Positions 1 to 64,000 of a stretch of DNA of 64,000 nt are shown here, piece by piece (within the stretch, counting starts at the first letter, position 1; the number at the start of each line of letters is the position of its first letter). This stretch comes from Acidobacteriota bacterium (GTDB lineage: Bacteria > Acidobacteriota > Terriglobia > Acidiferrales > UBA7541). The stretch spans positions 18,697 through 82,696 of the forward strand of contig JAJPIE010000029.1 of the NCBI GenBank assembly GCA_021324935.1, given 5' to 3'. The notes beneath the pieces were generated by a model. It ran no database searches, was not told where the DNA came from, and worked only from the letters and a program-made list of their open reading frames with translations. Position numbers and translations under genes: made by a program.

Positions 1-2
1 TG

Positions 3-206
3 CGCGAAGGCTACGATCCCGCATTTGGCGCGCGGCCGCTGCGCCGCACAATTCAAAGGCTGATTCAAGATCCGCTGGCGTTACAGATTCTGGAGGGCGG
101 AGTCCTGCCCGGCGACCACGTGCGCGTGGATCGCGACGCGCAGAAGGACGCCATGCGGTTCGAGCGCGTGGCGGCGAAAAAGCCAGCCGCCGCATCGAAG
201 AAATAA
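3..206 (+). CDS. clpB: ATP-dependent chaperone ClpB, C-terminal fragment (5' end outside window)
   Basis: Frame from nt 3 reads [38 protein letters not shown]...KK-stop (TAA 204-206). GARPLRR is the sensor-2 motif of Clp/Hsp100 D2. ClpB versus ClpC cannot be fully separated from this fragment. Confidence 0.85.
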
Positions 207-238
207 ACGTCCGGCTGAAGGACGAGCCAGGACGTGGC

Positions 239-267
239 TTGACGCTCCCGGAACCCGCTTCTAGACT
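239..267 (+). promoter_or_regulatory. Putative sigma70-type promoter of htpX
   Basis: TTGACG (239-244), 17 bp spacer, TAGACT (262-267), 49 bp upstream of the htpX ATG. Confidence 0.55.
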
Positions 268-315
268 GAAAGTTTTGCGGCGCGTTTTGCGTAGTCATAA
301 GGGAAGGCCACACTC

Positions 316-1182
316 ATGAAGGTTTTGCGTACCGCTACAATTCTCATTTTGCTGAGCGTGTTGCTGGTGGTTGCAGGGGGCGCCATCGGCGGCCGCGGAG
401 GCTTGCAGATCGCGTTGTTTTTCGCGGTGGTAATGAATTTCGTTTCGTATTTCTTTTCGGACAAGATCGCGCTGGCAACCAGCGGCGCGCAACCGGTTAC
501 GCGTGAACAACTGCCGCGTTTGTATACCGTGATGGAGCGCCTGGCTGCCAAGGGGAATATACCCGTGCCGAAGCTCTACGTCGTGCCGGAAGCAGCACCG
601 AATGCTTTCGCAACCGGCCGGAGCCCGGCGCACGCTTCGGTTGCGGTCACGCATGGTTTGCTGCAGATTATGAATGACGAGGAACTGGAAGGGGTCATTG
701 CTCACGAGCTTTCTCATGTGCGTAACTACGACATTCTGACCAGTTCCATCGCCGCGACGATCGCGGGCGCCATCACCTACCTGGCCAGCATGGGACGCTG
801 GGCGATGGCGTTCGGAGGCTACGGGGGCGATCGCGACGACGATCGCGGCGGCGGTGGTTTTGCCGCCCTGCTGATGATCTTCCTGGCGCCGTTCGCGGCC
901 TTGCTGCTTCAGCTGTTTCTATCGCGCACGCGCGAGTATGCCGCGGACGAAACCGGTGCGCGCATGGTGGGCCAGCCCTATGGGCTGATCAGCGCGCTGG
1001 AAAAGCTGGGTCGGTATAATCGGCAGATTCCGACGACGGCCATCTCGCCGAGCACATCTTCCCTGTGCATCGTGAAGCCGCTCTTCGGCAGTGGGACGCT
1101 GACTTCGCTGTTCAGCACGCATCCTCCACTGGAGGAACGCATTGCGGCACTTAAGCAAATGGTGGGCACGCCGCTTCGCTAA
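316..1182 (+). CDS. htpX: Zinc metalloprotease HtpX (M48)
   Basis: HELSH zincin motif, PNAFATG, SRTREYAADETGA, FSTHPPLEERI, and N-terminal TM helices. RBS AAGG upstream. Confidence 0.95.
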   Translation: MKVLRTATILILLSVLLVVAGGAIGGRGGLQIALFFAVVMNFVSYFFSDKIALATSGAQPVTREQLPRLYTVMERLAAKGNIPVPKLYVVPEAAPNAFATGRSPAHASVAVTHGLLQIMNDEELEGVIAHELSHVRNYDILTSSIAATIAGAITYLASMGRWAMAFGGYGGDRDDDRGGGGFAALLMIFLAPFAALLLQLFLSRTREYAADETGARMVGQPYGLISALEKLGRYNRQIPTTAISPSTSSLCIVKPLFGSGTLTSLFSTHPPLEERIAALKQMVGTPLR

Positions 1183-1211
1183 GCGATTCAATCGATGTGC
1201 ATTAAACGTTC

Positions 1212-1259
1212 AAAGCGGGGTAAAGTTTTCCACTCGGGAAAAGCCCGCTTTCCCTTTCC
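1212..1259 (+). terminator. Stem-loop downstream of htpX
   Basis: AAAGCGGG(1212-1219) pairs with CCCGCTTT(1244-1251), with an inner TTTTCC/GGAAAA stem and a pyrimidine tail. Confidence 0.5.
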
Positions 1260-1394
1260 TGGCTTTCTCAATTAGATAAATGATTGTAAACAGGGACGTT
1301 ACACCAATAGCAGAAACCTGAATTCTTTGGCGAATCAGGTGCATCGTATATAACGCCAGCCGGGGGGCACGTGGCCGAGTCTGAGGGAGATTGT

Positions 1395-1586
1395 ATGAGC
1401 TGCCGGGATACTATCCATTTGATTTGCATGTATTTAGAGGGCAAGCTTTCGCCAAGCGTGCAGGACGAAATCGAACACCACTTGGAAAGCTGCGCGGATT
1501 GCCGCTTGGTTTTGGACGCCGCCACGACTACGCTTGACCGGTATTTCGGCCAGCCGAAAGAAGCCGCGGATTCGCAAGCGGCCTGA
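1395..1586 (+). CDS. Small zf-HC2 (anti-sigma-type zinc-binding) protein
   Basis: MSCRDTIHLICMYLEGKLS...HHLESCADC contains the HxxxCxxC ZAS motif. RBS GAGGGAG precedes ATG 1395. The ORF track starts at GTG 1371. Confidence 0.75.
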   Translation: MSCRDTIHLICMYLEGKLSPSVQDEIEHHLESCADCRLVLDAATTTLDRYFGQPKEAADSQAA

Positions 1587-1620
1587 ACTGCGGTCTAACT
1601 TATTTATCCGGAATGGATTA

Positions 1621-1659
1621 TGAGCATGGAGGAAGATTTCCTCCGTGCTCAAATTTTTT
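1621..1659 (+). terminator. Rho-independent terminator
   Basis: 14-bp stem TGAGCATGGAGGAA / TTCCTCCGTGCTCA (one G-U pair) followed by AATTTTTT. Confidence 0.75.
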
Positions 1660-1718
1660 GCAGCGGCTCTGTGAAGATCCTGTGGATGACATGAGACTCC
1701 CCTGTAAAAATTCCCTTT

Positions 1719-1781
1719 GAGGAAGGCAAGCTGTAATCTTTACTAGTACTAGTACCTTCATGACCAATCTTTGCCTTCCTC
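1719..1781. repeat. 11-bp inverted repeat enclosing a 14-bp palindrome
   Basis: GAGGAAGGCAA (1719-1729) and TTGCCTTCCTC (1771-1781) flank TACTAGTACTAGTA (1741-1754). Confidence 0.7.
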
Positions 1782-1907
1782 TTGAATCCACCCAACTTAC
1801 TTTTTTTCAGATGATTACGGTTCTTGCGGCACGGGAAGTAACTTTGGCGCTGCGGGTGCGCACTGCTTGATCACACGGCAAACGAGCCGCAAAAGGAGAT
1901 GACGTAC

Positions 1908-2759
1908 ATGAGCGAGTTTCAGGATTCGAATACCCAAGCACCCATGCCCCGTTGGGTGGGTCTGGCGGTTGTCGCCCTGGGTGCGGCCTCGGTGCTGGGC
2001 ATCGGCGTAGGCGTGACCGCTCTGAACCAGAGCAAGAGCACGGAGCAGACACTCCAGGCTTCCCTGAAGCAGCAAAACGACGCGCTGCAACAGCGCCTGA
2101 ACAGGACAGACGAACAGAATCAGCAACTCCAGAGCGATCTGAAGGTGGTGACGGACAAGCTGAACCTGACGCAGGACGAACTGGACAAGGCCCGCAAGCA
2201 GTCGAGGGCCACAGTTGTCGCCTACGACAAGAAGCTGAGCGGGCTTGAAACGAATGTGAATTCGCAACTGGCCACCAAGGCCAGCACGGACGACGTCAAC
2301 AAGCTGAGCGGCGACGTGTCGGGAGTGAAGAACGACCTCGACGCGACGAAGGGCCGCCTGGACCGCGCGACCGGTGACATGGGCGTGATGAGCGGCTTGA
2401 TCGCCCGCAATCACGACGATCTGGAAGAACTCAAGCGCCGCGGCGACCGCAACTACTATGAATTCACGATCAACAAGGCCAAGACGCCGCAGCACGTGGG
2501 ACCGGTGGCTATTGCGCTGAACAAGACGGACTCCAAGAAGTCGAAGTACACCATCACGGTCCTGGCGGATGACAAGTCCATCGAAAAGAAGGACAAGACC
2601 GCTGGAGAACCCGTGCAGTTCTACGTGAAGGGCGCGGCGCGCATCGCACCCTATGAAATCGTTGTCTTCGACGTGAACAAGAACCAGATCACCGGCTATC
2701 TGTCCACGCCAAAGACGGCTGGCGCGGCGGCATCCGCGAGCAACAACTCCGGACAGTAA
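1908..2759 (+). CDS. Hypothetical membrane-anchored coiled-coil protein
   Basis: One N-terminal TM segment (WVGLAVVALGAASVLGIGVGV), a long Q/K/D-rich heptad region, then a beta-rich C-domain (RRGDRNYYEFTI...). ATG 1908 fits RBS AGGAG better than ATG 1899. Confidence 0.75.
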   Translation: MSEFQDSNTQAPMPRWVGLAVVALGAASVLGIGVGVTALNQSKSTEQTLQASLKQQNDALQQRLNRTDEQNQQLQSDLKVVTDKLNLTQDELDKARKQSRATVVAYDKKLSGLETNVNSQLATKASTDDVNKLSGDVSGVKNDLDATKGRLDRATGDMGVMSGLIARNHDDLEELKRRGDRNYYEFTINKAKTPQHVGPVAIALNKTDSKKSKYTITVLADDKSIEKKDKTAGEPVQFYVKGAARIAPYEIVVFDVNKNQITGYLSTPKTAGAAASASNNSGQ

Positions 2760-2800
2760 CTTGTTCTGTGAGCAGAAGTTACTCCTTGATAGCCTGAGGT

Positions 2801-2834
2801 ACGGGGAGGATCCAGAGAGGCCTCCCCGTTTTTT
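2801..2834 (+). terminator. Rho-independent terminator
   Basis: ACGGGGAGG / CCTCCCCGT stem plus T-run. Confidence 0.75.
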
Positions 2835-2958
2835 CGCGGGGACCCGAATTTGCCACATCCAAGTGCGGGTCTGGACACGTAATCAATAGTTGTGACACCC
2901 TAGGAGGCGCCCTGACGGGGGATCGCAAGTGAAGCTGAAATTCAGGAGGGGATGGAAA

Positions 2959-3279
2959 ATGAAAGTTAAATTCGCAGCTGGATTGGCACTGTCACTCTGC
3001 GCCGCAGTTCTCGCGCTTGGAGCCGATGGGAGCTGGACGGGCTACATTTCCGACAGCGCTTGTGGCGCCAAAGGAGCAAACGAAAAGCACGCGGCTTGCG
3101 CAGCAAAGTGCGTGAACGAAAAGGGAGCAAAGTACGTATTCGTCAACGATGCGGACCACAAAGTCTACAACATTGACGATCAGAAGGCCGTTGCCGCCCA
3201 TGCCGGCCACCACGTGGTGGTGAAGGGCACAGTCAGCGGCGACGATCTGAAGCTCACCGGACTGGAAATGGCCAAGTAA
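2959..3279 (+). CDS. Small secreted Cys-containing protein of unknown function
   Basis: Signal peptide MKVKFAAGLALSLCAAVLALGA, then WTGYISDSACG...HAACAAKC...VVVKGT. RBS AGGAGG. Confidence 0.8.
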   Translation: MKVKFAAGLALSLCAAVLALGADGSWTGYISDSACGAKGANEKHAACAAKCVNEKGAKYVFVNDADHKVYNIDDQKAVAAHAGHHVVVKGTVSGDDLKLTGLEMAK

Positions 3280-3306
3280 CTTCCGCAACATTTAATTATG
3301 CAAACG

Positions 3307-3336
3307 GGGCACGACTCTGATCGTGCCCTTTTTTTT
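3307..3336 (+). terminator. Rho-independent terminator
   Basis: GGGCACGA / TCGTGCCC stem plus T8. Confidence 0.8.
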
Positions 3337-3474
3337 CGATCCCATGGTCTCTGCTTTTGTCTTTCCAACGCCCGGCTCTCAATGCCTTCTGATTTCCCTC
3401 AAGCATTTCGCTTCCACTTGCTCACAAGTGATATAAAAGTTGCTGCGGTGATTTTCGAGAGAAGAGGAACCTGA

Positions 3475-6400
3475 ATGCGGGCCTCGCGAACACTGGGTAT
3501 CGTCCTATTTCTCTTGCTGATCGCTCCAGGGGCACTTTCCGCGCAGGACTTTTCCGGGGCAGTGATCTGGTCGGAGGCCGGATTGCCTGCTGGGGATTCT
3601 GCAGCGCCGCCGCCGGATTTCCTGGCGAGGGCATTGCCCAAGGCGCGATTGGTCCCAACCGGGCAACTCGCGGCACAACTGGAAGATCTCAAAGCAGAGC
3701 TTCTGGTTCTGCCTCAAGGTTCGGCAGTGCCGGAGGCTGCGTGGAACGCCATCCGTGCTTATTTGCAAAGGGGCGGGAACTTGCTGGTTCTAGGCGGCCG
3801 GCCGTTCACACGTTCGGCATACCACGACACAAGTGGCTGGCACTTGCGCGATTTTTCGGTGCGGTTCCTGCATCCGCTGTTGATCGACCAATATCAGACT
3901 ACTCCGGGATCAGCTGGTGAATCGTTCTTCAGCAACCCGGAAATTCCGCTGCAGCTTCCCAGGTTCAGTTGGCAACGAGCTTTCAGCCCGGTGATCCGGC
4001 TGAGCACGAACGCCGTTTACAATCGCGGCGGCTCGACGGGCTTTCTCGATGCACGGCTGGATCCGCTGGCGTGGGGTGAGATCGATGGCAGGCGAATTTC
4101 CGTGCCGATCGAACAAATCGACCATATTTCTTCGGGCTTTGATGGCGGCCGGTGGATATTTGTGTCGGCTGAGCTGCCGGCGGATTTTTACACTTCAGCC
4201 GAAGCAGGCAGCCTGCTGCGCACTCTCGCTTTGCGCGCCATGGAGGGCGCGCTGGATTTTTCCGTGCGCCCGGTCTTGCCGCTCTATCTTCCCGGCGAAC
4301 CAGTGGAACTGGAGACGAATTTCCGTGCCTGGCGGAAGGGCATCACGATCGCAAGGGTGCAGGTAACTTGCTACCCTGAGGATCATCCGGACGAAAGGCA
4401 AACGCTAACGATCGCGCTGCCGAGCTCAACAGTGGCGTTACTGCCAGCCCCGGCGCAAAAAGGACTGCACATCCTTGAAGCAGGATTGATGGAAGGTTCG
4501 CAAGTTCTGGCGATTTATCATTCCGCCTTTTGGATCCGCGATGAAGAGTATCTGCGCAGCGGACCGCACCTGAGCGTCAACGCCGACTATTTCCTGTTGA
4601 ACGGGAAGCCACTCGCGATTGTGGGCACAACGTATATGTCGAGTGAGGTGCAGCGGCTCTATTTCGACCATCCCAATGTCTACGTATGGAATCGGGATCT
4701 GGCGCAAATCCACCAGGCAGGGCTCAACATGCTGCGCACCGGCTGGTGGACCGGTTGGGACAGAATTTGCGATGAAACGGGGCGCCCCTACGAGCGTACA
4801 CTCCGCACGCTGGAAGCGTACCTGATGACGGCGCGAAAATACGGCCTTCCCGTGCAATTCAATTTTTTTGCGTTCCTGCCGGATGTCTTGGGCGGCGCAA
4901 ACGCATATTTGGACCCCGAGGCAGTGCGGCGGCAGCAAAATCTGATACGTGGGGTGGCTGGTCGCTTTCACGATGTTCCGTATCTCGCCTGGGACCTGAT
5001 CAATGAACCGAGTTTTTCGAGCCATTTGTGGACCATGCGTCCAAACGGGGACTGGATCGAGCAGGCCGCATGGAACGAGTGGCTCGCCAGGCGTTATCCG
5101 GACCAAGCGGCATTGGCGGCGGCGTGGAATGTTCCCGAAGGATCGGTGCAATTTCCGGTCTCGTTGCCCTCGGAGGAAGCGTTTTCGGCACGAGGAATTT
5201 ACGCGGGCGCGAATTCCCTGCGGGTCTACGACTACTATCTTTTCGCGCAGGAAAAATTCGCCGAGTGGGTGCGCGGAATGCGCGACGCCGCGCGGGAGGT
5301 GGGATCGACGCAGCCAATCACGGTCGGACAAGACGAAGGAGGGAATGTGGACCGCCTGTCGCCGGCGTATTTTGTCCCGTACGTCAACTTCACGACCACC
5401 CATTCCTGGTGGCAGAATGATGCGCTGCTGTGGGATTCCCTGGTGGCCAAACAACCGGGCGTGGCGATGCTGGTTCAGGAAACCGGCTTGCAGCGTGAAC
5501 TTACGTTGGAAGAAATTGCGCGGCGCACTCCGGAGCAGGAAGCGGCACTGTTCGAGCGAAAATTTGTGCTCTCTTTCGTGGCGGGCTCCGGCGCGATCGA
5601 ATGGCTATGGAACTCCAATTCGTATATGACGGAGAGCAACGAGACGCCGATTGGAGCCCTGCGCCCGGATGGCACAGAAAAGCCGGAAGCAACGGTGCTG
5701 CGCAACCTGGCGAAGTTTGGCGCCTCTGTATCAGCGTATTTACAGGAACCCAAGGCGCCGGAAATCGCGGTGGTCACATCGCAGACAACGCAGTATTCCG
5801 TGCTGAACAACCTACAAATCACCGCTCAGCAGAACTCGATTCGAGCCCTCAGTTATCGACTCCAGCAACCGTGTTATTTGATCGCGGAAAATCAAATTGC
5901 GAAGCTAGGCGCACCGAAGCTGGTGATTCTTCCTTCGGCGCTGGCGCTGCAGGAAAGGACCTGGCAGGCATTGCTGGCTTACGTGCGGAACGGCGGCAAT
6001 TTGCTGGTGAGCGGCCCCGCGGCCCGCGACGAACATTGGCATCCGATCGATCGGCTCTCGCCGCTCGGCGCGAAAGCCACGCTGGAGCCTCTGACGATGC
6101 ACACCGCGGGGGTGGACTCACCGCCACAGAGTCCGGCATTTGATTTCGACCAGCAGATGCAGCTTCTGGCCGAGTATTGGAAATTCGCAGATGGAGCAGA
6201 GAAAAAGGAGCTAGTCGTCGGCAAAGGGAAGATTTTCCTGGAGGCATATCCCGTCGAACTCGCGCGGGATTCGCTTTTCGCCGCCGGTATCTATGAACCG
6301 GTGCTGACAAGTCTCGGGATATCCTCCCCCTACCGCGTGCATGGTCGTGTTTCGCCTGGAGTTCTGATCTATCCAATCGAACTTCGGGATGCCGTGCTTT

Positions 6401-6555
6401 ACGTGCTTGAATCGGAAACGGACCAGGATACAGAGATCGACCTGGAAGACACCGTGACTGGCGCGCCGCTGCGACTGCGGCTTTCAGCGGAACACGGCGC
6501 CCTTGCGCTGATCGGAAAACAGACAAAACAACTCATCGCAAAGTACGGCTTCTAA
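3475..6555 (+). CDS. Large secreted clan GH-A-like glycoside hydrolase (GH42/GH5/GH2-like) with class-I GATase-like accessory domains
   Basis: Signal peptide, GTTY...GLNMLRTG, WDLINEP acid/base motif (4990-5010), candidate nucleophile VQETG (about 5476-5487), and two LVLP...W..L..Y...GGNLLV.G segments. Confidence 0.65.
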   Translation: MRASRTLGIVLFLLLIAPGALSAQDFSGAVIWSEAGLPAGDSAAPPPDFLARALPKARLVPTGQLAAQLEDLKAELLVLPQGSAVPEAAWNAIRAYLQRGGNLLVLGGRPFTRSAYHDTSGWHLRDFSVRFLHPLLIDQYQTTPGSAGESFFSNPEIPLQLPRFSWQRAFSPVIRLSTNAVYNRGGSTGFLDARLDPLAWGEIDGRRISVPIEQIDHISSGFDGGRWIFVSAELPADFYTSAEAGSLLRTLALRAMEGALDFSVRPVLPLYLPGEPVELETNFRAWRKGITIARVQVTCYPEDHPDERQTLTIALPSSTVALLPAPAQKGLHILEAGLMEGSQVLAIYHSAFWIRDEEYLRSGPHLSVNADYFLLNGKPLAIVGTTYMSSEVQRLYFDHPNVYVWNRDLAQIHQAGLNMLRTGWWTGWDRICDETGRPYERTLRTLEAYLMTARKYGLPVQFNFFAFLPDVLGGANAYLDPEAVRRQQNLIRGVAGRFHDVPYLAWDLINEPSFSSHLWTMRPNGDWIEQAAWNEWLARRYPDQAALAAAWNVPEGSVQFPVSLPSEEAFSARGIYAGANSLRVYDYYLFAQEKFAEWVRGMRDAAREVGSTQPITVGQDEGGNVDRLSPAYFVPYVNFTTTHSWWQNDALLWDSLVAKQPGVAMLVQETGLQRELTLEEIARRTPEQEAALFERKFVLSFVAGSGAIEWLWNSNSYMTESNETPIGALRPDGTEKPEATVLRNLAKFGASVSAYLQEPKAPEIAVVTSQTTQYSVLNNLQITAQQNSIRALSYRLQQPCYLIAENQIAKLGAPKLVILPSALALQERTWQALLAYVRNGGNLLVSGPAARDEHWHPIDRLSPLGAKATLEPLTMHTAGVDSPPQSPAFDFDQQMQLLAEYWKFADGAEKKELVVGKGKIFLEAYPVELARDSLFAAGIYEPVLTSLGISSPYRVHGRVSPGVLIYPIELRDAVLYVLESETDQDTEIDLEDTVTGAPLRLRLSAEHGALALIGKQTKQLIAKYGF

Positions 6556-6760
6556 ACAGAGGACGCGGCGTCTCCGCCTTTTGCGAAACGGTGAAGAGTC
6601 TATCCGGCTGATTTTTGGGATGAGGTGCACGACCATGTCCTGGGCGGAAATCGTGCACCCCCTTTCGCGGAGTTCCTTCCAGCCGCAGACCACTCGCAGC
6701 AAGAAGGGAAAATCGTATCCCCCCGGGGTTCCGCAAAGCGGATTGCCGGCGGACGATTGG

Positions 6761-7729
6761 CTAGTGCGCGTCGTAAACAAGCACTTGCATGGAGCCATTG
6801 TCGCTGGTCGGCACGTAGATACGCTTCGTTTTAGGATCGAAGCCCATGGTCTTCGCGCCTTTGGCAGTGGTAAGTTCCTGCACCAGAGAATACTTGTCCG
6901 GCGAATCCTGGTAGAAGATGGAAATTTTTCCGTCTCCGGTGGAGAGAAAGACGAGCTTCGTTGATGGATCAAATGCGGCGGCATCCACTCGTTCGCCAAT
7001 CGGCGCGGTGAAAACGAGTTTCCCGGTTTCGGCGTTGAGAACACCCAGATGCTTGCTGCGGCAGCCAACGAAAAGCCGCTCATTCGCTACGTCCATGGCG
7101 AGAGCCGTCGGAGTACCGCAGGGGGCAAGAGGCCAGCGATGCACAACCTTCATGGACTTTACGTCGATATGCAGCGTTTCAGCTTTCTCTTCGAGGTTGA
7201 CGTAAAAATTGCCTTTGTCATCGGACACGCCGTATTCCGGGCCGCTGCCGAGATCAATCGTGCCGGCGACCGAACCGTCCGCGGCGTTGAGAACCGTAAT
7301 GCTGTCGCTATCGCCATTCATGACATACACGCGCTTGGTGAGCGGTTCGTAGACGATGGCATCGGGCTTCTTGCCTACTTTGATTTCCGCGGAGGCCTTT
7401 AGCGTCTTCAGGTCGAACGGAATCACGGCGTCGGACTTGCCCGAGGTAATATAACCCCGGCCAAACTCCGAGGCGATCGCGATACCATGCGCGCCGGGCG
7501 TATTCGGGATCGTTCCCACCACTGCAAGCGAATCGGCATCCAGCACGTCCACTTGCGTGGAGTGCGCGATGTACACACGCCGCCCGACTTCGTCCACAAT
7601 GACGTAATCCCAACCGCCCGCACCCGCCACGGCCACTTTCTTCGATAACTGATAGTTCGGAGCCGCGGCTGCCAGGACCGGAATCGCGGCGAGACAAAAC
7701 AGAAATGCCGCCAATCGTTTTTTCATCAT
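6761..7729 (-). CDS. YncE/YVTN-type beta-propeller secreted protein
   Basis: Signal peptide MMKKRLAAFLFCLAAIPVLAAA, then GGWDY and repeated V.D...K.V / GKKPDAIVY motifs. Start at ATG 7729 with RBS GAGGAG. The ORF-track extension to 7849 is unlikely. Confidence 0.85.
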   Translation of the reverse strand: MMKKRLAAFLFCLAAIPVLAAAAPNYQLSKKVAVAGAGGWDYVIVDEVGRRVYIAHSTQVDVLDADSLAVVGTIPNTPGAHGIAIASEFGRGYITSGKSDAVIPFDLKTLKASAEIKVGKKPDAIVYEPLTKRVYVMNGDSDSITVLNAADGSVAGTIDLGSGPEYGVSDDKGNFYVNLEEKAETLHIDVKSMKVVHRWPLAPCGTPTALAMDVANERLFVGCRSKHLGVLNAETGKLVFTAPIGERVDAAAFDPSTKLVFLSTGDGKISIFYQDSPDKYSLVQELTTAKGAKTMGFDPKTKRIYVPTSDNGSMQVLVYDAH

Positions 7730-7751
7730 TTTCTCCTCGAAGCAACTTTTA

Positions 7752-7800
7752 CTGAAGCGCAGATAAATAGAACTTAAATCCGTCCTGAAAGGGCTTTCAG
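7752..7800 (-). promoter_or_regulatory. Conserved 49-bp regulatory motif, copy A (upstream of the YncE gene)
   Basis: Minus strand reads CTGAAAGC-CC-TTTCA-N7-TTTAA-N7-TTAT-N6-TTCA and aligns without gaps to copy B at 11039-11087. Contains the palindrome CTGAAAG-GG-CTTTCAG (7785-7800). Confidence 0.6.
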
Positions 7801-7814
7801 AGTCCGCGGTCAGC

Positions 7815-7853
7815 GAAAAAGCCGACGGGCCGCTAAAAAGCGCGCCCATCGGC
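7815..7853 (-). terminator. Probable terminator after the TonB receptor gene
   Basis: Imperfect GC-rich hairpin at 7821-7853 followed by TTTTTC on the minus strand. Confidence 0.45.
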
Positions 7854-7903
7854 CATCCGGGGTACTGAACATTCGCCGTTATTTCGCGATGCTGCCTGCG
7901 GGC

Positions 7904-10768
7904 TTAGTGCTCAAACGAGGGCGACCAGCGGAACCCGGCCGCATAGGTCGGCTGGTAATACTCACGCTGGATCATGTACTGCGGACTGCCCTGGTAGAAG
8001 CCGAAGACCTCGTTGTTGACGTTCAGAATGTACGCGATAAAGGTCAGGCCATGGGCCAGCCGCACGCTGCCCTGCATATCGATTTGCAGATGCGGATAGA
8101 AATAGGTGTCGCTGAAAGGACCTTTCAAGCCGCCAGGAGTCGGGGTGGAGCCGCCAGTGCCGTCCTGGTATCCGTAGCTGAAAATGTTGGCATCGTTGTA
8201 GGAGAGGCCGGCGCGGAAGGACAAGCGCCCCAGATCGTACGTCGGGCTGATGTTCCACGTGTTGGGCGCGGAGCGGAGAAGCCGCGGGCTATCGGAACGC
8301 CCGGGAAGCCCGATCGCGCGGGAATCGGCGTAGCCGTAATTTGCGCCGAGCCCGAAGCCGCGGAGCAGCCCCGGCAAAAAGGTGTAGTGCTGCACATAGG
8401 CGACTTCGAAACCGTAGAGCCAGGCGCTGCCGGCATTGACGAACTGCGTGACCTGATAAAGTCCTGGAGCGATTCCGGGTGCGGGAGAATATCCACTCTT
8501 CAGAAACGTTTCTTGCGCAATGGGATCGTAGAGATTTTTATAGAAAAATCCCGCGGTAATCACGCCAAAAGGTTTGAGGTAGTGTTCCACCGACAGGTCG
8601 AAGTTGTCCGCCGTTTCTGCATTGAGTCCGGGATTCGCAATTGTTGCAGAGCCGGGCGCACCTCCGGTGGGCTGGATGTAGGTAACGGCCTGAGCGATGT
8701 CCTGCGGATCGGGCCGGGATAAGCCGCGCGCGTAGGACAAGCGCACGTAGGTGTCATTTCCCATGTCGTAACGAAGCGACGCGCTGGGCAGCACCTTAAT
8801 ATAGGATCCCGAATTCTTGACGTTTAACACCGGGGGAGTCGCCGTCAGATCGACCGCGATCGTATCCAGATTGGTACCTTCGATGCGCAGGCCGGCCACG
8901 ATGCGCGCCTTGCCAATATCCACCGAGTTCATGACATAGCCCGCCGAGACCTTTTCCACAAGATCGAATTGCGATGAAAAATCCTGTGCCGAAGGATCGT
9001 TCGGGCTTAGGAAGTGGCTGGTGTTAGCCAGATTGGTTGCGTAGAAAGCGTAGACGTCGTTGTAGCTAATGTTGTAGCCAAGCGGGTAGGACCCGCCGTA
9101 ATAATTCTTGTTGGTGAATTTACTTGGAAATGTGGATTGAGGAATTGCACCGACGGCATCCAGAGGTGTCAGCGTGTAATTGATGGAATCATCGTACTTG
9201 TGGGCGTTGCGGAACTTTCCGCCCACCTCGATGCTGGCCAGGCGAGAACCAATGTGGTAGCGCTTGGCAAACGCACCCGTGGCCTGCAAGTTCACCTGCG
9301 CCGTTCGACCATGGGAATACGTGATGCGCGAAAGAAGCATCGTGGTTGGATCGTAGGCTTCGGTGTAGCAGGCGCTGCTCCATTGCGGCCGATAGATGCT
9401 TTTCGTGGCCGCCGGATCGAACTGGCAGTTACTGGAAGCCAAATCGCTTGAAAAAAGCGCTTCTGGGTCGCCGTTCTCGATTTGGCGCGAGCGGGAGGCA
9501 GAAATATCCCAGCTATACCAGGTGGTCGTGAAGACGTGCTTCCCCCCGACGACCAAGCTGCCGATGGCATAGTCTGGCCGGCGAATGGAGGTGTTGAAGC
9601 TGGGCGTTCCTCCATTGGAGCCCAGCAGCGTGATGCCGGGGGTGTTGTCGTTCAGAGAGTACACCCAGCGCTCGCCGAAGTTTTTGAAGTCGGAGTAAAG
9701 AAAACGGGCGTAAACGTTGGACGCTTCCGAGAGTTTGTAATCAACGCTTCCCGCGGTTCCCCAACGGCTGCGGTAGTAGCGGTATTCACGAATGTCCATG
9801 CCGTCCTTCCACACAGCCTGCTGGCCGTTGGGAAAGGTGGCCAAATCCGAAACTGGCTCGATATCGTCTATGCCCCGTCCGTTCCAGTCATAGGAACCGC
9901 CGACGAGAATCCCAAGTCTCTTTTCGGATCCGAAGCGCTGGCCCAATGTTGCCGTGGTTTCCACCACGCCGCGGCCATTGACAATCGGGGTGTAGCCACC
10001 AATACCGTTGATGGCGACGGTCGGCCGCTCACCCGCGGTTTTGGTGATCATGTTGACGGATCCGCCGATGCCGTCACCATCCATGTTGGCCTGAAGCGTT
10101 TTGTTGATCTCGACGGATTCGACCAAATCCGCTGGAATGGTGTCGAATTTGATCTGGCGGATTCCGGACTCCGGCGAAGGAACATTGACGCCGTCGATGG
10201 TGGCGTTCGTCAGGCGCGGCTCGGTTCCTCGGACTTGCACGTACTTTCCCTCGCCTTCATCGCGTTCCAGGGTGACGCTGGGAAGCCGGCCCAACGCGTC
10301 GGCCATATTCGCATTCGGCAGGCTGGTAATCACATCGTTCGTCAGAACCTGGACGGTGTTGTCGGCGGTCAACTGGCGGTTGAGGGCTTCGGCCTCGCCG
10401 GAAACGCGTGGCGCGGTGACAATCACCTGATCCCGCTGCGAACTCACTCCCATGGTCACATCCTGCGTGGTCAGTTGCTCCGCGGCAATATTCACCACCT
10501 TGGTGTAAAGGGCGAAGCCAAGATAGGTCACCGTGATGGTGTAGGTGCCGGGAGGCAAATCGTTGAGGTAGTAGCTGCCTTGCTGGTTGGAAACGACGGT
10601 GATCGTGCCCGGCTGGAGCTCGACTTCCGCGCCTTGCAGCAGGCTGCCGGAACTATCTTTGATGGTGCCGGTGATCGATCCCTTGCCGGTCTGCGCTGCA
10701 GCGGCAGGCCCGAAGCCCAAAACCGCCAGCAAGGACAGATAAGTCCAGAGACGGGTGATGCGTTTCAT
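7904..10768 (-). CDS. TonB-dependent receptor with N-terminal carboxypeptidase-regulatory-like domain
   Basis: Signal peptide MKRITRLWTYLSLLAVLGFGPAAAA, GSITGTIKDSSG, plug region NMADALGRLPSVTLERDEGEGKYVQVRG, and a beta-barrel with a C-terminal aromatic strand. ATG 10768 with RBS GGAG. The ORF-track extension to 11020 is unlikely. Confidence 0.9.
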   Translation of the reverse strand: MKRITRLWTYLSLLAVLGFGPAAAAQTGKGSITGTIKDSSGSLLQGAEVELQPGTITVVSNQQGSYYLNDLPPGTYTITVTYLGFALYTKVVNIAAEQLTTQDVTMGVSSQRDQVIVTAPRVSGEAEALNRQLTADNTVQVLTNDVITSLPNANMADALGRLPSVTLERDEGEGKYVQVRGTEPRLTNATIDGVNVPSPESGIRQIKFDTIPADLVESVEINKTLQANMDGDGIGGSVNMITKTAGERPTVAINGIGGYTPIVNGRGVVETTATLGQRFGSEKRLGILVGGSYDWNGRGIDDIEPVSDLATFPNGQQAVWKDGMDIREYRYYRSRWGTAGSVDYKLSEASNVYARFLYSDFKNFGERWVYSLNDNTPGITLLGSNGGTPSFNTSIRRPDYAIGSLVVGGKHVFTTTWYSWDISASRSRQIENGDPEALFSSDLASSNCQFDPAATKSIYRPQWSSACYTEAYDPTTMLLSRITYSHGRTAQVNLQATGAFAKRYHIGSRLASIEVGGKFRNAHKYDDSINYTLTPLDAVGAIPQSTFPSKFTNKNYYGGSYPLGYNISYNDVYAFYATNLANTSHFLSPNDPSAQDFSSQFDLVEKVSAGYVMNSVDIGKARIVAGLRIEGTNLDTIAVDLTATPPVLNVKNSGSYIKVLPSASLRYDMGNDTYVRLSYARGLSRPDPQDIAQAVTYIQPTGGAPGSATIANPGLNAETADNFDLSVEHYLKPFGVITAGFFYKNLYDPIAQETFLKSGYSPAPGIAPGLYQVTQFVNAGSAWLYGFEVAYVQHYTFLPGLLRGFGLGANYGYADSRAIGLPGRSDSPRLLRSAPNTWNISPTYDLGRLSFRAGLSYNDANIFSYGYQDGTGGSTPTPGGLKGPFSDTYFYPHLQIDMQGSVRLAHGLTFIAYILNVNNEVFGFYQGSPQYMIQREYYQPTYAAGFRWSPSFEH

Positions 10769-11038
10769 GGAGAAGGCTCCTCGCTTCCTGAAGATATGAA
10801 CGAAAGTCATGAAAACACTCAGGAGTGCACCCGCGTGCAACACCCGGTTCCTTGGACCAGCCAGTCGCAGTTCTTTTTCCGGCAAAGAGGTGGTTCCTGG
10901 CCCTGCAGGCCTGAGTTCAGATTGGCCGAACACACCCCTTCCGCGGCGGCGCGGCATCGGCGTAAAAGGGACGAACCTGGGGCCGTCTACAACGGTGACT
11001 GCTGAGGCGTATCTAGCCACACGGCTGCTGAATTGCCG

Positions 11039-11087
11039 ATGAATGTGGATTAACGGAATGTTAAAGAAGGGGTGAAAAAGCTTTCAG
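11039..11087 (-). promoter_or_regulatory. Conserved 49-bp regulatory motif, copy B (upstream of the TonB receptor)
   Basis: Minus strand reads CTGAAAGC-TT-TTTCA-N7-TTTAA-N7-TTAA-N6-TTCA, with the same spacing as copy A. Confidence 0.6.
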
Positions 11088-11099
11088 CTTGCTGTGAGG

Positions 11100-12545
11100 C
11101 TAAACAAGATGGGCGCGAATTTCCCGGGATTCGGGCGCGGCCTCGAGTTGGCCAAGAAAACCTTCCTCAGCTAACGGAAGGAGGATCGTCGCCTGCGTGC
11201 CGCGTCCTGGCTGGCTCTGAAGTTCAATGGACCCGCCATGTCGCTCGGCAATCCACCGGGCGATGGCCAGCCCTAGCCCTGCTCCAGGCGTCTCCCGGGA
11301 ACGTACGCGATCCGCGCGATAAAAGCGCTCAAAGACGTGAGGCAAATCCTCCGGATCGATGCCCGCCCCAGTATCGCAAATCTGGATCACCGCTTTGCCC
11401 GTTTCCAGGCGGAAACTTAGGGAGATCTCTCCCGCGGCCGGTGTGTATTTGACGGCATTGTCCAATACGCTCAGAAACAGGCGCTGCAGCGCGACTTCGT
11501 CTCCGAGAATGGCGTGGCTATAGGGAACGATGGACTCGGAGAAGGCAATTCCTTTTCCGAGCGCCAGCAGGTTTGCTTTTTGCGCGGCGCGCTGAAGAAT
11601 CGGATACAAACTGAGGGGTTCGTGCCGGAGCTGCGCCACGTTAGCGTCCGCGCGCGCCAGCATCAATAATTTCTCGACGAGCTCCGTAGTTTCCTCCGAT
11701 GTCGCCAAAATGCGGCGTAGCGCATCCTGATATTCCGAATCGCTGCGCGGTCTGCGCAAGGCGAGTTCAGCGTTTGTGCGAATGAGCGAAAGCGGCGTCC
11801 GCAGGTCGTGCGAAGCGTCGGCGGTGAATTGCGTAATGCGCTTCACGGAGGTTTCGATGCGTTCCAGCATGGCGTTGAGCGTTTCCGTCAACCGCCGCAG
11901 CTCGTCCTTGGCCTTCGGGACTTCCAGCCGCTCCGAGAGATTGCGCACACCGACGCGCTCCGCGCCTTCAATGATCCCGTTGACCGGTGCGAGCGCGCGT
12001 CCACTCAGCCAGTAGCCCAATAGCGAGGCAAGCGCCACCAGCAGAGGTAAAAACCGCTGCTCGAGGATGCGGAAATTGTCGAGGGCTTGATCGAAAGGCT
12101 CGGTGGGCACAGCGGCGTCGATCTGGTAAACGCGTCCATTCACCCAGACGCGCTGGCGGGCAAGACGATATTGCTGAAAGTCCAGATTGGAGGTCGCATA
12201 GGTGAGAGCGTCGCCGTTCAGCGGCTCCGCGTGTGGCCAGGCGGAAACGAAAGGTTTCGGCCGGAAAACCCACTGTCCATTGGGCCCGGCGACTTCGAAA
12301 ACGGCGCCATTCGCCCACAGAGCAGAAACATCGGCCAGTTCTTTCTGCACTTCGGGAAGACCCTTGCCCACGGAATCGTCCAGCACCCTATGAACGATTT
12401 CCAGGTTGCGGCGTGAAGCATCGTTAACAGTCGCATCAATACTGCGTTGGAAACCAATGTCGCAAATGAAAAAGAAGGCGGTAAACGAGGCGGTCAACAC
12501 CAGGAAGTACAGCATCGTGAGCCGAGCGCGGATGGTAAACTTCAT
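11100..12545 (-). CDS. HAMP sensor histidine kinase (CusS/CzcS-like)
   Basis: Two TM helices, HAMP, H-box ADASHDLRTPL, N-box DNAVKYT, G-boxes DTGAGI and GAGLGLAI. Confidence 0.93.
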   Translation of the reverse strand: MKFTIRARLTMLYFLVLTASFTAFFFICDIGFQRSIDATVNDASRRNLEIVHRVLDDSVGKGLPEVQKELADVSALWANGAVFEVAGPNGQWVFRPKPFVSAWPHAEPLNGDALTYATSNLDFQQYRLARQRVWVNGRVYQIDAAVPTEPFDQALDNFRILEQRFLPLLVALASLLGYWLSGRALAPVNGIIEGAERVGVRNLSERLEVPKAKDELRRLTETLNAMLERIETSVKRITQFTADASHDLRTPLSLIRTNAELALRRPRSDSEYQDALRRILATSEETTELVEKLLMLARADANVAQLRHEPLSLYPILQRAAQKANLLALGKGIAFSESIVPYSHAILGDEVALQRLFLSVLDNAVKYTPAAGEISLSFRLETGKAVIQICDTGAGIDPEDLPHVFERFYRADRVRSRETPGAGLGLAIARWIAERHGGSIELQSQPGRGTQATILLPLAEEGFLGQLEAAPESREIRAHLV

Positions 12546-13222
12546 GCGCCCCTAACCGCTCCCAGCGAGTAGCCAAAGCCACGGTGCGTCTGAATCAGCT
12601 TGCTTTCCGAGGATTCATCCACTTTTTTCCGCAGCAGTCGGACGAACGCGTCCAGGGTGTTCTCGCTCACCTCGCGACCCGGCCCCCAAACATTGGCGAG
12701 AATTTCGTGCCGGGAGACGATGCGGCCGGTATTCCTGGCGAGCAGTTCCAGAAGGCGAAATTCCGTCAGGGAAAGAAAAATTTCGATTCCCGCGCGAAAA
12801 CTCCGGTGCGTGGTCAGATCCAGAACCAAATCCTGAACTTCCAGAACATTTTTCCGCCGGAACTGGCTCCGCCGGACCAGCGCGCGCATGCGGGCCAGAA
12901 GTTCGGTGAACGAAAAGGGTTTGGTCAGGTAATCGTCGGCGCCGGCGTCGAGTCCCTTCACGATGTCCGCCAGAGAGTCGCGCGCCGTCAACATGAGGAC
13001 CGGAGTTTCCGTCTTCCAGCCACGCAACTGCCGCGCCACCTGGATGCCGTCCATTTGGGGAAGCATGACGTCCAGGAGGATCAAGTCAAAGGAGTTGACG
13101 GCAGAAAGCTCCAAAGCAGCGCGGCCGTCGCGAGCCACACTAACTTCGTAGGACTCTTCGCGGAGGCCCCGAGCGAGCAACCCGGCCATTTCCGGCTCGT
13201 CTTCCACAACCAAGATATGCAT
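12542..13222 (-). CDS. OmpR-family response regulator
   Basis: ILVVEDE, LILLDVMLP, GADDYLTKPF, winged helix with IQTHRGFGY. 4-bp overlap with the kinase gene. Confidence 0.95.
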   Translation of the reverse strand: MHILVVEDEPEMAGLLARGLREESYEVSVARDGRAALELSAVNSFDLILLDVMLPQMDGIQVARQLRGWKTETPVLMLTARDSLADIVKGLDAGADDYLTKPFSFTELLARMRALVRRSQFRRKNVLEVQDLVLDLTTHRSFRAGIEIFLSLTEFRLLELLARNTGRIVSRHEILANVWGPGREVSENTLDAFVRLLRKKVDESSESKLIQTHRGFGYSLGAVRGA

Positions 13223-13310
13223 GGCGCGACTCGTGAGCTGAAATGGGAATGATACAGGACGCTTTTTGAACGACGGGTTACCGCTGTGTTACACCTGAAT
13301 CGAAGTTTCC

Positions 13311-16300
13311 TCAGGCATCGACCGACGGCTTCCCGCGCCCTATCCGTATGCTGTCCAGATAATAGTGAATCGTGGGTGTAAATACCAGCGAAAGGACGAT
13401 CGAGCTGAGCAGCCCGCCGATAACGGCAATGGCCAATGGCTGCAGCATCTGCGAGCCGGAACCGATGGCCAGGGCCAGCGGCAACATGCCCGCTATGGTC
13501 GCCAAAGCGGTCATGGCGATCGGCCGCAAACGGCGGCGGCCCGCTTGAATCATGGCTTCTTCCGGGGTGAAGCCCAGTTGCCGGAAGCGGTGGTCCGCGT
13601 CGAGGAGCAAAATTCCATTCTTTGCCACAATGCCGATCACCATGATCATGCCCATAAAGGAAGCTACGTTGAATGTGATGCCGGTGATGAGCAAGGCAAG
13701 GAAACCGCCAAAGGTCGAGAGAAGTGCCGAACCCAAAATTGCGGTTGGTGCAGTGAACGAGCGGAATTCGAACAACAACACGGCGAAGAGGAGGAGAAGG
13801 GCCAGCAGAAAGACCGTCGCGAGGTCGCGGAAGGATTTCTGTTGTTCCTCGTACAGGCCGCCATATTCAACGCGGATGCTCGAGGGAAGGTGCATGGCGG
13901 CCACTGCTTTCTGGATTGAGGCCATGCCCGTCCCAAGATCCACTCCCTCGAAGCGGGCGGTGACTTGCACGAGCCGCTGCAGGTTTTCACGGCGAATTTC
14001 GGTCTGGCCGGGATCGGAGGTGATGGTGGCGAGGCTTGCGAGGGTCGCGGTCTTGCCCGTGGAGCTCGTCAGGAGCGTGTTGCCCATGCGATCGAGCGAA
14101 GCGCGGTTCTGCTCGGGAAATCGCACGCGGATGGTGTACATGCGGTCGTTCAGAACCACAGGGGACGCCGCGGGCTCTCCTTCCAGCACGGCCGAGGCGT
14201 CCAAAGCCACTTCCTCCGACGAAAACCCCGAGCGCGCAGCCACAACAGGATTCACCTGATAGGTGACCGCGGGTCCGCTGATGGTATTTTCAATTCCGTC
14301 CAGCACATCGACCACGTGCGGCAGTTTTTGGATCGTTTCGGCAACACGCGGCGCCGTTTGGTTGAGCAACTTGCCGTCCTGGCAAAATAGCTTGATGACC
14401 ACGGGCTCGGGGGCGCTGGTCAAGTCGCCGATCATGTCCTGCAACACCTGGACGAATTCCACGTCGACGGAGGGCTCGGTCTTTTTGATTTCGGCGCGAA
14501 TGTCGGAAATGATGTCGTCAATGCCGCGCTTGCGATCCCTTTTCAACTTGACGGTGAAATCGCCGGTATTCGCTTCGGTCACGGCCACAAGACCAAGTTG
14601 CATCCCGGTGCGGCGTGAAGTGTTTTCCACTTCGGGCATCGAACGGATGATCTCCTCGACATGCAGCAGCATGCGGTTGGATTCCGCCAGCGAGCTGCCG
14701 GGGGGAGTGTAGTAATCGAGAATGAAGCCGCCTTCATCCATCTCCGGCAGCAGATCCGAACCCAAGGCGTTGTAGCAAAAGTAGGAGAGGACGACGATAG
14801 CCAGCGAGGAGACGACGAGCACGACGGGGCGGTGCACAATGGCCTGCATCGCGCGGCCATAGAAATTCACCACCTTGCCGAATAATCCGGAGAGATGCTC
14901 CTCTTCCGCCGCAAGCAAAGCCGCAACGTCGTGTTCGCCGCCTTGTTTCCCGCTTCCGCCGGCTGTTTCCTTCCGGCGGACGAGGTATTGGCTCAGAGTC
15001 GGCGTCCAGGTGAGGGCCAAAAGCAGCGAGCTGAGAAGTGAAACCGTCATGGTAATGGCCAACGCGCGGAAAAAGCTGCCGGTCACCCCGGTTACAGAAA
15101 TCAATGGCAGGAACACGACGATCGGCGTGATGGTGGAACCGATCAGCGGTACGGTGATTTCTTTCAGGGCGCTCTGAATCGCCTGGAAACGTGATTCGCC
15201 CGCGTCGCGGTGCAGCACGATGTTTTCGAGTACGACGATGGCATCGTCAATCACCAAGCCGACCGCGGCGGCTAAGCCGCCTAAGGTCATCAGGTTGAAA
15301 CTTTGCCCCACAAGCCACAGGGCAATCAGGGTCAGAGACAAGGTCACTGGGATCACAAGACCCGCAACCAGGGAGGAACCCCAATCGCGCAAGAAGAGCA
15401 CCAGAATCGCGGCAGACAAAATAATTCCCAGCAGCACCGCGTCGCGCACGCTGGAGATGGACTCTTGCACGATGGTGGACTGATCGTAGAAGGGCTCAAG
15501 ATGCACGCCGGGCGGGAGCGTGGGCTGGAGTTCGGCAATGCGTTCATGCACCAATTGCGCGACGTCCAGGGCGTTGCTTTGCGGCTGGCGGATGACGCTC
15601 AAAAGGACAGCAGGCTTCCCGTTGGCAGTCACGATGGTGTACACGGGAGCTTCCGAGGGCCCGACTTTCGCGATGTCGCCAACGCGAATGGGCACGCCAT
15701 TCGCCGAACTCTTCACGACGATCTGCCCTATCTCCTCCGGCGTTCGTACCTGGCCGCTGACCAGGCCCAGGACAAGCTGATGCTCATGCTCGAGCAAACC
15801 GGGCGAGTCAATCAAGTTGGTGCGCCGGATGGCTTCGAGAATATCGGGCACGGTAATACCAGCGGCCTGCAGCCGGGCAGGATCCGGTGTGACCTGAAAC
15901 TCCGGCACGCGCCCACCCTGCACAATCACCGTTGCCACGCCGTTCAAACGGTTGATACGCGGCTTCAAATCGTAGGTGGCAATTTCCCAAAGCTTGGTTT
16001 GGGAAACGCTATCGGAAGTCAGGCTGTAGCCAAGAATCGGAAAGGTAGCGAAAGTCAGACGATGCGTCTCGAGCTTTGCCGTCGGCGGGAGTTCGGGCTG
16101 AAGGCGCGCCACGACGGCGTCAACGCGCTGGAGCGTCAGAATCATGTCCGAGCCCCAGTCAAAGAACAAATCCACTTCCGCGGAGCCGCGGCTAGTGATC
16201 GAGGTCACTTTGGTGAGCCCCGGCACGCTGTTGACGGCCTCTTCGATCGGCTTGGTCACGGTGACCAGCATCTGGTCGATCGGCGCGACGCCATTGTCCA

Positions 16301-16499
16301 CCCCAACCACAATGCGGGGGAAATCGGTGTTAGGGAAAACGGCCACGGGAATTTTGGCCGCCAGATAGATTCCCACGAGGGCAAAGCTCACCAACAGAAA
16401 TAAAATCGGGCTGGAGAGCTTGCTGAACCAGGGCTGTTCCTCCTTGCCCTGTGCCGCCCGGTTTTTCTTTTCCTGAGACTCTTCGGAACCCAATGCCAT
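13311..16499 (-). CDS. RND efflux permease (AcrB/CzcA superfamily)
   Basis: 1062 aa with two sets of TM helices and proton-relay motifs GLVIDDAIVVLEN, KNGILL and RRRLRPIAMT. Confidence 0.95.
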   Translation of the reverse strand: MALGSEESQEKKNRAAQGKEEQPWFSKLSSPILFLLVSFALVGIYLAAKIPVAVFPNTDFPRIVVGVDNGVAPIDQMLVTVTKPIEEAVNSVPGLTKVTSITSRGSAEVDLFFDWGSDMILTLQRVDAVVARLQPELPPTAKLETHRLTFATFPILGYSLTSDSVSQTKLWEIATYDLKPRINRLNGVATVIVQGGRVPEFQVTPDPARLQAAGITVPDILEAIRRTNLIDSPGLLEHEHQLVLGLVSGQVRTPEEIGQIVVKSSANGVPIRVGDIAKVGPSEAPVYTIVTANGKPAVLLSVIRQPQSNALDVAQLVHERIAELQPTLPPGVHLEPFYDQSTIVQESISSVRDAVLLGIILSAAILVLFLRDWGSSLVAGLVIPVTLSLTLIALWLVGQSFNLMTLGGLAAAVGLVIDDAIVVLENIVLHRDAGESRFQAIQSALKEITVPLIGSTITPIVVFLPLISVTGVTGSFFRALAITMTVSLLSSLLLALTWTPTLSQYLVRRKETAGGSGKQGGEHDVAALLAAEEEHLSGLFGKVVNFYGRAMQAIVHRPVVLVVSSLAIVVLSYFCYNALGSDLLPEMDEGGFILDYYTPPGSSLAESNRMLLHVEEIIRSMPEVENTSRRTGMQLGLVAVTEANTGDFTVKLKRDRKRGIDDIISDIRAEIKKTEPSVDVEFVQVLQDMIGDLTSAPEPVVIKLFCQDGKLLNQTAPRVAETIQKLPHVVDVLDGIENTISGPAVTYQVNPVVAARSGFSSEEVALDASAVLEGEPAASPVVLNDRMYTIRVRFPEQNRASLDRMGNTLLTSSTGKTATLASLATITSDPGQTEIRRENLQRLVQVTARFEGVDLGTGMASIQKAVAAMHLPSSIRVEYGGLYEEQQKSFRDLATVFLLALLLLFAVLLFEFRSFTAPTAILGSALLSTFGGFLALLITGITFNVASFMGMIMVIGIVAKNGILLLDADHRFRQLGFTPEEAMIQAGRRRLRPIAMTALATIAGMLPLALAIGSGSQMLQPLAIAVIGGLLSSIVLSLVFTPTIHYYLDSIRIGRGKPSVDA

Positions 16500-16505
16500 G
16501 CGCCG

Positions 16506-17870
16506 CTACTCCTTGTCCTTCGCCGGCTTGTCGTCGGGAGCAGCCTTATCGTCCGCGGCGCCGCCCTTGTCATCCGCTCCGCCCGCGTCTTGCCCCTTTT
16601 CAGCGGGAGGCGCGGCCTCGATCTGAATCTGCGTCCCATCCGGAAGCGCGTAGCCGCCGAGGGTGATTACGGAATCGTTTTCCTTCACGCCCGATTCGAT
16701 CTGCGCAAGCTCCTTGTTCTTGATGCCGACTTTCACCTTGGTGAGGTGAGCCTTCTTGTCCGATCCGGCCAGCATCACGTAATCGCCGGCATCTTCGGAG
16801 TTGTACACAGCGGAAGCAGGCACTACCAGCGCGTTGTCTTCGCTCTTGGCAATCACATTGACGCGGGCGTTCATGCCCGGCTTCAGCGCGGCGTTGGGCT
16901 TGTTGGAAACCACCCAAACTTCGACCGTTGTGCTTCCGGGATCAAGCGCCGGACTGACCAAGGTCACTTTCGCCTTAATCGGCTCTTCGAGGCCGGGGAG
17001 TTCGATCTCCGCCTCGTTTCCGACCTTCAGCAACACGGCTTCGGACTGCGCGACATGGGCTTTTGCAATCAGCTTCGAGGTATTCATCACCGTGAGCAGC
17101 GGCACATTTGCCGTCGCCAGCTCGCCCTCATACTGCGGGCGGTCCGTGACCACGCCGTCAATCGGACTGCGAATTTCCGAGTAGCTCAACTGCGCCTTGG
17201 CGTTCAAGTATTTGCCCTTCGCGGCGGAGAGCTGGCCGCTCGCCGATTTCAGCGTTTCCTGTTTGCCGATTTTCTGCAGATCTGCAAGCTGTTTTTGGGC
17301 TTGTTCGTTGGTGCTGCGCGCCTGCGCCAGAGCCACCACGGCCGCGTCGTAATCCCGGCGCGGCAGCGCGCCTTCGTCAAAAAGCTGTTTGCGCGCGTCG
17401 TAGATTTTTTGCTGTGCGTCAAAAGCCGCCTGCGCGGCCGCGGCATCCAGCTCGGCCTTCTGAATCTCTTCCGGCAGGCTTGCGCCCGTGGTCGTGGCGT
17501 AATTGGCTTCGGCTTGCTCGAATTCGCCCTTGCTCTGTTCCGCCTGGCCGGAGAGGTCCGCATTCTCCAGCAGCGCAAGCAACTGGCCTTGCTTCACCTT
17601 GCTCCCGCGCTGCACGTAAAACTTTGCGATCGTCGAAGTGATCTTGGGCGTGATGACGGCCTGTTCCAGCGGGTAGACGACGGCATCGGAACTTACTTCC
17701 AGTTCGATCGGCCCGCGTTTTGCCGGAGTCACCTGCACGGTCACCAGCGGTGTGGGCTCTTTTTCCGCGCCGCCGCAGCCATAGAGCAGCGCCGCGCCCG
17801 CCAGCAGCCACGCGCCTCGCGACATCCCGCGAAATCCCCGTGCTACAAAATCACGATTGCCATTCTTCAT
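16506..17870 (-). CDS. RND membrane fusion protein (periplasmic adaptor)
   Basis: Lipobox-like LLYGC, hairpin coiled coil, IRSPIDGVV, LKPGM. D/K-rich low-complexity tail. Confidence 0.93.
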   Translation of the reverse strand: MKNGNRDFVARGFRGMSRGAWLLAGAALLYGCGGAEKEPTPLVTVQVTPAKRGPIELEVSSDAVVYPLEQAVITPKITSTIAKFYVQRGSKVKQGQLLALLENADLSGQAEQSKGEFEQAEANYATTTGASLPEEIQKAELDAAAAQAAFDAQQKIYDARKQLFDEGALPRRDYDAAVVALAQARSTNEQAQKQLADLQKIGKQETLKSASGQLSAAKGKYLNAKAQLSYSEIRSPIDGVVTDRPQYEGELATANVPLLTVMNTSKLIAKAHVAQSEAVLLKVGNEAEIELPGLEEPIKAKVTLVSPALDPGSTTVEVWVVSNKPNAALKPGMNARVNVIAKSEDNALVVPASAVYNSEDAGDYVMLAGSDKKAHLTKVKVGIKNKELAQIESGVKENDSVITLGGYALPDGTQIQIEAAPPAEKGQDAGGADDKGGAADDKAAPDDKPAKDKE

Positions 17871-19273
17871 GGTGTTGTCAGCACCCCTGTCAATGTCTGC
17901 AGATTCGCCAGCGCCACCCGGTAACGCACGGCGCCGTCCTGGTAAGCCGCGTTGGCTTGCGCAAAGGTCGTCTGCGCGTCCACCACTTCCAAAACCGTCG
18001 CTTCCCCGCCCTGATAGCGCATGGTCGTCAGGCGTAAACTGTCAGCGGCAAGTTCCGAGGAACGCTGAAGCCCCGCAAGCTCGTTCAGGGAAGTCTCCGC
18101 TTCGGCGTAGAGCGAGCGCATTTCCGCGAGCAGTTTTCGTTGCGCGAAGGAAAGTTCGCGTTTGGACTGATCGCGCTTGAGCTGGGCTACGCGCACCTGG
18201 CTTTGCGTGGCGCCCCAGTTCCAAAGGGGAAGGCTGAGCGTGGCAAGATAGGATGCGCCGAGGTTGCTGAATTTGCTTCCATTGGGATTTGTCCCGTTCA
18301 TCGCATAGCGCTCGGCATCAATACCATAGAAATAATCGAAAGTGACGGAAGGCAGGTAACCCGCCCAAGCCCCGATGAGTTCGTGGCCCGCAGCTTGTGT
18401 ATCGGCCAGGGCGGCGCGGATATCCGGGTTGTTCTGCGCGGCCTGCGCTTCGAATTCCGGCTGCGGCGGCAACGCGACATTCGCGTGCAAATCGTCCGCG
18501 AGTTCGTAATTGTCGGTGAAGTCCGGGAAAAGCAGCACCGCAAGATCCAGCCTGGCATTCAGGAGTTGCAATTTCGCTTCCTGCAACTGGCGCCGCCGGT
18601 CCTGCGCCTGCAACTCGGCCTTGATGACGTCGGAGTGCGCCACTTCCCCGCCCTTTTCGAGCGACTGCGTGAGTTGAAAGAATTTTTCGCCTTCATCGGC
18701 GGTGCGCTCCGCCGCTTGCAGCTTCTTCTCCGCGGCGGCAGCCGCGAAGTAGTCCTGGACGACGGTCGCCACCAAGCCGCGCGCCGCGACTTCTGCGCGC
18801 GCCTTGGCCGCGGCCGCGGACGCCGCTGCACTACGGTACGATTCCCAGGCAGCGACACTGAGGGCCTCGTGCACATCTCCCTGGGCGACATATTCGTGAG
18901 GCGAATTGTTTGCGATAAACGCAATTCCCAGTTGACTGCCTGTAATTTGGGTGTAAAGAGCGGACGTGTTGAAATCGACGCTGGGCAACAGCGCGTCACG
19001 CGCCTGCGCTCGCGCCTCGCGAGCCACACCGGCATCGGTTGCCACCGCCTGGTAGGTTGGCTCATTCTTCTTCGCAAGCGCCAACGCTTCTAGCAGAGTC
19101 AACCTCACCGGCGCGCCCGGCGCGGGTTTACCGGCGGCCAATTGGACCTGCTTGGCCATCACCGCGGGTTTCGGCTGCGGTGCTTCAGGCTGCTGGGCCG
19201 CGGATTCCCCCGAAAAAGAGAGTCCCGCGGCGCAAAGCAGCAGAATCAATTCGACATGATGTTTCCGATGCAA
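17867..19273 (-). CDS. TolC-family outer membrane efflux protein
   Basis: LTLLEALALA..NEP, two OEP repeats, RYQGGEATVLEVVDAQ. Confidence 0.92.
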   Translation of the reverse strand: MHRKHHVELILLLCAAGLSFSGESAAQQPEAPQPKPAVMAKQVQLAAGKPAPGAPVRLTLLEALALAKKNEPTYQAVATDAGVAREARAQARDALLPSVDFNTSALYTQITGSQLGIAFIANNSPHEYVAQGDVHEALSVAAWESYRSAAASAAAAKARAEVAARGLVATVVQDYFAAAAAEKKLQAAERTADEGEKFFQLTQSLEKGGEVAHSDVIKAELQAQDRRRQLQEAKLQLLNARLDLAVLLFPDFTDNYELADDLHANVALPPQPEFEAQAAQNNPDIRAALADTQAAGHELIGAWAGYLPSVTFDYFYGIDAERYAMNGTNPNGSKFSNLGASYLATLSLPLWNWGATQSQVRVAQLKRDQSKRELSFAQRKLLAEMRSLYAEAETSLNELAGLQRSSELAADSLRLTTMRYQGGEATVLEVVDAQTTFAQANAAYQDGAVRYRVALANLQTLTGVLTTP

Positions 19274-19316
19274 AATGCTTCCCTCGAAAATTTATTTCGG
19301 AATGCCGGTTTCGGAC

Positions 19317-19688
19317 TTAGAGATTCGACTTGCCGGACTCCTGCTGCATTTCTTTCGATTCGCTCGCCGCGCTTTCCTTCGTCACACTGACGATCGAACC
19401 GTTGATGGCGTTCACCTGCACTTCGGTGATGTCTTTCCGGCCGGCAGGCCGAATGTCGAACGAGTAGACCAGCTTGCCGTGCTCTTTTTCAAGCTCTTCC
19501 TCGTCGATGACGCCTGGCGCCTTTTTCAGGGCGGCCGCCCGCGCCTCCTCCACGGAAATTTTGGCGTCCTTCCTGAGCGCGGGGGGAATTTTCGATTTTT
19601 TCGGAGTTTGCGTCTGCGCGCCAGAGGCCACGCAAATTCCCGCTGCAAAAGCCATGCAGAAAATCGCTCGTGTCCATGCAATTCGCAT
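19317..19688 (-). CDS. PepSY domain protein
   Basis: Signal peptide, then ISVEEARAAALKKAPG...ELEKEHGKLVYSFDI...EVQVNAINGSIV. ATG 19688. The ORF track extends upstream to 19850. Confidence 0.85.
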   Translation of the reverse strand: MRIAWTRAIFCMAFAAGICVASGAQTQTPKKSKIPPALRKDAKISVEEARAAALKKAPGVIDEEELEKEHGKLVYSFDIRPAGRKDITEVQVNAINGSIVSVTKESAASESKEMQQESGKSNL

Positions 19689-19785
19689 TTTGCTTCTTCC
19701 CGCCGGCGCCGCTCCATCCCAATTCAGGAAGCGGTTCGGCTCCTGTTTATAAGCCGAGATTAGAAAGGGTGAGATAAACGTACGA

Positions 19786-21258
19786 TTAATGGCCGGAAGG
19801 GCTCCCGGCAGGTGCCGGAAGGTAGGCCGTGAATGTGGATCCCGAAGCATCCGAGCGGGTCAGTTCCAGCCGGCCGTGATGCGCCTCGGCAATCCAGCGG
19901 GCGATGGACAAACCAAGTCCTGCGCCGCCGGTATCGCCTTCGCTTCGCGAGCGCGCTTTGTCCGCCCGGAAAAACCGCTCGAAAATTCTCGACTGTAGTT
20001 CCGCGGGAATCCCGGCTCCAGTGTCGATAACGCGCAGGACGTAATCGTTAGCCTCACGGCAGCATTCCACGAGGACTTTCCCGCCCGCGGGGGTGTACTT
20101 GATCGCGTTGTCAAGAAGATTGAGCAGCATCCGCCGCAACAAATCTTCGTCGGCTTGTACTGGAAGCTCCGGCTGGATAGTGGATGACAGCGAAATCCCC
20201 TTGGAGATTGCCAAAGAGCGCGTGCGCCGGAGGACGTCCGCCGTTAGTTCATCCAGATAAAGTTCCCGGATCTGCAAGGGGTACTGGCCGGCATCGGCCC
20301 GTGTGAGGGTGAAAAGATCTTCGATGATATGGGCCAGGCGCTGTGATTCGTCGCGGAGGATGCTCAATGTTTCGCGATATTCCTCGGCGGATCGCGCCGG
20401 CCGGGAGAGCGTCACTTCCGTTTCGCCTTGCAAAATCGCGACCGGGGTTCGCAGTTCGTGGGAAGCATCGGCCACGAAACGCCGCTGTTGTTCGAAGGAC
20501 TTTTCCAGCCGATCCAGCAATTCATTGAAGGAGAGGGCCAGGGTGCCCAATTCGTCGCGCGGATTGGAAACTTTCAAGCGATCGCTAAAGCGCGCTGCGC
20601 CCATTCCCCTCGCCTGCCGCGCCATATCCGCCACGGGCGCCAGGCTCTTTCTGGCCAAAAAATATCCGCCGGCGCTGGCTAGAAGGAGGGCGATCGGAAT
20701 GATCCAGAAGAAAATGTTCCGGATGTCCTCCATCATCTCATGTTGGGGATGAAGCGATTGCAGGACGATGAGTCTGGTGGCGCGATCATCTTGAGATAGC
20801 GGCCGCGCATAGCCGCGGAAACCGTTCCTTCCGCCTGGCACATCCTGATAGACCCCTCCTGCCGTTTTCAGCGGGCTTTGTGCCAGTCTCTGAAACGCTG
20901 CCGAGTCAAACATGTCCGGAGCAAATTTCTCGGCGCCACCCCGCACAGCCGGCAAATCCAAAGAGCTCAACAGGATTTTGCCGCCGCCATCAACGATTAC
21001 GTACACCACATCGCGGAAGCGATGTTCGAGCATTGCTTCGCGCGCGGCGTTTTTGATTCCGTCGGGTCCTTTGTCGTCCTTCAGTTCGGCGTTGAAAGTT
21101 GCAATGAAAGTCTCGCTCTGCTCCGAGAGATTGCTGTCGGTCCGCTCCAAACTGTTCCGCCAATAAAGAAAATAGGTGAGACCGGCGAGCAAAATCAGAA
21201 ACAACCCGAAAAGGGCGCTATACCAGACCGTCATGCGCGAGCGGACCGAGTCAAGCAT
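19786..21258 (-). CDS. HAMP sensor histidine kinase, second copy
   Basis: ADASHELRTPV, NLLDNAIKYT, DTGAGI, GAGLGLSI. ATG 21258 overlaps the end of the regulator gene. Confidence 0.92.
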   Translation of the reverse strand: MLDSVRSRMTVWYSALFGLFLILLAGLTYFLYWRNSLERTDSNLSEQSETFIATFNAELKDDKGPDGIKNAAREAMLEHRFRDVVYVIVDGGGKILLSSLDLPAVRGGAEKFAPDMFDSAAFQRLAQSPLKTAGGVYQDVPGGRNGFRGYARPLSQDDRATRLIVLQSLHPQHEMMEDIRNIFFWIIPIALLLASAGGYFLARKSLAPVADMARQARGMGAARFSDRLKVSNPRDELGTLALSFNELLDRLEKSFEQQRRFVADASHELRTPVAILQGETEVTLSRPARSAEEYRETLSILRDESQRLAHIIEDLFTLTRADAGQYPLQIRELYLDELTADVLRRTRSLAISKGISLSSTIQPELPVQADEDLLRRMLLNLLDNAIKYTPAGGKVLVECCREANDYVLRVIDTGAGIPAELQSRIFERFFRADKARSRSEGDTGGAGLGLSIARWIAEAHHGRLELTRSDASGSTFTAYLPAPAGSPSGH

Positions 21259-21982
21259 GGGATTTTTTGATGCCGGACGGGCTTTGCCCGGAAGCCTTTT
21301 TTGCGGACGACTCGTTTTCACAGAGCACGTAGCCGCTTCCACGTCGCGTTTGCAGCAGGGGCTTCCCGCCTTCGTCGCCCAGTTTGCGGCGCAAGCGATT
21401 CACGTAGACCTCAATAAGGTTGGAAAACGGGTCGAAGGTTTCATCCCAGACATGCTCGGCAATCTCCGAGCGCCCGATTACGCGCCCGGCATTGCGCGCG
21501 AAATATTCGAGCAGGGCATATTCCTTCGCAGTCAGGGGAATGGAGCGGTTACCTCGCTTTGCGGTCTGCGAGGCGGTATCGAGTTCCAGATCGCCTACGA
21601 TGATACGCGGCGGCCGCAAATCGCTTGGGCGGCGCAGCAGCGCGCGCAGCCGCGCCAGCAACTCCCGAAATTCGAAAGGCTTGGTTAGGTAGTCGTCGGC
21701 GCCGGAATCGAGGCCTGTGATGCGATCGTCCACGCCGTCGCGAGCGGTCAGCATGAGGATGGGCGTCCGCTTGCCGGCCGCGCGAATCGCTTGGCACACG
21801 GCGAGTCCATCCATGCCGGGAATCATGATGTCCAAAATGATCAGGTCGTAATCGTTGATCTCCGTCTGGTAAACAGCATCATTCCCGTTCTCCGCGATGT
21901 CCACGGCATACGACTCTTCCCGCAGGCCTTTTGCTACGAATCGTGCGATTCGCGCGTCGTCTTCGACCAGGAGCACTCGCAT
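21251..21982 (-). CDS. OmpR-family response regulator, second copy
   Basis: MRVLLVEDD, LIILDIMIP, GADDYLTKPF, NLIEVYVNRLRRKL, TRRGSGY. Confidence 0.95.
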   Translation of the reverse strand: MRVLLVEDDARIARFVAKGLREESYAVDIAENGNDAVYQTEINDYDLIILDIMIPGMDGLAVCQAIRAAGKRTPILMLTARDGVDDRITGLDSGADDYLTKPFEFRELLARLRALLRRPSDLRPPRIIVGDLELDTASQTAKRGNRSIPLTAKEYALLEYFARNAGRVIGRSEIAEHVWDETFDPFSNLIEVYVNRLRRKLGDEGGKPLLQTRRGSGYVLCENESSAKKASGQSPSGIKKSHA

Positions 21983-22067
21983 GCACGTATCATACGGCAA
22001 TTTCACAGCGGGGGAGCAAATGCCGCCCGGCGTCGCGCTGGGGCGGATGCAAGGAAGGAGTAGTCAC

Positions 22068-23387
22068 TTATTTGTGGCGAAATTCGATAGGGGCACGCAC
22101 ACGGTCCAGAGGAAAAACCTGTATTTGCCACTTCACGGGCACTGAAGTGGGCACAAAGCACATGGTCTTATCGCAAGCCTGGTATTCCAGTTTGCCAGTG
22201 ATGGAGATGATCTTTCCATCTTTTCCCAATCCGCTCCAGAACGACGAACTCGTGTTTACATTCACCTCCTGACTGACCCGAAAGGCTCCTTCGTACACTG
22301 GCACTTTTTCCTTGATTGCCGGCAGGTAGAGAATTTGCGACGCCGGGTACATCGGAGAACTGAGCAGGAAATCCGGCGAAGAATCGATCACGAGTTTGAC
22401 CGGCTTGTAACCCTGAGTCCCCGGGGCGTAGACGTGCACATCTGGAGGCAATTCCACCGCCGCGTAAACCGTGATGCGCGTCCCAGGTACGCCGGTACGA
22501 TCCGATTGCTCGAGGGACAGCTTCAGGTGTGGCGCCTCGATCGTGCCGACCACTTCCTGTCCCAGTTCCGGGAATAACTTGGAGAGAATGCTGTTACCCG
22601 TCAGACGTTCCCGATATCTCGGGTCAAAGAATTTTTCCTTGATGATTCCGTCAGGACCGATGAAAAAATAACCAGGTCGCGCGAACCCCTTTTGCATGCC
22701 CGTAGCTTCGTGATTGAAGACCCCGTAGGCCCGGATCGTGCTGGAATCCGGATCCGCGAGCATGGGATAAGTGATCTTGAAGCGACCCGCGAAGAACTTC
22801 AGGATGTCTTGCGAATCGTAGCTAATTGCCGCGAACTTGAGTCCCTGCTTTTCGAATCTTGGGATTGCACTTTGCAGCTGGACCAGCTGCCCTTTGCAGA
22901 AGGGTCACCAGTCCGCCGAACGGAAAAACAGCAGCACTGTGCCGTTCTTTCCCTTCAGCGATTCGAGCGTTTGTGCATTGCCAAATTCGTCCTTCAGCGA
23001 AAAATCGGGGGCTTTTTGGCCAACCTCAAGGCCGATGGCCATGGGCCCGCAGGACGTGACCTGGATCGTGTCGTCGTCGAGCGTGCCGTGAACTGTGACT
23101 GTGTCGCCCAGCTTCCCGGTGACTTTGTTTTGTGGCGACAGGCTGTACATCACACGGTTGGTGTCGTCGTAAAGCGCAATCTCCGCGCCAGGCACGTTCT
23201 TGAGGCATTCCGGCGACTCGCTGAACGCCTCATCCGCGTTACACGCGCTGGTCACCAGCACTCCGGACCAGAATCCGGGCTTGGATGTAGCGCCTTGATT
23301 CGCGAACGTGCTCGCGGCGAAAAAAACAACGGCAACCGCCGCCAGGCAGAGAATTTTCGAAGTGGACGTAAGCCGCAACGGTGTCAC
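22068..23387 (-). CDS. Exported selenoprotein (439 aa, Sec161): small Cys domain + AhpC/TSA thioredoxin-fold UxxC domain + DsbD-alpha-like domain
   Basis: ORFs 22905-23387 and 22068-22763 are in the same frame with no other stop between them. The read-through sequence is FFRSADW-UGA-PFCKGQLVQLQ...FAAISYDS...ITYPMLADPDS. UGA at 22905-22907 occupies the first Cys position of a CxxC motif and is followed by a SECIS-like hairpin. Sec signal peptide at the N-terminus and YQACDKTMC near the C-terminus. Confidence 0.85.
22866..22898 (-). promoter_or_regulatory. Bacterial SECIS-like element
   Basis: mRNA after UGA: CCCUUC-UGCA-AAGG-GCAGCUG-GUC-CAGCUGC-AAAG-UGCA. Perfect 7-bp upper stem, apical GGUC starting 21 nt after UGA, and a 4-bp lower stem. 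Confidence 0.75.
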
Positions 23388-23471
23388 TGATTCGACCGCC
23401 TCGATTCGCTCAAGTTCGCTCGCACTATACGCCTATGAATCAGGCCGTGCAAGTTGCGCGCCTAAATCGCT

Positions 23472-24401
23472 TCACATCGCGACCCAGCCTCTGAGAATTC
23501 CGTAAAGGGACAACGAGCCTACAATCAACCACAAAACTACACCAAGTGCCATCGGACGCCAGCCGACCTGTCGCAGCGTCTCCCGCGAGATGCCCGCTCC
23601 GATCAGAAAAAGAGTCGCCGTCAAGCCAAGGCGCCCCGCTTGAAAAAGCCAGTGATAACCCGTGGAAAGCATCGGCAGGTAGGTGTTCAAAACCGCCGCG
23701 AGACAAAAGAATAGAATGAACCACGGAAACTGAATCTTCGACTTGCTGTGCTTCAGCGCTGCGGTCACCAGCGCCAAAGGCACGATCCACAACGCGCGCG
23801 CGAGCTTCACCGTGGTGCCGATAATGAGCGACTCCGCGCCGTAGCGCGATGCCGCGCCGACCACGGAACTTGTGTCGTGAATTGCCAGAGCCGCCCACAA
23901 GCCAAACTGCGTCTGCGAAAGTTTCAGAAAGTGCCCGAAAGGAGGAAAAATCAGCAAGGCAACGGAATTGAGAACGAATACAGTCCCCAACGAAATGGCC
24001 ATCTCTTCCGCATCCGCATGCAGGATCGGGCCGACGGCGGCAATCGCACTGCCGCCGCAAATCGCCGTTCCGGTGGTGATCAGATAGCCGGAGTTGCCGC
24101 CCACTTCCAGCAATTTCGCCAAGGTAAGTCCAACCAAGAAAGAGAAGCTGATTCCCAGCGCCGTGTAAATGAACCCGTTGCGGCCGGCCTTCAGCACCTC
24201 GTGCAGATTCATCCCGAAGCCGAGGGCAATCACGGAGAGCTGCAGCAGCAGCCGCGCGCCGGTGCGGCTCTGTTTTGGGAGCGGATTGGTGAGAATTAGT
24301 CCGAACAGAATTCCCAGCGTCAGCGCCACCGGGGGTGAAATATATCCGCTGAAACATGCAACAAAAAGCAGGATGAAAAATACGATGCGCGCTGAATCCA
24401 T
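23472..24401 (-). CDS. YeiH / putative sulfate exporter (PSE, UPF0324) membrane protein
   Basis: Multi-TM protein with GTAICGGSAIAAV, AIHDTSSVVGA and TVKLARALW. Confidence 0.9.
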   Translation of the reverse strand: MDSARIVFFILLFVACFSGYISPPVALTLGILFGLILTNPLPKQSRTGARLLLQLSVIALGFGMNLHEVLKAGRNGFIYTALGISFSFLVGLTLAKLLEVGGNSGYLITTGTAICGGSAIAAVGPILHADAEEMAISLGTVFVLNSVALLIFPPFGHFLKLSQTQFGLWAALAIHDTSSVVGAASRYGAESLIIGTTVKLARALWIVPLALVTAALKHSKSKIQFPWFILFFCLAAVLNTYLPMLSTGYHWLFQAGRLGLTATLFLIGAGISRETLRQVGWRPMALGVVLWLIVGSLSLYGILRGWVAM

Positions 24402-24487
24402 GGACTCCTTTGAACTTTAGTGTGGTCTAGGTTCTTCTGCATCCTGCCGCGGAGTTTCGCGCGGCTTCGATAATATTCGGGCCATGG

Positions 24488-25192
24488 TCAGCCGTTGAAA
24501 TTTAAGAATATCGGCGACAATGGTTTTAACTGAAAGCACAGATGGTCACCCGCTTCCACCCAAATCGGCGGAGTGATCGAACCGGCGATGATGACCTCGC
24601 CCGCCCGCAGTTTCTCTCCGAAGTAGGAGAGCAGGTTGGCGACATGGCCGACAATCTGAATCAATTCTCCCGTTAAAGCCTCCAGATCAAAAGTGTCGGC
24701 AATCACAGCCTCATTTCGCTCCACGTGCGCTTGCAACCCCGTAAGTTTGCCGCCGGCGTAAGCTGTATCACACGCTCCCAGAGTCAGGTGGCGCTGATAG
24801 ATGTCCCGCGCGAGCGTTCCTTCCACATCTTCGGCTGGATGATCCACGTCCGCCACTTCAATCGCCGCGCCAAGTCCGGCAATCGCGGCTCGAAGACTCT
24901 CCCGGTCTGCGTTGGCTGCGATGTCCTTGCCGAGATAGACGGTCACCTCCGGCTCCGCGGCCGGCTTGGTCCAATCTGCCAGGGAAACCGTGGATCTCGA
25001 AGGAACGACGGCATCCGCCATGAGAAATCCCACCAGCGGCGCATTGATTTTCAACCGCTGCATTGCCGCGGGGCCGCCGAAAGCGAGCTTCCACCCGAGA
25101 GGCTTTTTGCCCTGCTCCAGCAACTCGCGACGCCAGCGCAACTGGCTCTTCATGCCGCTGACGATTCGCGGGTCTTCCCACGGAAGTGTCAT
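24488..25192 (-). CDS. 2-keto-4-pentenoate hydratase / fumarylacetoacetate hydrolase family protein
   Basis: GWKLAFG, AEPEVTVYLGKD, AAIEVAD, LRAGEVIIAGSIT. Confidence 0.8.
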   Translation of the reverse strand: MTLPWEDPRIVSGMKSQLRWRRELLEQGKKPLGWKLAFGGPAAMQRLKINAPLVGFLMADAVVPSRSTVSLADWTKPAAEPEVTVYLGKDIAANADRESLRAAIAGLGAAIEVADVDHPAEDVEGTLARDIYQRHLTLGACDTAYAGGKLTGLQAHVERNEAVIADTFDLEALTGELIQIVGHVANLLSYFGEKLRAGEVIIAGSITPPIWVEAGDHLCFQLKPLSPIFLNFNG

Positions 25193-25210
25193 CGCAAGCT
25201 CACTCTCCGC

Positions 25211-25612
25211 TCAGTAACCCTCGGGCGGAATTTCGTAACCGGCGGCCTCCAGCGATCCGGCGCCGCTCCATCCCCAGACGAGTACCACGTCTTCCTTGCC
25301 GGTGTTGTCGAAGCCATGCCAGTGCCCACGAGGCGTGAAAATCACGTCGCCCTTGGTGGAAGGCTCGCGGCCCGTGTCGGTGTAAATGTAACCGCTACCC
25401 TGGAGCACGATAAAAAATTCGTCGCAATTCGGGTGGCGATGCTTGTCGTGGCGCGCGCCTGGCGGCAAAACGGTCCAACCGATCAGCAATTTGTCGGATT
25501 GCACCGTTTTCTGATCGATCAGAAACTGCACCTGCATGTTGATCCAGCCTTCGTCTTCGCGGAGCCCCCCCACGCGCGGCACATCGCGCAGATTCGTTCG
25601 ATACGGCTTCAT
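25211..25612 (-). CDS. Cupin domain protein
   Basis: PPGARHDKHRHPNCDEFFIVLQG and PRGHWHGFDN metal-binding cupin motifs. Confidence 0.88.
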   Translation of the reverse strand: MKPYRTNLRDVPRVGGLREDEGWINMQVQFLIDQKTVQSDKLLIGWTVLPPGARHDKHRHPNCDEFFIVLQGSGYIYTDTGREPSTKGDVIFTPRGHWHGFDNTGKEDVVLVWGWSGAGSLEAAGYEIPPEGY

Positions 25613-26493
25613 GATGACATCCCTCCCATCCGTCGGTAGACCTCATATACCGTAACAAAATCGTGTTGCTGCAATCCCAGCCCCCGGCAGGCGTTCAGGA
25701 GTTCATTCGCCGCGGCGCCCAGTGGCACCGGCAGGCCCATTTTTCTGCCAAGATTCAGCGCCAGGAGCATGTCCTTCTGCTGCAGATCCACGCTGCCATA
25801 AGTTGCATCGGAAATGTGTCCTTCCAAAATCAGCGGCGCGCGGTAGGCAATCACCGGCGAAGCAACCACGCTCTTGAGCATCGCGTCCACGGCTACCTCG
25901 CGCGGCACACCGCCTTTTTCGGCCAGCGCCACGCCTTCGCAGAAGCCAATTACCTCGATCACCAGGGTCATATTCAGCGCCACCTTTAGCTGGATCGCCA
26001 GCCCTTGCGCGCCGATATATGTCACCTTCGGCCCGATCGCCAGCAACAAAGGCTGCACACGCTCGAACGCTTCCTGTGGGCCACCCGCCATCAGGGAGGC
26101 CTTGCCCTGTCCGATGGTGAGCGTCGTGCCGGAGATGGGCGTATCCATCATCGTCAGCCCGGCCTTGGCGAATTCCACGCCAATTTCACGGCTGACTTCG
26201 GGATCGATGGTGCTCATGTCGCAATAAATTCCGTCCTTGCGCAACCCGCGAATGACACCGTTTTCACCGAGAGCGATGTTTCGCACCGCATCCGAATCGG
26301 TAACGATCGAGATCACCACGTCCGATTCTGTGGCAAGTTCCCGCGGCGAATTCGCCCAGATCATTCCTAGCTTAAATAGCGGCTCGCCCTTTTCCTTCGA
26401 GCGGTTCCAACCGGTGACCTGGTGCCCCGCGGCCAACAACCGCGGCACGATGGCCTTCCCCATATCACCGAATCCAATAAAGCCGACCTTCAC
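25609..26493 (-). CDS. NAD(P)-dependent beta-hydroxyacid dehydrogenase (3-hydroxyisobutyrate/tartronate-semialdehyde reductase family)
   Basis: VGFIGFGDMG, DMSTIDP, DTPISG, MAGG, catalytic LK. Confidence 0.9.
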   Translation of the reverse strand: MKVGFIGFGDMGKAIVPRLLAAGHQVTGWNRSKEKGEPLFKLGMIWANSPRELATESDVVISIVTDSDAVRNIALGENGVIRGLRKDGIYCDMSTIDPEVSREIGVEFAKAGLTMMDTPISGTTLTIGQGKASLMAGGPQEAFERVQPLLLAIGPKVTYIGAQGLAIQLKVALNMTLVIEVIGFCEGVALAEKGGVPREVAVDAMLKSVVASPVIAYRAPLILEGHISDATYGSVDLQQKDMLLALNLGRKMGLPVPLGAAANELLNACRGLGLQQHDFVTVYEVYRRMGGMSS

Positions 26494-26548
26494 TGCACAC
26501 CTCCAGTTTCTGTTTCCGCGGGCCTGGGGGGATTTTCCAATGCTCTGA

Positions 26549-27571
26549 TTAGTGTTTCAAATGCTTGTCGAAGTATTCCATGAAGATATCAAACGTCTTC
26601 TCCTGAATGGCATCCGGCTTGTAAGAGCCGTCCGGCTGGTTGAAGATGAAAACGTATCCGTGCACGGGATGATCGAAGCTGGCCCATTGCACATCCTTCC
26701 CTGCCTCTTTCATCCACTCATAGGTCAGCTTGAAGATTCCTTGCTGGTGATCGGTTTCGCGGCCAAAAATCAGTATCGGGGTGTGGATGCGTTCAATGCG
26801 CTCCATCGCCGCAGTCTTATTGGCGTTCTTTCGCGCGACTTCGATGTCGTTGTACTGAATTTCATTGTCTTTTCGCGGCGCGGTCGGCCCCGTGTTGACA
26901 CTGAGGAATTCGTGATCGGCAGGCTCAATGCAAACCCCCGCCCCGAACGTGAATTCGCTCGCCGCCTTCATGATCATCTCTCCGCTGTGGCTCACACCCA
27001 TCGCCCCCACGGCGTTCTTGTCCACGTACGGCAGCGTTTGCAGATACCGGATGACCGCAATCAGATCTTCATGATCGAGGGTCGGTCCGGATTTCAGCAT
27101 TCGGCGCTCGCCGCTAATGCTGTCCGGCAGATTTTGCGGCGGCTTGGAGCTTTCGTAGGCGTAGGGAATCTCATTCCTGTAGTTGACCGTTGCCACCACG
27201 TAGCCGCGCGCGATCATGCGATCCTGCATTTGCGTCAGCCGCTCGGAAAGGTCCTCCACCTTCTTCATCCCCTCGCGGCCTTCGCCCCATCCCATCGTGA
27301 TTACCGGAAATGGACCTTTTCCCTCCGGCTTGCGGACCAGGATCGGCACGTAGATTTCGTCGCGCGTCAGTACGAACGTGTAGTCGCCCGGCACCTTGGC
27401 TCCGGTGATTTGACTCCGTGACACGACGTACCCGTGGGATGAAATCGCTTCGGCGGGCGGCTTGCCAGTGCTGAGTTGCGCCTGGACCACGGCAGACTTT
27501 GAGGGTAAAAAGAGCGGAGCCGCCAAGATCGCACCCATCACCCACAAAACTCCCTGATAGTGAACGCGCAT
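26549..27571 (-). CDS. Secreted alpha/beta hydrolase (dienelactone hydrolase / peptidase S9-like)
   Basis: Signal-like N-terminus, KGPFPVI, nucleophile elbow GAMGVSHSG, C-terminal HPVHGY. Confidence 0.75.
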   Translation of the reverse strand: MRVHYQGVLWVMGAILAAPLFLPSKSAVVQAQLSTGKPPAEAISSHGYVVSRSQITGAKVPGDYTFVLTRDEIYVPILVRKPEGKGPFPVITMGWGEGREGMKKVEDLSERLTQMQDRMIARGYVVATVNYRNEIPYAYESSKPPQNLPDSISGERRMLKSGPTLDHEDLIAVIRYLQTLPYVDKNAVGAMGVSHSGEMIMKAASEFTFGAGVCIEPADHEFLSVNTGPTAPRKDNEIQYNDIEVARKNANKTAAMERIERIHTPILIFGRETDHQQGIFKLTYEWMKEAGKDVQWASFDHPVHGYVFIFNQPDGSYKPDAIQEKTFDIFMEYFDKHLKH

Positions 27572-27639
27572 ATCACACCTCCAGACCCAGAAATAAATTC
27601 GGAGCGGGCCTTGAATTAAGAGCTATTAAGCCAAGATTA

Positions 27640-27650
27640 TGGTTCTACCA
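27640..27650. promoter_or_regulatory. Candidate FadR-family operator
   Basis: TGGTTCTACCA matches TGGT-N3-ACCA in the divergent intergenic region 27572-27742. Confidence 0.45.
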
Positions 27651-27742
27651 CCTGACCTTTGCTCCGTCAATCTTTTTGGGCTATGCTCCCCTGTTTCGTT
27701 CTCCTCGAAGCTTAGTTCTATCCCGCGATCATTGGAGGTCCA

Positions 27743-28771
27743 ATGAAAAGTTCTTTATTCGCAGCTTCTGCAGCCCTGTTTTTCATGGCCGCGTCTGCTT
27801 GTTTGGCGGCTCAATCCAACGCGGCTCCAACTCCAGAGCGCCCTTTGGTTCTTACGGAGGCCATTCCAACGCCTGGCGTCCAAGGACGCTTTGATCATTT
27901 TGGCTTCGATGGCAAAAATCGCCTGTTTGTGGCCGCGCTTGGCAACAACTCGGTCGAAGTCATCGACATCAGTGCGCGCGTTCGCGACCGCTCGATCACA
28001 GGCATTCCGCGGCCGCAAGGAGTCGTCTACTCGCCCGAAGCAAAGAAACTGTTTGTGGCTAGCAGCCAGGGGCTTCTCCGCATTTTCGATGGCGCTTCCT
28101 ACAATCTGATCAAGGAGATCGATTTTCACGGCGACGTGGACAATCTCCGCTACGATTCCTCCACGCATCGCGTTTACGTTGGTTTCGGCGAGGACGAAAC
28201 CGGCGCCATCGGCATTGTCGACGCTCTCACCAACGAGCGGCTGCCCGAAGAATATATACTCGGCGCGCACCCGGAGTCTTTTCAGCTCGAATCGCAAGGA
28301 CCCAACATTTATGTGAATCTTCCCGATCTGAAGCAGATTGCCGTTATCAATCGCAAGACCGGCGCCATCACGCGCTGGCCCATGACGCTGGAACACAATT
28401 TTCCGATGGCCTTGGATGAAGCGGATCACCGGCTATTCGTCGTTACCCACGAACCCGCGCGTCTGGCCGTTTTTGACACTGCCTCTGGAAAAGCCATCGC
28501 TGAACTTGCTTGCGTGCAGGATGCCGATGATGTCTACTATGATGCCTCTCGAAAGCGTATTTACGTTTCCGGAGGAGAAGGCTACATCAGCGTGTTCCAG
28601 CAGTCCGACCCTGATCACTATGCGTTGCAAGCCAAGGTTCCCTCAACGCTCGGCGCACGCACTTCCGGCTATTTCGGGAAGGGGCAAAAGGGGTTCGACC
28701 GCTTTTTCATTGCCGTGCCGGCACGCGCGGATCACGGGGCAGAGATCTGGCTTTACACGGTCCAGGATTGA
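27743..28771 (+). CDS. YncE/YVTN-type beta-propeller secreted protein, second copy
   Basis: Signal peptide, GRFDHFG, RPQGVVY, HPESFQLE, DADDVYYD. RBS GGAGG. Confidence 0.85.
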   Translation: MKSSLFAASAALFFMAASACLAAQSNAAPTPERPLVLTEAIPTPGVQGRFDHFGFDGKNRLFVAALGNNSVEVIDISARVRDRSITGIPRPQGVVYSPEAKKLFVASSQGLLRIFDGASYNLIKEIDFHGDVDNLRYDSSTHRVYVGFGEDETGAIGIVDALTNERLPEEYILGAHPESFQLESQGPNIYVNLPDLKQIAVINRKTGAITRWPMTLEHNFPMALDEADHRLFVVTHEPARLAVFDTASGKAIAELACVQDADDVYYDASRKRIYVSGGEGYISVFQQSDPDHYALQAKVPSTLGARTSGYFGKGQKGFDRFFIAVPARADHGAEIWLYTVQD

Positions 28772-28904
28772 GACCGAAACTCCGGTGGAGCAAGATGTCT
28801 TCCGGGTGCCTGCCATTCAAGTCGACTGGACCTTGGAGATTTGGGGCAGGAGCACCGTCGATGATGCCAAACTCACACGGAAGAGCTTCACTTTCCACAG
28901 CTTA

Positions 28905-28919
28905 ATTGGTCAGTCCACA
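28905..28919. promoter_or_regulatory. Degenerate FadR/PdhR-type operator upstream of TonB receptor 2
   Basis: ATTGGTCAGTCCACA versus consensus ATTGGTC-N-GACCAAT. A promoter-like TTGACA (28984-28989), 18 bp, TACAGC lies downstream. Confidence 0.4.
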
Positions 28920-29071
28920 GTACCAATTCTTTTCCAAGGCTCTCGCTTATCACTTATTTTGCTTTGTAAAAGAAAGGAAATAGTTGACAATCTGCATCGT
29001 ATGATGGTACAGCGGCTATACCTATTGTGCGGGATTCTTCTCCCGAGCAGGGGATTTTACAGGGGTGTGTC

Positions 29072-32000
29072 ATGTTGAATTGTGTCAGTTTGAAAAAGTC
29101 CGTTGGGGTCATGGCTGTCTTCCTCGCGGTTCTTCTCTTCTCGCTCCCGGCCTTTCCTCAGGGCAACACCGGGCGCATCCTGGGCACGGTGACGGACCAG
29201 ACGGGTGGGTACATTGCAGGAGCAACGGTCACCGTCACCGACGTGGCGCGCGGCGTTACGCAAACGCTGACCACCGACGCGGATGGCGCATACGTCGCTA
29301 TAAACTTGATCGCGGGCACTTACACGGTGAAGGCGGAGTTCAAGGGTTTCAAGACCTTCGAACGGAAAAACGTCCTCGTGGAAGTCGGTAAGGACGTGCG
29401 CGTAGATCCCGTGCTGCAGACCGGCTCGCAGACGGAAACGATCACCATCACCGAAGAAGTCCCAATGGTCGACACCACTTCGACTACGCTCGGCGGTACG
29501 ATCAGCAACACGACTATCAATGAGATTCCCCTGAATGGCCGGAACTACCAGAACCTGCTGACGCTGCGTCCGGGCACAACGGTATATCCCGGTGGTGGCC
29601 CGTGGACGCAAACGACCAACGGCGCGCGCCCCGAAGACACCAGCTACCTGGTCGATGGATTGAGCAACGACGAATCGTTCATGGGCTTCAGCGTCACCAA
29701 TGCCGCTGCCGTCGCGGGCGATGCGGCCACGATCCTGCCCATCGACGCGATTCAGGAATTCAACACGCAGGTCAACCCGAAGGCGGAATTCGGCTGGAAA
29801 CCCGGCGCCATCACCAGCGTTGGTTTGAAGTCCGGCACGAACGAGATTCACGGTTCGGCTTATGCGTTCGGCCGCTCGGACGCTTTCGACGCCCGCAACT
29901 ACTTCAATCCTGTTGGCACTCCGCAGACGCCGGTGGAGCTCGAGCAGTACGGCGCGACGGCTGGCGGACGCTTCGTGAAAGACAAGGCTTTTTGGTTTGG
30001 CGGGTTTGAGAATCGCAATTACACCGTGGGGAATTCCATTCAGACGAATTCGCCGACCACAGTGTCGACGGGAAATCCAGCTATCAGTATTCCGGACGCA
30101 CTCGCCGGCCTTGCCGCACAAGGCGTACCCTTTAGCGCCCAGAGTCTTTACCTCCTTGGCTGCCCAGCCAACATCACAGCCCCGTACACTTCTTGCACAG
30201 GCGGGGCTTACGGTCCAAACGCTACGGGCGGCAAAACGCTAACTGGTGGATTCCCTGACGTAGATTCTTCGCGGAATGCTATCGGCAAAGTGGACTATCA
30301 CATCAATGAAAAGAACACGCTGAGCGGATCGTATTTCTTCGGGAACGACAACATCACCGCCGAGGATTCCCCTGAATTGCTTCCATCCTATGGCACAGTG
30401 ATCCACTCCCGGGCACAGGCTGCCGCAGGTCACTATGCATGGACTCCCAATGCTACGTGGGCGAATGACTTAAGAATCGGCTATACGCGCTATCATCTGA
30501 CAATCATTCCAGCGAACGTTGGCACATCGTATCAACTCAACACAGGCCTTGCCCCCGATGTTGTGTCTGTCGTTGGCGGGCTGCCCAACGTGCGCATCAA
30601 GGGTTTCACGGAACTTGGGGGATTCCACAATTTCCCAAAACTCGTCGGTCCGGACAACGTCTACGACTTTGTAGATCAGGTGTCTTACCTGAAAGGAAAG
30701 CATGCTTTCAAATTCGGCGGAGAGGCTCGCATCGATAAAGTTCTCCAGGGCACTTATCGCGGAGCCCGAGGGCGCATCGCGTTCAACGCGAACGGCCCCT
30801 TCAACGGCGCAACTCCTCTGGAAAGCTTCCTTGCTGGTATTCCAACCAATGCATCCATCCTGGCAGGCGATCCCATTCGTGACATGACGCAAAATCTGAT
30901 GGCGCTCTTCGCGCAGGACGACTGGCGCGTCTCTCGCAATGTCACCTTGAACCTGGGCGTTCGCTACGAACTGCAAGGCGTGCCGAGCGAAGCCAGCAAC
31001 CTGCTCGGAAACTGGGAACCGAACGTAGGCCTCGAACAGGTGGGCAAGAATATCGGCTCGCTCTACAAAAAGGATCCTACCAATTTTGCGCCGCGAGTCG
31101 GCGTCGCGTGGGATGTCACTGGAAACGGGACTACTGTGGTCCGTGCGGGTGCAAGCATCGTTTACGACCTTCTCTCCATGAGCACCTTCCTCTCGCAACA
31201 GGACACGAACAACACCGTTACCCTCGGTTCAAACGTGGTGCCGACCGGTGCCGCGATTCAGGTCAATGGCGTAACCACCCCGGGCATCGGCAATATCGTT
31301 GCCTCGGGTATCACCTTGCCAGCCTCTGAGCTGAACTGGAATGGCTCGTCAGTTGGGGGAGCAGGCATTTATCCTTCGAACCTGACCTCGCAGGTGGTGT
31401 GCGGGGACGGCAAGACGGTCAGCACCCCAACTGGTCCTGTCACTGACGCCGGTCCGTGCGACATTTTCGCGATGGATCGCAACTACAAGACTCCTTATGT
31501 AACGACCTGGACGCTGGGCATCCAGCATGCTTTTACCAACAAACTCTCGCTGGACGCCGCCTACGTCGGAAATCACGGCTCGCGGTTGACCGGTATTCAG
31601 GACTTAAACCAGCCCGCAGTTGGCTCCGGTTGGACGCCCGCTGCGATCGCCGCTGGCGCAGCCGATCCCAACGCGGAAGCCGCCGCACGGCCATACACCC
31701 TCAACGGGCAATACCCGTATCTGGGTTTCATCAACTACTACTCGAACATTTATCATTCAAACTACAACGGCCTGCAAATGACATTCACGGGCCGAAATTT
31801 CCATGGTCTTGACTTCGTCGCGGGCTATACCTATTCTCACGCCAACGACAACCAGTCCTACAACTGGAACCAATATCTGCCCCAAAACAGCGCTAGCCCG
31901 AACCTTGAATACGGTGCGAGCGACTTCGACATCCGTCACCGCTTCACACTTTCTGCCACGTACACGATTCCCGGCAAGAAGGGATACGGCCAGTTGCTGG

Positions 32001-32698
32001 AAGGATGGCAGGTCAACGGCATCTTGACGCTACAGACCGGCCAGCCGTGGCAAGCCTTTGACACCAGTAACGACTTCAGCGGCACCGGCGAATTTGCAGA
32101 TCGCTGGAACATTTATGGTTCACCCGCTAACTTCAAGTCCGGAGGCCAGGATTCCATCCCCCTCTGTGTGAACGGGGCTCCTGGCGGCTGCACTTATTCT
32201 AGTCCCGGCGGCACCGTGGCGCTCTCCAATCAGCAAACTGCTGCCGCTTGGACACAGTGTTTGGCATTCGCAAACGCAACTCCTGGCATGCTCTACTCCC
32301 TGAACACCGCCATTGCCGCGGGCACTGGCGGTTGCTACGTCAGTCGCAATGGAAAGTCGTTCCTGCTACCACCGGCAGTTGGAACGTTTGGCAATTCCGG
32401 CCGTAACATCTTCCGCGATACCGGCTTCCACAACTTGGACCTCTCGGTTTCCAAAAACTGGAAATTCTATGAGAGGCTGACGGTGCAATTCCGCGCCGAA
32501 TTCTTCAACATCACCAACCACCCGAACTTTGCGAACCCGTGGGGCGGCACGAGCGGCTTCGGCGCCGGCGCCACGGCCGATCCTTCCGTCGGTCCGTTTG
32601 GCTGCGGCTGCGCCACGCCGGACGTCGCGGCGGTCAACCCGGTGCTGGGCTCCGGCGGCATGCGGGCCATCCAGCTCGGCTTGAAGTTCCTGTTCTAA
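29072..32698 (+). CDS. TonB-dependent receptor (Oar-like, carboxypeptidase-regulatory N-domain)
   Basis: Signal peptide, GRILGTVTDQTG, IPLNGRNYQNLLTLRPG, PIDAIQEF, and C-terminal RAIQLGLKFLF. Likely ATG 29072. Confidence 0.92.
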   Translation: MLNCVSLKKSVGVMAVFLAVLLFSLPAFPQGNTGRILGTVTDQTGGYIAGATVTVTDVARGVTQTLTTDADGAYVAINLIAGTYTVKAEFKGFKTFERKNVLVEVGKDVRVDPVLQTGSQTETITITEEVPMVDTTSTTLGGTISNTTINEIPLNGRNYQNLLTLRPGTTVYPGGGPWTQTTNGARPEDTSYLVDGLSNDESFMGFSVTNAAAVAGDAATILPIDAIQEFNTQVNPKAEFGWKPGAITSVGLKSGTNEIHGSAYAFGRSDAFDARNYFNPVGTPQTPVELEQYGATAGGRFVKDKAFWFGGFENRNYTVGNSIQTNSPTTVSTGNPAISIPDALAGLAAQGVPFSAQSLYLLGCPANITAPYTSCTGGAYGPNATGGKTLTGGFPDVDSSRNAIGKVDYHINEKNTLSGSYFFGNDNITAEDSPELLPSYGTVIHSRAQAAAGHYAWTPNATWANDLRIGYTRYHLTIIPANVGTSYQLNTGLAPDVVSVVGGLPNVRIKGFTELGGFHNFPKLVGPDNVYDFVDQVSYLKGKHAFKFGGEARIDKVLQGTYRGARGRIAFNANGPFNGATPLESFLAGIPTNASILAGDPIRDMTQNLMALFAQDDWRVSRNVTLNLGVRYELQGVPSEASNLLGNWEPNVGLEQVGKNIGSLYKKDPTNFAPRVGVAWDVTGNGTTVVRAGASIVYDLLSMSTFLSQQDTNNTVTLGSNVVPTGAAIQVNGVTTPGIGNIVASGITLPASELNWNGSSVGGAGIYPSNLTSQVVCGDGKTVSTPTGPVTDAGPCDIFAMDRNYKTPYVTTWTLGIQHAFTNKLSLDAAYVGNHGSRLTGIQDLNQPAVGSGWTPAAIAAGAADPNAEAAARPYTLNGQYPYLGFINYYSNIYHSNYNGLQMTFTGRNFHGLDFVAGYTYSHANDNQSYNWNQYLPQNSASPNLEYGASDFDIRHRFTLSATYTIPGKKGYGQLLEGWQVNGILTLQTGQPWQAFDTSNDFSGTGEFADRWNIYGSPANFKSGGQDSIPLCVNGAPGGCTYSSPGGTVALSNQQTAAAWTQCLAFANATPGMLYSLNTAIAAGTGGCYVSRNGKSFLLPPAVGTFGNSGRNIFRDTGFHNLDLSVSKNWKFYERLTVQFRAEFFNITNHPNFANPWGGTSGFGAGATADPSVGPFGCGCATPDVAAVNPVLGSGGMRAIQLGLKFLF

Positions 32699-32724
32699 TT
32701 CACGCTTGAAGTCTGAGCTTTCCC

Positions 32725-32756
32725 GGGGCCGGACTTGTTCCGGCCCCTTCTTTTTT
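32725..32756 (+). terminator. Rho-independent terminator
   Basis: GGGGCCGGA / TCCGGCCCC stem plus TTCTTTTTT. Confidence 0.8.
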
Positions 32757-32806
32757 CGCGGTCGTACGGCAAGGCAAATTAAATCTGCGATGGAAAGGAC
32801 TTATGC

Positions 32807-33673
32807 GTGATGCGTGCCCGGACCAGAAAGTCTCTAGCTGTTGCAATCGTTTGTGTGTGTTTGTTAATCCCGTTTGCGGCAAGAAAAGCGAACGCCGCGG
32901 AAAGTGATTCCGCCGTTCTGCAGGCCGACCGGAAATTTGTGCAAGCCGCGGCGCTGGCGAATGCCTCGCTGCTGCATAAATACCTGGACGATGACTTTAC
33001 GTGGACCGACGCGGAAGGAAAAACGCTGACCGCCGCGGAAGTATTGCAGGCCGTTCCCAAACCGACGCTCGGCGACGAAAGTGGCATTGACGTCGCGGAA
33101 CGCACCTATGGCCAGGTCGGCGCCGTCTCAGCCAGCAAGGGCAAAATGCATGTCCTGCGGTTGTGGGTGCAGCGGCCCGGAGGCTGGAGATTGCTTGTCT
33201 ATCATGAGGTGAAACAGCTCGACGAGCCATCGAACGTGAAGGGCACGGGTGTGGCTGAATGCGAAAATCCCTGCAAGAGCGTGCCCTTCCAGCCTGCAAA
33301 CGCGGACGAAGCCGCGATCATCGCCTCCTGGCAAGCATTGGAAACGGCGGTAACACACCACGAGGCGGAAAATTGGGCCCCGCATATTGCCGACGAATTC
33401 GTGCAGATCAGTTCAAACAGCGACCACCCGATTTCCAAAGCCGGCCGCATGGAAACGCTGAATAAGCAGAAGCAAAGCGGCGTCGGCTCCGCGCCGTCTC
33501 CGCTGGTTTCCGCGAAGATGTTCGACTTTGGCGATGCGGTGATTATGACTTGTCTGCACCAGCCGCACACCGGCAAACCGGTGCACGTGAGCCGTTTGTG
33601 GATCAAGCGCGACGGCAAGTGGGTGATGTCCATCAGCTATCAGACAACCATTCAAGCGGGAGAGGCGAAGTAG
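32807..33673 (+). CDS. Secreted tandem DUF4440 (NTF2/SnoaL-like) protein, paralog 1
   Basis: Signal peptide, two NTF2-like repeats (LDDDFTWTDAEGKTLT; IADEFVQISS...HVSRLWIKRDGKW), and linker CENPCK. Confidence 0.8.
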   Translation: MMRARTRKSLAVAIVCVCLLIPFAARKANAAESDSAVLQADRKFVQAAALANASLLHKYLDDDFTWTDAEGKTLTAAEVLQAVPKPTLGDESGIDVAERTYGQVGAVSASKGKMHVLRLWVQRPGGWRLLVYHEVKQLDEPSNVKGTGVAECENPCKSVPFQPANADEAAIIASWQALETAVTHHEAENWAPHIADEFVQISSNSDHPISKAGRMETLNKQKQSGVGSAPSPLVSAKMFDFGDAVIMTCLHQPHTGKPVHVSRLWIKRDGKWVMSISYQTTIQAGEAK

Positions 33674-33750
33674 TTTCAATCTGGCAAAACTTTCGAATAG
33701 ACTCCGCCGTTCGAACGATTTGCCAATGTTCCGCGAGAAACATTCTCAAT

Positions 33751-34605
33751 ATGTTGCACTCTAGTTATCACAATCTCAAAATTTGCGTAAAAGTCGGCGC
33801 GCCGACATTGCTCTTGCTGGCCTTCTGCCTCGCGTTCGCCGGGACTGCGGCGGCAAGCGGCGCCGACATTTTGCTGCAAACCGATCGCACACTGATTGAA
33901 GCGTTCCAACAGAAGCAAGAGGCCGCCGCGGAAGCGCTGCTTTCGCCCAATCTTGCATGGATCGATTCCGCGGGCAGGCGGTTCACCCGCGCCGATGCCC
34001 TGAAAACCTTTCCGATGATCGCAAACGCCGATGTGAAACCCAGTGCTCGGATCTATGGCGATTCCGCGGTTCTATTCGCCAACCAGGGCAAAATGAACGT
34101 TCTGCGAGTGTGGTCGAAATCGCCGCAAGGCTGGAAACTGCTTCTCTATCAGGAAGTCCAGCAGGTGGAAAAGTCGGAACCGGCCAACAGCCCGCTTTTG
34201 GGCGAATGCGTAAATCCGTGCAAGGAAATCCCCTTTTCGCCGGCGACGGCTTCGGAAAAAGCCGCCATCGCTTCCTGGCAGGGCGTCATGAAGGCCATGG
34301 CGGAAAACGACGTGTCGGCGTATGCACCGCTGATCGCGGATGAATTCACGGCGACGGATACATTTCATGAACGGCCGTATACAAAAGCGGATCGACTCGC
34401 GCAAATTGAGAAGCAAAAGGCGTCCGGCAAACATAACGCCCCGCCGGAATTGGCCTCCGCGGACATGTACGATCTTGGGGAAACTGTACTGATGATTGCG
34501 AGGGAACAGCGGCGCGGCAGCAACGACTATTTCAATTCAAGGATGTGGGCGCTGCGCGATGGACGCTGGCAGATGCTCTTCAGTTTCAACACACGCATCG
34601 GCTAA
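33751..34605 (+). CDS. Secreted tandem DUF4440 protein, paralog 2
   Basis: LSPNLAWIDSAG, linker CVNPCK, IADEFTATD, WALRDGRWQ. Start uncertain: ATG 33751 chosen, ORF open from 33550. Confidence 0.75.
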   Translation: MLHSSYHNLKICVKVGAPTLLLLAFCLAFAGTAAASGADILLQTDRTLIEAFQQKQEAAAEALLSPNLAWIDSAGRRFTRADALKTFPMIANADVKPSARIYGDSAVLFANQGKMNVLRVWSKSPQGWKLLLYQEVQQVEKSEPANSPLLGECVNPCKEIPFSPATASEKAAIASWQGVMKAMAENDVSAYAPLIADEFTATDTFHERPYTKADRLAQIEKQKASGKHNAPPELASADMYDLGETVLMIAREQRRGSNDYFNSRMWALRDGRWQMLFSFNTRIG

Positions 34606-34620
34606 AACCACCAAATTGCA

Positions 34621-34650
34621 AAATAAAGGGGGCGGAAAAGGCTCCGCCCC
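34621..34650 (-). terminator. Terminator between convergent genes
   Basis: GGGGCGGA / TCCGCCCC stem with a TTTATTT tail on the minus strand. Confidence 0.6.
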
Positions 34651-34678
34651 ATGGAGAAGTAGTGAACTCGCGAGTCGC

Positions 34679-35845
34679 CTACGCGCTTTGGTAAAGCTTG
34701 GTCATCACGAACTCTCGATGCCCCAGAGCTTCCGCGCAAGTGAGCCGGCCATTACAGGTACGCAGCGTGATGTCGATCAGGCGGTCGCCCGCCTCATCGA
34801 GAGTCATCTCGCGCCGCAAGAGACCGGAGACATCGAGATCAATGTGCTCGCTCATGGTGCGCGCCGTTTTCGGGTTGGCGGTCAGCTTGATCACTGGCTC
34901 GATCGGATTGCCGATGACGTTGCCTTGCCCCGTGGGAAACAGGTGAACGACGAAGCCGGCCGCGGCCTGCAAGGTCACGCACTCCGCCGCAGCCGAGGAA
35001 GTATCCATGTAATAGAGGCCTGGGCCCTTGGCTGGCGGTTCCGCTGGTTTCAGAACGTCGATGAATTTCGTCTTCTTGCCGATTTTCTGGAAATTGCCGA
35101 AGGCTTTTTCTTCGATGGTGGTTAAACCGCCCGCAATGTTTCCTTTGGTGGGCTGCGATTCAGAAAGATCGCTGGTCTTGTGGCGCTCGATCACGTCCTG
35201 ATACGCGCGGAAGACCTGGAGGAACTTCTCGCCCACTTCTTTCGTGGCCGCGCGGCTGGCACAGACCATTTCCGCGCCGGTGAGTTCCGAGGTCTCGCCG
35301 AAGCAAGTGGTTGCACCGAGCGGATCGAGCTTATCGATCAGGTTTCCAACGGTAGGGCAAGAGCCGAGTCCCGAGGTGGTGTCGCTCTCGCCGCATTTGG
35401 TGGAAACAAACAAATCCTTAATGGAGCAAAGTTCGCGCTGCTTCTCGGTGGCCCACTGAACGAACTCGCGCGCCTTGCGCGAAGCGTTGGCAATCGTGGT
35501 GATGTCGCCGTTGCCCTCGATCGAAAAACCCGCCACCGGCTTTCCGGTTTTGGCGATCCCGTCCACGATGCGGCTGGTCCAGCCGGGTTCGATGCCGATC
35601 ACCACACAAGCGGCAACGTTGGGGTTGCACCCCGTGCCGATCAACGTGCGAAAGTGCAACTCCAGGTCCTCGCCGAACTGCAGGCGCCCGTAGGCGTGCG
35701 GCAATGCGAGCGTGCCCTTGATGTTGTTGGCCACGGCTTCGCAAGCCGCATTGGACAAGTCATCCAAAGGCAGAATCACCACGTGATTGCGAATGCCAAT
35801 TCTTCCGTTCTCCCGCTTGTATCCGTAAAAATCGTAGCGTCCCAT
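34679..35845 (-). CDS. suyB: UxaA-family hydro-lyase, (2R)-sulfolactate sulfo-lyase beta subunit-like
   Basis: [68 protein letters not shown] and C-terminal [14 protein letters not shown] closely resemble SuyB as I recall it. Confidence 0.75.
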
Positions 35846-35848
35846 CGC

Positions 35849-36133
35849 TCACCACCTTTTCGTTTTCATGTTGTGGACATGCACGTGATGCCCCTTGCCG
35901 ATTTCCGCGATGGCGCGGCCCACATCGTGGCCGTATTTGAGGATGGTGTCGCCGGGACGAATGTCGTTGAGGGCGATTTTGTGGCCCAGCGGCACCGGGT
36001 CGAGGGATTTGAGGGAGATAGTTTCATCCGTCTCCATGATCCAGCCGTTCAAGTCCGCGCCGGCTGGCACGTCTTCCACAACCATGACGCCGACGGTGTC
36101 GGCTTTGTCGTGCACAATAAAATGCGTGATCAT
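35849..36133 (-). CDS. suyA: SAF-domain alpha subunit of UxaA/SuyAB lyase
   Basis: FIVHDKADTVGV...GWIM...PLGHKIAL...KYGHDVG...HVHVHNMKTKRW. Confidence 0.75.
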   Translation of the reverse strand: MITHFIVHDKADTVGVMVVEDVPAGADLNGWIMETDETISLKSLDPVPLGHKIALNDIRPGDTILKYGHDVGRAIAEIGKGHHVHVHNMKTKRW

Positions 36134-36173
36134 TGCCCCTTCTCTTTCGTGGATTTACTAAAGCGCTTGCAAA

Positions 36174-36890
36174 CTACTGTGGAGATTCCTTCACCAGCAG
36201 ACGGTTGACTTCCGCCGCCGCTTTCTGCACGTCTTCGCGGATGGCCTGTTCGGCCAGCTTTGCGTCGCGCGCACGCACTGCGCGCAACATCACGCGAAGA
36301 TTCCGGATGCTCTCCTGTTGCCGCTCGAAGGAACGCTGCGGATGCGACAATCCTATAGCCCGCCAACGCCGGATGCGGCCATGCAACATGGCAATCATGG
36401 ACGACAGAGTCTGACTGCGCGCGCCGGCGAAGAGCACGTCGTAAAAAGTGTTCTTCATTTCCAAGATGCGTTCGGGATCGCCGGTTTCATAGGCATCGGC
36501 AACGCCACGCAGAGCTTCATCGAGTTGGTCCACCTGCATATCGCCGGCATGCTGGGTGAAGAGACGCGCCGCCAGCCCCTCCAAAACGGCGCGAATTGCA
36601 TAGAGATCCTGTGCTTCTTCCAGGGTCAACGCGCGCACGACCGGCCCCTTGTTCGGAATAATGGCCACCAGTCCTTCGGACTCAAGCTGCCGCAAAGCTT
36701 CGCGGATCACGGTGCGGGAAACACCCATCATGGAGATCAATTCGCGCTCGACAAGGCGCTCGCCGGGATTCAGCCGGCCGGAAATGATGGACTGGCGCAA
36801 CTCCTGAAGCACCTGGCGCCGGAGGGGAGCGGCGGCCTTGGGGATGGCGCCAATGAGGGAAGGACCTGAATGAGGGCTTGACTGTCTCAT
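36174..36890 (-). CDS. GntR-family (FCD) transcriptional regulator
   Basis: GRLNPGERLVERELISMMGVSRTVIREALRQL HTH plus FCD domain. Start at ATG 36890 or 36926. Confidence 0.9.
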   Translation of the reverse strand: MRQSSPHSGPSLIGAIPKAAAPLRRQVLQELRQSIISGRLNPGERLVERELISMMGVSRTVIREALRQLESEGLVAIIPNKGPVVRALTLEEAQDLYAIRAVLEGLAARLFTQHAGDMQVDQLDEALRGVADAYETGDPERILEMKNTFYDVLFAGARSQTLSSMIAMLHGRIRRWRAIGLSHPQRSFERQQESIRNLRVMLRAVRARDAKLAEQAIREDVQKAAAEVNRLLVKESPQ

Positions 36891-36971
36891 ATTCTCGTAA
36901 TACGGTACTATGGGTGGGCCATTCATGCAACTTTATTCTCTTATTCCCGCCCACTCTAATTCGAGGTTACC

Positions 36972-38045
36972 GTGACTCCTTCTCCTGTTAAGGTAGCTAT
37001 TGTTGGTCTCGGCCGCTGGGCTAAAGTTCTCACGCGCGCCATCTCCAAATCCGACAAACTGAAAATCGTCGCCGGCTTCAGCCGATCCGTGGAAAAACGC
37101 GAGGCTTTCCAGACGGAGATGGGCGTGCCTTCGGCTCCGAGCATGGAAGCAATTTTATCCGATTCGTCGATCGAAGGTGTGATTTTGACGGTGCCGAATG
37201 AGCAGCATCTGCCGATGGCTGAACTCGTGGCCAAGGCGAAAAAGCACGTCTACACGGAAAAGCCCATCGCCAGCTCGCTCGCCGAAGGGTTGCAGATTGC
37301 CGACCTCGAGAAGAGGTATGGCATTACCGTGACCGTCGGGCACAGCGCGCGATTGATGGGCGGAATTCGGAAAATCCGCGAGGCCATTGACAAGGGCGAA
37401 CTAGGCCGCGTGGCGTTTATTGAAGCAAATTTTTCCAACAATCGCGCGCTCGAGCTGACGCCGAAAACCTGGCGCTGGTACAAGGATCGCGCGCCGGGCG
37501 GCCCGCTGTCGCAACTCGCCATTCACATGTTCGACGTTCTGCACTACCTCGGAGGCGAAGTTGTCGAGGCCAGCTCGATGGCCTCCAAGCTGTCGCCGGT
37601 GGGGGCAGAGGTGGACGACCAGTCCATGACGCTGGTGAAGTTCGCCGACGACAAGGTGGGATACGTCGGATCCTGCTGGACATCGCCCGGCGTGTTTGCC
37701 GTGCGCGTGTTCGGCTCCACCGGGTTGATGCACTTCGAAATCGACTTTGACACCTGGGACACGCCGGACCAATTGCACAAAAGTTCGATGCTGTACATCC
37801 AGCGCGGCAAGGATGGCTACGCGAAGCGCGAGGAACTGCGGGTGCCGGAGAGCGACATGTTCCGCGCGGAGCTGGAAATGTTCGCGGAGAGCTGCCGGAC
37901 CGGAAAATCGAATGAGCTGAGCGCGAACAACGGCAACGTCGCGGTGGCCATGGTGTATGCCGCGCTGAAATCCATCGACAAAAATGGACAGCGCATCCGC
38001 ATCGCCGACGTCATGCAAGAAGTGAAGACCAAGTTGGGAGCCTGA
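36972..38045 (+). CDS. Gfo/Idh/MocA family oxidoreductase
   Basis: VAIVGLGRWA, HVYTEKPIA, GGPLSQLAIHMFD. GTG start with RBS GAGG. Confidence 0.9.
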   Translation: MTPSPVKVAIVGLGRWAKVLTRAISKSDKLKIVAGFSRSVEKREAFQTEMGVPSAPSMEAILSDSSIEGVILTVPNEQHLPMAELVAKAKKHVYTEKPIASSLAEGLQIADLEKRYGITVTVGHSARLMGGIRKIREAIDKGELGRVAFIEANFSNNRALELTPKTWRWYKDRAPGGPLSQLAIHMFDVLHYLGGEVVEASSMASKLSPVGAEVDDQSMTLVKFADDKVGYVGSCWTSPGVFAVRVFGSTGLMHFEIDFDTWDTPDQLHKSSMLYIQRGKDGYAKREELRVPESDMFRAELEMFAESCRTGKSNELSANNGNVAVAMVYAALKSIDKNGQRIRIADVMQEVKTKLGA

Positions 38046-38055
38046 CGGGAAACCC

Positions 38056-38859
38056 ATGCTGACCAGCCGATACTTTATCGACCTCACACAACCGGAAATC
38101 GCGGCGCAATTGAAAAAACACCCGCTGGTGATATTGCCGCAGGGCAGCGTGGAGCAGCATGGCCCGCATCTGCCGACGGGAACGGACATTTACGCGTCCA
38201 ATATAATTGGCCACGCGGTGGCCGAGCGCATGGATGGGCTGGTCCTGCCTGGCGGACCGCTGGGTGTCACCCCACTGCACATGCCGTTTGAAGGCACGAT
38301 TACGCTCACGCCAGACACCTATATCCGGCTGGTGATGGAAACCTGCGGCTCGATGGCAAAGCACGGCGCCAAATACCTGCTGATTTTGAACTGGCACGAG
38401 ATGAATATTCCGGCGCTGGGTGTTGCGGCGGACCGGCTGCATCGCGAGCATGGCATGACCGTGCTCACCGTGCAGGCTTGTTACGTGGCCGAGGAGCACT
38501 TCGGCAAGGAGTGTGGGGGCCTGACGCATGGCGGCGAAATCGAGGCACTGGCGGTTTTGGCATATCGGCCGGACCTTGTGCATCTCGACCGCATCGATTA
38601 CTCCTCTGACCACACCCATGGCAAGCGGGTTGACGCCTTGCGGCGCACGCGCATCTATCAGCCGGTGCTGACGGATGTCCGCTCGATTGCCCCAACGGGC
38701 TGGTACGGCAGCCCGCAACATGCAACGGCGGAAAAAGGGCGGAAGATGGTCGCTGAGGTGGCTGATTCCATCGCGGCAAAGGCAAAAGAAATCTTCCGGG
38801 AACTCGACCGCATCCAGGGCGGCGTGGCGGAAGTCCGCACTTTGGACAAGGGATGCTGA
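38056..38859 (+). CDS. Creatininase-family cyclic amidohydrolase
   Basis: GSVEQHGPHLPTGTD, LNWHEMN and HGGEIE metal-ligand motifs. Confidence 0.88.
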   Translation: MLTSRYFIDLTQPEIAAQLKKHPLVILPQGSVEQHGPHLPTGTDIYASNIIGHAVAERMDGLVLPGGPLGVTPLHMPFEGTITLTPDTYIRLVMETCGSMAKHGAKYLLILNWHEMNIPALGVAADRLHREHGMTVLTVQACYVAEEHFGKECGGLTHGGEIEALAVLAYRPDLVHLDRIDYSSDHTHGKRVDALRRTRIYQPVLTDVRSIAPTGWYGSPQHATAEKGRKMVAEVADSIAAKAKEIFRELDRIQGGVAEVRTLDKGC

Positions 38860-39257
38860 TGGCCCAGGTATTCCGACAATCGGAGGCGAAGCAACTCGGG
38901 CTTCCCGGGCGTAAGGCGCTGGAAATCGTCTCTGGGGCCCTTGGCTCGCGCAATGTGACGCTGCGGCTGGCGGAAATCCCCGTGCCGCAGCCCGGCGATC
39001 CTCCGCGCGCCGCGCATCAACACAATGAATTTGAGGAGTGTATCTTCGTCCTTTCCGGAGAAGGCAGGACGTATGCGGATAGCGGCGAATTTTCGCTGAA
39101 GGCGGGAGACACGCTTCTGATGCCTGCGGGCGAAAAACATGTCACGCGCAACACGGGCAAAGAGCCGCTCTTGCTTCTCTGTTTCTTTCCCGTGCCGGAT
39201 ATCACCGCAGGCACGCAGGAACCCGGCGTTTCCAGGGGGCCCTCGAATCGATCATGA
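38859..39257 (+). CDS. Cupin domain protein
   Basis: HQHNEFEECIFVLSG and PAGEKHVTRN. TGATG overlap with the upstream gene. Confidence 0.85.
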   Translation: MAQVFRQSEAKQLGLPGRKALEIVSGALGSRNVTLRLAEIPVPQPGDPPRAAHQHNEFEECIFVLSGEGRTYADSGEFSLKAGDTLLMPAGEKHVTRNTGKEPLLLLCFFPVPDITAGTQEPGVSRGPSNRS

Positions 39258-40234
39258 GCTGTGACGTCCTTTGCCTGAGACCCGAAGCGGATTTTCAGCG
39301 TGTCGGCGCCATGCCGCCAGCGCATCTCGACGTTGTTTACCGCGCATGGAATGATCCCGATGTTCCGGCGTTGATGAGAGAAGCGCGAGCGCTGGTGATT
39401 CCGGCCGTTGGCCCGAAGCTGCCGGCAAGCCTATTCGAGAAGAGTACGGTGAAGTTCGTGCAGGTCACCGGCGCCGGGCTGGATCGCCTGGATCTGCCCT
39501 TCCTGAAACAACGCAGCATCGCCGTGGCCAACGTTCCCGGCGGGAGCAATGAAGCCGTTGCGGAATACGCCGTGACCACCGCCAGCGTGCTATTGCGGCG
39601 TTTTGCGTGGGCCGATGCGGAAATTCGCCGGGGCAATTATCGTGATTTTCGCGCGCGCATGATCGCAGACAGCCTGCTGGGCCTGGATGGCTTGACCGTG
39701 GGGATTGTCGGTTTCGGCGTGATCGGCGTCGCAGTGGCCAGCGCGTTTCACAAGCGCGGGTGCTCCATTCTTTTTTATGATCCGGCGCCGCGGGATCCGA
39801 AAGCCGCGGAGGCGCTTGGCGCGAAAGCATGCTCACTGGATGAACTTCTGCGCGTATCCGACGTAGTTACGCTGCACGTGCCATTATTGCCGCAGACGAC
39901 CGGCTTGATCGGCGGGCGTGAATTTTCCCTGATGAAACCCGGCGCCGTGCTCGTACAGGCTTCGCGTGGCGGCATCGTCGATGAAGCGGCGCTGGTGCAG
40001 GCGTTGCAGGACGGAAAACTGGGTGGAGTGGCCGTTGACGTTTATTCCACGGAGCCGCCGGCGACGGACCACCCGCTGTTTATGTTGCAGGGTGAAGCCG
40101 GACTCCGGATTCTTTTTACGCCGCATATTGCCGGCGTGACACGGCAATCAACGGCATTTCTCTGCCGCTCCGCGTGGAGGAACGTCGACCGATTTTTTTC
40201 AGGAACGGAAGCACCCCTGGACGTGGTGAATTGA
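39254..40234 (+). CDS. D-isomer-specific 2-hydroxyacid dehydrogenase
   Basis: TGAGLD, VGIVGFGVIG, LHVPLLPQT, ASRGGIVDE, DVYSTEP, TPHIAG. Confidence 0.92.
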   Translation: MSCDVLCLRPEADFQRVGAMPPAHLDVVYRAWNDPDVPALMREARALVIPAVGPKLPASLFEKSTVKFVQVTGAGLDRLDLPFLKQRSIAVANVPGGSNEAVAEYAVTTASVLLRRFAWADAEIRRGNYRDFRARMIADSLLGLDGLTVGIVGFGVIGVAVASAFHKRGCSILFYDPAPRDPKAAEALGAKACSLDELLRVSDVVTLHVPLLPQTTGLIGGREFSLMKPGAVLVQASRGGIVDEAALVQALQDGKLGGVAVDVYSTEPPATDHPLFMLQGEAGLRILFTPHIAGVTRQSTAFLCRSAWRNVDRFFSGTEAPLDVVN

Positions 40235-40362
40235 AGCCGGGTTCGGGACACAACCACGGGTTATGGCGCAGGCTGTGTTGCCGGTGCGGGACTTAACTCA
40301 GGGGATCGTACGGGCAGCCCGGAGTGGCTGTGCAACAGAATTTGCAGCGCGGAGACCATCGA

Positions 40363-41667
40363 GTGGGCAACGTCGCGTCGAATCGAAAAGCCAGGCCCTG
40401 GTACAGCGTGCTTTATATCCAGGTGCTGATTGCCGTGGTGGTAGGGTGCGTCATCGGCGCCTTGTTTCCGAAAACGGGTATGGCGCTGAAACCGCTCGGG
40501 GATTCCTTCGTAGCGCTCATCCGCATGATGATCGCTCCGGTGATCTTCTGCGTGATCGTGCAAGGGATCGCGTCGATGAGCGACCTGAAAAAGGTGGGCA
40601 CGATCGGCGTAAAAACGCTTGTCTATTTCGAAATCGTCTCCACGCTGGCCCTGATCATTGGTATTTTGGTCGCCGTCGCGTTTCACCCCGGCTACGGCCT
40701 CAATATTGACCCGGCGACCCTGGACCCGAAGGCGGCTTCGGCATTTGCTACACGCGCCAAGGAATCGGGATTCATTCCCTTTCTTGTGGGTTTCCTTCCG
40801 AAAACATATATCGGGGCACTTGCTGAAGGAGAAGTGCCGCAAGTCCTGCTGATTTCGATCCTGACGGGGTTCGCGATCGCCAATATGGGCGAAGTGGGCC
40901 TGCGCGCGCTGAAGGGCATTGAGATCGCGAACAAAGTGGTGTTCGGTATCGTGCGGATCGTGGTCCGCGCCGCGCCTCTCGGCGCCTTGGGCGGGATGGC
41001 GTTCACAGTGGGGAGCTACGGCGTCGCTTCGCTGACGAACCTGTTGAAGCTAATGGGCACGTTTTACCTTTCGAGCTTCTTGTTCGTGGTGGCGGTGCTG
41101 GGGACCATCGCGCATTTTGCAGGGTTTTCGATTTTTCGCTTCCTGGCGTATATCAAAGACGAATTGTTGATTGTGCTGGGAACCAGCTCTTCGGAAACCG
41201 TGCTGCCGGATATGATGCGCAAGCTGGAGGCATTGGGCGCGCCGCGAACCATAGTGGGCCTGGTTTTCCCGACTGGCTATGTCTTCAATACGGACGGCAC
41301 GAATATTTATCTGACACTCTCCGCCATTTTTCTGGCGCAAGCCACCAACACGCATCTCTCGATGGGACAGATCGCCGGCATTCTGCTCTTTGCACTGGTA
41401 GCATCCAAGGGGGGATCCGGCGTAACCGGAACGGGCTTTGTGACGCTGGCGGCCATTCTTGCAGCTGTGCCCTCGATTCCCGTCCAGTCACTGGCGTTGC
41501 TGGTCGGAATCGAAAAGTTCATGAGTGAATGCCGCGCGCTGACCAATGTTGTGGGCAACGGCGTGGCAACACTGGTCGTGAGCCGCTGGCAAGGCGAATT
41601 AGACGTGGTCAACATGCGGCGCGTGATGGAGTCGCGAACGGAAAATGGCACGCCGGATTCGGCGTGA
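40363..41667 (+). CDS. dctA: Dicarboxylate/amino acid:cation symporter (DctA), copy 1
   Basis: LYIQVLIA, GTSSSETVLP, PTGYVFNTDGT, SKGGSGVTG. GTG 40363 fits RBS GGAG; alternative start 40324. Confidence 0.9.
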   Translation: MGNVASNRKARPWYSVLYIQVLIAVVVGCVIGALFPKTGMALKPLGDSFVALIRMMIAPVIFCVIVQGIASMSDLKKVGTIGVKTLVYFEIVSTLALIIGILVAVAFHPGYGLNIDPATLDPKAASAFATRAKESGFIPFLVGFLPKTYIGALAEGEVPQVLLISILTGFAIANMGEVGLRALKGIEIANKVVFGIVRIVVRAAPLGALGGMAFTVGSYGVASLTNLLKLMGTFYLSSFLFVVAVLGTIAHFAGFSIFRFLAYIKDELLIVLGTSSSETVLPDMMRKLEALGAPRTIVGLVFPTGYVFNTDGTNIYLTLSAIFLAQATNTHLSMGQIAGILLFALVASKGGSGVTGTGFVTLAAILAAVPSIPVQSLALLVGIEKFMSECRALTNVVGNGVATLVVSRWQGELDVVNMRRVMESRTENGTPDSA

Positions 41668-41718
41668 TGCCAAGGCAGCGCGGACGGAAAAATTGCAAAC
41701 GCCACCCGAGGCGAACGC

Positions 41719-42960
41719 TTAGTTGCCCGAAGGCATTTCGAGATTGCGGACCAGCCAGGGCACCAGCACTTTCCGGAATATTACCGGATCCGGCCAGATC
41801 TTCACCTGACGTCCCAGATGCCCGCCCTGCGGATTGATCCACGCCTCTTTTGGAACGTCTCCGTTGCTCAGCAGGAGATACGCGTCAGAAACTGGCACTT
41901 GTGTGTCCAGGGCACCGGCGATAATGAGCATGGATGTGGTCGGCTTGCCCAATAGATGCTGATTGACGAGGGAAAGCTTCGGGAGAATTTCTCCCAGGTC
42001 CTCGACTTTGTTCGCGCCTTCAAAAATCGACATGAGCGCCGGGCCAAGGCCGAATAGATATTCGCGATTGCCGAGCGTTTTCTGGAGAACGAAATCCTTC
42101 TGAAAGGTGGCGTCGACCGGAGGGGATTGCGCGACGACTGCCTTTAGGCGCGCGTGCTCAACGATGGCGAGTTTCGTAGCCCAATACGCGCCAAAGCTCT
42201 GGCCGTCGACGCCGATGCGCGTTTTATCCACTTCCGGCCGCGACTCCAGGTAATCGATCACTTTGGAAAACATGCGTTCGGCATTGACGCCAGCCTTGAT
42301 TGGCGCCTGGCCTGTGCCGGGGGAATCGATGCCAATGAATCCGATGCCGGAATTCAGAACCACGCCGAAATTTACAGAGAGGTCTTCCTTGCGGCTGTCG
42401 AGCCCGCTGATGGCAATCACCACGGGAACGGGGCCTTTCTCGTTTTTCGGCAAACGCATGTAGCCGACGATCTCCGAACCTTCGAAGGGAATGCGCACCA
42501 CCTCGAGCGGGGGATCCATCATCTTCGCGTGCGCCAGAAACGCCTCCAGCGCCTTGGTGTAGGCGCGCTGCTTGCCGGGCGAAGCGGGGACCGGCCAGCG
42601 CCCAAAGGAATAGAGGCGCCAGGCGCGAATAAAATCCGCGTCGGCCTTCCTGGGATCGCTGGCAAGCAGCGAATTGCCCTCATTCATGTAACGATCGGCA
42701 ACGGCGCTGAACGCGGCGGCCCATTTGTCGTTGTCCATGGTATCGATGTGCGAAAAGGCTTCGCGCACGTCCGCCGAATCGAGCCCGATGAGCGGGTACA
42801 TGCCATTTTCGGCGCGCTTGATCGCCTCGGCCTTGATTTCGTCCAAGGTGCGCTCTTGTTGCGGCTGAGCGTTAGAGGGAGGCACCAGCGAAGCCAGAAA
42901 AATTGCTGCAAACAAACCGAATAGAAATTCACGCAAAACAGGTCTCCTTTGACGGCTCAT
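41719..42960 (-). CDS. Secreted alpha/beta hydrolase, FrsA/DUF1100-like
   Basis: Signal peptide, RIPFEG, ISGLDSRKED, DSPGTG, GQSFGAYW nucleophile elbow. Confidence 0.8.
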   Translation of the reverse strand: MSRQRRPVLREFLFGLFAAIFLASLVPPSNAQPQQERTLDEIKAEAIKRAENGMYPLIGLDSADVREAFSHIDTMDNDKWAAAFSAVADRYMNEGNSLLASDPRKADADFIRAWRLYSFGRWPVPASPGKQRAYTKALEAFLAHAKMMDPPLEVVRIPFEGSEIVGYMRLPKNEKGPVPVVIAISGLDSRKEDLSVNFGVVLNSGIGFIGIDSPGTGQAPIKAGVNAERMFSKVIDYLESRPEVDKTRIGVDGQSFGAYWATKLAIVEHARLKAVVAQSPPVDATFQKDFVLQKTLGNREYLFGLGPALMSIFEGANKVEDLGEILPKLSLVNQHLLGKPTTSMLIIAGALDTQVPVSDAYLLLSNGDVPKEAWINPQGGHLGRQVKIWPDPVIFRKVLVPWLVRNLEMPSGN

Positions 42961-43952
42961 TTTGCTTTGACAAGGGCGGCATCATAGTAGGAGGGATCGT
43001 AATATTTATCCGGCGAAGGTGGATGGCCGCCCCAGGAACCTTCCACTTCTGCGCGAAGTTTCAGCACGTTTTTGAAACCTGCGATGTCGAAGGCTGCGTC
43101 CTTGGCGAATCCTCCCGGCTCATTGACGCTCATTTCGTAGTCTTCAGCAGCAATTTCCGGCGCAAGGTGGAATTGCTTGGTGAGGAGTTCAACGACCTGC
43201 GCCTTGTTTGCGGGGTTCATCAACCAGCGCTGCGCCTCAATGCACGCCGTGAGGAACGAAATCAGGACCTCGCGATGCTCCTTGGCCCAGGCGCGTTGCG
43301 TGAAGAATCCCGCAGCCTGGTAGGGGCCGATCAGCTTTTGCACCGAGCCGAGGCTAGCGAAGCCTTCATGCTTGGCGACCAGGGAAGTCGGCGGTCCCAG
43401 CATTGAGCCGGCGAAGTCTTTGTTTTCCCGCATGGCCACCAGGCGCATCGGCGTGGCCCCGTAGGCTTTCATCTGGTAATCTTTGTCGGCAGCCATGCCC
43501 TGAAGCAGCATGATTTTTTTCATCTGCAGAGCGTACGCGGTGTTTACCGCATCGACGATGAGGGTCTTTCCACGGAGATCCGCGAAGGACTTGACGACGG
43601 GCTGAACGATAAGCTCATTTTGCGAGCCTTCGCCGCCCATGACGATGACCACGTCCTGGTGGGCGAGTTCGACCATGGCTACATCGTTGTCGACAGCAAG
43701 GTACGCGAGGTCACCCTTCCCCCCCGCCAGATCGCTGCGCAACTCTTCGGAATTTTTCTTGTTGTCGTTAATGACTTCGAGCCCGTACTTGGCGAAGAGT
43801 CCCTGCTGGTCGGCGATGACAAATTGCAACGGCCTGCCAAGCAGCGTGAGCACGTGAATTTGCCGCTTCGGCGCGGGCTGCGCCTGGCAAATCGCCGAAA
43901 GCAGAATCGCGCACAATAGCAGCACGAGTGCAGCGGGAGCGATGCGTTTCAT
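42957..43952 (-). CDS. Substrate-binding protein, NMT1/SsuA/THI5-like
   Basis: Signal peptide MKRIAPAALVLLLC, QGLFAKYGLEV, SFADLRGKTL, type-2 PBP pattern. ATG 43952. Confidence 0.8.
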   Translation of the reverse strand: MKRIAPAALVLLLCAILLSAICQAQPAPKRQIHVLTLLGRPLQFVIADQQGLFAKYGLEVINDNKKNSEELRSDLAGGKGDLAYLAVDNDVAMVELAHQDVVIVMGGEGSQNELIVQPVVKSFADLRGKTLIVDAVNTAYALQMKKIMLLQGMAADKDYQMKAYGATPMRLVAMRENKDFAGSMLGPPTSLVAKHEGFASLGSVQKLIGPYQAAGFFTQRAWAKEHREVLISFLTACIEAQRWLMNPANKAQVVELLTKQFHLAPEIAAEDYEMSVNEPGGFAKDAAFDIAGFKNVLKLRAEVEGSWGGHPPSPDKYYDPSYYDAALVKAK

Positions 43953-43975
43953 TGGTTTCTCCTGTCGAGAAAGAA

Positions 43976-45580
43976 TCATGGTGCGCCTTCGTTGAGCTTA
44001 TCGAGCGACCACTCAGTTACGGGCATGGGGTCCAGACTGGGCTTGCCAAGGTTCGGGCAGCTCAAAGCATACAGCCCAGTATCGGTGGCCGCCCAGATCA
44101 CGTTGCGATCCCATTCGACGAGGACGTTATCCACGGTACGGTCGTAGCTGCCGAATTTTTTCAGATCGCCGCCCTGTGGGGGAATGAAGTACGCCACTTC
44201 CTCGGGCCGGTAAAGATCGCCGATATCATAGCAGCGCAATCCGGCAATGAAATAGCTGTAGGCGATGAACTCCTGACGCGGCTTTCCCGGAGCTTTCAGA
44301 TGAGGAGGATTGTGAGCGCCAAAACGTCCGCGCTTGAAGCAGAAATCGCGGTAAGGCGCTTCGGGCGGCGGAACAGGGCGCGGAAGTTGCGCGACGGGGA
44401 CGGGATTGGTCTCGTCGCGGATGTCGACCACCCAATTCGGCAAATAAATTTGGTTGCAGTCGGAGTTCGTTGTCTCCCCGTTGGTCAGGACGAAGCCGCG
44501 TTCGAGGATGCCGCAATAAATGGTGTGGAACGCAATGCCCATGCCGGCGTATTGCGGTGGCGGTTCAAACTTTCCGATCTCTTTCTGGTGCTCCGGGTCG
44601 GAAAGATCGAGAATGCGGAAGCCGTTGCACCCAAAGGCGCCGTAACCGCGATTCCCGCCGTCTTCGAGTTTCTTGGGAACGTAGACAGGACCATGCAGCC
44701 CGGCAAACGGCGTCTGGTCGGCAACAACTTTGGGCGGCACAAGCTTCGACCAAACCCACTTGTTATATTCCGCTTCTTCGCCCTTGCGCGATCCGGGTAC
44801 CCACCACATCGAGACTTCTTTGACGTTCGTGGGATCGGACATATCTACGATCATGTTGCCGTTGACGAGTTCGCGGAAATACGAAGGCTGGTGAATGAAG
44901 CTTTCGTCGGGCGCGGTGTCGAGATAGGCGTATTTGCCGCCGTCGTAGTAATTGCGGTGAGTACCTTGGCCGGTGGCGCCAGTACTGAATTCGGAAAGCT
45001 TCACGATGTTGGAGGGATTGGTGGCATCATAGACTCGAATTCCGCGCAGCCCTTTGTAGTTCTTCCGCTTGTCGTCGAGGTGCGGGTCATCATATTTGCC
45101 CATCGGCGCTTCGGGAGTGGAATCGGTGATGGGAGTTTGCGCCCCAGTGACCAGAATCCACTTTTTCAGATTCTTGTTGTAAGCCACCTGGACCTGATAG
45201 CCGTCGAAGCCGCCTTTATTGAACATGGTGGGCTTGCGCACGTCGCTCACATCAACCACGTCGCCCTGCTGGAAGATATAGCGGCGATTGCCAACGGACA
45301 TCATCTGCATTTTCCCGTGGCGCGGCTGGCCCGGCGCGAAATGTGCCAGGACTTCCATATTCCGGATATACATTCGGCGATCGAGATAAGAAATGCTGTT
45401 CGGGCTGGGATGGCCATGATGGTCTGCCAGAGCGGACAATGGGGAAGCGGCCAAGGCCAACCCCGCGCCGGCGGCGGTTCGGAGGAAGTCGCGGCGCGTG
45501 GGGTGGGGAGTCTTTGCTTTGAGCACTTTTGACAGGTCGTTCGATGAGTGCGGCGTACGAGATGATTTCTTGCGTTTCAT
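43976..45580 (-). CDS. Tat-exported LVIVD-repeat beta-propeller protein
   Basis: TRRDFLR twin-arginine signal, repeated RILDLSDP / WVVDIRDETNP / RCYDI motifs, RFGAHN. ATG 45580. Confidence 0.8.
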   Translation of the reverse strand: MKRKKSSRTPHSSNDLSKVLKAKTPHPTRRDFLRTAAGAGLALAASPLSALADHHGHPSPNSISYLDRRMYIRNMEVLAHFAPGQPRHGKMQMMSVGNRRYIFQQGDVVDVSDVRKPTMFNKGGFDGYQVQVAYNKNLKKWILVTGAQTPITDSTPEAPMGKYDDPHLDDKRKNYKGLRGIRVYDATNPSNIVKLSEFSTGATGQGTHRNYYDGGKYAYLDTAPDESFIHQPSYFRELVNGNMIVDMSDPTNVKEVSMWWVPGSRKGEEAEYNKWVWSKLVPPKVVADQTPFAGLHGPVYVPKKLEDGGNRGYGAFGCNGFRILDLSDPEHQKEIGKFEPPPQYAGMGIAFHTIYCGILERGFVLTNGETTNSDCNQIYLPNWVVDIRDETNPVPVAQLPRPVPPPEAPYRDFCFKRGRFGAHNPPHLKAPGKPRQEFIAYSYFIAGLRCYDIGDLYRPEEVAYFIPPQGGDLKKFGSYDRTVDNVLVEWDRNVIWAATDTGLYALSCPNLGKPSLDPMPVTEWSLDKLNEGAP

Positions 45581-45788
45581 GCATGGCTCCTTGGGTTGGG
45601 CCCGGGGAAGCACGACTTCCTGTGGCAGACTCCTCAGTAATTGAGCTCAGCCCTGTGCGCAGGAAGAGAACAGCGCCAAATGGGGCAAAGCTCAAAGCCC
45701 AAACGTAAAAAGGTAGGACCCCTGTACCACTTGGCGCGGAGGACTGTCAACGACTAAATTCTATAAATCAGATATTTCAATGCTTAGC

Positions 45789-45818
45789 TTGTCTGAGAAC
45801 GTCACCATGGGGTATATT
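45789..45818 (+). promoter_or_regulatory. Putative sigma70 promoter of the aldehyde dehydrogenase gene
   Basis: TTGTCT, 18 bp spacer, TATATT; overlaps the operator at 45816. Confidence 0.45.
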
Positions 45819-45830
45819 GGTCAGACCAAT
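45816..45830. promoter_or_regulatory. FadR/PdhR-type operator (perfect palindrome)
   Basis: ATTGGTC-A-GACCAAT, essentially the PdhR/LldR-type box AATTGGT-N3-ACCAATT. Confidence 0.8.
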
Positions 45831-45896
45831 TCCCCTTTTGCTTGCGATCCCAAGCGAACCCATTTGCCTGGGCTGGGAAAATGAGTGAGGCCAACC

Positions 45897-47261
45897 ATGG
45901 CGATTGCCACTGTAAATCCGACGACAGGACAAGTCGTTAAAACTTTTGAGCCATTAAGCAGCGCGCAGATCGAAATCAAGCTGCAGAAAGCCATCGACAC
46001 TTTCCATACTTACCGCAAGACTCCGTTTTCCCAGCGCGCCCAATGGATGCTGAAAGCCGCTTCGATCCTCGAGAATGAAAAAGAAGCGTTTGCAAAAGTG
46101 ATGACCACGGAGACGGGCAAAACGCTGCGCTCAGCCGTGGACGAAGCGGCGAAGTGCGCATGGGTTTGCCGGTATTACGCGGAGAACGCGGAGCGCTTCC
46201 TGGCCGATGAGATCGTGGAGACGGGAGCAAAGAAGAGCTACATCCACTACCAGCCGCTGGGACCAATCCTCGCCGTGATGCCCTGGAATTTCCCGTTCTG
46301 GCAGGTGTTGCGATTTGCCGCACCGGCGCTGATGGCGGGAAACGTTGGCTTGCTGAAGCACGCTTCGATTGTTCCGCAGAGCGCGCTTTCGATTGAGGAA
46401 TTACTTCTGAGAGCGGGGTTCCCCGATGGCGCGTTTCAGACGCTGCTCGTCGGCTCGAAAGAAGTGGACCGCATCCTGGCCGACCACCGCGTGATGGCCG
46501 CAACGCTGACGGGCAGCGAGCAAGCAGGGATTGAAGTGGGCATTGGCGCTGCAAAAAGAATCAAGAAGGTCGTGCTGGAGCTTGGTGGAAGCGATCCCTT
46601 TATTGTCATGCCCAGCGCCAACCTGGAGACGGCCACGAGCACGGCGGTGAAGGCGCGCATTTTCAATAACGGGCAATCCTGCATCGCCGCGAAGCGTTTC
46701 ATCGTTGCGGAAAGCATCGCCGACAAGTTTGAAGGCTTGTTCGCCCGGAAGATGGCGGAGCTGCGCGTGGGAGATCCCTTTGACGAGAGCACGGAGCTGG
46801 GCCCGCTTTCGACGGCGGATGGAGTGAAGGATCTGGAGCGCGACGTGCAAAGATCCGTAGAGTTGGGCGCAAAAATTTTGACCGGCGGAAAAGCCCTGCA
46901 GCGGCCGGGGAACTTCTATGCCCCCACGGTGCTGGTCAACATCCCGCAGGATTCGCCCGCCTACAAGGAAGAAATGTTCGGCCCGGTAGCCAGCGTCTTC
47001 CGTGCGAAAGATATCGACGATGCCATCCGCATCGCGAACGACAGTCGGTTTGGACTAGGCGCCAGCGCCTGGACCAACGATCCTGCCGAACAGCAGAAAT
47101 TCATTCAGGAATTGGAAGCGGGCATGGTCTTCATTAACCGCATGGTGGCTTCCGACCCACGCATCCCGTTTGGTGGGGTGAAATGGTCCGGACATGGGCG
47201 GGAACTAGGTGCGGTGGGAATCAGGGAATTCACGAATATGAAGACAGTCTGGGTAGAATAG
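45897..47261 (+). CDS. NAD(P)-dependent succinate-semialdehyde dehydrogenase (Sad/GabD1-type ALDH)
   Basis: VMPWNFPFWQV, LKHAS, LELGGSDP, NNGQSCIAAKR, EEMFGPV, PFGGVKWSGHGRE. Confidence 0.9.
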   Translation: MAIATVNPTTGQVVKTFEPLSSAQIEIKLQKAIDTFHTYRKTPFSQRAQWMLKAASILENEKEAFAKVMTTETGKTLRSAVDEAAKCAWVCRYYAENAERFLADEIVETGAKKSYIHYQPLGPILAVMPWNFPFWQVLRFAAPALMAGNVGLLKHASIVPQSALSIEELLLRAGFPDGAFQTLLVGSKEVDRILADHRVMAATLTGSEQAGIEVGIGAAKRIKKVVLELGGSDPFIVMPSANLETATSTAVKARIFNNGQSCIAAKRFIVAESIADKFEGLFARKMAELRVGDPFDESTELGPLSTADGVKDLERDVQRSVELGAKILTGGKALQRPGNFYAPTVLVNIPQDSPAYKEEMFGPVASVFRAKDIDDAIRIANDSRFGLGASAWTNDPAEQQKFIQELEAGMVFINRMVASDPRIPFGGVKWSGHGRELGAVGIREFTNMKTVWVE

Positions 47262-47274
47262 GGATAAGAAAGAC

Positions 47275-47313
47275 TTGCAAAGGGTGATGGAGCGTGGTAA
47301 TGTGGTCTGACAA
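47275..47313 (+). promoter_or_regulatory. Promoter of the FadR-type regulator with an overlapping degenerate operator
   Basis: TTGCAA (47275-47280), 17 bp, TAATGT (47298-47303, preceded by TG). TGGTCTGACAA at 47303-47313 is one mismatch from TGGTC-N-GACCA. Confidence 0.55.
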
Positions 47314-47414
47314 CTCGACCATATCTCGGTCTGCCGCGTCTACCGCCTGAGTGTCCCCTTCCTTAGCGCCCAGATCAATGCGTCGATGAACTCGGTGTGG
47401 CCTCGGAGGTGCAG

Positions 47415-48110
47415 ATGTATAAGATCGTTCGCTCTTCTCGCCTTTATGAGCAGATCGTCCAGCAGGTCGAGGAATCCATCCACAAGGGAGCTTTAAAACC
47501 GGGGGACCAATTGCCACCGGAACGTGAACTTGCCGAGCAGTTTGGTGTGAGTCGTACGGCAGTGCGCGAAGCGGTGAAAACCTTGCGGGAAAAAGGTCTT
47601 GTGGAGGCGTATCCCGGACGCGGAACATTTATCACCGACGGAAGTTCCTACACCATGCGGCAGTCTTTTGACAGGTTGCTGCGTTCCGGAAATGAGGGAT
47701 TTGCATCGCTGGCCGAGGTGCGCGAGATACTGGAGCCGGAAATCGCCGCGCTGGCGACGACTCGCGCGGACGGCGAGGATCTGGCGGCGATGCGCGAGCA
47801 AGTGGCCGTGATGGATGCGGCGCGGCGTGATCCCGACGCGTACATCGAAGCGGATCTCGATTTTCATCTTGCGCTCGCCGAAGCGGCCGGAAATCCGATC
47901 ATACTTTCGTTGATTGATTCGATCGTGGGACTTCTGCGCGAACAGCGCATGGGGATTTTCCAGGTGGAAGGCGGCCCGGAGCGCGGCCAGTATCATCACA
48001 AGCGGATTCTGGAAGCGATCGAGCACCGGGATCCGGTGGGTGCGCGGGAAGCAATGAAAGCGCATTTGAAGCAAGTCCGCGAAGATTCGCGGAATGCGCC
48101 CAGCGAATAA
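47415..48110 (+). CDS. FadR/GntR-family transcriptional regulator (PdhR/LldR-like)
   Basis: LKPGDQLPPERELAEQFGVSRTAVREAVKTL, RGTF, FCD domain DLDFHLALAEAAGN. ATG 47415 with RBS GGAGG. Confidence 0.93.
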   Translation: MYKIVRSSRLYEQIVQQVEESIHKGALKPGDQLPPERELAEQFGVSRTAVREAVKTLREKGLVEAYPGRGTFITDGSSYTMRQSFDRLLRSGNEGFASLAEVREILEPEIAALATTRADGEDLAAMREQVAVMDAARRDPDAYIEADLDFHLALAEAAGNPIILSLIDSIVGLLREQRMGIFQVEGGPERGQYHHKRILEAIEHRDPVGAREAMKAHLKQVREDSRNAPSE

Positions 48111-48161
48111 CCGGCGGCACGTCAATAAAAACCAGTTGAAATCAATCGCAGAGGAGAGCTC

Positions 48162-49043
48162 GTGGCTAATTTAGGATTCGTCGGACTGGGTGTGATGGGC
48201 AGCGAAATGGTGAATCGTCTGCTCAGCAAGGGGCACGGCGTCACCGGCTGGAACCGGACGCGGTCCAAAGCCGAATGGCTGCTGAAGAAGGGAATGAAGT
48301 GGGCGGATTCACCGCGAGCCGTGGCCGAAGCCTCAGACGTGATCTTCTCCATGGTCACAAATTCGGCGGCGCTCGCGGCGGTGATGAACGGCCCGGATGG
48401 CATGTTGGTGGCTGCGGGGCCCAACAAGACCTTCGTGGACATCAGCACGGTGGCTCCGGCGGTGAGCCGCGATTTTGCCGCAAAGCTCCGGGAAAAAGGC
48501 AGCGACATGGTGGACGCGCCAGTTTCGGGCAGCGTGATCACACTGCAGGAGGGGAAGCTCTCCGTGATGGTGGGGGGCCGCAAGGAAACTTTCGAGAAGG
48601 TAAAGCCGCTGCTGCTCGACATCGGTCCGAAGGTGACGCACGTGGGAAACAACGGACTCGCCCTGGTGATGAAGATCGGCACCAACTTGAGCCTGGCGGT
48701 GCAAATGCTCGCCTTTTGCGAGGGCGTCCTGCTGGCCGAAAAGAGCGGCATCAAGCGGGAAGTCGCGGTGGACGTGCTGACACATAGCGTGATCGCTTCG
48801 CCGATGGTGCAATATCGCGGCCCATTCGTGCTGAAGCAACCCGATGAAGCCTGGTTCAACGTAAACATGATGCAAAAAGACATGCTGTTAGCGCTTGAAT
48901 TGGGACGGCAACTCGACGTGCCCATGCCGACGACGGCAGTGACCAACGAATTTCTGACCGCGGCGCGCGGAATGGGCTTGGTGGAAAAGGATTTCGCAGT
49001 CGTATTTGACGTACTGGCACAGATGTCCGGGGTAAAACCATGA
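48162..49043 (+). CDS. NAD(P)-dependent beta-hydroxyacid dehydrogenase, second paralog
   Basis: LGFVGLGVMG, DISTVAP, DAPVSG, MVGG, MK, KDMLLAL. Confidence 0.9.
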   Translation: MANLGFVGLGVMGSEMVNRLLSKGHGVTGWNRTRSKAEWLLKKGMKWADSPRAVAEASDVIFSMVTNSAALAAVMNGPDGMLVAAGPNKTFVDISTVAPAVSRDFAAKLREKGSDMVDAPVSGSVITLQEGKLSVMVGGRKETFEKVKPLLLDIGPKVTHVGNNGLALVMKIGTNLSLAVQMLAFCEGVLLAEKSGIKREVAVDVLTHSVIASPMVQYRGPFVLKQPDEAWFNVNMMQKDMLLALELGRQLDVPMPTTAVTNEFLTAARGMGLVEKDFAVVFDVLAQMSGVKP

Positions 49044-50038
49044 AAACGGCCGAAGAAGCCATAAAGACGGAAGCGGCAGTTTCCCCAGAATTGGGAATCC
49101 GGCTGTACCGGCAGATGGTACGGATTCGCCTCTTCGAAGAACAGGTGAACGAGCTTTATATGCGCGCGCTGATGCCAGGCCTTGCGCACCTGTATATCGG
49201 CGAGGAAGCCATCGCGGTGGGTCTCTGCGAGGCACTGAAAAAGACGGACTACATCACCAGCACGCACCGCGGCCACGGGCATTGCCTGGCCAAGGGAGCC
49301 GAGCCCGACCGCATGTTCGCGGAGCTTTTGGGGAAGGAAGCCGGCTATTGTCGGGGCAAAGGCGGCTCGATGCACATCGCGGACCCGGCAACGGGAAATC
49401 TCGGAGCTAACGCCATTGTTTGCGGCAGTGCGGGAATTGCAACAGGCGCCGCGCTTACGGCGAAGCGATTGAAGCAGGATAATGTGTCGGTTTGCTTTTT
49501 TGGCGAGGGCGCGCTCGGCCAGGGAGTCCTCTACGAAGTGATGAATCTGGCGACACTTTTCAAGCTGCCGGTGATCTACGTCTGTGAAAACAATTTCTAC
49601 ACCGAATACACGCACTACACGGAGACGACGGCGGGCGACATCCTGACCCGCGGCACGGCGTTCGGCGTGCATTCCGAGAGCGTGGACGGGCAGGACGTGC
49701 GCGCGGTTTACGCCGCCGCGAACCGGCTCGTCAGCCGCGCGCGGCGTGGCGAAGGCCCCGCCTTCCTCGTAGCCAACACGTATCGCTACACGGGCCACCA
49801 CGTTGGCGATATCAACCGAGAATACTACCGCTCCAAGCAGGAAGAGCAGGAGTGGAAGACAAAGCGGGATCCCATCAAGAACATGGGCGAATGGCTGGTG
49901 AGCCAGAAGATCACCGATGCCGCCGCGCTAAAAAAAATCGAGGACGAAGTCCGGCAGGAGATGAAGGCAGCGGTCGAGTTTGCGATCGCCGCGCCGTATC
50001 CCTCCGTGGAGGAGGTCGATCAGGACGTTTATGCCTGA
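49040..50038 (+). CDS. ThDP-dependent 2-oxoacid/acetoin dehydrogenase E1 alpha
   Basis: HLYIGEEA, STHRGHGH, GKGGSMH, GEGA...CENN, TYRYTGH. Confidence 0.9.
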   Translation: MKTAEEAIKTEAAVSPELGIRLYRQMVRIRLFEEQVNELYMRALMPGLAHLYIGEEAIAVGLCEALKKTDYITSTHRGHGHCLAKGAEPDRMFAELLGKEAGYCRGKGGSMHIADPATGNLGANAIVCGSAGIATGAALTAKRLKQDNVSVCFFGEGALGQGVLYEVMNLATLFKLPVIYVCENNFYTEYTHYTETTAGDILTRGTAFGVHSESVDGQDVRAVYAAANRLVSRARRGEGPAFLVANTYRYTGHHVGDINREYYRSKQEEQEWKTKRDPIKNMGEWLVSQKITDAAALKKIEDEVRQEMKAAVEFAIAAPYPSVEEVDQDVYA

Positions 50039-51026
50039 AACAGCCCAGCGGGAACTAACATTTGCCCAAGCCATCCGGGAAGCGCTTGCGGAAGAGATGT
50101 GGCGCGATCCGCGCGTGTGCATCTTCGGAGAAGACGTTGCGGAAGCTGGCACGCCATTCAAAGTTCTGTCCGGATTGGTGGAGGAGTTTGGAGCCGAACG
50201 CGTGTTGGACACGCCGATTTCCGAACAGGGTTTCACCGGAATGGGCGTGGGCGCGGCAATGACCGGCCTGCGGCCAGTGGTGGATATCATGTTCGGCGAT
50301 TTTCTGACGCTGACGATGGACCAACTGGTGAACCAGGCGGCGAAGGTCCACTACATGTCCGGGGGAACATGGAAAGTGCCGATGGTGTTGCGCACCACGC
50401 TGGGAGCGACACGCCGTTCCGCGGCGCAACATTCGCAGTCCCTGCATGCCTGGCTTTGCCATGTGCCGGGTTTGAAGGTCGCCATGCCTTCCACGCCGTA
50501 TGATGCGAAGGGCCTGCTGAAAACAGCGATCCGCGACGACAATCCGGTGATCTTTTTCGAAGACAAAATGATGTACAAGCAAAAAGGCCGCGTGCCAGCC
50601 GAAGATTACACGATTCCCTTTGGCGTGGCGGACGTTAAACGCGAAGGTGAAGACATTACGCTGGTGGCCACCAGCAGCATGGTGGATGTCGCCCTGGGCG
50701 CCGCGAAACTCCTGGAGGGCATTGGCGTAAGCGCGGAAGTGATTGATCCACGGACGATGTGGCCGCTGGACGAGAAGACCTTGGTGGAATCCGCAAAGAA
50801 GACCTCGCGCGCGATCGTGATTGACGAGGGCTACGGCCGCTATGGCGTGACCGGTGAAGTTGCCTCCGTAATCGCCGAAGGCGCATTCTTCAATCTCGAG
50901 GCACCGGTCAAGCGCATGGGTGCGATGCACGTGCCAATTCCATTTTCGCCGCCGCTGGAAGACGTCACCGTGCCAACCGAGCAGACGGTCTTCGAAGCGG
51001 CGCGCAAACTGTGCGGCAAAGCCTGA
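50031..51026 (+). CDS. 2-oxoacid/acetoin dehydrogenase E1 beta
   Basis: GEDVA, DTPISEQG, DIMFGDF, AAQHSQ, EVIDPRT. ATG 50031. Confidence 0.92.
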   Translation: MPETAQRELTFAQAIREALAEEMWRDPRVCIFGEDVAEAGTPFKVLSGLVEEFGAERVLDTPISEQGFTGMGVGAAMTGLRPVVDIMFGDFLTLTMDQLVNQAAKVHYMSGGTWKVPMVLRTTLGATRRSAAQHSQSLHAWLCHVPGLKVAMPSTPYDAKGLLKTAIRDDNPVIFFEDKMMYKQKGRVPAEDYTIPFGVADVKREGEDITLVATSSMVDVALGAAKLLEGIGVSAEVIDPRTMWPLDEKTLVESAKKTSRAIVIDEGYGRYGVTGEVASVIAEGAFFNLEAPVKRMGAMHVPIPFSPPLEDVTVPTEQTVFEAARKLCGKA

Positions 51027-51051
51027 ACAGTATTTCCTGAGGAGGCGTATC

Positions 51052-52395
51052 GTGGCAATCAAAACATACGGCCCGATGGCCGTGGATTGGGAAAATCGCA
51101 TCGATTTTGACCGCCTGCGCCGCGAGCGGCTGGCGAAGGCGAAGGCACTGCTCGCAAAGTCTGAAATGGGCGCGTTGCTCTGCTTCGACATGAACAACGT
51201 GCGGTATCTCACCGCAACCCACATCGGCACATGGGCGCAGGACAAGATCAGCCGTTTTTGCCTGCTGCCGCAAAATGACGAACCGATTCTGTGGGACTTC
51301 GGTTCAGCCGCCCGCCACCACCAGCAAAATTGCCCGTGGCTTGGCGAGCGCTCCCGCGCCGGCATCCCCCTGCTCCGGGGCGCGATGTCTCCGGAAATGG
51401 GGCGCGCGGAGAATGTGGCGCGCAAAATCAAGGTGGAACTTGAGAAGAGGGGCTTGCTCAACGAGCCTCTGGGCATCGACGTGGTCGAGCCGCCAATTCT
51501 GTTCGCGCTGCAACGCGAAGGCATTAAGATCGTCGACGGGCAGCAATTGATGTCCGACGCACGGGTGATCAAAACGCAGGACGAAATTTCCCTGCTGACA
51601 CACTCGGCAATGATGGTGGACGCGGCGTACGACGAACTCTATCGCGCCATGAAGCCGGGTTTCACGGAAAACCAGGCAGTGGGCCTGGCCAGCAAGGTCT
51701 TGTACGACCTTGGCTCGGAATACGTGGAGGCGGTGAACGCGATTTCCGGCGAACGCTGCAACCCGCACCCGCACGTCTTCAGCGACCGCGTACTGCGCCC
51801 GGGCGATCCGGTTTACTACGACATCCTGCATTCCTACATGGGCTACCGCACGTGCTATTACCGGTGCTTCACGATCGGTTATGCATCGCACGCGATGGTC
51901 GACGCTTACAAGCGCTGCCGCGATTATCTGGATGCCGCGATCGAGCTGGTGCGGCCTGGCCGCACCACGGCGGAAATCGCTTCCGTATGGCCGAAGGCGC
52001 AAGAGTTCGGCTTTCCGGACGAAGAGGCGGCCTTCGCGCTGCAATTCGGGCACGGCATCGGCCTGGCGATCTGGGAAAAGCCGGTGATCAGCCGCATGGT
52101 CTCGCTGGAGCACTCGCACGAGATCAAGCCGGGAATGGTGTTTGCGCTGGAGACGTTCTGGCCTTCAAAGGACGGCTGGAGCGCGGCGCGCATCGAGGAA
52201 GAGATCGTGGTGACCGAAACGGGTCACGAAGTAATCACGCGCTTCCCCGCTGACCAGCTCATGGTCGCAGGCGCGCATTACTTCACCGTGGACGGTCCGT
52301 TGCCCACGACGCGCGAGAACGAAGCGCCACCAAGCGTCGCGGTTCAAGAGCTGGTGGCCGGGGCAAAGCGTGAAGGCGTGGCGGCTACCGATTGA
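51052..52395 (+). CDS. M24 (creatinase/prolidase-fold) amidohydrolase of unknown specificity
   Basis: N-terminal creatinase domain, KTQDEI, FGHGIGL, ALET, RIEE. GTG 51052 with RBS GGAGG. Confidence 0.85.
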   Translation: MAIKTYGPMAVDWENRIDFDRLRRERLAKAKALLAKSEMGALLCFDMNNVRYLTATHIGTWAQDKISRFCLLPQNDEPILWDFGSAARHHQQNCPWLGERSRAGIPLLRGAMSPEMGRAENVARKIKVELEKRGLLNEPLGIDVVEPPILFALQREGIKIVDGQQLMSDARVIKTQDEISLLTHSAMMVDAAYDELYRAMKPGFTENQAVGLASKVLYDLGSEYVEAVNAISGERCNPHPHVFSDRVLRPGDPVYYDILHSYMGYRTCYYRCFTIGYASHAMVDAYKRCRDYLDAAIELVRPGRTTAEIASVWPKAQEFGFPDEEAAFALQFGHGIGLAIWEKPVISRMVSLEHSHEIKPGMVFALETFWPSKDGWSAARIEEEIVVTETGHEVITRFPADQLMVAGAHYFTVDGPLPTTRENEAPPSVAVQELVAGAKREGVAATD

Positions 52396-52426
52396 TTTAC
52401 TGAAATTTGCATCCTAGGAAAGAACA

Positions 52427-53614
52427 ATGGCTATCAGTGTGGTGATGCCTGCGCTCGAAATGGCGCAGGAAAACGGTAAATTACTCGCCTGGCGCAAAAA
52501 GGAAGGCGAGAGCGTCACAAAAGGCGAACCGCTGCTGGAAGTGGAAACAGACAAGGCGGTCGTCGAAGTGGAAGCGCCGGGTGACGGAATCCTTGCGGGA
52601 ATCACCGCCCAAGTCGGCGCGGTGATTCCAGTTGGGGAGACAATCGCGTGGCTAGTGGCACCCGGTGAGCAACCCCCGGCAAAGGCGGCCACTGCGGCGC
52701 CCGGGGCGCGCGCCACGAGCGCGGCTGCATCGGCAGCGGCGGCTCCAACAGCGGCAAAAACTTCGGCCGAGCCGGTAGCTATTCAGATTTCTCCGAAGGC
52801 ACGGCGTTTGGCGAAAGAACTTGGCGTGGATATTGGCCAGATTCGGGGCACCGGCCCGGACGGCACGATCACTTCCGACGATGTGCAAGCCGCGGCGAGC
52901 GCCAAGGCTTCTGGTGGCGCGACAGCGGCTCCAGCGGCGGCAGAGCCCCTCAGCCAATTGGCGCGCCTGATGGCCGAGCGCACCACGCAAAGCTGGACCA
53001 CGGTGCCCCACTTTTTCCTGCAACAATCCGTCGACGCAAGCGCATTGCAGACATATCAAAAGAAACTCAGTGTGGGCAGCGCGCCGGGAACCTCGCCAAC
53101 GATCACGGATGTGCTGATCGCTTTGATTGCCAGGTCGCTCGAGAAGCACCCCAAGTTGAACGCAAGTTGGACCGGAGACGGAATCCGGCTGAATGCAGAC
53201 ATCAACATCAGTGTCGCGATGGCCGTGAAAGACGGCGTCGTCAGCGCTGTGATTCCCAATGCGAACCGAACGCCGCTGGCAACTCTCTCCACGCTGCGGC
53301 GCGAGCTGACCCAGCGTGCCCGCAGCGGCCGGCTGCGGCCCGCAGACATCACCGGCGGCACCTTCACGCTGAGCAACCTGGGCATGTACAAGATTGACGC
53401 GTTCACCGCGATCATCACGCCGCCGCAATGCGCGATTCTCGCCGTTGGCGCGATCGCAGACGCCGTGGTTCCCGTCGATGGCAACATTGGCGTCCGGCCG
53501 ATGCTGACCATGACGCTTTCGAGCGATCACCGGGTGGTGGACGGAGCGCGCGCCGCCGAATTTCTGGGCGAACTGGCCGTGGCCATTCGCGAACCGGAGA
53601 AGTGGCTGAAATAA
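52427..53614 (+). CDS. Dihydrolipoamide acyltransferase E2
   Basis: Lipoyl domain EVETDKA, E3-binding [12 protein letters not shown]...GTGPDG, catalytic SDHRVVDG. Confidence 0.93.
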
Positions 53615-53681
53615 AGCTTTCGCAAGCTATTCCTGGAGAGGGGATCAGAGCGCCGGCCACTTTGTGCGTCCGGCCCGAACC

Positions 53682-54953
53682 ATGACCAAGCCCAGCGGAA
53701 ACAGCAGGTCTCTGTATGCAAACCCCACAGCCCAGGTTTTGTTTGCCGTCGCCGCGGCGATTGTCCTCGGCTATTTGCATCCCCCCGCAGCCATCGCGAT
53801 GAAGCCGCTAGGCGACGGATTCATCCGCCTGATCACGATGATCATCACGCTGATCATTTTCTGCACCGTGGTGACCGGCATTGCGGGCATGGAAGATATG
53901 AAAAAGGTTGGGCGAGTTGGCGGAAAAGCGCTGATCTATTTCGAAGTGGTCTCCACAGTTGCGCTGCTCATCGGATTTATCATTGGCAATGTCACCAAGC
54001 CCGGCGGAGGCATGAACATCAATCCCGCCACGCTCGACGCCAAGGCCGTAGCGGAATACGCCGGCGCGGCGAAATCGCAAAATGTTCCGGATTTCATCAT
54101 GCACATCATCCCCACCTCGGTGGTGGATGCCTTCGCAAAGGGCGACATTTTGCAAGTGATGCTGATTTCGGTCCTCTTCGGCTTTGCGTTGTCCGCGGTT
54201 GGGCCGCGCTGCAAACCGCTGGTGGATCTGTTCGACGCGCTTACACATGCGGTTTTTGGAGTCGTGCGCATAGTGATGAAGCTTGCGCCGCTCGGAGCGT
54301 TTGGCGCGATGGCCTTCACCGTGGGAAAGTTCGGGCTGGCGTCGCTGGGACCTTTGCTAAAACTGATCGCCATTTTCTATCTGACTTCCCTGCTCTTTGT
54401 TCTGCTCGTTTTAGGAATCATCTGCCGTCTGTGCGGATTCGGGATTTTGCGATTTTTGCGGTACATCAAGGATGAAATTGTGCTGGTGTTGGCGGTAAGT
54501 TCTTCGGAGCCGGCCATGCCGACGCTGATGGAGAAGCTTGAAAAATTGGGCTGTTCCAAGGCGCTGGTCGGGTTAATCGTGCCCACGGGCTACACATTCA
54601 ACACGGACGGCACCGGAATTTACATGACCCTCGCGGCACTGTTTGTGGCGCAGGCGACCGGAACGCAATTGACACTGATGCAACAACTGACCATTCTCGC
54701 GGTTGCCGTGCTGACCTCGAAGGGAGCGAGCGGCGTGCAGGGGGCTTCCTTCATCGCGTTGGTGGGAACGCTGATGGTGATTCCGTCCATCCCAGTCGCC
54801 GGAATGGCGATCATTCTTGGAATCGACCGCTTTATGAGCATGTGCCGTGCCACGGTAAACATGATCGGGAACGGCGTGGCCACCGTGGTGGTGTCGCGAT
54901 GGGAACGCGAATTGGACGGAGCGACGTTACAAAAAAATCTGGCCGCGCAGTGA
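53682..54953 (+). CDS. dctA: Dicarboxylate symporter DctA, copy 2
   Basis: [36 protein letters not shown]. Confidence 0.9.
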
Positions 54954-54980
54954 AACTACCGCAGTTGATGGGGGGAACGC

Positions 54981-56555
54981 ATGCCAGAACAATTTGATTT
55001 TGTGGTGGCGGGCGCGGGGCACAACAGCCTGATTACGGCGGCATACCTGGCGAAGGCGGGGTACCGCTGCCTGGTGTTGGAAGGACGCCCGATCGTGGGC
55101 GGCGGCGTGAAATCCGCTCACCTGACGTTGAAAGGATTCGTCCATGATGTGTGCTCCTCGGCGCACAACGGAATCCACGGCAACCCCCTGCTGCGGAACA
55201 ATGAATTGAATCTCGGCGAATACGGTCTGGAGTACATCTATCCCGATCCAGTGTTTCACATGCCGTTTCCCGACGGCTCTTACCTCACGCAATGGCGCGA
55301 CCTGGACCGTACGTGCGCGGAATTCGCCAAATTTTCAAAAAAAGACGGCGAGGCGTATCGCCGCATGATCGCGGAATATGAATCCGTTAGCCCGCTTCTG
55401 GGGCAGATAAGCTTCTCGCCCGTCGGTTTCGGCAAACCGTTGAATGAACTTCTCGCCGCACATCCACAGGGAAAGATCTGGCAGCGGCGCCTGGCGATGT
55501 CCGCGTGGGAAATCATTTCCGAGACCTTCGAGGACGCTCACTGCCGCGCGTTCATGCTGGGTTGCCCGTATTCGCTGCAACCCGTGCTGGACCCGGCCAC
55601 CGCTCGCGCCGCCTACATTCCACTGCACCAGCAACGCGAGAGCCGCCCCTTGCCAAAGGGCGGATCGGGGGAGTTGACTGCGGCTTTGGCCCGCGTGATC
55701 GAGGCCCACCAGGGGACGATTCTGGTCAACAAATGGGTGAACGCACTGATCATCGAGAATGGACGCTGCGTGGGAGTGGAATGCTCGGATGGCAGCAAGT
55801 ACCGCGCGGATAAAGCGGTGGTTTCCACCATCCACATCAAGCAACTTGTCGACATGGCGCCGGCTGAGCTTTGGGGCGAGGACTTTCTGGATGGCGTGAA
55901 AACCTGGGAGGCCGGGCTGACGCTGTTCGCCGCGAACTACGCCACTACGGAACCTCCCAAATACAAAGTGGACGGCGGCGAACTTTCGCCGGTCCATTCC
56001 GGACTGATGGTCAGCCCGGAACGCGCGATGCAGATGACGGTAGACTACCGCAGCGGCAATGCAAATACCGAAGATCCTTCCCTTCACGTAATCTGCTGCA
56101 GCGTTGCCGACCCGACCCGCGCACCAGCCGGGATGCACACCATCAAAATCGTGGCGTACCATCCCTATCAACTAAAGGAAGGCCCTGCGCATTGGGACGT
56201 AATCAAGGAACAAGTGGCCCAGGCCAATCTGAAATTCCTGCGGCGCTTCTCTCCCAACCTGACCGACGACAAAATTCTGGCGCATACGGTGGAGACCCCA
56301 CTCGATCTGGAGCGAATGAATCCGCACAATTGGCACGGGAGTTGCCACGCCGGCGGATCTGGTCCTTCGCAGGTGGGAGCGATGCGCCCGATGCCGGGCT
56401 ACGCGCAGCACCGTATGCCGATTCCAGGACTCTATCAAACGGGGGCGACGACGCATCCAGGCGGCTCGGTGACCGGTGGGCCGGGGCGCAATGCCGCCGT
56501 TGTGATACTCAAGGATCTCGGCACCAGCATCGAAGCGGTGGTTCACAAAGCTTGA
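54981..56555 (+). CDS. FAD-dependent oxidoreductase, phytoene desaturase-like (COG1233), paralog 1
   Basis: VVAGAGHNSL...LE.RP.VGG, PKGGSG.L, PIPGLYQTGATTHPGGSVTG.PGRNAA. Confidence 0.88.
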   Translation: MPEQFDFVVAGAGHNSLITAAYLAKAGYRCLVLEGRPIVGGGVKSAHLTLKGFVHDVCSSAHNGIHGNPLLRNNELNLGEYGLEYIYPDPVFHMPFPDGSYLTQWRDLDRTCAEFAKFSKKDGEAYRRMIAEYESVSPLLGQISFSPVGFGKPLNELLAAHPQGKIWQRRLAMSAWEIISETFEDAHCRAFMLGCPYSLQPVLDPATARAAYIPLHQQRESRPLPKGGSGELTAALARVIEAHQGTILVNKWVNALIIENGRCVGVECSDGSKYRADKAVVSTIHIKQLVDMAPAELWGEDFLDGVKTWEAGLTLFAANYATTEPPKYKVDGGELSPVHSGLMVSPERAMQMTVDYRSGNANTEDPSLHVICCSVADPTRAPAGMHTIKIVAYHPYQLKEGPAHWDVIKEQVAQANLKFLRRFSPNLTDDKILAHTVETPLDLERMNPHNWHGSCHAGGSGPSQVGAMRPMPGYAQHRMPIPGLYQTGATTHPGGSVTGGPGRNAAVVILKDLGTSIEAVVHKA

Positions 56556-56637
56556 AAAGCCCGAAACTTGCAGGCGGTTTTGAGCGCCTCTTGCCGGCCC
56601 CCCACAATCGTTTTTCGGATGCGCGGAAACGGAGAAG

Positions 56638-56656
56638 GCGGCAGCCGGGCTGCCGC
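56638..56656. terminator. Hairpin between convergent genes
   Basis: GCGGCAGC-CGG-GCTGCCGC. Confidence 0.45.
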
Positions 56657-56667
56657 ACTGCAAACAA

Positions 56668-57543
56668 TTATTCCACCCAGGTTTGCTGGCCGAACGCGAT
56701 CTGCCAGTGCCCTTCGTGTTTTTCAAACAAGCGCGTGACGTGCAGGATTTTCCCGTGCCGCGGCTTGTGCTCGGAGCGCATCACCGCCGCGTCTCCAAAC
56801 ACCCAGATCTTCATGGACAATACTTCCGCAGGGATCAGTGTCGTGTTGGTCCGGCGAAGTTCCTTGATCATGGCCACGCGGTCGGCTTTGTTGAGAGGAG
56901 TGCCACCGTCGGGCGTTACGAAAAGAAAATCGTCGGTAAAATTCGGAATCCACGCTTCGACGTCGTTCGTTAAAACTGTCCGCTCCACCGCCTGCCACAT
57001 CGTTGCCACTTCCTGTTCATCGGGCGTATCTGCCTTGAACGGCATCGTCTTGCAGGGATTTTCGCAATGCACCGGCTCGCCGTTGCTGGGAGCGCCAAAA
57101 CCCGCGCGCTTTTCCGGATTCTTTTCCGCCTTGTTTGTCTCCTGATAAATGAGCAGTTGCCAGGCTGCGGGACGCTTGACCCATACCCGGACGAAGCGCA
57201 CGTTCACATCCTGCGAAGGAAGAAAATGGGAACCGCGCACCAACACCACCGTGCCGGCATCCATCAATTGCACATCCGAGTCGTGCCCCGTTGAGAGAGA
57301 AGAGAGCTCGGAGAGATATTCCACCTTGGTCATCGTCATGCCCTTGCGGTCCGTGCCAGCGAAATCGGGATCCAGGAGTTTTGCGAGCGCCGCGCGATCC
57401 GCATCGTGGAACGCGGCAGTGAAGGCGCGATCAATCTTCATGACTTCGTCCCGGGAACTTGCAGCGAGTACGGGGAGCGAGAGGGCGCACAGCGTGAAAA
57501 GCAGGCACACCAGAGTTAGGAGAGATCGAACAGGATAGCGCAT
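56668..57543 (-). CDS. Secreted tandem DUF4440 protein, paralog 3
   Basis: Signal peptide MRYPVRSLLTLVCLLFTLCALSLPVLA, LDPDFAGTD, linker CENPCK, FTDDFLFV, HVTRLFEKHEGHWQ. Confidence 0.82.
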   Translation of the reverse strand: MRYPVRSLLTLVCLLFTLCALSLPVLAASSRDEVMKIDRAFTAAFHDADRAALAKLLDPDFAGTDRKGMTMTKVEYLSELSSLSTGHDSDVQLMDAGTVVLVRGSHFLPSQDVNVRFVRVWVKRPAAWQLLIYQETNKAEKNPEKRAGFGAPSNGEPVHCENPCKTMPFKADTPDEQEVATMWQAVERTVLTNDVEAWIPNFTDDFLFVTPDGGTPLNKADRVAMIKELRRTNTTLIPAEVLSMKIWVFGDAAVMRSEHKPRHGKILHVTRLFEKHEGHWQIAFGQQTWVE

Positions 57544-57568
57544 GAGGGCCTCCCGGAGGCTGCTGGCA

Positions 57569-57583
57569 ATTGGTCGGACCAAT
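57569..57583. promoter_or_regulatory. FadR/PdhR-type operator (perfect palindrome)
   Basis: ATTGGTC-G-GACCAAT in the divergent intergenic region 57544-57796. Confidence 0.8.
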
Positions 57584-57796
57584 ACACCTTTGGCGTGTTA
57601 CACGCACCAGTATCATATTTTTGAATGGGTTACAACAAGGAAACGCTTGACGCGCCCTATTATATGGTGGCACAGTAACCAGACCGATTCGAATCTCTAT
57701 CGGCCTTGGCACTCCGCCCAGCGGGCTTGTTTCAGCTCTACGTTCCTGGCCCGACGCCTGAAGCAGGCCCGGCCAAGGAGAGGACTTTCCAGGCCA

Positions 57797-59380
57797 ATGC
57801 CTGACCTTTTCGACATCGTGGTTGCAGGAGCAGGACACAACAGCTTGATCGCGGCTGCCTATCTGTCAAAGGCTGGCTACCGCTGCCTAATCCTGGAAGG
57901 CCGGCCCCTGGTCGGCGGCGGAGTAAAGACTGCGCAGCTCACCCTGCGCGGCTTTCATCACGATACCTGCTCTTCGGCCCATGTCTTGATCCAGGACAGC
58001 CCGCTGATGCGCAACAACGAGTTGCATCTGGATCAGTACGGGCTCGAGTATCTCTTTCCAGACCCCGTTGTTCACCTTCCTTTTTCCGATGGCAGCTACA
58101 TCACCCAGTGGCGCGATATCGATCGCACCTGTCAGGAATTTGCCAAGTTTTCGAAAAAAGACGCTGAGGCTTATCGCCGCATGATGACGGAATACGAAGA
58201 GATGCAGCCGATCTTCGCCGCGGCGGCGTATACGCCCATTGGTTTCGGCAAACCACTGAACGAGCGTCTGGCGGAACATCCCAAAGGCAAAATCTGGCAG
58301 CGACGGATGGCAATGTCCGCTTGGGAAATTATTCGCGATACTTTTGAGGATGAGCATTGCCGCGCATTTATGGTGTGGATGGCATACCAGACGGTTGAGC
58401 CGCCTGAAGCAGCGTCCACGGGGCGACTCGCGTATGCGATTTGCGCCGGCCGGCAGCGCTGGAGTTGGACTACCCCGAGGGGCGGCTCGGGCAGCTTGAC
58501 GCAGGCGCTGGTCCGCTTGATTGAGGCGCACGGCGGCGTGGTACTTACCAATAAAAACGTGACTCGCCTGATTCTTGACGATGGCAAATGCACCGGAGTG
58601 GAGTGCAGTGACGGGACTTCCTACAAAGCGCAAAAAGCCGTGCTCTCGACCATTCACATCAAGCATCTGGTCGACATGGCGCCCAAGGAAGCATTCGGCG
58701 AAGACTTTCGGGCGGGAGTGGATTCCTGGCAGGCGGGAATTACGCTCTTCGCCAGCCACTATGCGACCACCGAGCCTCCGAAATTCCCTGTCGCCGGCGG
58801 CACGCTTTCTCCTGTGGCCGCGGGAACCATGGCGAATGCCGAGCGCGGATTGCGGGTTTCTTACGACTTTGCGATGCGCAACGTGAACGTGGAGGAACCG
58901 CCGTTACTCGTGGTTTGCAGCACGGTGGCCGATCCTTCCCGTGCGCCCCAAGGAATGCACACGATCAAAGTGATTGGCAACCAGCCTTACGAATTGAAAG
59001 AAGGTCCCGAGCACTGGGACGAGATCAAGGACAGAGTTTCCGAAGCCAACCTGAACTACCTGCGGAAGTTCGCGCCGAATCTGACCGAGGACAAAATACT
59101 GGCGCGGCTGGTGGAAAGCCCTCTCGACCTGGAACGCATGAACGCGCACAATTGGCATGGCACTTGCCACGGCGGCGCGCAAAACGCCGCGCAATCCGGC
59201 GCGTTGCGCCCTGTGCCGGGCTGGGCCCAGCACCGCATGCCGATTCCCGGGCTCTACCAGACAGGCGCAACCACGTACCCGGGCGCATCCGTTTCCGGCG
59301 GGCCGGGAAGAAACGCTGCCACGGTAATGCTGAAGGATTTTGGCTCGAGCATCGAGCAGGCAATTGAAGGCAAGGCCTAG
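57797..59380 (+). CDS. FAD-dependent oxidoreductase COG1233, paralog 2
   Basis: MPDLFDIVVAGAGHNSL; same family motifs as paralog 1. The ORF-track extension to 57542 runs through the regulatory region and is unlikely. Confidence 0.88.
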   Translation: MPDLFDIVVAGAGHNSLIAAAYLSKAGYRCLILEGRPLVGGGVKTAQLTLRGFHHDTCSSAHVLIQDSPLMRNNELHLDQYGLEYLFPDPVVHLPFSDGSYITQWRDIDRTCQEFAKFSKKDAEAYRRMMTEYEEMQPIFAAAAYTPIGFGKPLNERLAEHPKGKIWQRRMAMSAWEIIRDTFEDEHCRAFMVWMAYQTVEPPEAASTGRLAYAICAGRQRWSWTTPRGGSGSLTQALVRLIEAHGGVVLTNKNVTRLILDDGKCTGVECSDGTSYKAQKAVLSTIHIKHLVDMAPKEAFGEDFRAGVDSWQAGITLFASHYATTEPPKFPVAGGTLSPVAAGTMANAERGLRVSYDFAMRNVNVEEPPLLVVCSTVADPSRAPQGMHTIKVIGNQPYELKEGPEHWDEIKDRVSEANLNYLRKFAPNLTEDKILARLVESPLDLERMNAHNWHGTCHGGAQNAAQSGALRPVPGWAQHRMPIPGLYQTGATTYPGASVSGGPGRNAATVMLKDFGSSIEQAIEGKA

Positions 59381-59404
59381 GGCGTTGAACCAACGGGGGA
59401 CGGG

Positions 59405-61075
59405 ATGAAGAAAATCACGCGACGAGGATTCGTGAAGAGCGCGGCCATTGCGCCGCTGGCCGTGAAGCAGATGGCGCTGCAGCAAGTGGCGGGAGTTTCG
59501 GACAAGTACGACTTCGTCGTTGCAGGGGCGGGGCACAACAGCCTGATTACAGCGGCTTATCTGTGCAAAGCGGGTTTCCGCTGCCTGGTTCTGGAGGGCC
59601 GGCCGAAGATTGGCGGCGGCGTGAAGACTGCGGAACTCACCTTGAAAGGTTTTAACGACGATTGCTGCTCCACAGCTCACGTTTTCATCCAGGAAAATCC
59701 GATGATGAAAAACAATGAGCTGAACCTCGGCGAATACGGGCTGGAATACATCGATCCCGACCCGATGTTCCACGTTCCTTTTCCCGACGGCACGTACATC
59801 ACCCAGTGGCGCGATGTGGACCGCACTTGCGCGGAATTCGCCAAATTCTCCAAAAAAGATGCGGCTGCCTACCGCAAAATGCTGGCGGACCTGGATGCCA
59901 TCCGCCCGATCATCGCGGCGGGATCGTTTACGCCAATCGGATTTGGGAAACCGCTGAACGATCAACTCGCGCAAATCCCGCATGGAAAAATGTGGCAGCG
60001 CCGGCTGGCTATGTCGGCGTGGGACATCATCCACGACAATTTTGAAGACGATCATTGCCGGACGTTCATGCTGTACATGTCGCACCTGGCCGCCGAACCG
60101 CCGGATGCGCCGGTGACGGGACGTCTCGCCTACGGCGCGCCCCGCCAACAGCATAGCGGCCGCCCGCTTCCAAAGGGCGGCTCCGGAATGCTGACGGTAG
60201 CGCTCGGCCGCTTCATCGAAGCGCATGGCGGCACGATTCTGGTGAACAAATGGGTGAAGAGCCTGATCGTGGAAAATGGAAAGTGCGCTGGAGTGGAGTG
60301 CAGCGACGGCAGCGCGTACCGCGCTTCTAAGGCGGTGGTCTCCACCATCCATATCAAGCACCTGGTGGACATGGCACCGAAAGAACTTTGGGGCGAGGAT
60401 TTTCTCTACGGCGTGCAAACGTGGCAAGCGGAAAACGCCATGTTCGTTACGCATTACGCCACCAGCGAGCCGCCGATTTACAAAGTCGATGGCGGCACGC
60501 TGTCGCCCGTGGAATCGGGGGTTCTGGCTTCACCTTACCGGGCGCTGCGGTTCGCCTTTGACGATACCCGGGGTTCGATCAACCTCGACGAGCCGCCCCT
60601 GCAGGTGATTTGTTGCAGCATTGCCGATCCTTCACGCGCCCCGAAGGGCATGCACACACTTAAGGTGCTGGGCTGGCAGCCGTATCAATTGAAGGAAGGC
60701 CCGGAGCACTGGGACAGCATCAAGAACGACGTTTCCGACGCCAACTTGAAATATCTGCGCCGCTTCGCGCCGAACCTGACCGACGACAAAATCCTGGCTC
60801 GCTTTGTGGAAAGTCCGCTTGACCTGGAGCGCATGAATCCGCATTTCTGGCACGGCAGCGCGCACGCGGGAGCGCAAAACGCGGCGCAAAGTGGCGCGCT
60901 GCGTCCGATGGCCGGCTGGGCGCAGCACCGGATGCCGATTCAGGGCCTCTATCAGACAGGTGCCACAACGCATCCGGGCGGCTCGGTTACCGGCGGCCCG
61001 GGGCGCAATGCAGCGACTGTCATTCTAAAAGATTTCGGCATGTCGATCGAAGAAGTGGCGGCAAAGAAAGCCTGA
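59405..61075 (+). CDS. FAD-dependent oxidoreductase COG1233, paralog 3, with twin-arginine leader
   Basis: MKKITRRGFVKSAAIAPLAV precedes DKYDFVVAGAGHNSL. Confidence 0.88.
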   Translation: MKKITRRGFVKSAAIAPLAVKQMALQQVAGVSDKYDFVVAGAGHNSLITAAYLCKAGFRCLVLEGRPKIGGGVKTAELTLKGFNDDCCSTAHVFIQENPMMKNNELNLGEYGLEYIDPDPMFHVPFPDGTYITQWRDVDRTCAEFAKFSKKDAAAYRKMLADLDAIRPIIAAGSFTPIGFGKPLNDQLAQIPHGKMWQRRLAMSAWDIIHDNFEDDHCRTFMLYMSHLAAEPPDAPVTGRLAYGAPRQQHSGRPLPKGGSGMLTVALGRFIEAHGGTILVNKWVKSLIVENGKCAGVECSDGSAYRASKAVVSTIHIKHLVDMAPKELWGEDFLYGVQTWQAENAMFVTHYATSEPPIYKVDGGTLSPVESGVLASPYRALRFAFDDTRGSINLDEPPLQVICCSIADPSRAPKGMHTLKVLGWQPYQLKEGPEHWDSIKNDVSDANLKYLRRFAPNLTDDKILARFVESPLDLERMNPHFWHGSAHAGAQNAAQSGALRPMAGWAQHRMPIQGLYQTGATTHPGGSVTGGPGRNAATVILKDFGMSIEEVAAKKA

Positions 61076-61118
61076 GCAGAAAAACGATCGGGATCCAATT
61101 TCGATTTAAGGAGATGGG

Positions 61119-61667
61119 ATGATGGGGAGCGCGACGAGTAGTCGATTTGGAATCACGGTTTCATTGGCAGCAGCCCTTCTTTTTTTGTGTCCAGCCACGC
61201 GGGCGCAGCAGTCCGTGAAAATGGTGCCCGACAATCCCAGCCCGCATCCCGCTCCCGAGCAGCCAATTCCTTACAGCCACAAACAGCATCTGGCTTTCAG
61301 CCTGCCGTGCAAACGCTGTCACACAAATCCAGAACCCGGCAACTTAATGACGTTCCCTGCGACCTCGGTTTGCATGCAATGCCATGCGTCGATCGCGAAA
61401 GACAAAACGTCTATTCAAAAGCTGGCGTCTTACGCCGCTTCAAACCAACCCATTCCGTGGGTACGCGTCTATAAAGTCCTGCCCGGCGTCGCTTGGAGCC
61501 ATCGCCCGCACCTCGATGCAGGAGTAAAATGTGAGACGTGCCACGGCGAGGTCGCCGAGATGGCCACCATGTCGGAAGTCACCAGTGTCACCACGATGTA
61601 CAGTTGCCTGCACTGCCACGAAATGAATCACGCGAAATCTTCCTGCGACACTTGCCACAAACGCTGA
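61119..61667 (+). CDS. Periplasmic pentaheme c-type cytochrome (class III / ActA-like)
   Basis: Signal peptide, five CxxCH motifs (CKRCH, CMQCH, CETCH, CLHCH, CDTCH), plus PIPYSHKQH, IPWVRVY and WSHRPH. Confidence 0.9.
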   Translation: MMGSATSSRFGITVSLAAALLFLCPATRAQQSVKMVPDNPSPHPAPEQPIPYSHKQHLAFSLPCKRCHTNPEPGNLMTFPATSVCMQCHASIAKDKTSIQKLASYAASNQPIPWVRVYKVLPGVAWSHRPHLDAGVKCETCHGEVAEMATMSEVTSVTTMYSCLHCHEMNHAKSSCDTCHKR

Positions 61668-61700
61668 TCTGTTCAACGGACTCGCGGAAAGGGATGCAGA

Positions 61701-62180
61701 ATGGCCGGAAGTCTTCAGTTGGAAATCAATGGGAGGCGTGTTTCGGTCAGCTATCCTCCCGAGACGCCTCTCCTCTATGTGTTGCGGGACGAATTAGGCC
61801 TGACTGGCACGAAGTATGGCTGCGGTGAGGGCATGTGTGGCGCTTGCACCGTGCTGATCGGAGGAACGGCGCGAAGGTCGTGCCAGATTCCCGTAAGCGC
61901 GGCAGCATCGCGGCCCGTCACAACCATTGAGGGCCTGGAAAAAGACGGCGCGCTACATCCCGTACAACAGGCATTTCTCGATGCCGGCGCATTTCAATGC
62001 GCTTACTGCACCTCCGGCATGATCATGAGCAGCGTGTCCTTGCTGAATGCAAATCCGCATCCCACCCGTGAGCAGATCGTGCAGGCGATGCAGGGGAATG
62101 TCTGCCGCTGCGGAACACATCCGCGCATTATCGAGGCCATCGAGAAAGCAGCCGGCCAGATGCAGGGGCGTGCCAAGTGA
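61701..62180 (+). CDS. (2Fe-2S)-binding small subunit of a molybdenum hydroxylase (CoxS/IorA-like)
   Basis: GTKYGCGEGMCGACTV, QCAYCTSG, VCRCGT. Confidence 0.93.
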   Translation: MAGSLQLEINGRRVSVSYPPETPLLYVLRDELGLTGTKYGCGEGMCGACTVLIGGTARRSCQIPVSAAASRPVTTIEGLEKDGALHPVQQAFLDAGAFQCAYCTSGMIMSSVSLLNANPHPTREQIVQAMQGNVCRCGTHPRIIEAIEKAAGQMQGRAK

Positions 62181-64000
62181 AGCCCGCGCTGGATTGGATG
62201 GATCTCGAACCGGAGCGCTACGAATTCCGCGCTCTGCCTATGCACCAATTCGCGCTCGGCCGCCGCGACTTCGTCAAGATCTTCGGCGCCGGGCTCGCGG
62301 TCTTTGCCGTGGTGAAAAAAACCGCGGCGATGCAGGAAACCGCGCCTGGCCCGCACGGATTCCACACCGAAGAACTTCCGAAAGACATTGGCGCCTGGCT
62401 GCACATTGGCGAAGATGGCAAGGTCACCGGCTTTGTCGGCAAGGCGGAAATCGGACAGAATGTGCGCACTTCGCTCTCGCAAACGCTGGCCGATGAATTG
62501 GGCGTGCCTTTCGAGAGTGTGCATCTCGTCCTCGCCGATACGGCGCTTACCCCGTTCGATGCCGGCACATTTGGGAGCCGCAGCACGCCGACGATGACCC
62601 CGCAACTCCGGAAGATGGCGGCGGCAGCGCGCAGCATTCTGATCGAGCGCGCCGCGAAACAATGGAGCGTGAGCCCGGACAAACTCGCTGCTGCGGACGC
62701 GAAGGTCTCTGATCCAACCTCGGGAAAATCCCTGAGCTATGCGGAACTTGTGCGCGAGGACATTGGCAAGGAGACGCCACCGCCAGACGAGCACACGAAG
62801 CCTGCCGCACTATGGACCATTGCGGGAAAGCCCATCCCCAAAGTGGACGCTCGCGCGTTTGTCACCGGCAGCCACCGCTACAGCACGGACCTGCGCCCGG
62901 AAGGCATGCTTTATGGCAAGGTGCTGCGGCCCCCTTCGTTCGGAGCGACGATTGCCAGTTACGACGACGCTGCAGCCAAAGCGATGGCGGACGTCGTCAT
63001 CGTGCGCGACGCCGATTTCGTTGGTGCCGCCGCTCCCACCGCAGCGGCCGCGGAAGCGGCGCTGGCCAAGATTCAAGTGCAATGGAAAGAGGTGCCGCAG
63101 ATTTCCGGCAAGGACATCTTCGCTTATCTGAAAAAGAACGCCGAACCTTCGAAAGACGAGCGATTCCGCAAAGCAAAGGGTACAGTTTCCGATGGATTGG
63201 AAAAAGCTGCCCACAAACTGGAATCGTCCTACACGGTGGCCTACATCGCGCACGCGCCGCTGGAGCCTCGCGCCGCTCTGGCTCAGTGGAACGGCGGCAA
63301 GTTAACCGTCTGGATGGGAACGCAAAGGCCGTTTGCAGTACGCGATGACCTGGCGGACCTGTTCCATATCGCGGAGAAGGACGTCCGGGTGATTGTGCCG
63401 GATACCGGCTCCGCGTACGGCGGCAAGCACACCAGTGATGCGGGGCTGGAGGCCGCGCGAATTGCCCGAGCGACCTCAGGCCGCCCCGTAAAGCTGATCT
63501 GGACGCGCCAGGAAGAGTTCACCTGGGCCTATTTCCGCCCTGCCGGCGTAATCGAAGTGAAGAGCGGCGTCGCTGCCGATGGCAAATTGACTGCGTGGGA
63601 ATTTCACAACTACCACTCGGGCATGTCAGCGATTGAGACGCCGTATGACGTGGCAAATCAGCTCACGCAATATCACCAAGTGCCGCTGGTGCTGCGCTCA
63701 GGTTCCTATCGGGGGCTTGCGGCGACCGCGAATCATTTCGCCCGCGAAACCCAGATGGATGCGCTGGCTCGAGCCGTGTCGATGGATCCGGTGCAGTTCC
63801 GCCTGACGAATCTTTCCGACGCGCGCATGAAGGCGGTGATCGAAGCCGCCGCGAAGGCGTTCGGCTGGCCGAAATCAAAAAGCGAGGCGGGCCAAGGGTT
63901 CGGCATGGCCGCAGGTTACGAAAAAGGCAGTTACGTGGCAACTTTCGCCGAAGTATTCGTGGATCCAAAAACGAAGAAGGTCCGCGTGACGAAATTGGTG
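62177..64000 (+). CDS. Molybdopterin-binding large subunit (IorB / aldehyde oxidoreductase-like), Tat-exported, truncated by window end
   Basis: Absent from the ORF track because it is open-ended. GTG 62177 overlaps the upstream TGA and reads MKPALDW...GRRDFVKIFGAGL...GKAEIGQ...DAGTFGSRS...AHAPLEP...GSAYGGK...SYRGLA and is still open at 64000. Confidence 0.9.
   Translation, partial: MKPALDWMDLEPERYEFRALPMHQFALGRRDFVKIFGAGLAVFAVVKKTAAMQETAPGPHGFHTEELPKDIGAWLHIGEDGKVTGFVGKAEIGQNVRTSLSQTLADELGVPFESVHLVLADTALTPFDAGTFGSRSTPTMTPQLRKMAAAARSILIERAAKQWSVSPDKLAAADAKVSDPTSGKSLSYAELVREDIGKETPPPDEHTKPAALWTIAGKPIPKVDARAFVTGSHRYSTDLRPEGMLYGKVLRPPSFGATIASYDDAAAKAMADVVIVRDADFVGAAAPTAAAAEAALAKIQVQWKEVPQISGKDIFAYLKKNAEPSKDERFRKAKGTVSDGLEKAAHKLESSYTVAYIAHAPLEPRAALAQWNGGKLTVWMGTQRPFAVRDDLADLFHIAEKDVRVIVPDTGSAYGGKHTSDAGLEAARIARATSGRPVKLIWTRQEEFTWAYFRPAGVIEVKSGVAADGKLTAWEFHNYHSGMSAIETPYDVANQLTQYHQVPLVLRSGSYRGLAATANHFARETQMDALARAVSMDPVQFRLTNLSDARMKAVIEAAAKAFGWPKSKSEAGQGFGMAAGYEKGSYVATFAEVFVDPKTKKVRVTKLV

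Follow-up and report, generated by a model that had tools for sequence, protein, structure and literature searches.

Gene content and palindromic sites of the window

The window, i.e. the whole stretch of 64,000 nucleotides of acidobacterial DNA analysed here, contains several operons whose upstream regions carry an inverted repeat of the form TGGT-N3-ACCA. An initial annotation had read these repeats as PdhR/FadR-type operators bound by the product of a regulator gene at 47415. The genes surrounding the sites, assigned by Pfam unless stated otherwise, are the following:

24488–27571, minus strand: operon divergent from bprop, with an S9/DLH-type hydrolase (26549–27571), a HIBADH paralog (25609–26493), a cupin (25211–25612) and an FAA-hydrolase-family protein (24488–25192)
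27743–28771, plus strand: bprop, an exported YVTN-type beta-propeller protein (weak propeller Pfam matches; PDB 1l0q, YncE)
29072–34605, plus strand: acidobacterial-type TonB-dependent receptor (CarboxypepD_reg and OMP_b-brl_4), followed by two DUF4440 proteins
36174–36926: second GntR/FCD gene of the window
41719–45580, minus strand: LVIVD-repeat protein with a twin-arginine signal, NMT1-like binding protein and FrsA-like esterase (Pfam and gene starts)
41719–42960, minus strand: the FrsA-like esterase gene itself, not to be confused with E2
45897–47261, plus strand: aldehyde dehydrogenase (ALDH), succinate-semialdehyde dehydrogenase-like (Pfam and NF006915)
47415–56555, plus strand: eight-gene operon of GntR/FCD regulator, HIBADH-like protein, E1 alpha, E1 beta, DddP-like M24 protein, E2, DctA-type transporter and COG1233a (Pfam and NCBIfam)
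47415–48110, plus strand: the GntR/FCD regulator gene, first of the eight
52427–53614, plus strand: the E2 gene
56668–57543, minus strand: exported protein with two DUF4440 domains (DUF4440x2; start codon and signal peptide read)
57797–64000, plus strand: operon running off the window, with COG1233b, COG1233c (twin-arginine signal), a multihaem cytochrome c, a 2Fe-2S subunit and a molybdopterin-binding large subunit

The genes of the LVIVD operon overlap by 4 bases. The ALDH scores 688 bits against NF006915, under the cut-off of 730, and E1 alpha (346 of 394 bits) and E2 (287 of 445) likewise stay under the cut-offs for pyruvate dehydrogenase (PDH); their operon has no lpd and has extra genes embedded. 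Pathway assignment by structure-sequence searches gave generic or distant matches only: the M24 protein matched DddP (E 2e-21), COG1233 matched phytoene desaturase and the LVIVD protein had no match. Rfam returned no family at gathering score anywhere in the window.

Two perfect 15-bp palindromes, ATTGGTCAGACCAAT at 45816–45830 and ATTGGTCGGACCAAT at 57569–57583, are present as had been claimed. ATTGGTCNGACCAAT matches the window exactly twice, compared with 0.00 matches expected from 100 dinucleotide shuffles, and TGGTNNNACCA three times (27640, 45818, 57571) compared with 0.5. Both palindromes match ATTGGTnnnACCAAT exactly, the Escherichia coli PdhR box being (A)ATTGGTnnnACCAAT(T) (PMC7660256), so that the resemblance to the PdhR and FadR motifs noted earlier is borne out; the consensus of the FadR subfamily is TKGT-N3-ACMA (PMC4494728). 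The weaker sites at 27640, 47303 (TGGTCTGACAA) and 28905 (ATTGGTCAGTCCACA) exist as well, the latter two with scores that by themselves are not above chance. A relaxed search for TTGGTN3ACCAA with 2 mismatches yielded 20 matches where 19 were expected, which is chance level, and 4 of 18 matches to GGTN3ACC are intergenic (P = 0.06). The weak sites are therefore supported by their conservation only, not by their scores. All five sites are intergenic, in agreement with the initial annotation, in a window with an intergenic share of 8.6%. When the window was scanned with a weight matrix trained on sites of other genomes only, the top five hits were exactly the sites at 27640, 28905, 45816, 47303 and 57569.

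Conservation and promoter context of the sites

For footprinting we compared 160 related loci, 80 with a regulator 72–95% identical to that of the window and 80 with a bprop ortholog. The background in 300-nt windows was 1.6% for an exact site and 9% for a site with at most one mismatch. The core of the ALDH promoter site is exact in 38 of 49 loci and has at most one mismatch in 47, the site at the regulator promoter is exact in 25 of 80 loci and within one mismatch in 67, and the site in the DUF4440/COG1233b spacer is within one mismatch in all 13 loci having that promoter. Upstream of bprop or the TonB receptor a site is kept at one of the two places in 69 of 71 loci; where the bprop site is poor (two or more mismatches, 20 loci) the receptor site has at most one mismatch in 18 and is exact in 11. 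Operator columns are 94–95% conserved compared with 46–54% for flanking intergenic DNA, and each of the five sites forms a conservation island at the orthologous position within diverged intergenic DNA. Loss of the sites from orthologous promoters, which the annotation had named as speaking against its proposal, was thus not what the 160 loci displayed. The sites exist, occur far more often than expected by chance and keep both their place and their register with the promoters.

Synteny changes across the relatives while the sites persist. In L025, L032 and L067 the molybdenum/cytochrome genes follow immediately on the end of the E1/E2 operon; in L031 the regulator has the COG1233b operon immediately upstream; and in the more distant genomes (L033–L080) a TonB-receptor/esterase operon is transcribed divergently from the operator of the regulator. 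The core GntR-HIBADH-E1a-E1b-M24-E2 is found in every locus of sufficient length, and the order HIBADH(-), S9 hydrolase(-), site, bprop(+) in most of L081–L160. The promoter and operator features are as follows:

27640–27650: operator TGGTTCTACCA, with exact core, conserved in the 71-locus comparison
28905–28919: distal TonB-receptor operator ATTGGTCAGTCCACA, core TGGTCAGTCCA (28907–28917)
28984–29023, plus strand: TonB-receptor promoter TTGACA (28984)-N18-TACAGC (29008–29013), then degenerate proximal operator GGCTATACC (29014–29022)
45712–45750, minus strand: LVIVD promoter TTGACA (45750–45745)-N18-TACAGG (45726–45721) with operator GGTCCTACC (45720–45712)
45789–45830, plus strand: predicted ALDH promoter TTGTCT-N18-TATATT (45789–45818), fused to perfect operator ATTGGTCAGACCAAT (45816–45830)
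47275–47313, plus strand: regulator promoter TTGCAA-N17-TAATGT (-10 at 47298–47303), fused to operator TGGTCTGACAA (47303–47313), a putative autoregulatory site
57569–57583: perfect operator ATTGGTCGGACCAAT, preceding the DUF4440x2 start codon by 26 nt and the COG1233b proximal element by 105 bp
57647–57686, plus strand: COG1233b promoter TTGACG-N18-CACAGT (57671–57676), then half-degenerate proximal operator TAACCAGACCG (57676–57686), a conserved block

The promoter hexamers are consensus guesses, as promoters of this phylum are poorly characterised. A strict sigma-70 scan found only the ALDH promoter and none in the 57569 spacer or in 27540–29120; promoters in these two regions were placed by conserved hexamers and spacing in the alignments. 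A sigma-54 reading of GGTGGCACAGTAACCAGACC (57666–57685) was rejected, the -12 position being CCAG rather than TTGC, also in relatives. NanR operators consist of direct GGTATA repeats (PMC4494728), and we considered the upstream TGGTA as a third, NanR-like direct-repeat half-site; an extended -10 box is the simpler explanation.

At a first type of promoter (ALDH, the regulator's eight-gene operon, the hydrolase operon and bprop) the operator starts with the final base of the predicted -10 hexamer, so that a repressor bound there would hide both the -10 and the start of transcription. The predicted ALDH promoter agrees with the earlier claim that the first palindrome overlaps a -10, and GGGTATA(G/T)TGGTnnnACCAA is the sole conserved block in 32 aligned ALDH upstream regions. 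The site at 47303, described before as lying at the regulator's own -10, begins at the last base of the -10-like hexamer TAATGT. TTGCG-N17-TGGTAnnTTGGTCnGACAACTCGACCA is kept at this promoter in close relatives, with core columns 95% conserved compared with 54% downstream. The 27640 site, (T)GTGGTTCTACCAC(C), is a conserved island that 46 of 71 orthologous loci keep exactly. In plus-strand orientation it comes after TTGAAT (27611)-N18-GATTAT (27635); on the minus strand it holds the -10 of TTGACG (rc 27665–27670)-N17-TAGAAC (rc 27642–27647). The initial annotation is amended here in that the site, besides being upstream of bprop, also falls within the -10 of the hydrolase operon's divergent promoter.

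Unlike the other sites, the one at 27640 is invariant even in its spacer, and it could belong to a different factor.

At a second type of promoter, represented by LVIVD, COG1233b and the TonB receptor, a degenerate operator at the -10 is accompanied by a canonical operator 105–107 bp upstream. Over their whole length the three control regions are collinear, with the conserved promoter consensus TTGAC(A/G)-N18-(TGG)yACAGn and a degenerate GGnnnnACC at the -10, and the spacing is conserved in 31/34 (LVIVD), 13/13 (COG1233b) and 37/40 (TonB receptor) loci. The LVIVD operator, GGTnnnACC(C/G)(C/G)TGTACCA, occurs in 34 loci and lies 106–109 bp from the ALDH operator in the 31, the remaining three being spaced at 88, 89 or 99 bp. 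The LVIVD operon accordingly holds up as a target, although the earlier list had missed its own operator at 45712–45720. The TonB-receptor promoter contains CGTATGATGGTACAGCGGCTATACCTATT, almost invariant in about 60 loci, and its distal site lies 104–107 bp from the proximal element in the 37 loci. At the position orthologous to 28905, 12 relatives have a perfect palindrome of the ATTGGTCAGACCAAT or ATTGGTCATACCAAT type, and TGGTCnGTCCA is found in 21 of 33 loci with one mismatch. Listed initially as possible, the receptor holds up as a target, with these 12 relatives and the receptor-esterase operon placed divergently from the regulator operator in distant genomes. The 57569 palindrome is intergenic and COG1233b holds up as its target, but it lies 105 bp upstream of that promoter and not on it. 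It is retained with at most one mismatch in L013 and L031, both lacking the DUF4440 gene; L018 has TGGTCCTACCT at the position of the COG1233b proximal operator.

A distance of 105–107 bp would set the canonical operator about ten helical turns from the weak element. Strong and weak sites might then be occupied cooperatively, probably with a DNA loop, which we infer from the conserved spacing only. A precedent is the tetrameric FCD repressor Atu1419 (VanR group) of Agrobacterium fabrum: it binds a palindrome over -10 boxes and, at one target, a perfect and a degenerate copy separated by 109 bp. It was seen to loop promoter DNA with two palindromes 190 bp apart, and repression by looping has been proposed for it with support from electron microscopy (PMC7797058). 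The strong/degenerate pairs described here resemble that arrangement (105–107 bp here, 109 bp there); the Atu1419 motif, ATGTATACAT of 10 bp, and its FCD subgroup are different.

The main competitor, which we regard as possible though clearly less probable, is that repression occurs only at operators placed on the -10 and that the upstream palindrome acts independently and without a loop, as an operator of a divergent or second promoter or as an activating site. At 45816 and 57569 the site can indeed be taken to join a -10-like hexamer of ALDH and DUF4440x2, respectively, and the three aberrant LVIVD/ALDH pairs are out of phase. The proximal elements also match poorly: of the 8 fixed bases of TGGT-N3-ACCA, GGCTATACC has 3 and TAACCAGACCG 4 deviating, so that they may not bind. 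The conserved spacing could moreover reflect a duplicated promoter cassette instead of looping. On the other hand, the same distance is found at the TonB receptor, which has no divergent neighbour, and it recurs in L013 and L031 in spite of the missing DUF4440 gene. The collinearity of the three regions and the documented 109-bp pair of an FCD repressor likewise favor cooperative binding.

The regulator encoded at 47415 and other candidate factors

The 237-aa ORF translation starting from GTG 47397 contains a GntR domain (PF00392, E 5.8e-25, residues 16–79) and an FCD domain (PF07729, E 3.5e-34, residues 105–225). It aligns over its full length with the structures of PdhR, DgoR and NanR, its best relatives in the PDB (PdhR 9jpj, E 3e-24), and Asp/His residues of the FCD pocket align with those of DgoR and NanR. 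By sequence comparison PdhR, NanR and LldR are the nearest relatives of this GntR+FCD regulator. The protein nonetheless stays below every NCBIfam ortholog cut-off, with 154.7 bits compared with 260 for the NanR equivalog NF003011, 132 compared with 311 for LldR and 128.9 compared with 330 for the PdhR equivalog NF007001; its GlcC score of 103 bits is also far below the family cut-off. The effector can therefore not be transferred from a characterised relative. Of the label PdhR/FadR-type the GntR+FCD architecture and the likeness to PdhR stand, but the protein is not a PdhR ortholog by curated cut-offs. The recognition helix GVSRTAVREAVK and the wing GRGTF are at least 95% invariant, which fits the invariant GGT/ACC core of the sites that this protein presumably binds.

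It is rather improbable that the sites are real operators of another FadR-subfamily regulator, be it a PdhR-, LldR- or GlcC-type paralog or the 36174–36926 protein, with the 47415 gene being merely a target. Such a reading draws on the generic nature of TGGT-N3-ACCA, which is common to many FadR-subfamily proteins, on the presence of two GntR/FCD proteins with an SRT recognition helix in the window and on the fact that the window covers about 64 kb of the genome. Yet a site precedes the 47415 ortholog in 67 of 80 genomes whatever the gene context. The 36174–36926 protein, which we rejected as the binder, is 30% identical to the 47415 protein and has no TGGT-N3-ACCA near its own gene and promoter, and in L024 its operon is missing from that place but the sites persist. 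It is very improbable that GGT-N3-ACC belongs to the promoters of one particular sigma factor, as a promoter or initial-transcribed element, and is no transcription-factor site: it adjoins a -10-like hexamer in all cases and TGGTA is read in several -10 regions, but it is a genuine inverted repeat whose 3-nt spacer is free, occurs also 105 bp away from promoters (28905, 57569), matches published FadR/PdhR operators base for base and is accompanied by a gene for a cognate-type regulator in every locus.

A proposed repressor-controlled regulon

We consider it probable that the palindromes are operators of the 47415–48110 regulator, which would repress dispersed operons and act cooperatively, through loops, at promoters of the second type. 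The site-bearing operons very probably form one repressor-controlled regulon. The targets assigned before (ALDH, E1/M24/E2, LVIVD and COG1233/cytochrome/Mo) have their sites kept at orthologous positions and hold up. Most likely the regulator would act as a dimer, repress its targets and release them upon binding of a small carboxylate effector in the FCD domain. The sites would place about 30 genes behind at least seven promoters under one signal. The members would comprise an outer-membrane receptor, exported hydrolases and propellers, periplasmic flavoprotein, molybdenum and cytochrome oxidoreductases, a transporter of the C4-dicarboxylate type, an aldehyde dehydrogenase and a PDH-like E1/E2 set in which a DddP-like M24 protein is embedded. 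We infer that the genes all serve one, catabolic, pathway, with the 47415 protein as the binder and repression as its effect.

Tentatively, and as one possible reading, the set could represent a catabolic route not yet described and widespread in soil and peat Acidobacteriota (Acidoferrales/Sulfotelmatobacter-like). The substrate might enter via the dedicated TonB-dependent receptor and be processed by exported esterases, beta-propellers and a flavoprotein/molybdenum/multihaem-cytochrome module; the DddP-like M24 protein within a PDH-like E1/E2 complex might complete the route. The PdhR-like repressor would switch the set, looping about 105 bp between strong and weak operators at three promoters.

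The arrangement resembles E. coli pdhR-aceEF-lpd in that the regulator is the first gene of an E1/E2 operon, with an operator at its own promoter and further, dispersed operators. It differs in a heterodimeric alpha/beta E1, the lack of an E3, the addition of HIBADH-like, DddP-like M24, DctA and COG1233 genes, and targets that are an outer-membrane receptor and exported enzymes of an acidobacterium rather than respiratory genes. Domain architecture and the role as local repressor of a catabolic or transport locus are shared with NanR, LldR, GlcC and DgoR (NanR 155, LldR 132, GlcC 103 bits); in contrast to NanR, the sites are inverted and not direct repeats, and the scores are far under the cut-offs. 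As in the regulons surveyed by Suvorova et al. 2015 (PMC4494728), a TKGT-N3-ACMA palindrome is kept upstream of orthologous operons beside the regulator; the taxa table of that survey does not contain Acidobacteria. Literature searches found no description of this regulon, orthologous group or target set.

Acidobacteriota are among the most abundant soil bacteria, and to our knowledge almost nothing is known about their gene regulation. The proposed regulon, comprising one regulator and about 30 genes behind at least seven promoters, is testable, and more than 100 metagenome-assembled genomes keep its operators. It would tie the LVIVD, DUF4440 and COG1233 families and a DddP-like M24 protein in a 2-oxoacid dehydrogenase operon to one signal. 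Its control regions may serve as first promoter/operator templates for reading acidobacterial promoters and as natural strong/weak operator pairs for testing loop-mediated repression by an FCD regulator. The inducer, once found, would probably reveal the substrate.

Operator sites and gene order

Two perfect palindromes reported in the initial annotation are confirmed, ATTGGTCAGACCAAT at 45816-45830 and ATTGGTCGGACCAAT at 57569-57583. The pattern ATTGGTCNGACCAAT matched the window twice against 0.00 matches expected from 100 dinucleotide-preserving shuffles, and the core TGGTNNNACCA three times against 0.5 expected. The three weaker sites listed there, TGGTCTGACAA (47303), TGGTTCTACCA (27640) and ATTGGTCAGTCCACA (28905), are also present; since relaxed motif searches of the window returned matches at chance level, score alone does not make them significant. 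Each of the five sites is intergenic, as had been claimed, and intergenic DNA makes up 8.6% of the window. When a weight matrix was trained exclusively on sites from other genomes, these five came out as the top five matches of the window.

Gene map (window positions, strand)
24488-27571, minus: FAA-hydrolase-family protein, cupin, HIBADH paralog, S9/DLH hydrolase
27743-28771, plus: exported beta-propeller protein (bprop)
29072-34605, plus: TonB-dependent receptor, two DUF4440 proteins
34679-41667, mixed: unrelated sugar-acid-type cluster with its own GntR/FCD regulator (36174-36926)
41719-45580, minus: FrsA-like esterase, NMT1-like binding protein, LVIVD-repeat protein
45897-47261, plus: aldehyde dehydrogenase (ALDH)
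47415-56555, plus: GntR/FCD regulator, HIBADH-like protein, E1 alpha, E1 beta, M24, E2, DctA, COG1233a
56668-57543, minus: double DUF4440 protein
57797 to beyond 64000 (past the window end), plus: COG1233b, COG1233c, multihaem cytochrome c, 2Fe-2S subunit, Mo large subunit

Upstream of the regulon a HAMP/HisKA histidine kinase and an OmpR-type response regulator are encoded on the minus strand (19786-22006); no TGGT-N3-ACCA was found near these genes.

Conservation across related loci

Scanning one genome per species yielded 80 loci with a regulator 72-95% identical to that of the window, all from Acidobacteriota-type metagenome-assembled genomes, and 80 further loci came from searching metagenomes with the bprop protein. 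The exact 11-base core TGGT-N3-ACCA occurs 147 times in the 1.9 Mb of both sets, nearly always at one of a handful of orthologous intergenic positions. Phylogenetic footprinting, proposed in the initial annotation as a check alongside the weight matrix, found the orthologous promoters carrying sites: upstream of ALDH the core is exact in 38/49 loci and has at most one mismatch in 47/49, and upstream of the regulator the counts are 25/80 and 67/80, compared with 1.6% and 9% of random 300-nt windows from the same loci. The sole conserved block in the aligned ALDH upstream regions is GGGTATA(G/T)TGGTnnnACCAA. Close relatives keep TTGCG-N17-TGGTAnnTTGGTCnGACAACTCGACCA at the regulator promoter, so the seemingly imperfect ACAA half-site of the window is itself conserved. 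Column conservation reaches 94-95% in the operator core versus 46-54% in flanking intergenic DNA.

The 57569 site is kept in 10/10 loci having the DUF4440/COG1233b spacer and also in L013 and L031, two regulator loci lacking the DUF4440 gene. The 27640 site is exact in 46/71 loci, while the 28905 position carries perfect palindromes (e.g. ATTGGTCAGACCAAT) in 12 loci and one-mismatch sites in another 33, 21 of them TGGTCnGTCCA. The bprop and receptor sites are complementary: 69/71 loci have a site with at most one mismatch at one of the two places, and where the bprop site has two or more mismatches (20 loci) the receptor site has at most one in 18 cases, 11 of them exact. Such a pattern is what turnover of a functional site should produce.

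The regulator and two promoter designs

The regulator (47415-48110) has GntR and FCD domains, and its best solved relatives are a PdhR (9jpj, 3e-24), DgoR (7c7e) and NanR (6on4). Its NCBIfam scores all stay below cut-off (bits/cut-off: NanR 155/260, LldR 132/311, PdhR 129/330, GlcC 103/301), which places it in the NanR/LldR/PdhR/GlcC clade of the FadR subfamily as an ortholog of none. Across the 80 orthologs, invariance is at least 95% in both the recognition helix GVSRTAVREAVK and the wing GRGTF, in keeping with the invariant GGT/ACC core. The binding motifs cited in the initial annotation as established are correct, because they agree with the published PdhR box (A)ATTGGTnnnACCAAT(T) with its tight core GGTnnnACC (PMC7660256) and with the FadR-subfamily consensus TKGT-N3-ACMA (PMC4494728).

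The motif is so generic that the true binder could be a FadR-type paralog; against this, the site is consistently present at the promoter of the 47415 ortholog, and there is none near the second regulator (36174-36926). In the best-supported reading the locally encoded regulator would autoregulate its own operon, presumably in response to an effector.

Promoter hexamers are predicted here from conservation. Type 1 promoters share one base between hexamer and operator, with the first T of TGGT closing the -10 hexamer: TATATT is followed by GGTCAGACC at ALDH (the only one of these promoters also detected by a scan tool), TAATGT by GGTCTGACA at the regulator and GATTAT by GGTTCTACC at bprop. The reported overlap of the 45816 site with a -10 box, and the position of the 47303 site at that of the regulator, agree with these predicted hexamers. 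At 27640 the site additionally falls within the -10 box of a predicted promoter, TTGACG-N17-TAGAAC, which is conserved on the minus strand and faces the hydrolase operon.

Type 2 promoters (LVIVD, COG1233b, TonB receptor) carry only a degenerate element at the equivalent place (GGTCCTACC, AACCAGACC or GGCTATACC), with a canonical palindrome 105-107 bp further upstream. The LVIVD operon has an operator of its own, absent from the initial annotation: GGTCCTACC at 45720-45712 on the minus strand, directly after the predicted promoter TTGACA (45750-45745)-N18-TACAGG (45726-45721). The element is found in 34 loci. The nearly invariant predicted receptor promoter, TTGACA (28984)-N18-TACAGC, is followed by GGCTATACC (29014-29022), 106 bp downstream of the 28905 site. 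The 105-107 bp spacing is conserved in 31/34 loci for LVIVD, 13/13 for COG1233b and 37/40 for the receptor, and the three control regions of the window can be aligned end to end. In regulator locus L018 the proximal element of COG1233b is a near-canonical site, TGGTCCTACCT.

Established by the data are the sites themselves, how well they are conserved and how they are placed relative to the promoters; binder, direction of regulation, looping and effector are inferred. At type 1 promoters the regulator would repress by occupying the -10 box and start site. Type 2 promoters would be repressed through cooperative occupation of the strong distal and the weak proximal site, probably with looping. 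A direct precedent is the tetrameric FCD repressor Atu1419, which binds one palindrome and, 109 bp away, a degenerate one; EM showed it looping promoter DNA in which two palindromes are separated by 190 bp (PMC7797058). The distal palindromes might instead act on divergent promoters only, but neither the receptor region nor L013 and L031 has a divergent gene.

Between distal operator and -35 box lies an A/T-rich block (57611-57636; compare 28950-28983 and 45751-45790). At COG1233b its sequence TATCATATTTTTGAATGGGTTACAAC is nearly invariant in relatives, by eye it shares 29/43 positions, counted as far as the -35 box, with the corresponding stretch upstream of the receptor, and it holds a near-match to the IHF consensus, WATCAR-N4-TTR. 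The block may be a bending site aiding a short loop, or an UP element. The COG1233b leader (57677-57796) contains a conserved long-range stem, GCGGGCyTGTT...AAGCAGGCCCG (57721-57733 and 57760-57772), with compensatory changes in at least one of 10 relatives at 7/14 predicted pairs and no Rfam match, and a short hairpin with T-run (57713-57725) was flagged as terminator-like; the stem could be an attenuator or a stabilizing stem. Some relatives (L016-L030) have a further palindrome in the regulator's leader, TGGTACGGCGGTCGTACCA (containing GGTCGTACC), roughly 50 nt before the start codon; it is not present in the window.

Relations among the putative target genes

Variable synteny in the regulator loci supports a functional link among the regulon genes. 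The COG1233c-cytochrome-2Fe2S-Mo genes are fused directly onto the E1/E2 operon in L025, L032 and L067, and in L031 the regulator is immediately preceded by the COG1233b operon; these rearrangements are independent evidence that these modules work together. A TonB-receptor/FrsA operon runs divergently from the regulator in L033-L080, and the site is located between the two. In L024 the receptor/DUF4440 genes adjoin the FrsA gene and the inserted sugar-acid cluster is absent from that position. That cluster, which splits the regulon in the window and close relatives, also encodes a galactarate/altronate-dehydratase-like enzyme, a GFO oxidoreductase, a creatininase-family protein, a cupin, a 2-hydroxyacid dehydrogenase and a second DctA-type transporter. 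Three exported DUF4440 (SnoaL-like) proteins (32807-34605, 56668-57543) stand at ends of regulon operons, and the family is repeatedly linked to the TonB receptor in the window and relatives.

ALDH resembles succinate-semialdehyde dehydrogenase (688 bits, slightly below cut-off); E1 beta exceeds a PDH subfamily cut-off, while E1 alpha and E2 fall below. COG1233 proteins show only distant resemblance to CrtO/phytoene desaturases. The M24 protein (51076-52395) has the DddP DMSP lyases 4s00 and 4b28 as nearest structures (about 25-30% identity, E 2e-21, full length) and with 119 bits falls far short of the 600 required by the DddP family cut-off. Its gene lies between those of E1 beta and E2, an unusual place for an M24 enzyme in a 2-oxoacid dehydrogenase operon, and it is the cluster's most conserved protein (82-96% identity). 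For the cupin of the divergent hydrolase operon (25211-25612) the match to the DMSP-lyase cupin family PF16867 is borderline, at 26.8 bits against a cut-off of 27. In combination with two HIBADH-type dehydrogenases and ALDH, this cupin and the M24 protein faintly recall acrylate/3-hydroxypropionate-type routes, as a lead only.

The dispersed sites are real, and their reading as one regulon is supported. The data support a FadR-subfamily local regulon, a well-known kind of system of which our literature search found no description in Acidobacteriota, and the conserved paired-operator architecture adds some mechanistic interest.

Follow-up and report, generated by a model that had tools for sequence, protein, structure and literature searches.

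Orthologues of the sulfolactate sulfo-lyase SuyAB within a conserved eight-gene block of Acidobacteria that includes an uncharacterised divergent operon

The question raised by this locus, which lies within a 64,000-nucleotide stretch of DNA (termed here the window), is whether a UxaA/GarD-type enzyme that is encoded as two separate genes releases sulfite from sulfolactate or dehydrates a sugar acid, and what part the divergently oriented genes beside it might play. Sulfonates constitute a large share of soil organic sulfur, and sulfolactate, a plant-derived organosulfur acid, is a main end product of the bacterial degradation of sulfoquinovose, the plant sulfolipid sugar. An earlier note, made from the letters of the window, read the gene pair as SuyAB in a putative acidobacterium and drew attention to a GntR gene, to hydroxyacid dehydrogenases, to a PSE-family exporter and to an SsuA/NMT1-like substrate-binding protein in the vicinity. 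The gene layout that it described is real--that is, the open reading frames occur at the positions it gave, with the GntR, the SAF subunit and the UxaA-C subunit all present--and the proteins closest to those encoded here belong to Candidatus Acidoferrum, Sulfotelmatobacter and Terriglobales metagenome-assembled genomes (MAGs), as expected of an acidobacterium.

On the minus strand, from 36926 down to 34679, gntR, suyA and suyB follow one another and are succeeded by a terminator-like hairpin. The first of these genes (gntR; 36174-36926) encodes a FadR-subfamily regulator with a GntR HTH and an FCD domain (Pfam), and lies 40 nt upstream of and co-oriented with suyA (35849-36133), which encodes the small, SAF-type subunit of 94 aa and is itself separated by 3 nt from suyB (34679-35845), which encodes the predicted large catalytic subunit of 388 aa, in which the Pfam domains GD_AH_second (E 2.8e-33) and GD_AH_C (E 4.1e-84) are recognized. 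The hairpin (34629-34650, same strand), a pattern match from a consensus scan alone, is located directly 3' of the suyB stop codon and comprises a 9-bp stem, in which 7 pairs are GC, and then CTTTATTTTG. On the plus strand, the divergent operon begins with mocA (36972-38045), which encodes a Gfo/Idh/MocA-family oxidoreductase (Pfam), and continues with genes for a creatininase-family metal hydrolase (38056-38859; PF02633, E 1.4e-57), a small cupin of 134 aa (38853-39257; Cupin_2), a D-2-hydroxyacid dehydrogenase of the SERA/SlcC type (39254-40234; 2-Hacid_dh and 2-Hacid_dh_C) and a DctA-type C4-dicarboxylate transporter (40324-41667; NCBIfam DctA, 570 bits, which exceeds the cut-off).

Judged by their sequences, suyA and suyB are true orthologues of the genes for SuyAB, the (2R)-3-sulfolactate sulfo-lyase (EC 4.4.1.24). 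SuyB from Cupriavidus, Paracoccus and Methylobacterium loci (references that belong to sister strains or species of the assayed strains and are not the assayed proteins themselves) shares 69-73% identity with the large subunit, whereas the remaining UxaA/GarD relatives tested share 27-39%. Between the Cupriavidus and Paracoccus references themselves the identity is 64.5%. The orthology threshold applied here, of about 70% identity across phyla, is that of Burrichter et al., who report that Proteobacteria, Deltaproteobacteria and Firmicutes all contain SuyB homologues more than 70% identical to their recombinantly verified enzyme. Against 72,556 plasmids the identities are bimodal, with 13 records at 65-75% and the rest below 40%; the match at 70% is a C. 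pinatubonensis gene that adjoins hpsN/hpsO, and that at 71% a P. versutus gene within a GntR-suyA-suyB-sulfate exporter cluster that also holds hpsNOP-like genes. The small subunit, for which no Pfam match was found at default thresholds, is 51% identical to SuyA of C. pinatubonensis and 43% identical to that of P. versutus, and it aligns with positions 7-79, the N-terminal SAF portion, of the GarD model TIGR03248 (E 5.5e-8). The placement of a small SAF gene directly 5' of a separate UxaA-C gene provides the heteromeric layout that SuyAB requires. According to the literature, no functionally characterised enzyme of the superfamily other than SuyAB is heteromeric; sequence searches reveal that uncharacterised split UxaA pairs also exist. 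JGI annotation already labels these acidobacterial proteins SuyB.

A phylogeny that included SuyB, UxaA and GarD, which the earlier note had named as a check, was constructed, and in it the SuyB of this locus belongs to a clade of 86 SuyB rows (SH-aLRT 100; stem of 3.75 substitutions/site), nested between the reference loci. It retains all of the near-invariant SuyB columns (156/156), of which 27 are absent from all nine outgroup rows. Four Cys are described in the literature as conserved across the superfamily 'except for sulfolactate sulfo-lyase'; the corresponding columns here read L30, R54, I85 and C151, only the last of which retains the Cys, and this pattern agrees, depending on the column, in 77 to 86 of the 86 rows of the clade. 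These residues suggest a simple means of telling a true SuyB from other 'UxaA family hydrolases', namely at least ~65% identity to a reference SuyB combined with L/I-R-I-C at the four Cys columns.

The genes that surround SuyB elsewhere point in the same direction. At 80 orthologous loci, SuyB sits mainly beside DHPS and sulfolactate genes: a SuyA homologue adjoins it at 78, and its neighbours include Ldh_2/ComC (30 loci), SuyR (28), HpsN/O/P (18-23), SlcC-like dehydrogenases (17-18), TauE (7) and SuyZ/PSE (5). At the locus itself, the only adjacent candidates of sulfonate type are the SlcC-like dehydrogenase and DctA. Both have counterparts in other suy clusters: on a Methylobacterium radiotolerans plasmid, a DctA 40% identical to the one here lies directly 3' of suyAB, and in Methylobacterium and Rhodococcus suy clusters dehydrogenases 34-37% identical to the 39254-40234 product are paired with Ldh_2. 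In the alphaproteobacterium Pseudolabrys, which has two Ldh_2 genes, a dehydrogenase 63% identical to this product heads a suyAB operon that also holds M20 and Amidohydro_1 hydrolases. Among other Acidobacteria, orphan suyAB pairs occur between unrelated genes. The earlier note's reading of the pair as SuyAB, and not as a sugar-acid dehydratase, is borne out by orthogroup identity, phylogeny, clade residues, the Cys signature and the context of these 80 loci.

A gene for a GntR-family regulator does, as the earlier note had remarked, lie directly upstream of suyA, but it is not the UTRA-type SuyR of most proteobacterial suy loci: SuyR combines a GntR HTH with UTRA (as does the Pseudolabrys SuyR homologue) and is divergent to suyAB, whereas the protein here has an FCD domain and its gene is co-oriented with suyAB. 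Its alignment with the Paracoccus regulator is limited to the HTH. Among acidobacterial loci, gntR is present or absent together with suyAB, and Pseudolabrys possesses a 61% identical copy that is likewise divergent to mocA. Alignment of the gntR-mocA intergenic regions of 43 distinct loci, including that of Pseudolabrys, defined a conserved divergent control box (36877-36911, without strand) of the form CTTGAC-N10-TATTCTCGTAATACGGTACTAT, which contains a palindrome of the GT-N3-AC type, CGTAATACG, at 36896-36904 and which is absent at loci lacking gntR-suyAB. We infer that this box is the operator of the GntR protein. Because the box overlaps the first 13 codons of gntR, the gene probably starts at 36890 rather than at 36926. 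A sigma-70 promoter scan gave no match in the region, and since the TTGAC of the box lacks a -10 element at canonical spacing, no promoter is claimed.

The first three products of the divergent operon are less easily placed. The best PDB match of the mocA product is an uncharacterised oxidoreductase (3db2; 232 bits), and the PDB matches of the small cupin are all weak. The creatininase-like protein falls below every NCBIfam equivalog cut-off (creatininase, 97 bits; MftE, 94; IolN, 57) and its orthologues are rare: of 400 genomes sampled from the phylum one has it, and of 400 sampled Alphaproteobacteria none. On PLSDB plasmids it has no close homologue, the best match, from haloarchaea, being 42% identical, and in the ESM Atlas only generic creatininase clusters were retrieved. 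For the companion operon, no cultured representative with annotation came to light, and full-text literature searches returned nothing relevant that links creatininase, cupin or MocA proteins with sulfonates, or DctA with sulfolactate. The fourth product is more informative: the best NCBIfam match of the 39254-40234 dehydrogenase is PGDH and its best PDB match 1wwk, and SlcC is placed by the literature in the SERA-type 2HADH clade, so that its sequence makes it a candidate (S)-sulfolactate/sulfopyruvate oxidoreductase. The hydroxyacid dehydrogenases noticed earlier are confirmed as this one D-2-hydroxyacid dehydrogenase and two 3-hydroxyisobutyrate-dehydrogenase-family genes (25609-26493, minus strand; 48162-49043, plus strand), and the suggestion that such an enzyme acts on sulfolactate is reasonable because the immediate neighbour is of the SERA/SlcC type. 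DctA, in turn, is a candidate importer of sulfolactate, which is a malate analogue.

Together, gntR-suyAB and the five divergent genes (mocA and those for the creatininase-like protein, the cupin, the SlcC-like dehydrogenase and DctA) form a conserved eight-gene block, which is kept in several genera of the family, recurs with different flanks in another acidobacterial family and appears in rearranged form in Pseudolabrys, where gntR-mocA-creatininase-cupin (61-75% identical) adjoins a native alphaproteobacterial suyAB-suyZ. Acidobacteria and Pseudolabrys account for at least two joinings of the divergent module to suyAB. Within a sample of 301 genomes of the family, the hydrolase gene and suyB co-occur 15 times, where about 2 would be expected (though these are related genomes and not independent samples), and in at least 11 of the 15 the two are adjacent. 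The companion operon is found without SuyB in 8 of the 23 genomes that carry it, and SuyB without the operon in 13 genomes. Dependence of the operon on SuyAB is ruled out by those eight genomes, which are 92-98% complete; in these genomes a TonB receptor gene and two DUF4440 genes precede the operon, which is tightly fused to them. Because the operon also occurs without SuyB, a function of its genes in sulfolactate metabolism cannot be taken for granted.

How, then, might the locus otherwise be explained? A split UxaA/GarD sugar-acid dehydratase--acting on altronate, galactarate, idonate, arabinonate or a similar compound, with MocA and the hydrolase belonging to a sugar-acid or cyclitol pathway--would fit the facts that the only curated matches are to dehydratase models (Pfam GD_AH, and TIGR03248 with 139.7 bits on the large subunit, far below its cut-off of 730.85), that the best solved structure is GarD, that split UxaA pairs 36-38% identical adjoin genes for a KDG permease, a DHDPS-type aldolase, FAH and fucU, and that the mocA and creatininase-like products weakly resemble IolG and IolN. 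The Thermotoga inositol route does use MocA-type dehydrogenases together with the creatininase-family IolN. Yet these points have to be reconciled with the gap in identity between SuyB and the dehydratases, with the long, fully supported branch that divides the two in the tree, with the loss of three of the four iron-site Cys typical of dehydratases and the division of the chain between two genes, with a sugar-acid context at 0 of the 80 SuyB loci (for the queries used) and with the lack of a KDG aldolase or kinase gene at the locus itself, and we regard a dehydratase as very improbable.

Two further alternatives accept the SuyAB orthologue and concern its surroundings. SuyAB might act at the end of a hitherto undescribed pathway for which the divergent operon codes, and which would convert some anionic, possibly cyclic or amide-linked, organosulfonate to sulfolactate or would take the place of ComC in making (R)-sulfolactate; or gntR-suyAB might be a small mobile cassette that arrived by chance in an unrelated catabolic locus, with the cell scavenging free (R)-sulfolactate for carbon or sulfur. 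The persistence of the block across genera and a second family, its excess of co-occurrence and an operator box common to different phyla favor the former, as do the arrangement in Pseudolabrys, where a dehydrogenase of the window's type heads the native suy operon, and the fact that outside the family both occurrences of the rare hydrolase adjoin suyAB. Moreover, Ldh_2 is missing from all five block-bearing acidobacteria checked (the source genome and four others), but it is also missing from 2 of the 5 that have suyAB without the block. As a test of mocA, hydrolase and cupin as a strict replacement for ComC, the Ldh_2 checks, Pseudolabrys included, gave a mixed outcome. Weighing against a new pathway, in addition, are the genomes noted above that carry the operon or SuyB without the other, the relatedness of the genomes sampled and the want of a known reaction joining the MocA, creatininase and cupin families to sulfonates; it is, on the whole, a tentative proposal. 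The cassette receives support from the same flanks that occur with and without the 2.3-kb gntR-suyAB segment, from the orphan pairs mentioned above, from a patchy distribution of suyAB within a genus (7/25 and 6/51 genomes in two samples) with decaying suyB copies in genomes G601 and G635, and from the identity of SuyB among relatives, 89-95% as against 65-85% for the genes around it. A chance arrival is, however, hard to square with the recurrence of the juxtaposition in Pseudolabrys (with a different suyAB lineage and gene order) and in G243 (with different flanks), with the conservation of the gntR-mocA box across phyla and with the occurrence of the same dehydrogenase and DctA types in undoubted suy clusters elsewhere, and it appears unlikely.

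The explanation that we consider highly probable as a whole is a SuyAB sulfolactate sulfo-lyase that forms a single unit with its GntR regulator and is accompanied by the operator box and the divergent operon. On this explanation, gntR, suyA, suyB and the terminator would be transcribed as one unit, with the operator box separating gntR from the divergent operon. Sulfolactate that other soil bacteria give off as they break down plant sulfoquinovose or DHPS would be taken up via the DctA-type carrier, and the SlcC-like D-2-hydroxyacid dehydrogenase would interconvert (S)-sulfolactate and sulfopyruvate. SuyAB, as an iron-dependent enzyme of the UxaA/GarD superfamily, would then cleave (R)-sulfolactate by taking the proton off C2 and eliminating sulfite, yielding pyruvate for central metabolism. 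A SorA-like sulfite dehydrogenase (451 bits) is encoded elsewhere in the genome, as is TauE; the former may oxidise the sulfite, and the resulting sulfate would leave the cell, possibly via the PSE protein. Counted against this explanation is that ComC/Ldh_2, which would make the (R)-enantiomer needed by SuyAB, was not found in the source genome, which is 91% complete. The DHPS route was set aside, since no HpsN orthologue was found in that genome either (the best HisD-family match is 34% identical), as was sulfite respiration, since the search for dsrA gave only weak, assimilatory-type matches. It is conceivable, if doubtful, that the divergent operon, the FCD-type GntR and the operator make up an undescribed organosulfonate module feeding SuyAB. 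Such a module might yield the (R)-substrate from (S)-sulfolactate or sulfopyruvate independently of ComC, or might lead to sulfolactate from a soil sulfonate not yet recognised, which could be a cyclic or amide-linked derivative of cysteate or sulfolactate.

Comparison with described systems sets the locus among variants of a known theme. In Paracoccus pantotrophus NKNCYSA, for which the P. versutus pTAV3 locus stands in here, the order is suyR-suyA-suyB-suyZ (Rein et al. 2005, as cited in later papers). The two share the two-subunit SAF and UxaA-C layout with the small gene directly 5' and a GntR-family regulator adjacent, the large subunits being 70-71% and the small ones 43% identical, with the SuyB Cys pattern and all clade invariants in common. 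They differ in that the regulator here is of the FCD type and co-transcribed, whereas there SuyR is of the UTRA type and divergent, and in that here no PSE exporter follows suyB, and hpsNOP-like genes and an ABC transporter give way to genes for DctA, the MocA oxidoreductase, the creatininase-like protein and the cupin. SuyAB of Cupriavidus pinatubonensis, which functions in the DHPS pathway and adjoins hpsN/hpsO (Mayer et al. 2010, as cited in a later paper), belongs to the same clade (large subunit 69-70% identical, small 51%); unlike that strain, this genome lacks a detectable HpsN orthologue, and DHPS is therefore not an evident source of sulfolactate. Chromohalobacter salexigens has an SlcC/ComC-SuyAB sulfolactate system (Denger & Cook 2010, as cited in later papers), with clusters of similar make-up in Methylobacterium radiotolerans and Rhodococcus koreensis. 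As in such clusters, a SERA/SlcC-type dehydrogenase adjoins suyAB here, together with, as in Methylobacterium, DctA; the partner ComC (Ldh_2), however, was not detected in the genome, the dehydrogenase shares only 34-37% identity with the Ldh_2-paired ones, and the carrier is DctA instead of a TRAP system of the SlcHFG kind.

Within the phylum, Hausmann et al. (2018) reported suyAB in the peatland Acidobacteria MAGs SbA4 and SbA5, which lack suyR and slcHFG; SbA5 has slcC and comC. Because both MAGs carry genes for dissimilatory sulfite reduction, sulfite respiration was proposed there. The gene pair is the same (as compared by published description), but here no dsrA was found while a SorA-like sulfite dehydrogenase is present, and comC, which SbA5 has, was not found. 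Finally, the UxaA/GarD dehydratases (E. coli UxaA, GarD of PDB 6U7L, and the D-arabinonate and D-idonate dehydratases) share with SuyB the superfamily fold and family-wide invariants, among them a CG-x-SD motif (151-155) and a number of Glu, Lys and Asp residues, but they are 27-30% identical, are single chains with four conserved Cys and eliminate water rather than sulfite.

The enzyme itself is an ordinary member of the SuyAB family, and its occurrence in Acidobacteria, having been reported for the peatland MAGs, is not new for the phylum; what is new is the presence of gntR-suyAB in a conserved eight-gene block with an uncharacterised divergent operon and a conserved operator box. That SuyAB occurs in relatives of Acidoferrum and Sulfotelmatobacter, which are abundant in soil, supports a role for these Acidobacteria as second-tier mineralisers that would return sulfur as sulfite or sulfate. 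The locus also offers a candidate DctA-type sulfolactate carrier, and the recurrent, uncharacterised three-enzyme companion set (MocA, creatininase-like and cupin) merits biochemical study.

Two more distant genes had been brought into the earlier reading. The supposed SsuA/NMT1-like binding protein (42957-43979, minus strand) does have an NMT1_2 domain (E 1.2e-12), but it does not qualify as a transporter component of the SsuA type, and its occurrence does not follow that of suyAB: no ABC permease or ATPase genes were found nearby, and its gene is in an operon with those for an FrsA-like hydrolase and an LVIVD-repeat protein, a three-gene set that occurs also at loci without suyAB. The PSE/YeiH-family membrane protein is encoded where the note had placed an exporter (23472-24401, minus strand; PF03601, E 3.5e-50), but its gene is not part of the conserved suy locus, being 10 kb from suyB, beyond seven unrelated genes, and not syntenic in close relatives. 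Within the suy locus itself, no sulfite or sulfate exporter gene was found, and no PF03601 protein is co-transcribed with suyB in the manner of SuyZ/TauZ. With the Paracoccus SuyZ homologue the PSE protein shares 25% identity, and the PSE paralogues of two relatives that carry suyAB are only 26-30% identical to it. It is possibly a SuyZ-like sulfate/sulfite exporter with a weak link to the locus; homologues 58-59% identical to it directly follow suyB in two other Terriglobia.

The ORF list and profile scans place a gene for a GntR-family regulator with an FCD effector domain at 36926-36174 (minus strand). By the ORF list it is followed on the same strand, 40 nt downstream, by suyA (36133-35849; 94 aa), whose match to the galactarate dehydratase model is confined to its N-terminal SAF part, and then, 3 nt downstream of suyA, by suyB (35845-34679; 388 aa), whose two domains are the second and the C-terminal one of the galactarate/altronate dehydratase family. 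The two sources thus agree on the split SAF and UxaA subunits downstream of a GntR gene that an earlier note had described. After the suyB stop codon a pattern match detects a terminator-like hairpin (34650-34629, minus strand). Transcribed divergently from gntR, profile scans identify a companion operon of five genes: a Gfo/Idh/MocA oxidoreductase (mocA, 36972-38045), a creatininase-family hydrolase (38056-38859), a small cupin (38853-39257), a D-2-hydroxyacid dehydrogenase (39254-40234) and the transporter DctA (40324-41667; NCBIfam score above the cut-off). Between gntR and mocA lies a 35-nt box (36877-36911), CTTGAC-N10-TATTCTCGTAATACGGTACTAT, which includes a GT-N3-AC palindrome, an element typical of GntR operators, and which is kept in 43 distinct loci from two phyla, Pseudolabrys included. 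Because the box overlaps the first 13 codons of the annotated (longest) gntR ORF, the true gntR start probably is 36890.

Several kinds of evidence agree that the pair is of the SuyAB type, as the earlier note had proposed, rather than a sugar-acid dehydratase. In a translated search of 72,556 plasmids, SuyB identities are bimodal: 13 records fall at 65-75% and all remaining ones below 40%. Two of the high-group pairs belong to textbook sulfonate loci: that of Cupriavidus pinatubonensis adjoins hpsN and hpsO (DHPS dehydrogenases), and that of Paracoccus versutus sits within a GntR-suyA-suyB-sulfate exporter cluster, adjoining hisD-like, SDR and ADH genes; a gene for sulfite oxidase lies about 8 kb beyond. 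Scanning the prokaryotes at one genome per species yielded 80 orthologous loci (76-94% identity); their neighbours are HpsN/O/P, SuyR, Ldh_2 (ComC-type) and SlcC-type dehydrogenases, TauE and SuyZ. Sulfo-lyase activity was proven with recombinant subunits by Burrichter et al., who also noted that several phyla have homologues sharing over 70% identity with the enzyme they studied.

A maximum-likelihood tree ('quick' search) was computed for 95 sequences, among them the UxaA and GarD proteins of Escherichia coli, full-length paralogues encoded in the window's own genus, and four split pairs taken from sugar-acid contexts. In it, every one of the 86 SuyB-type rows, including that of the window, falls into a single clade; its support is 100 and its stem measures 3.75 substitutions per site. 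The window SuyB is 69-73% identical to reference SuyB proteins, taken from loci in sister strains or sister species of those assayed, versus 27-39% to the outgroups; the Cupriavidus and Paracoccus references are themselves 64.5% identical. All 156 near-invariant columns of the clade are kept in the window protein, and 27 of these are absent from every outgroup row. According to Watanabe et al., the UxaA/GarD superfamily conserves four cysteines, sulfolactate sulfo-lyase excepted; at these columns the window has L, R, I and C, matching the rest of the SuyB clade, versus mostly C, C, C and C in the outgroups. The window SuyA is 43-51% identical to reference SuyA. Given these identities, the clade, the invariant columns, the cysteine pattern and the SuyA match, the assignment to SuyAB is secure on sequence grounds.

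The sister of the SuyB clade is a split UxaA pair on plasmid 3 of Variovorax sp. PBL-E5 (3714-5161), 38% identical to the window's. It lacks three of the four superfamily cysteines, its neighbours are a hydroxyacid dehydrogenase, an Ldh_2-family oxidoreductase, a TTT binding protein and a GntR regulator, and it may be a lyase or dehydratase acting on a sulfolactate-like acid.

Statements about function are based throughout on orthology and gene context. The simplest model is that free sulfolactate would be taken up, possibly via DctA, sulfolactate being malate's sulfonate analogue, that an SlcC-like enzyme would oxidise (S)-sulfolactate, that SuyAB would cleave (R)-sulfolactate, and that the sulfite would be oxidised aerobically. 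DctA also directly follows suyAB on a Methylobacterium plasmid. Among the accessory genes of the earlier note, which supposed that nearby hydroxyacid dehydrogenases could make or epimerise sulfolactate, the dehydrogenase of the companion operon is the strongest. The models closest to it are those of phosphoglycerate dehydrogenases, a clade in or next to which SlcC, the characterised (S)-sulfolactate dehydrogenase, is placed. Elsewhere in the window genome there are two TauE-family proteins; it also encodes four molybdoenzymes of the sulfite oxidase family, one of them SorA-like (451 bits, with dimerisation domain). Ldh_2/ComC, an HpsN orthologue and dsrA were not found in this 91% complete genome, absences that apply to the queries used and to assemblies that are not complete.

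The relation between the companion operon and suyAB was explored through their occurrence together and apart. Same-genus relatives keep the TonB receptor, two DUF4440 genes, suyB-suyA-gntR and mocA-hydrolase-cupin-dehydrogenase-dctA. Searching metagenomes with the hydrolase yielded 80 contigs from soil, which fall into two kinds: in about 40, gntR adjoins mocA, 33 of these also having suyAB, and 17 (L121, L129, L145, L159, L162, L170-L174, L176, L180, L181 and L184-L187) lack exactly gntR, suyA and suyB. In most of these 17 the second DUF4440 stop lies 15-20 nt from the mocA start (about 140 nt at the maximum), and none contains the operator box. Their TonB receptor, two DUF4440, MocA, hydrolase, cupin, 2HADH and DctA genes form a tight same-strand operon (window equivalent 29027-41667). 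Among 301 family genomes typed for hydrolase and SuyB, 15 have both (adjacent in at least 11), 8 (92-98% complete) the hydrolase without SuyB, 13 SuyB without the hydrolase and 265 neither, counts whose significance is overstated by kinship. Since those eight have the operon in this tight arrangement and no SuyB anywhere, there the locus would serve some anionic substrate on its own. Outside the family, where the hydrolase is rare, a sample of 400 genomes of the phylum has it once; the genome concerned belongs to another family and carries the same 8-gene block with different flanks. The hydrolase is absent from 400 sampled Alphaproteobacteria, excepting the Pseudolabrys genome at the search centre, where gntR-mocA-hydrolase-cupin (61-75% identical to the window's) adjoins suyA-suyB-suyZ. 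The Pseudolabrys suy operon is headed by a window-type dehydrogenase and includes M20 and Amidohydro_1 hydrolases, and in the tree its SuyB clusters with Methylobacterium and Microvirga, its taxonomic kin.

Thus gntR-suyAB and the companion operon came together on more than one occasion, evidence in favour of a functional link; each unit is also found alone, so this link is not obligatory. That the companion operon feeds SuyAB or replaces ComC is possible but less likely than not. No tie of the MocA, creatininase-like and cupin enzyme families to sulfonates was found in the literature, and the hydrolase scores below every curated equivalog cut-off.

Beside the operon, suyB is truncated or diverged in two family genomes (G601:C5:694075-694710 and G635:C4:780359-781171), one copy matching only residues 1-212 and the other residues 1-271 at 76% identity, which suggests that the cassette is being lost in some lineages. 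SuyB is 89-95% identical among relatives versus only 60-85% for adjacent genes (window 34679-41667 against contigs L018-L021 and L108-L187), and some alphaproteobacterial SuyB proteins are 85-88% identical to acidobacterial ones; this fits either very strong constraint or recent cassette transfer. Identical SuyB sequences in MAGs assigned to different phyla, Myxococcaceae (L041) and Rhodospirillaceae (L042), most likely reflect a binning error on a 2.5-kb contig, or else very recent transfer. A Candidatus Acidoferrales MAG has an orphan suyAB pair (L022, 9714-11167), flanked by an RND efflux system on one side and a Pst-like ABC transporter on the other; the roughly 12.5 kb examined contain neither a regulator nor a sulfonate partner, and that genome has no Ldh_2 or creatininase-like gene.

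suyAB was already reported in peatland Acidobacteria MAGs, and JGI labels these proteins '(2R)-sulfolactate sulfo-lyase subunit beta' (NCBI: 'UxaA family hydrolase'). The window SuyAB is a well-supported addition to a known family in a phylum already noted for it; what is new is the 8-gene block with its predicted operator, the association with DctA, and the pattern in which the gntR-suyAB cassette is gained or lost.

Two further genes linked by the earlier note to sulfonate use are real by profile scan. The PSE/YeiH protein (23472-24401) is a plausible exporter outside the conserved unit; as a SuyZ-like partner it is 10 kb off, separated from suyB by FAH-family, two hydrolase or dehydrogenase, beta-propeller, TonB-dependent receptor and two DUF4440 genes, and is 25% identical to the Paracoccus SuyZ homologue. 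No PSE gene occupies the corresponding position in suyAB-carrying same-genus relatives, two of which have genome-wide only 26-30% identical paralogues; in two other Terriglobia a PSE gene 58-59% identical to the window's lies directly 3' of suyB. The NMT1-like gene (42957-43979) overlaps its neighbours in an operon with an FrsA-like hydrolase and an LVIVD-repeat protein. With no ABC partners in the profile scan of the window and with its presence in suyAB-free loci, it should not be read as SsuA. The window GntR shares with the Paracoccus regulator the HTH alone, and the common proteobacterial SuyR has a UTRA domain.

Farther along (45885-49043) are a GabD-like NADP succinate-semialdehyde-type aldehyde dehydrogenase (688 bits, just below the cut-off), a second GntR/FCD regulator (47397-48110) and a second gene of the 3-hydroxyisobutyrate/tartronate-semialdehyde reductase family (48162-49043). 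The aldehyde dehydrogenase and reductase families elsewhere supply sulfolactaldehyde dehydrogenases and reductases; all three genes are found in suyAB-free loci too. As listed, the two DUF4440 (NTF2-like) ORFs (32807-34605) share 124 nt, and a later start of the second one is therefore probable; the pair invariably follows the TonB-dependent receptor, of which its products may be periplasmic partners.

Follow-up and report, generated by a model that had tools for sequence, protein, structure and literature searches.

What is an enzyme of the peptidase M24 fold doing between the genes of a 2-oxoacid dehydrogenase-type complex? The question is raised by a locus in the window, the 64,000-nucleotide stretch of an Acidobacteriota genome analyzed here. 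Gene calls and domain searches place on its + strand, in this order, an aldehyde dehydrogenase (ALDH), a GntR regulator, a HIBADH-like dehydrogenase, E1alpha, E1beta, the M24 protein, E2 and DctA (Table 1). The gene order E1alpha-E1beta-M24-E2 had been reported in a preliminary description, with which the coordinates and domains agree. The M24 protein was interpreted there as a pathway amidohydrolase, not a general peptidase, feeding a non-canonical oxoacid dehydrogenase. The evidence assembled below indicates that it is very probably a non-peptidase and the signature enzyme of a conserved E1/E2-HIBADH module.

Table 1. Features of the M24 locus, in positions of the window
Feature	Position	Strand	Evidence
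Aldehyde dehydrogenase, succinate-semialdehyde-dehydrogenase-like	45885..47261	+	PF00171 457 bits; NF006915 (NADP-SSADH) 688 bits vs cut-off 730
GntR/FCD-family transcriptional regulator	47397..48110	+	PF00392 and PF07729
HIBADH-family (beta/gamma-hydroxy-acid) dehydrogenase	48162..49043	+	PF03446 and PF14833
E1alpha (TPP-binding), 2-oxoacid/acetoin-type dehydrogenase	49040..50038	+	PF00676 244 bits; TIGR03182 346 bits vs cut-off 394
E1beta	50031..51026	+	PF02779 and PF02780; NF006667 386 bits, over cut-off 321
Cys-site M24-fold enzyme, 447 aa	51052..52395	+	PF00557 121 bits; AF2 model
Cys268 codon (TGC), position of the second (bridging) metal-binding Asp of M24 enzymes	51853..51855	+	Alignments
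Trp341 codon (TGG), position of the conserved His in the prolidase motif GLxVHE	52072..52074	+	Alignments
E2 dihydrolipoyl acyltransferase	52427..53614	+	PF00364, PF02817, PF00198; TIGR01349 286 bits vs cut-off 445
DctA-type C4-dicarboxylate transporter	53664..54953	+	NF002461 616 bits, over cut-off 513

The locus and its dehydrogenase complex

The genes of the module are tightly spaced: the HIBADH stop codon overlaps the E1alpha start (49040-49043), the E1beta ATG at 50031 gives an 8-nt overlap with the end of E1alpha, and the GTG start codon of the M24 gene is located 7 nt downstream of a GAGGAGG sequence. The complex exhibits the features of 2-oxoacid and acetoin dehydrogenases: a TPP-binding E1alpha, an E1beta, and an E2 harboring one lipoyl domain with its lipoyl Lys (ETDKA), an E3-binding domain and a catalytic domain with its His (DHRVVDG). 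E1beta passes a subfamily model only, and E1alpha and E2 score under the pyruvate dehydrogenase equivalog cut-offs. These proteins possess all the usual domains of AcoABCL and E1alpha/beta-type PDH complexes, and E1alpha shares 45% identity with its counterpart from an aco-like operon of Ihubacter that is under AcoR control. The operon differs from those systems by the M24 gene inserted between E1beta and E2 and by its lack of an E3 gene, none being found between 45.8 and 55 kb. In having a dehydrogenase and an aldehyde dehydrogenase alongside the complex, the locus resembles aco regulons. Elsewhere in the same genome are a housekeeping AceE-type PDH E1 and, on another contig, a second E1alpha/beta-E2 set alongside an ORF named by eye from its sequence as Lpd-like. 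The presence of AceE, together with the cross-phylum linkage described below, supports the earlier proposal that the chemistry of the M24 protein is tied to a dedicated 2-oxoacid-dehydrogenase-type complex distinct from the housekeeping one.

No gene accompanies M24 more regularly than the HIBADH-like one, which is present in 89 of 119 related loci. Its product scores 216 bits against the tartronate-semialdehyde reductase model (cut-off 341), and its nearest solved chains are 3pef, 3cky, 3doj and 3pdu. The GntR/FCD protein, encoded directly upstream and conserved in 66 of the 119 loci, has NanR, LldR and PdhR as weak best matches, each under its own cut-off, and is probably the regulator of the module. 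An ALDH gene lies upstream in about one third of the loci (40/119). DctA follows E2 in 27 of them; it is likely an uptake component, not a constant one.

The metal site of the M24 protein

Membership of the Peptidase_M24 fold is clear from the PF00557 match over residues 175-382 (120.9 bits against a cut-off of 23, obtained with a 440-aa translation of window positions 51073-52395). The M24 motifs are YYDIL (D257, codon at 51820-51822), GYRTCYYR (C268), GHGIG (H334), ALET (E367) and RIEE (E382). In HMMER alignments with prolidases 4ege, 3q6d, 5cdl and 1pv9 and with DddP, C268 coincides exactly with the second metal Asp, and D257, H334, E367 and E382 are retained; the Asp-to-Cys change noticed earlier, with the other ligands kept, thus holds. 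The same alignments reveal a second change, absent from the preliminary description: the His of GHG(I/V)GLx(V/I)HE is replaced by Trp341.

The protein shares with Xaa-Pro dipeptidase and aminopeptidase P (M24B; 4EGE, 1PV9, 1A16) the pita-bread domain, the first Asp, the His, both Glu, GHGIG and RIEE. It departs from them by its fixed catabolic operon and by the replacement of the bridging Asp, which breaks the five-ligand set Asp, Asp, His, Glu, Glu, and of the GLxVHE His. Scores with the curated models are low (PepQ, 64 bits vs 630; PepP, 33 bits vs 465). The Pfam match and the automatic name "Xaa-Pro aminopeptidase" would fit an ordinary peptidase, or an inactive pseudo-enzyme, hitch-hiking in the operon. 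Both are extremely improbable given these two replacements and these scores, the near-invariance of the putative active site, which argues for catalysis, and a linkage that survives rearrangements in three phyla.

The closest characterized protein is DddP, the M24-fold DMSP lyase (PDB 4S00, 4RZY, 4B28). Its chains 4s00 and 4b28 are the best PDB sequence matches (phmmer E 2e-21), and it ranks first in a Foldseek search with the AF2 model (pLDDT 89.8), with TM 0.76-0.78 and 23% identity. The two proteins have in common a two-domain architecture, including the N-domain NxRY motif. DddP is likewise a non-peptidase, binding a small carboxylate at the metal site. Its metal ligands are Asp295, Asp297, Asp307, His371, Glu406 and Glu421 (PMC4108388). 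In the window protein Asp297 falls in a gap, Asp307 aligns with Cys268 and the other four are kept. The proposed catalytic pair is also missing, Tyr366 being replaced by Ala and Asp377 by Ile340, which brings the absent DddP-defining residues to four. The score with the DddP model NF043017 (119 bits, equivalog cut-off 600) rejects this identity as well, and the gene occurs in soil bacteria beside E1/E2 and HIBADH-like genes, not with marine DMSP genes. The protein belongs to a large branch of the pita-bread M24 fold, related to DddP, in which an invariant Cys takes the place of the bridging Asp.

DoeA/EutD and creatinase illustrate how the same fold is used non-peptidolytically on small zwitterionic acids, with genes embedded in pathways; creatinase works without metal. 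DoeA/EutD identity is rejected (65 bits with TIGR02993/NF038259, cut-offs 613 and 575) and the creatinase models score far under their cut-offs. The window locus lacks the doeB, doeC and doeD partners, and no DoeB-like deacetylase or DoeD-like transaminase was found among the loci studied.

A conserved Cys-site family

The window protein carries the signature of the Cys-site family: GY-x-x-C-Y-Y-R, the His/Glu/Glu set and, in the N-domain, R26, R51 and Y52. This family comprises 623 clusters at 50% identity (E < 1e-30) and thousands of sequences, and is abundant in soil Acidobacteriota and Actinomycetota. Its members are automatically annotated everywhere as "Xaa-Pro aminopeptidase", a label that is almost certainly wrong, and a literature search found no paper on them. 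It is a large and very conserved family without prior characterization, which travels with E1/E2-type genes in several bacterial phyla.

Conservation of the Cys, a check proposed earlier, is borne out: of 273 diverse relatives, 264 have C at this position, 7 have D and 2 have S, and the Cys is retained in relatives as distant as ~35% identity. The change goes far beyond what chance would give. The C, H, E and E residues are present in 264, 269, 268 and 269 of the 273 sequences, respectively, and some ten other residues (Arg, Tyr, Lys, Asp and Glu) are near-invariant as well. The Trp341 position is more variable (W 131, Y 100, H 25). In 15 members with C/H/E/E intact, D257 gives way to A, N, L, Q or H. 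The first Asp of M24 enzymes ligates the second metal only. Because it can be lost, either one metal would be held by Cys268/His334/Glu367/Glu382, or the Cys would act as an acid/base next to the metal; the pattern suggests that the protein is probably a mononuclear Cys/His/Glu/Glu enzyme.

Linkage across loci and phyla

Phylogenetic analysis places the window protein within a clade of 48 rows (SH-aLRT 100). In the flanking sequence available, E1alpha/beta genes are nearby in 40 of these, a HIBADH-like gene alone in 4, and neither in the remaining 4. At least five gene orders are found in this clade, in Acidobacteriota and Actinomycetota, including cultured Nocardioides and Streptomyces, and its members almost always adjoin E1alpha/beta and a HIBADH-like dehydrogenase. 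The arrangements are HIBADH-E1a-E1b-M24-E2, the commonest having M24 between E1beta and E2; M24-E1a-E1b-(E2)...HIBADH; HIBADH-M24-E1a-E1b; a divergent E1b<E1a<HIBADH followed by M24; and M24-HIBADH. Every acidobacterial locus with sufficient flank displays GntR-HIBADH-E1a-E1b-M24-E2, and metagenomic and actinobacterial loci likewise have E1, M24 and E2 genes linked, which answers positively the earlier suggestion to look for this synteny. The module is accessory, an ortholog being present in 10 of 401 Acidobacteriota genomes. In Nocardioides sp. Soil805, three ZnADH genes, HIBADH and a sugar-type ABC transporter precede M24-E1a-E1b-E2cat-ALDH; in Streptomyces, HIBADH-CMD-M24 adjoins a fused E1 and an E2. 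With these two cultured carriers, the question is accessible to direct experiment. In a related clade from Firmicutes, the HIBADH-like partner is retained and an E1/E2/E3 operon lies close by. The M24 gene would mark a conserved catabolic route ending in a dedicated 2-oxoacid-dehydrogenase-type complex. The non-peptidase part of the earlier interpretation is well supported by this module, by the loss of two Xaa-Pro-defining residues, and by a lyase, DddP, as nearest solved relative.

The M24 protein is by far the most conserved component of the module: it is 84-95% identical across 80 genome loci, as compared to 54-82% for E2 in the same loci. Between Acidobacteria and Nocardioides, identity reaches 63% for M24, versus 36% for E1a, 44% for E1b, 31% for HIBADH and 34% for ALDH. 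Such conservation, and the position of the gene in the commonest arrangement, would be expected if M24 belonged physically to the E1/E2 complex as its fourth component, making a labile 2-oxoacid in situ or acting on the acyl-dihydrolipoyl arm of E2, with protein-protein contacts constraining its sequence. This arrangement is improbable: in two close clade members (L164, L171) M24 is paired with HIBADH and no E1/E2 gene lies within 6-7 kb; in Ihubacter, M24-HIBADH-cupin-SSF adjoins an AcoR-like/E1a-E1b-E2-E3-LplA operon but the two operons are separate; a dikinase-linked sister clade is equally conserved without E1/E2; and, within the M24 protein, conservation is lowest in the acidobacterial C-terminal tail.

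Neighbors and the nature of the substrate

Distant relatives adjoin genes for tartrate dehydrogenase, D-2-hydroxyacid dehydrogenases, Zn-ADH, GFO/IDH/MocA and HMGL-like enzymes, and some adjoin a barrel-less PEP-synthase-like dikinase. Nearly all recurrent partners are dehydrogenases of the NAD(P) alcohol or hydroxy-acid type, transporters of the sugar or dicarboxylate type, or LacI/GntR regulators.

Several observations fit a nitrogen-containing substrate instead and count against the preferred reading: PRK08204 deaminase-like amidohydrolase genes in two actinobacterial-type loci, hydantoinase-like (also of the amidohydrolase superfamily) and xanthine-dehydrogenase-like enzymes beside two M24 copies in related loci, LIV-type amino-acid/amide ABC transporters in several loci, and creatininase-family genes 8-13 kb away in two genomes. 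The second-best solved relative of the HIBADH-like protein is 2-(hydroxymethyl)glutarate dehydrogenase, an enzyme of nicotinate ring breakdown. To our knowledge, the characterized non-MetAP M24 enzymes other than DddP are all hydrolases, the non-peptidases among them being C-N hydrolases. The M24 protein would then be a creatinase- or ectoine-hydrolase-like amidohydrolase or amidinohydrolase, opening or deacylating a small N-containing zwitterion (cyclic amidine, lactam, ureido or guanidino acid) whose oxidized skeleton passes to E1/E2. We regard this as rather unlikely, since the constant partners are alcohol and hydroxy-acid dehydrogenases, the loci include LacI regulators and an ABC system of ribose type (Peripla_BP_4), and the DoeA and creatinase scores are low. 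Furthermore, no aminotransferase, urease or other urea- or ammonia-handling family was found among the annotated neighbors of the core module, the annotation covering part of the genes. The earlier interpretation therefore stands for the non-peptidase and the dedicated complex but not for the amidohydrolase, the partners suiting a hydroxy- or oxo-acid no less well than an amide or amidine.

A possible reaction scheme

For the reaction type, DddP-type chemistry rather than peptide hydrolysis is our tentative choice. The reading as a whole, a non-peptidase signature enzyme performing such chemistry on a small hydroxy- or oxo-acid, we hold to be about evenly balanced. We infer the metal stoichiometry, reaction type, step order and substrate alike. 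The M24 enzyme would act before E1, holding a small hydroxy- or oxo-acid, acid-sugar-like or dicarboxylate-like, by its carboxylate at the metal site and abstracting the alpha-proton, with subsequent elimination or keto/enediol isomerization. The HIBADH-like dehydrogenase would oxidize the adjacent hydroxyl, and the dedicated E1alpha/beta-E2 complex, with the shared E3 of the cell, would produce an acyl-CoA by cleaving the 2-oxoacid or acyloin so formed. An aldehyde product would be disposed of by the SSADH-like ALDH, GntR would control the unit and DctA would import the substrate.

Two steps fit this scheme less well. Since Tyr366 and Asp377 are not conserved, there is no DddP-type base to assign for the elimination; Cys268 in this role is a guess. 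HIBADH-family products are 3-oxo or semialdehyde compounds, not 2-oxoacids, and the step from HIBADH to E1 is thus missing or unconventional. Once the substrate is identified, four or more linked gene families would receive functions together, and a well-studied fold would gain a new variant of its metal site and probably a new reaction.

A dikinase-linked sister clade

The window genome harbors no dikinase and M24 pair. Such pairs, undescribed so far, are found in loci of the sister clade (L125-L157). Their M24 proteins belong to the same Cys/His/Glu/Glu family (34-38% identity), but the partner is an ATP-grasp and phosphohistidine protein, not E1/E2. A broader and unlikely proposal would make the Cys-site M24 proteins a new pita-bread catalytic class, in which a thiolate-ligated single metal supports enolate/enediolate chemistry on small hydroxy-oxo acids. 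This chemistry would be coupled twice to distinct activating machineries, to a TPP/lipoyl E1-E2 complex in the clade of the window protein, possibly as a physical fourth subunit, and to a barrel-less phosphohistidine dikinase in the sister clade, in undescribed phosphate-sparing routes of acid-sugar or dicarboxylate breakdown in soil bacteria. As in the E1/E2-linked loci, the dikinase pairs are flanked by HIBADH-like and other hydroxy-acid dehydrogenases.

Organization of the M24 operon

Between 45.8 and 55 kb of the window, eight genes follow each other in one direction on the + strand. The M24 gene is separated from its two neighbours by gaps of 25 and 31 nt. The preliminary description placed an M24-fold enzyme with an Asp-to-Cys change inside an E1alpha-E1beta-M24-E2 array, in an interval bounded precisely by the start of E1alpha and the stop of E2; the gene order and the alignments to prolidases and DddP bear this out. 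The closest solved chains of the HIBADH-like protein are 3pef, 3cky, 3doj and 3pdu, which represent succinate-semialdehyde/glyoxylate reductases and 2-(hydroxymethyl)glutarate dehydrogenase.

Genes of the M24 operon and the two divergent genes upstream (window positions)
Product	Position	Strand	Remark
NMT1-like binding protein	42957-43979	-	
Twin-arginine (Tat) protein, 545 aa	43976-45613	-	
SSADH-like aldehyde dehydrogenase (ALDH)	45885-47261	+	
GntR/FCD regulator	47397-48110	+	
HIBADH-family dehydrogenase	48162-49043	+	
E1alpha	49040-50038	+	
E1beta	50031-51026	+	ATG overlaps E1alpha stop by 8 nt
M24-fold protein	51052-52395	+	GTG start, 7 nt downstream of GAGGAGG
E2	52427-53614	+	lipoyl, E3-binding and catalytic domains
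DctA transporter	53664-54953	+	

The module is accessory. In a sample spread evenly over the phylum, 10 of 401 Acidobacteriota genomes (8 of 228 genera) possess an M24 ortholog, and none was found in relatives of the same family or order among these 401. The genome of the window holds a single Cys-site M24 copy, a bona fide AceE (1409 bits), a second E1alpha/beta-E2 set adjoining Lpd and LipB, and also a fused E1. A housekeeping pyruvate dehydrogenase that has acquired an insertion is rejected, because AceE and the second E1/E2 set are present and the ortholog occurs in so few genomes.

Active site and fold of the M24 protein

Residues were mapped by HMMER alignments against four canonical prolidases and against DddP, the M24-fold DMSP lyase, with concordant results. 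D257 corresponds to the first Asp, H334 to the His, and E367 and E382 to the two Glu ligands, while the position of the second metal Asp is occupied by C268 (TGC, 51853-51855). In a further change, missing from the preliminary list, W341 stands where the prolidase motif GLxVHE has its His. Curated models score far below their cut-offs: 119 bits against 600 for DddP, 65 against 613 for the ectoine hydrolase DoeA, 64 against 630 for PepQ and 33 against 465 for PepP. Judged by these models, the protein is none of the four.

In MetAP-type sites the second Asp bridges both metals, and the first Asp of M24 enzymes ligates the second metal only. Cysteine ligands have precedents in hydrolytic or lyase metal sites, namely in peptide deformylase, LuxS and D-aminoacylase. 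The AF2 model of the M24 protein is confident (pLDDT 89.8), and its top structural neighbour is DddP (TM 0.76-0.78, 23% identity). The DddP structure paper lists six metal ligands and two proposed catalytic residues (PMC4108388), but four of these eight (Asp297, Asp307, Tyr366 and Asp377) are missing from the window protein.

The Cys-site M24 family

A search of a representative library clustered at 50% identity returned 623 clusters at E < 1e-30. Among 273 diverse full-length relatives, with identities down to about 35%, position 268 is Cys in 264, Asp in seven and Ser in two. The Cys is the defining feature of a large family. H334, E367 and E382 are retained in 268-269 of the 273, and about ten other residues are near-invariant: R26, R51, Y52, W96, D143, K174, E178, R246, Y270 and R271. 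Fifteen members with Cys/His/Glu/Glu intact carry Ala, Asn, Leu, Gln or His at D257. Since the first Asp serves the second metal only, its loss in these members suggests that Cys/His/Glu/Glu bind one metal only, or that the Cys works as acid/base beside that metal.

No characterised member of this family or of its pairings was found in the literature, and a Granulicella proteome paper mentions a generic PepQ only, with nothing on the family. The 4-Mb genome GCA_964575845.1 encodes 18 paralogues (loci L084 and L103-L120), one of them with an in-frame TGA. Their neighbours are different oxidoreductases, lyases or ligases for each copy: Zn-ADH (five times), D-2-hydroxyacid dehydrogenase (2-Hacid_dh), HMGL-like, PLP-dependent (PALP) and OYE-type enzymes, acyl-CoA ligase, HpaB and PrpD.

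Linkage to E1/E2 and to the HIBADH-like dehydrogenase

The order GntR-HIBADH-E1alpha-E1beta-M24-E2 is found wherever the flank suffices in 80 genome loci, whose M24 proteins are 84-95% identical; searching metagenomes for the motif GYxxCYYR added 80 more loci. In a tree of 114 M24 sequences, the clade of the window protein (SH-aLRT support 100) comprises 48 rows, of which 40 have E1alpha/beta nearby, four a HIBADH-like gene only, and four neither within the available sequence. At least five gene orders occur in this clade: HIBADH-E1a-E1b-M24-E2; M24-E1a-E1b-(E2)...HIBADH; HIBADH-M24-E1a-E1b; the divergent E1b<E1a<HIBADH facing M24; and M24-HIBADH. Counted over 119 clade loci, short contigs included, the partners are E1beta (102), E1alpha (96), HIBADH-like (89) and E2 (88). 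The linkage of M24 to E1/E2 is real and is more than inherited synteny.

The M24-first branch, from a search seeded with one such locus, belongs to Actinomycetota and includes cultured strains, in which the question can be tested. The operon of Nocardioides sp. Soil805 is long: a cupin-HTH regulator, three Zn-ADHs, a HIBADH-like gene and a ribose-type ABC transporter precede M24-E1a-E1b-E2(catalytic domain)-ALDH. The gene call for its E2 (L201:13369-14046) gives a catalytic domain of 225 aa, devoid of lipoyl and E3-binding domains. A Streptomyces strain has HIBADH-CMD-M24 adjoining a fused E1 and a separate E2 gene. On a neighbouring branch, in Ihubacter (Firmicutes), an AcoR/MimR-like sigma-54 activator faces M24-HIBADH-cupin-SSF; another activator of this type, beyond an IS element, faces E1a-E1b-E2-E3-LplA.

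Across the 80 genome loci, identity reaches 80-98% for E1beta, 63-91% for E1alpha and 54-82% for E2. Between the window and Nocardioides it is 63% for M24, 36% for E1alpha, 44% for E1beta, 31% for HIBADH and 34% for ALDH. By these identities M24 is the constrained component of the module. The C-terminal tail of the acidobacterial M24 (residues 420-447) was considered as a conserved docking element, an idea rejected since conservation is lowest in this part of the protein, which is thus no obvious docking motif.

In two Bryobacterales/Bryobacteraceae loci (L040 and L056), extra DNA is inserted between E1beta and M24, their starts being about 2.6 and 4.5 kb apart versus about 1.0 kb elsewhere. 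Operons with an M24 85-94% identical to that of the window also occur in MAGs titled Verrucomicrobiia, Limnocylindria, Cybelea, Dormiibacterota, Rugosimonospora and Binatus (L010, L011, L019, L033, L038 and L066). A phylum-level sample centred on the "Rugosimonospora" genome does not differ in its genomes from the Acidobacteriota sample, so these titles are probably wrong, or the bins mixed.

Neighbours of the wider family

Marine contigs present GFO/IDH/MocA and M24 followed by a tartrate dehydrogenase above the equivalog cut-off, and also a divergent E1alpha fragment. A deltaproteobacterial contig combines xanthine-dehydrogenase-like subunits, a LIV-type ABC transporter, a hydantoinase-like enzyme and two M24 copies. 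In 19 of 24 loci of a large sister clade (34-38% identity; L125-L157, e.g., L126:8001-10693), the gene after M24 encodes a 426-aa protein built from the ATP-grasp and phosphohistidine (swivel) domains of PEP synthase, with no substrate barrel. This pair seems to form an undescribed ATP-driven enzyme of two proteins; downstream of it lie glyoxylate/hydroxypyruvate-reductase-like, HIBADH-like and GFO genes. The common thread of these neighbours is enzymes making or using small 2-oxo and hydroxy acids.

Proposed role

The M24 enzyme of the window is no peptidase; it carries a site that is both altered and invariant, and its function is linked to that of a HIBADH-like dehydrogenase and of a dedicated TPP/lipoyl complex. 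The M24 protein might be a fourth subunit of that complex, but M24-HIBADH pairs exist without E1 nearby, and the dikinase-linked clade is equally conserved. In the likeliest mechanism, a Cys/His/Glu/Glu metal site would hold a small hydroxy- or oxo-acid by its carboxylate, and the M24 enzyme would carry out DddP-type chemistry, in which an alpha-proton is abstracted and elimination or enediol isomerisation follows. The HIBADH-like dehydrogenase would supply or remove the adjacent carbonyl, E1/E2 would cleave a 2-oxoacid or acyloin to acyl-CoA, and ALDH would take any released aldehyde, with DctA as putative substrate importer and GntR as putative regulator. Known acid-sugar routes (gcl-hyi-glxR, threonate/erythronate) run from a dehydrogenase through an isomerase to a kinase or decarboxylase, a formal parallel that is a resemblance only.

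A C–N hydrolase, the main rival, is also compatible with the evidence: creatinase and DoeA chemistry, amidohydrolase-superfamily neighbours in some loci and LIV-type transporters point to it. The preliminary description favoured it, as a pathway amidohydrolase rather than a general peptidase, feeding a non-canonical oxoacid dehydrogenase. This interpretation is partly supported: the exclusion of a peptidase and the coupling to a special E1/E2 hold, whereas "amidohydrolase" is unproven.

Genes upstream of the module

A second acid-catabolism gene set (34679-42960) comprises a UxaA/GarD-type dehydratase, GntR, GFO/IDH/MocA, a creatininase-family protein, a D-2-hydroxyacid dehydrogenase, a second SDF/DctA-type transporter and an FrsA-like esterase. 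An organosulfonate route (DHPS/sulfolactate, with M24 as sulfo-lyase) was considered on account of this dehydratase and of NMT1/SsuA-like binding proteins that lie near both clades. It is a lead at most and is not supported: neither the window's NMT1-like binding protein nor the 545-aa protein with the twin-arginine signal RRDFLRTAAGAGLALAAS matches an NCBIfam model, the latter having no match in Pfam or PDB either, and no sulfite-handling gene is among the annotated neighbours. Next to the module, the Tat protein recurs in 21 and the binding protein in 17 of the 119 loci; in the window both genes are divergent from the ALDH gene. An FrsA-like esterase also adjoins the Streptomyces module (L202:5445-6548).
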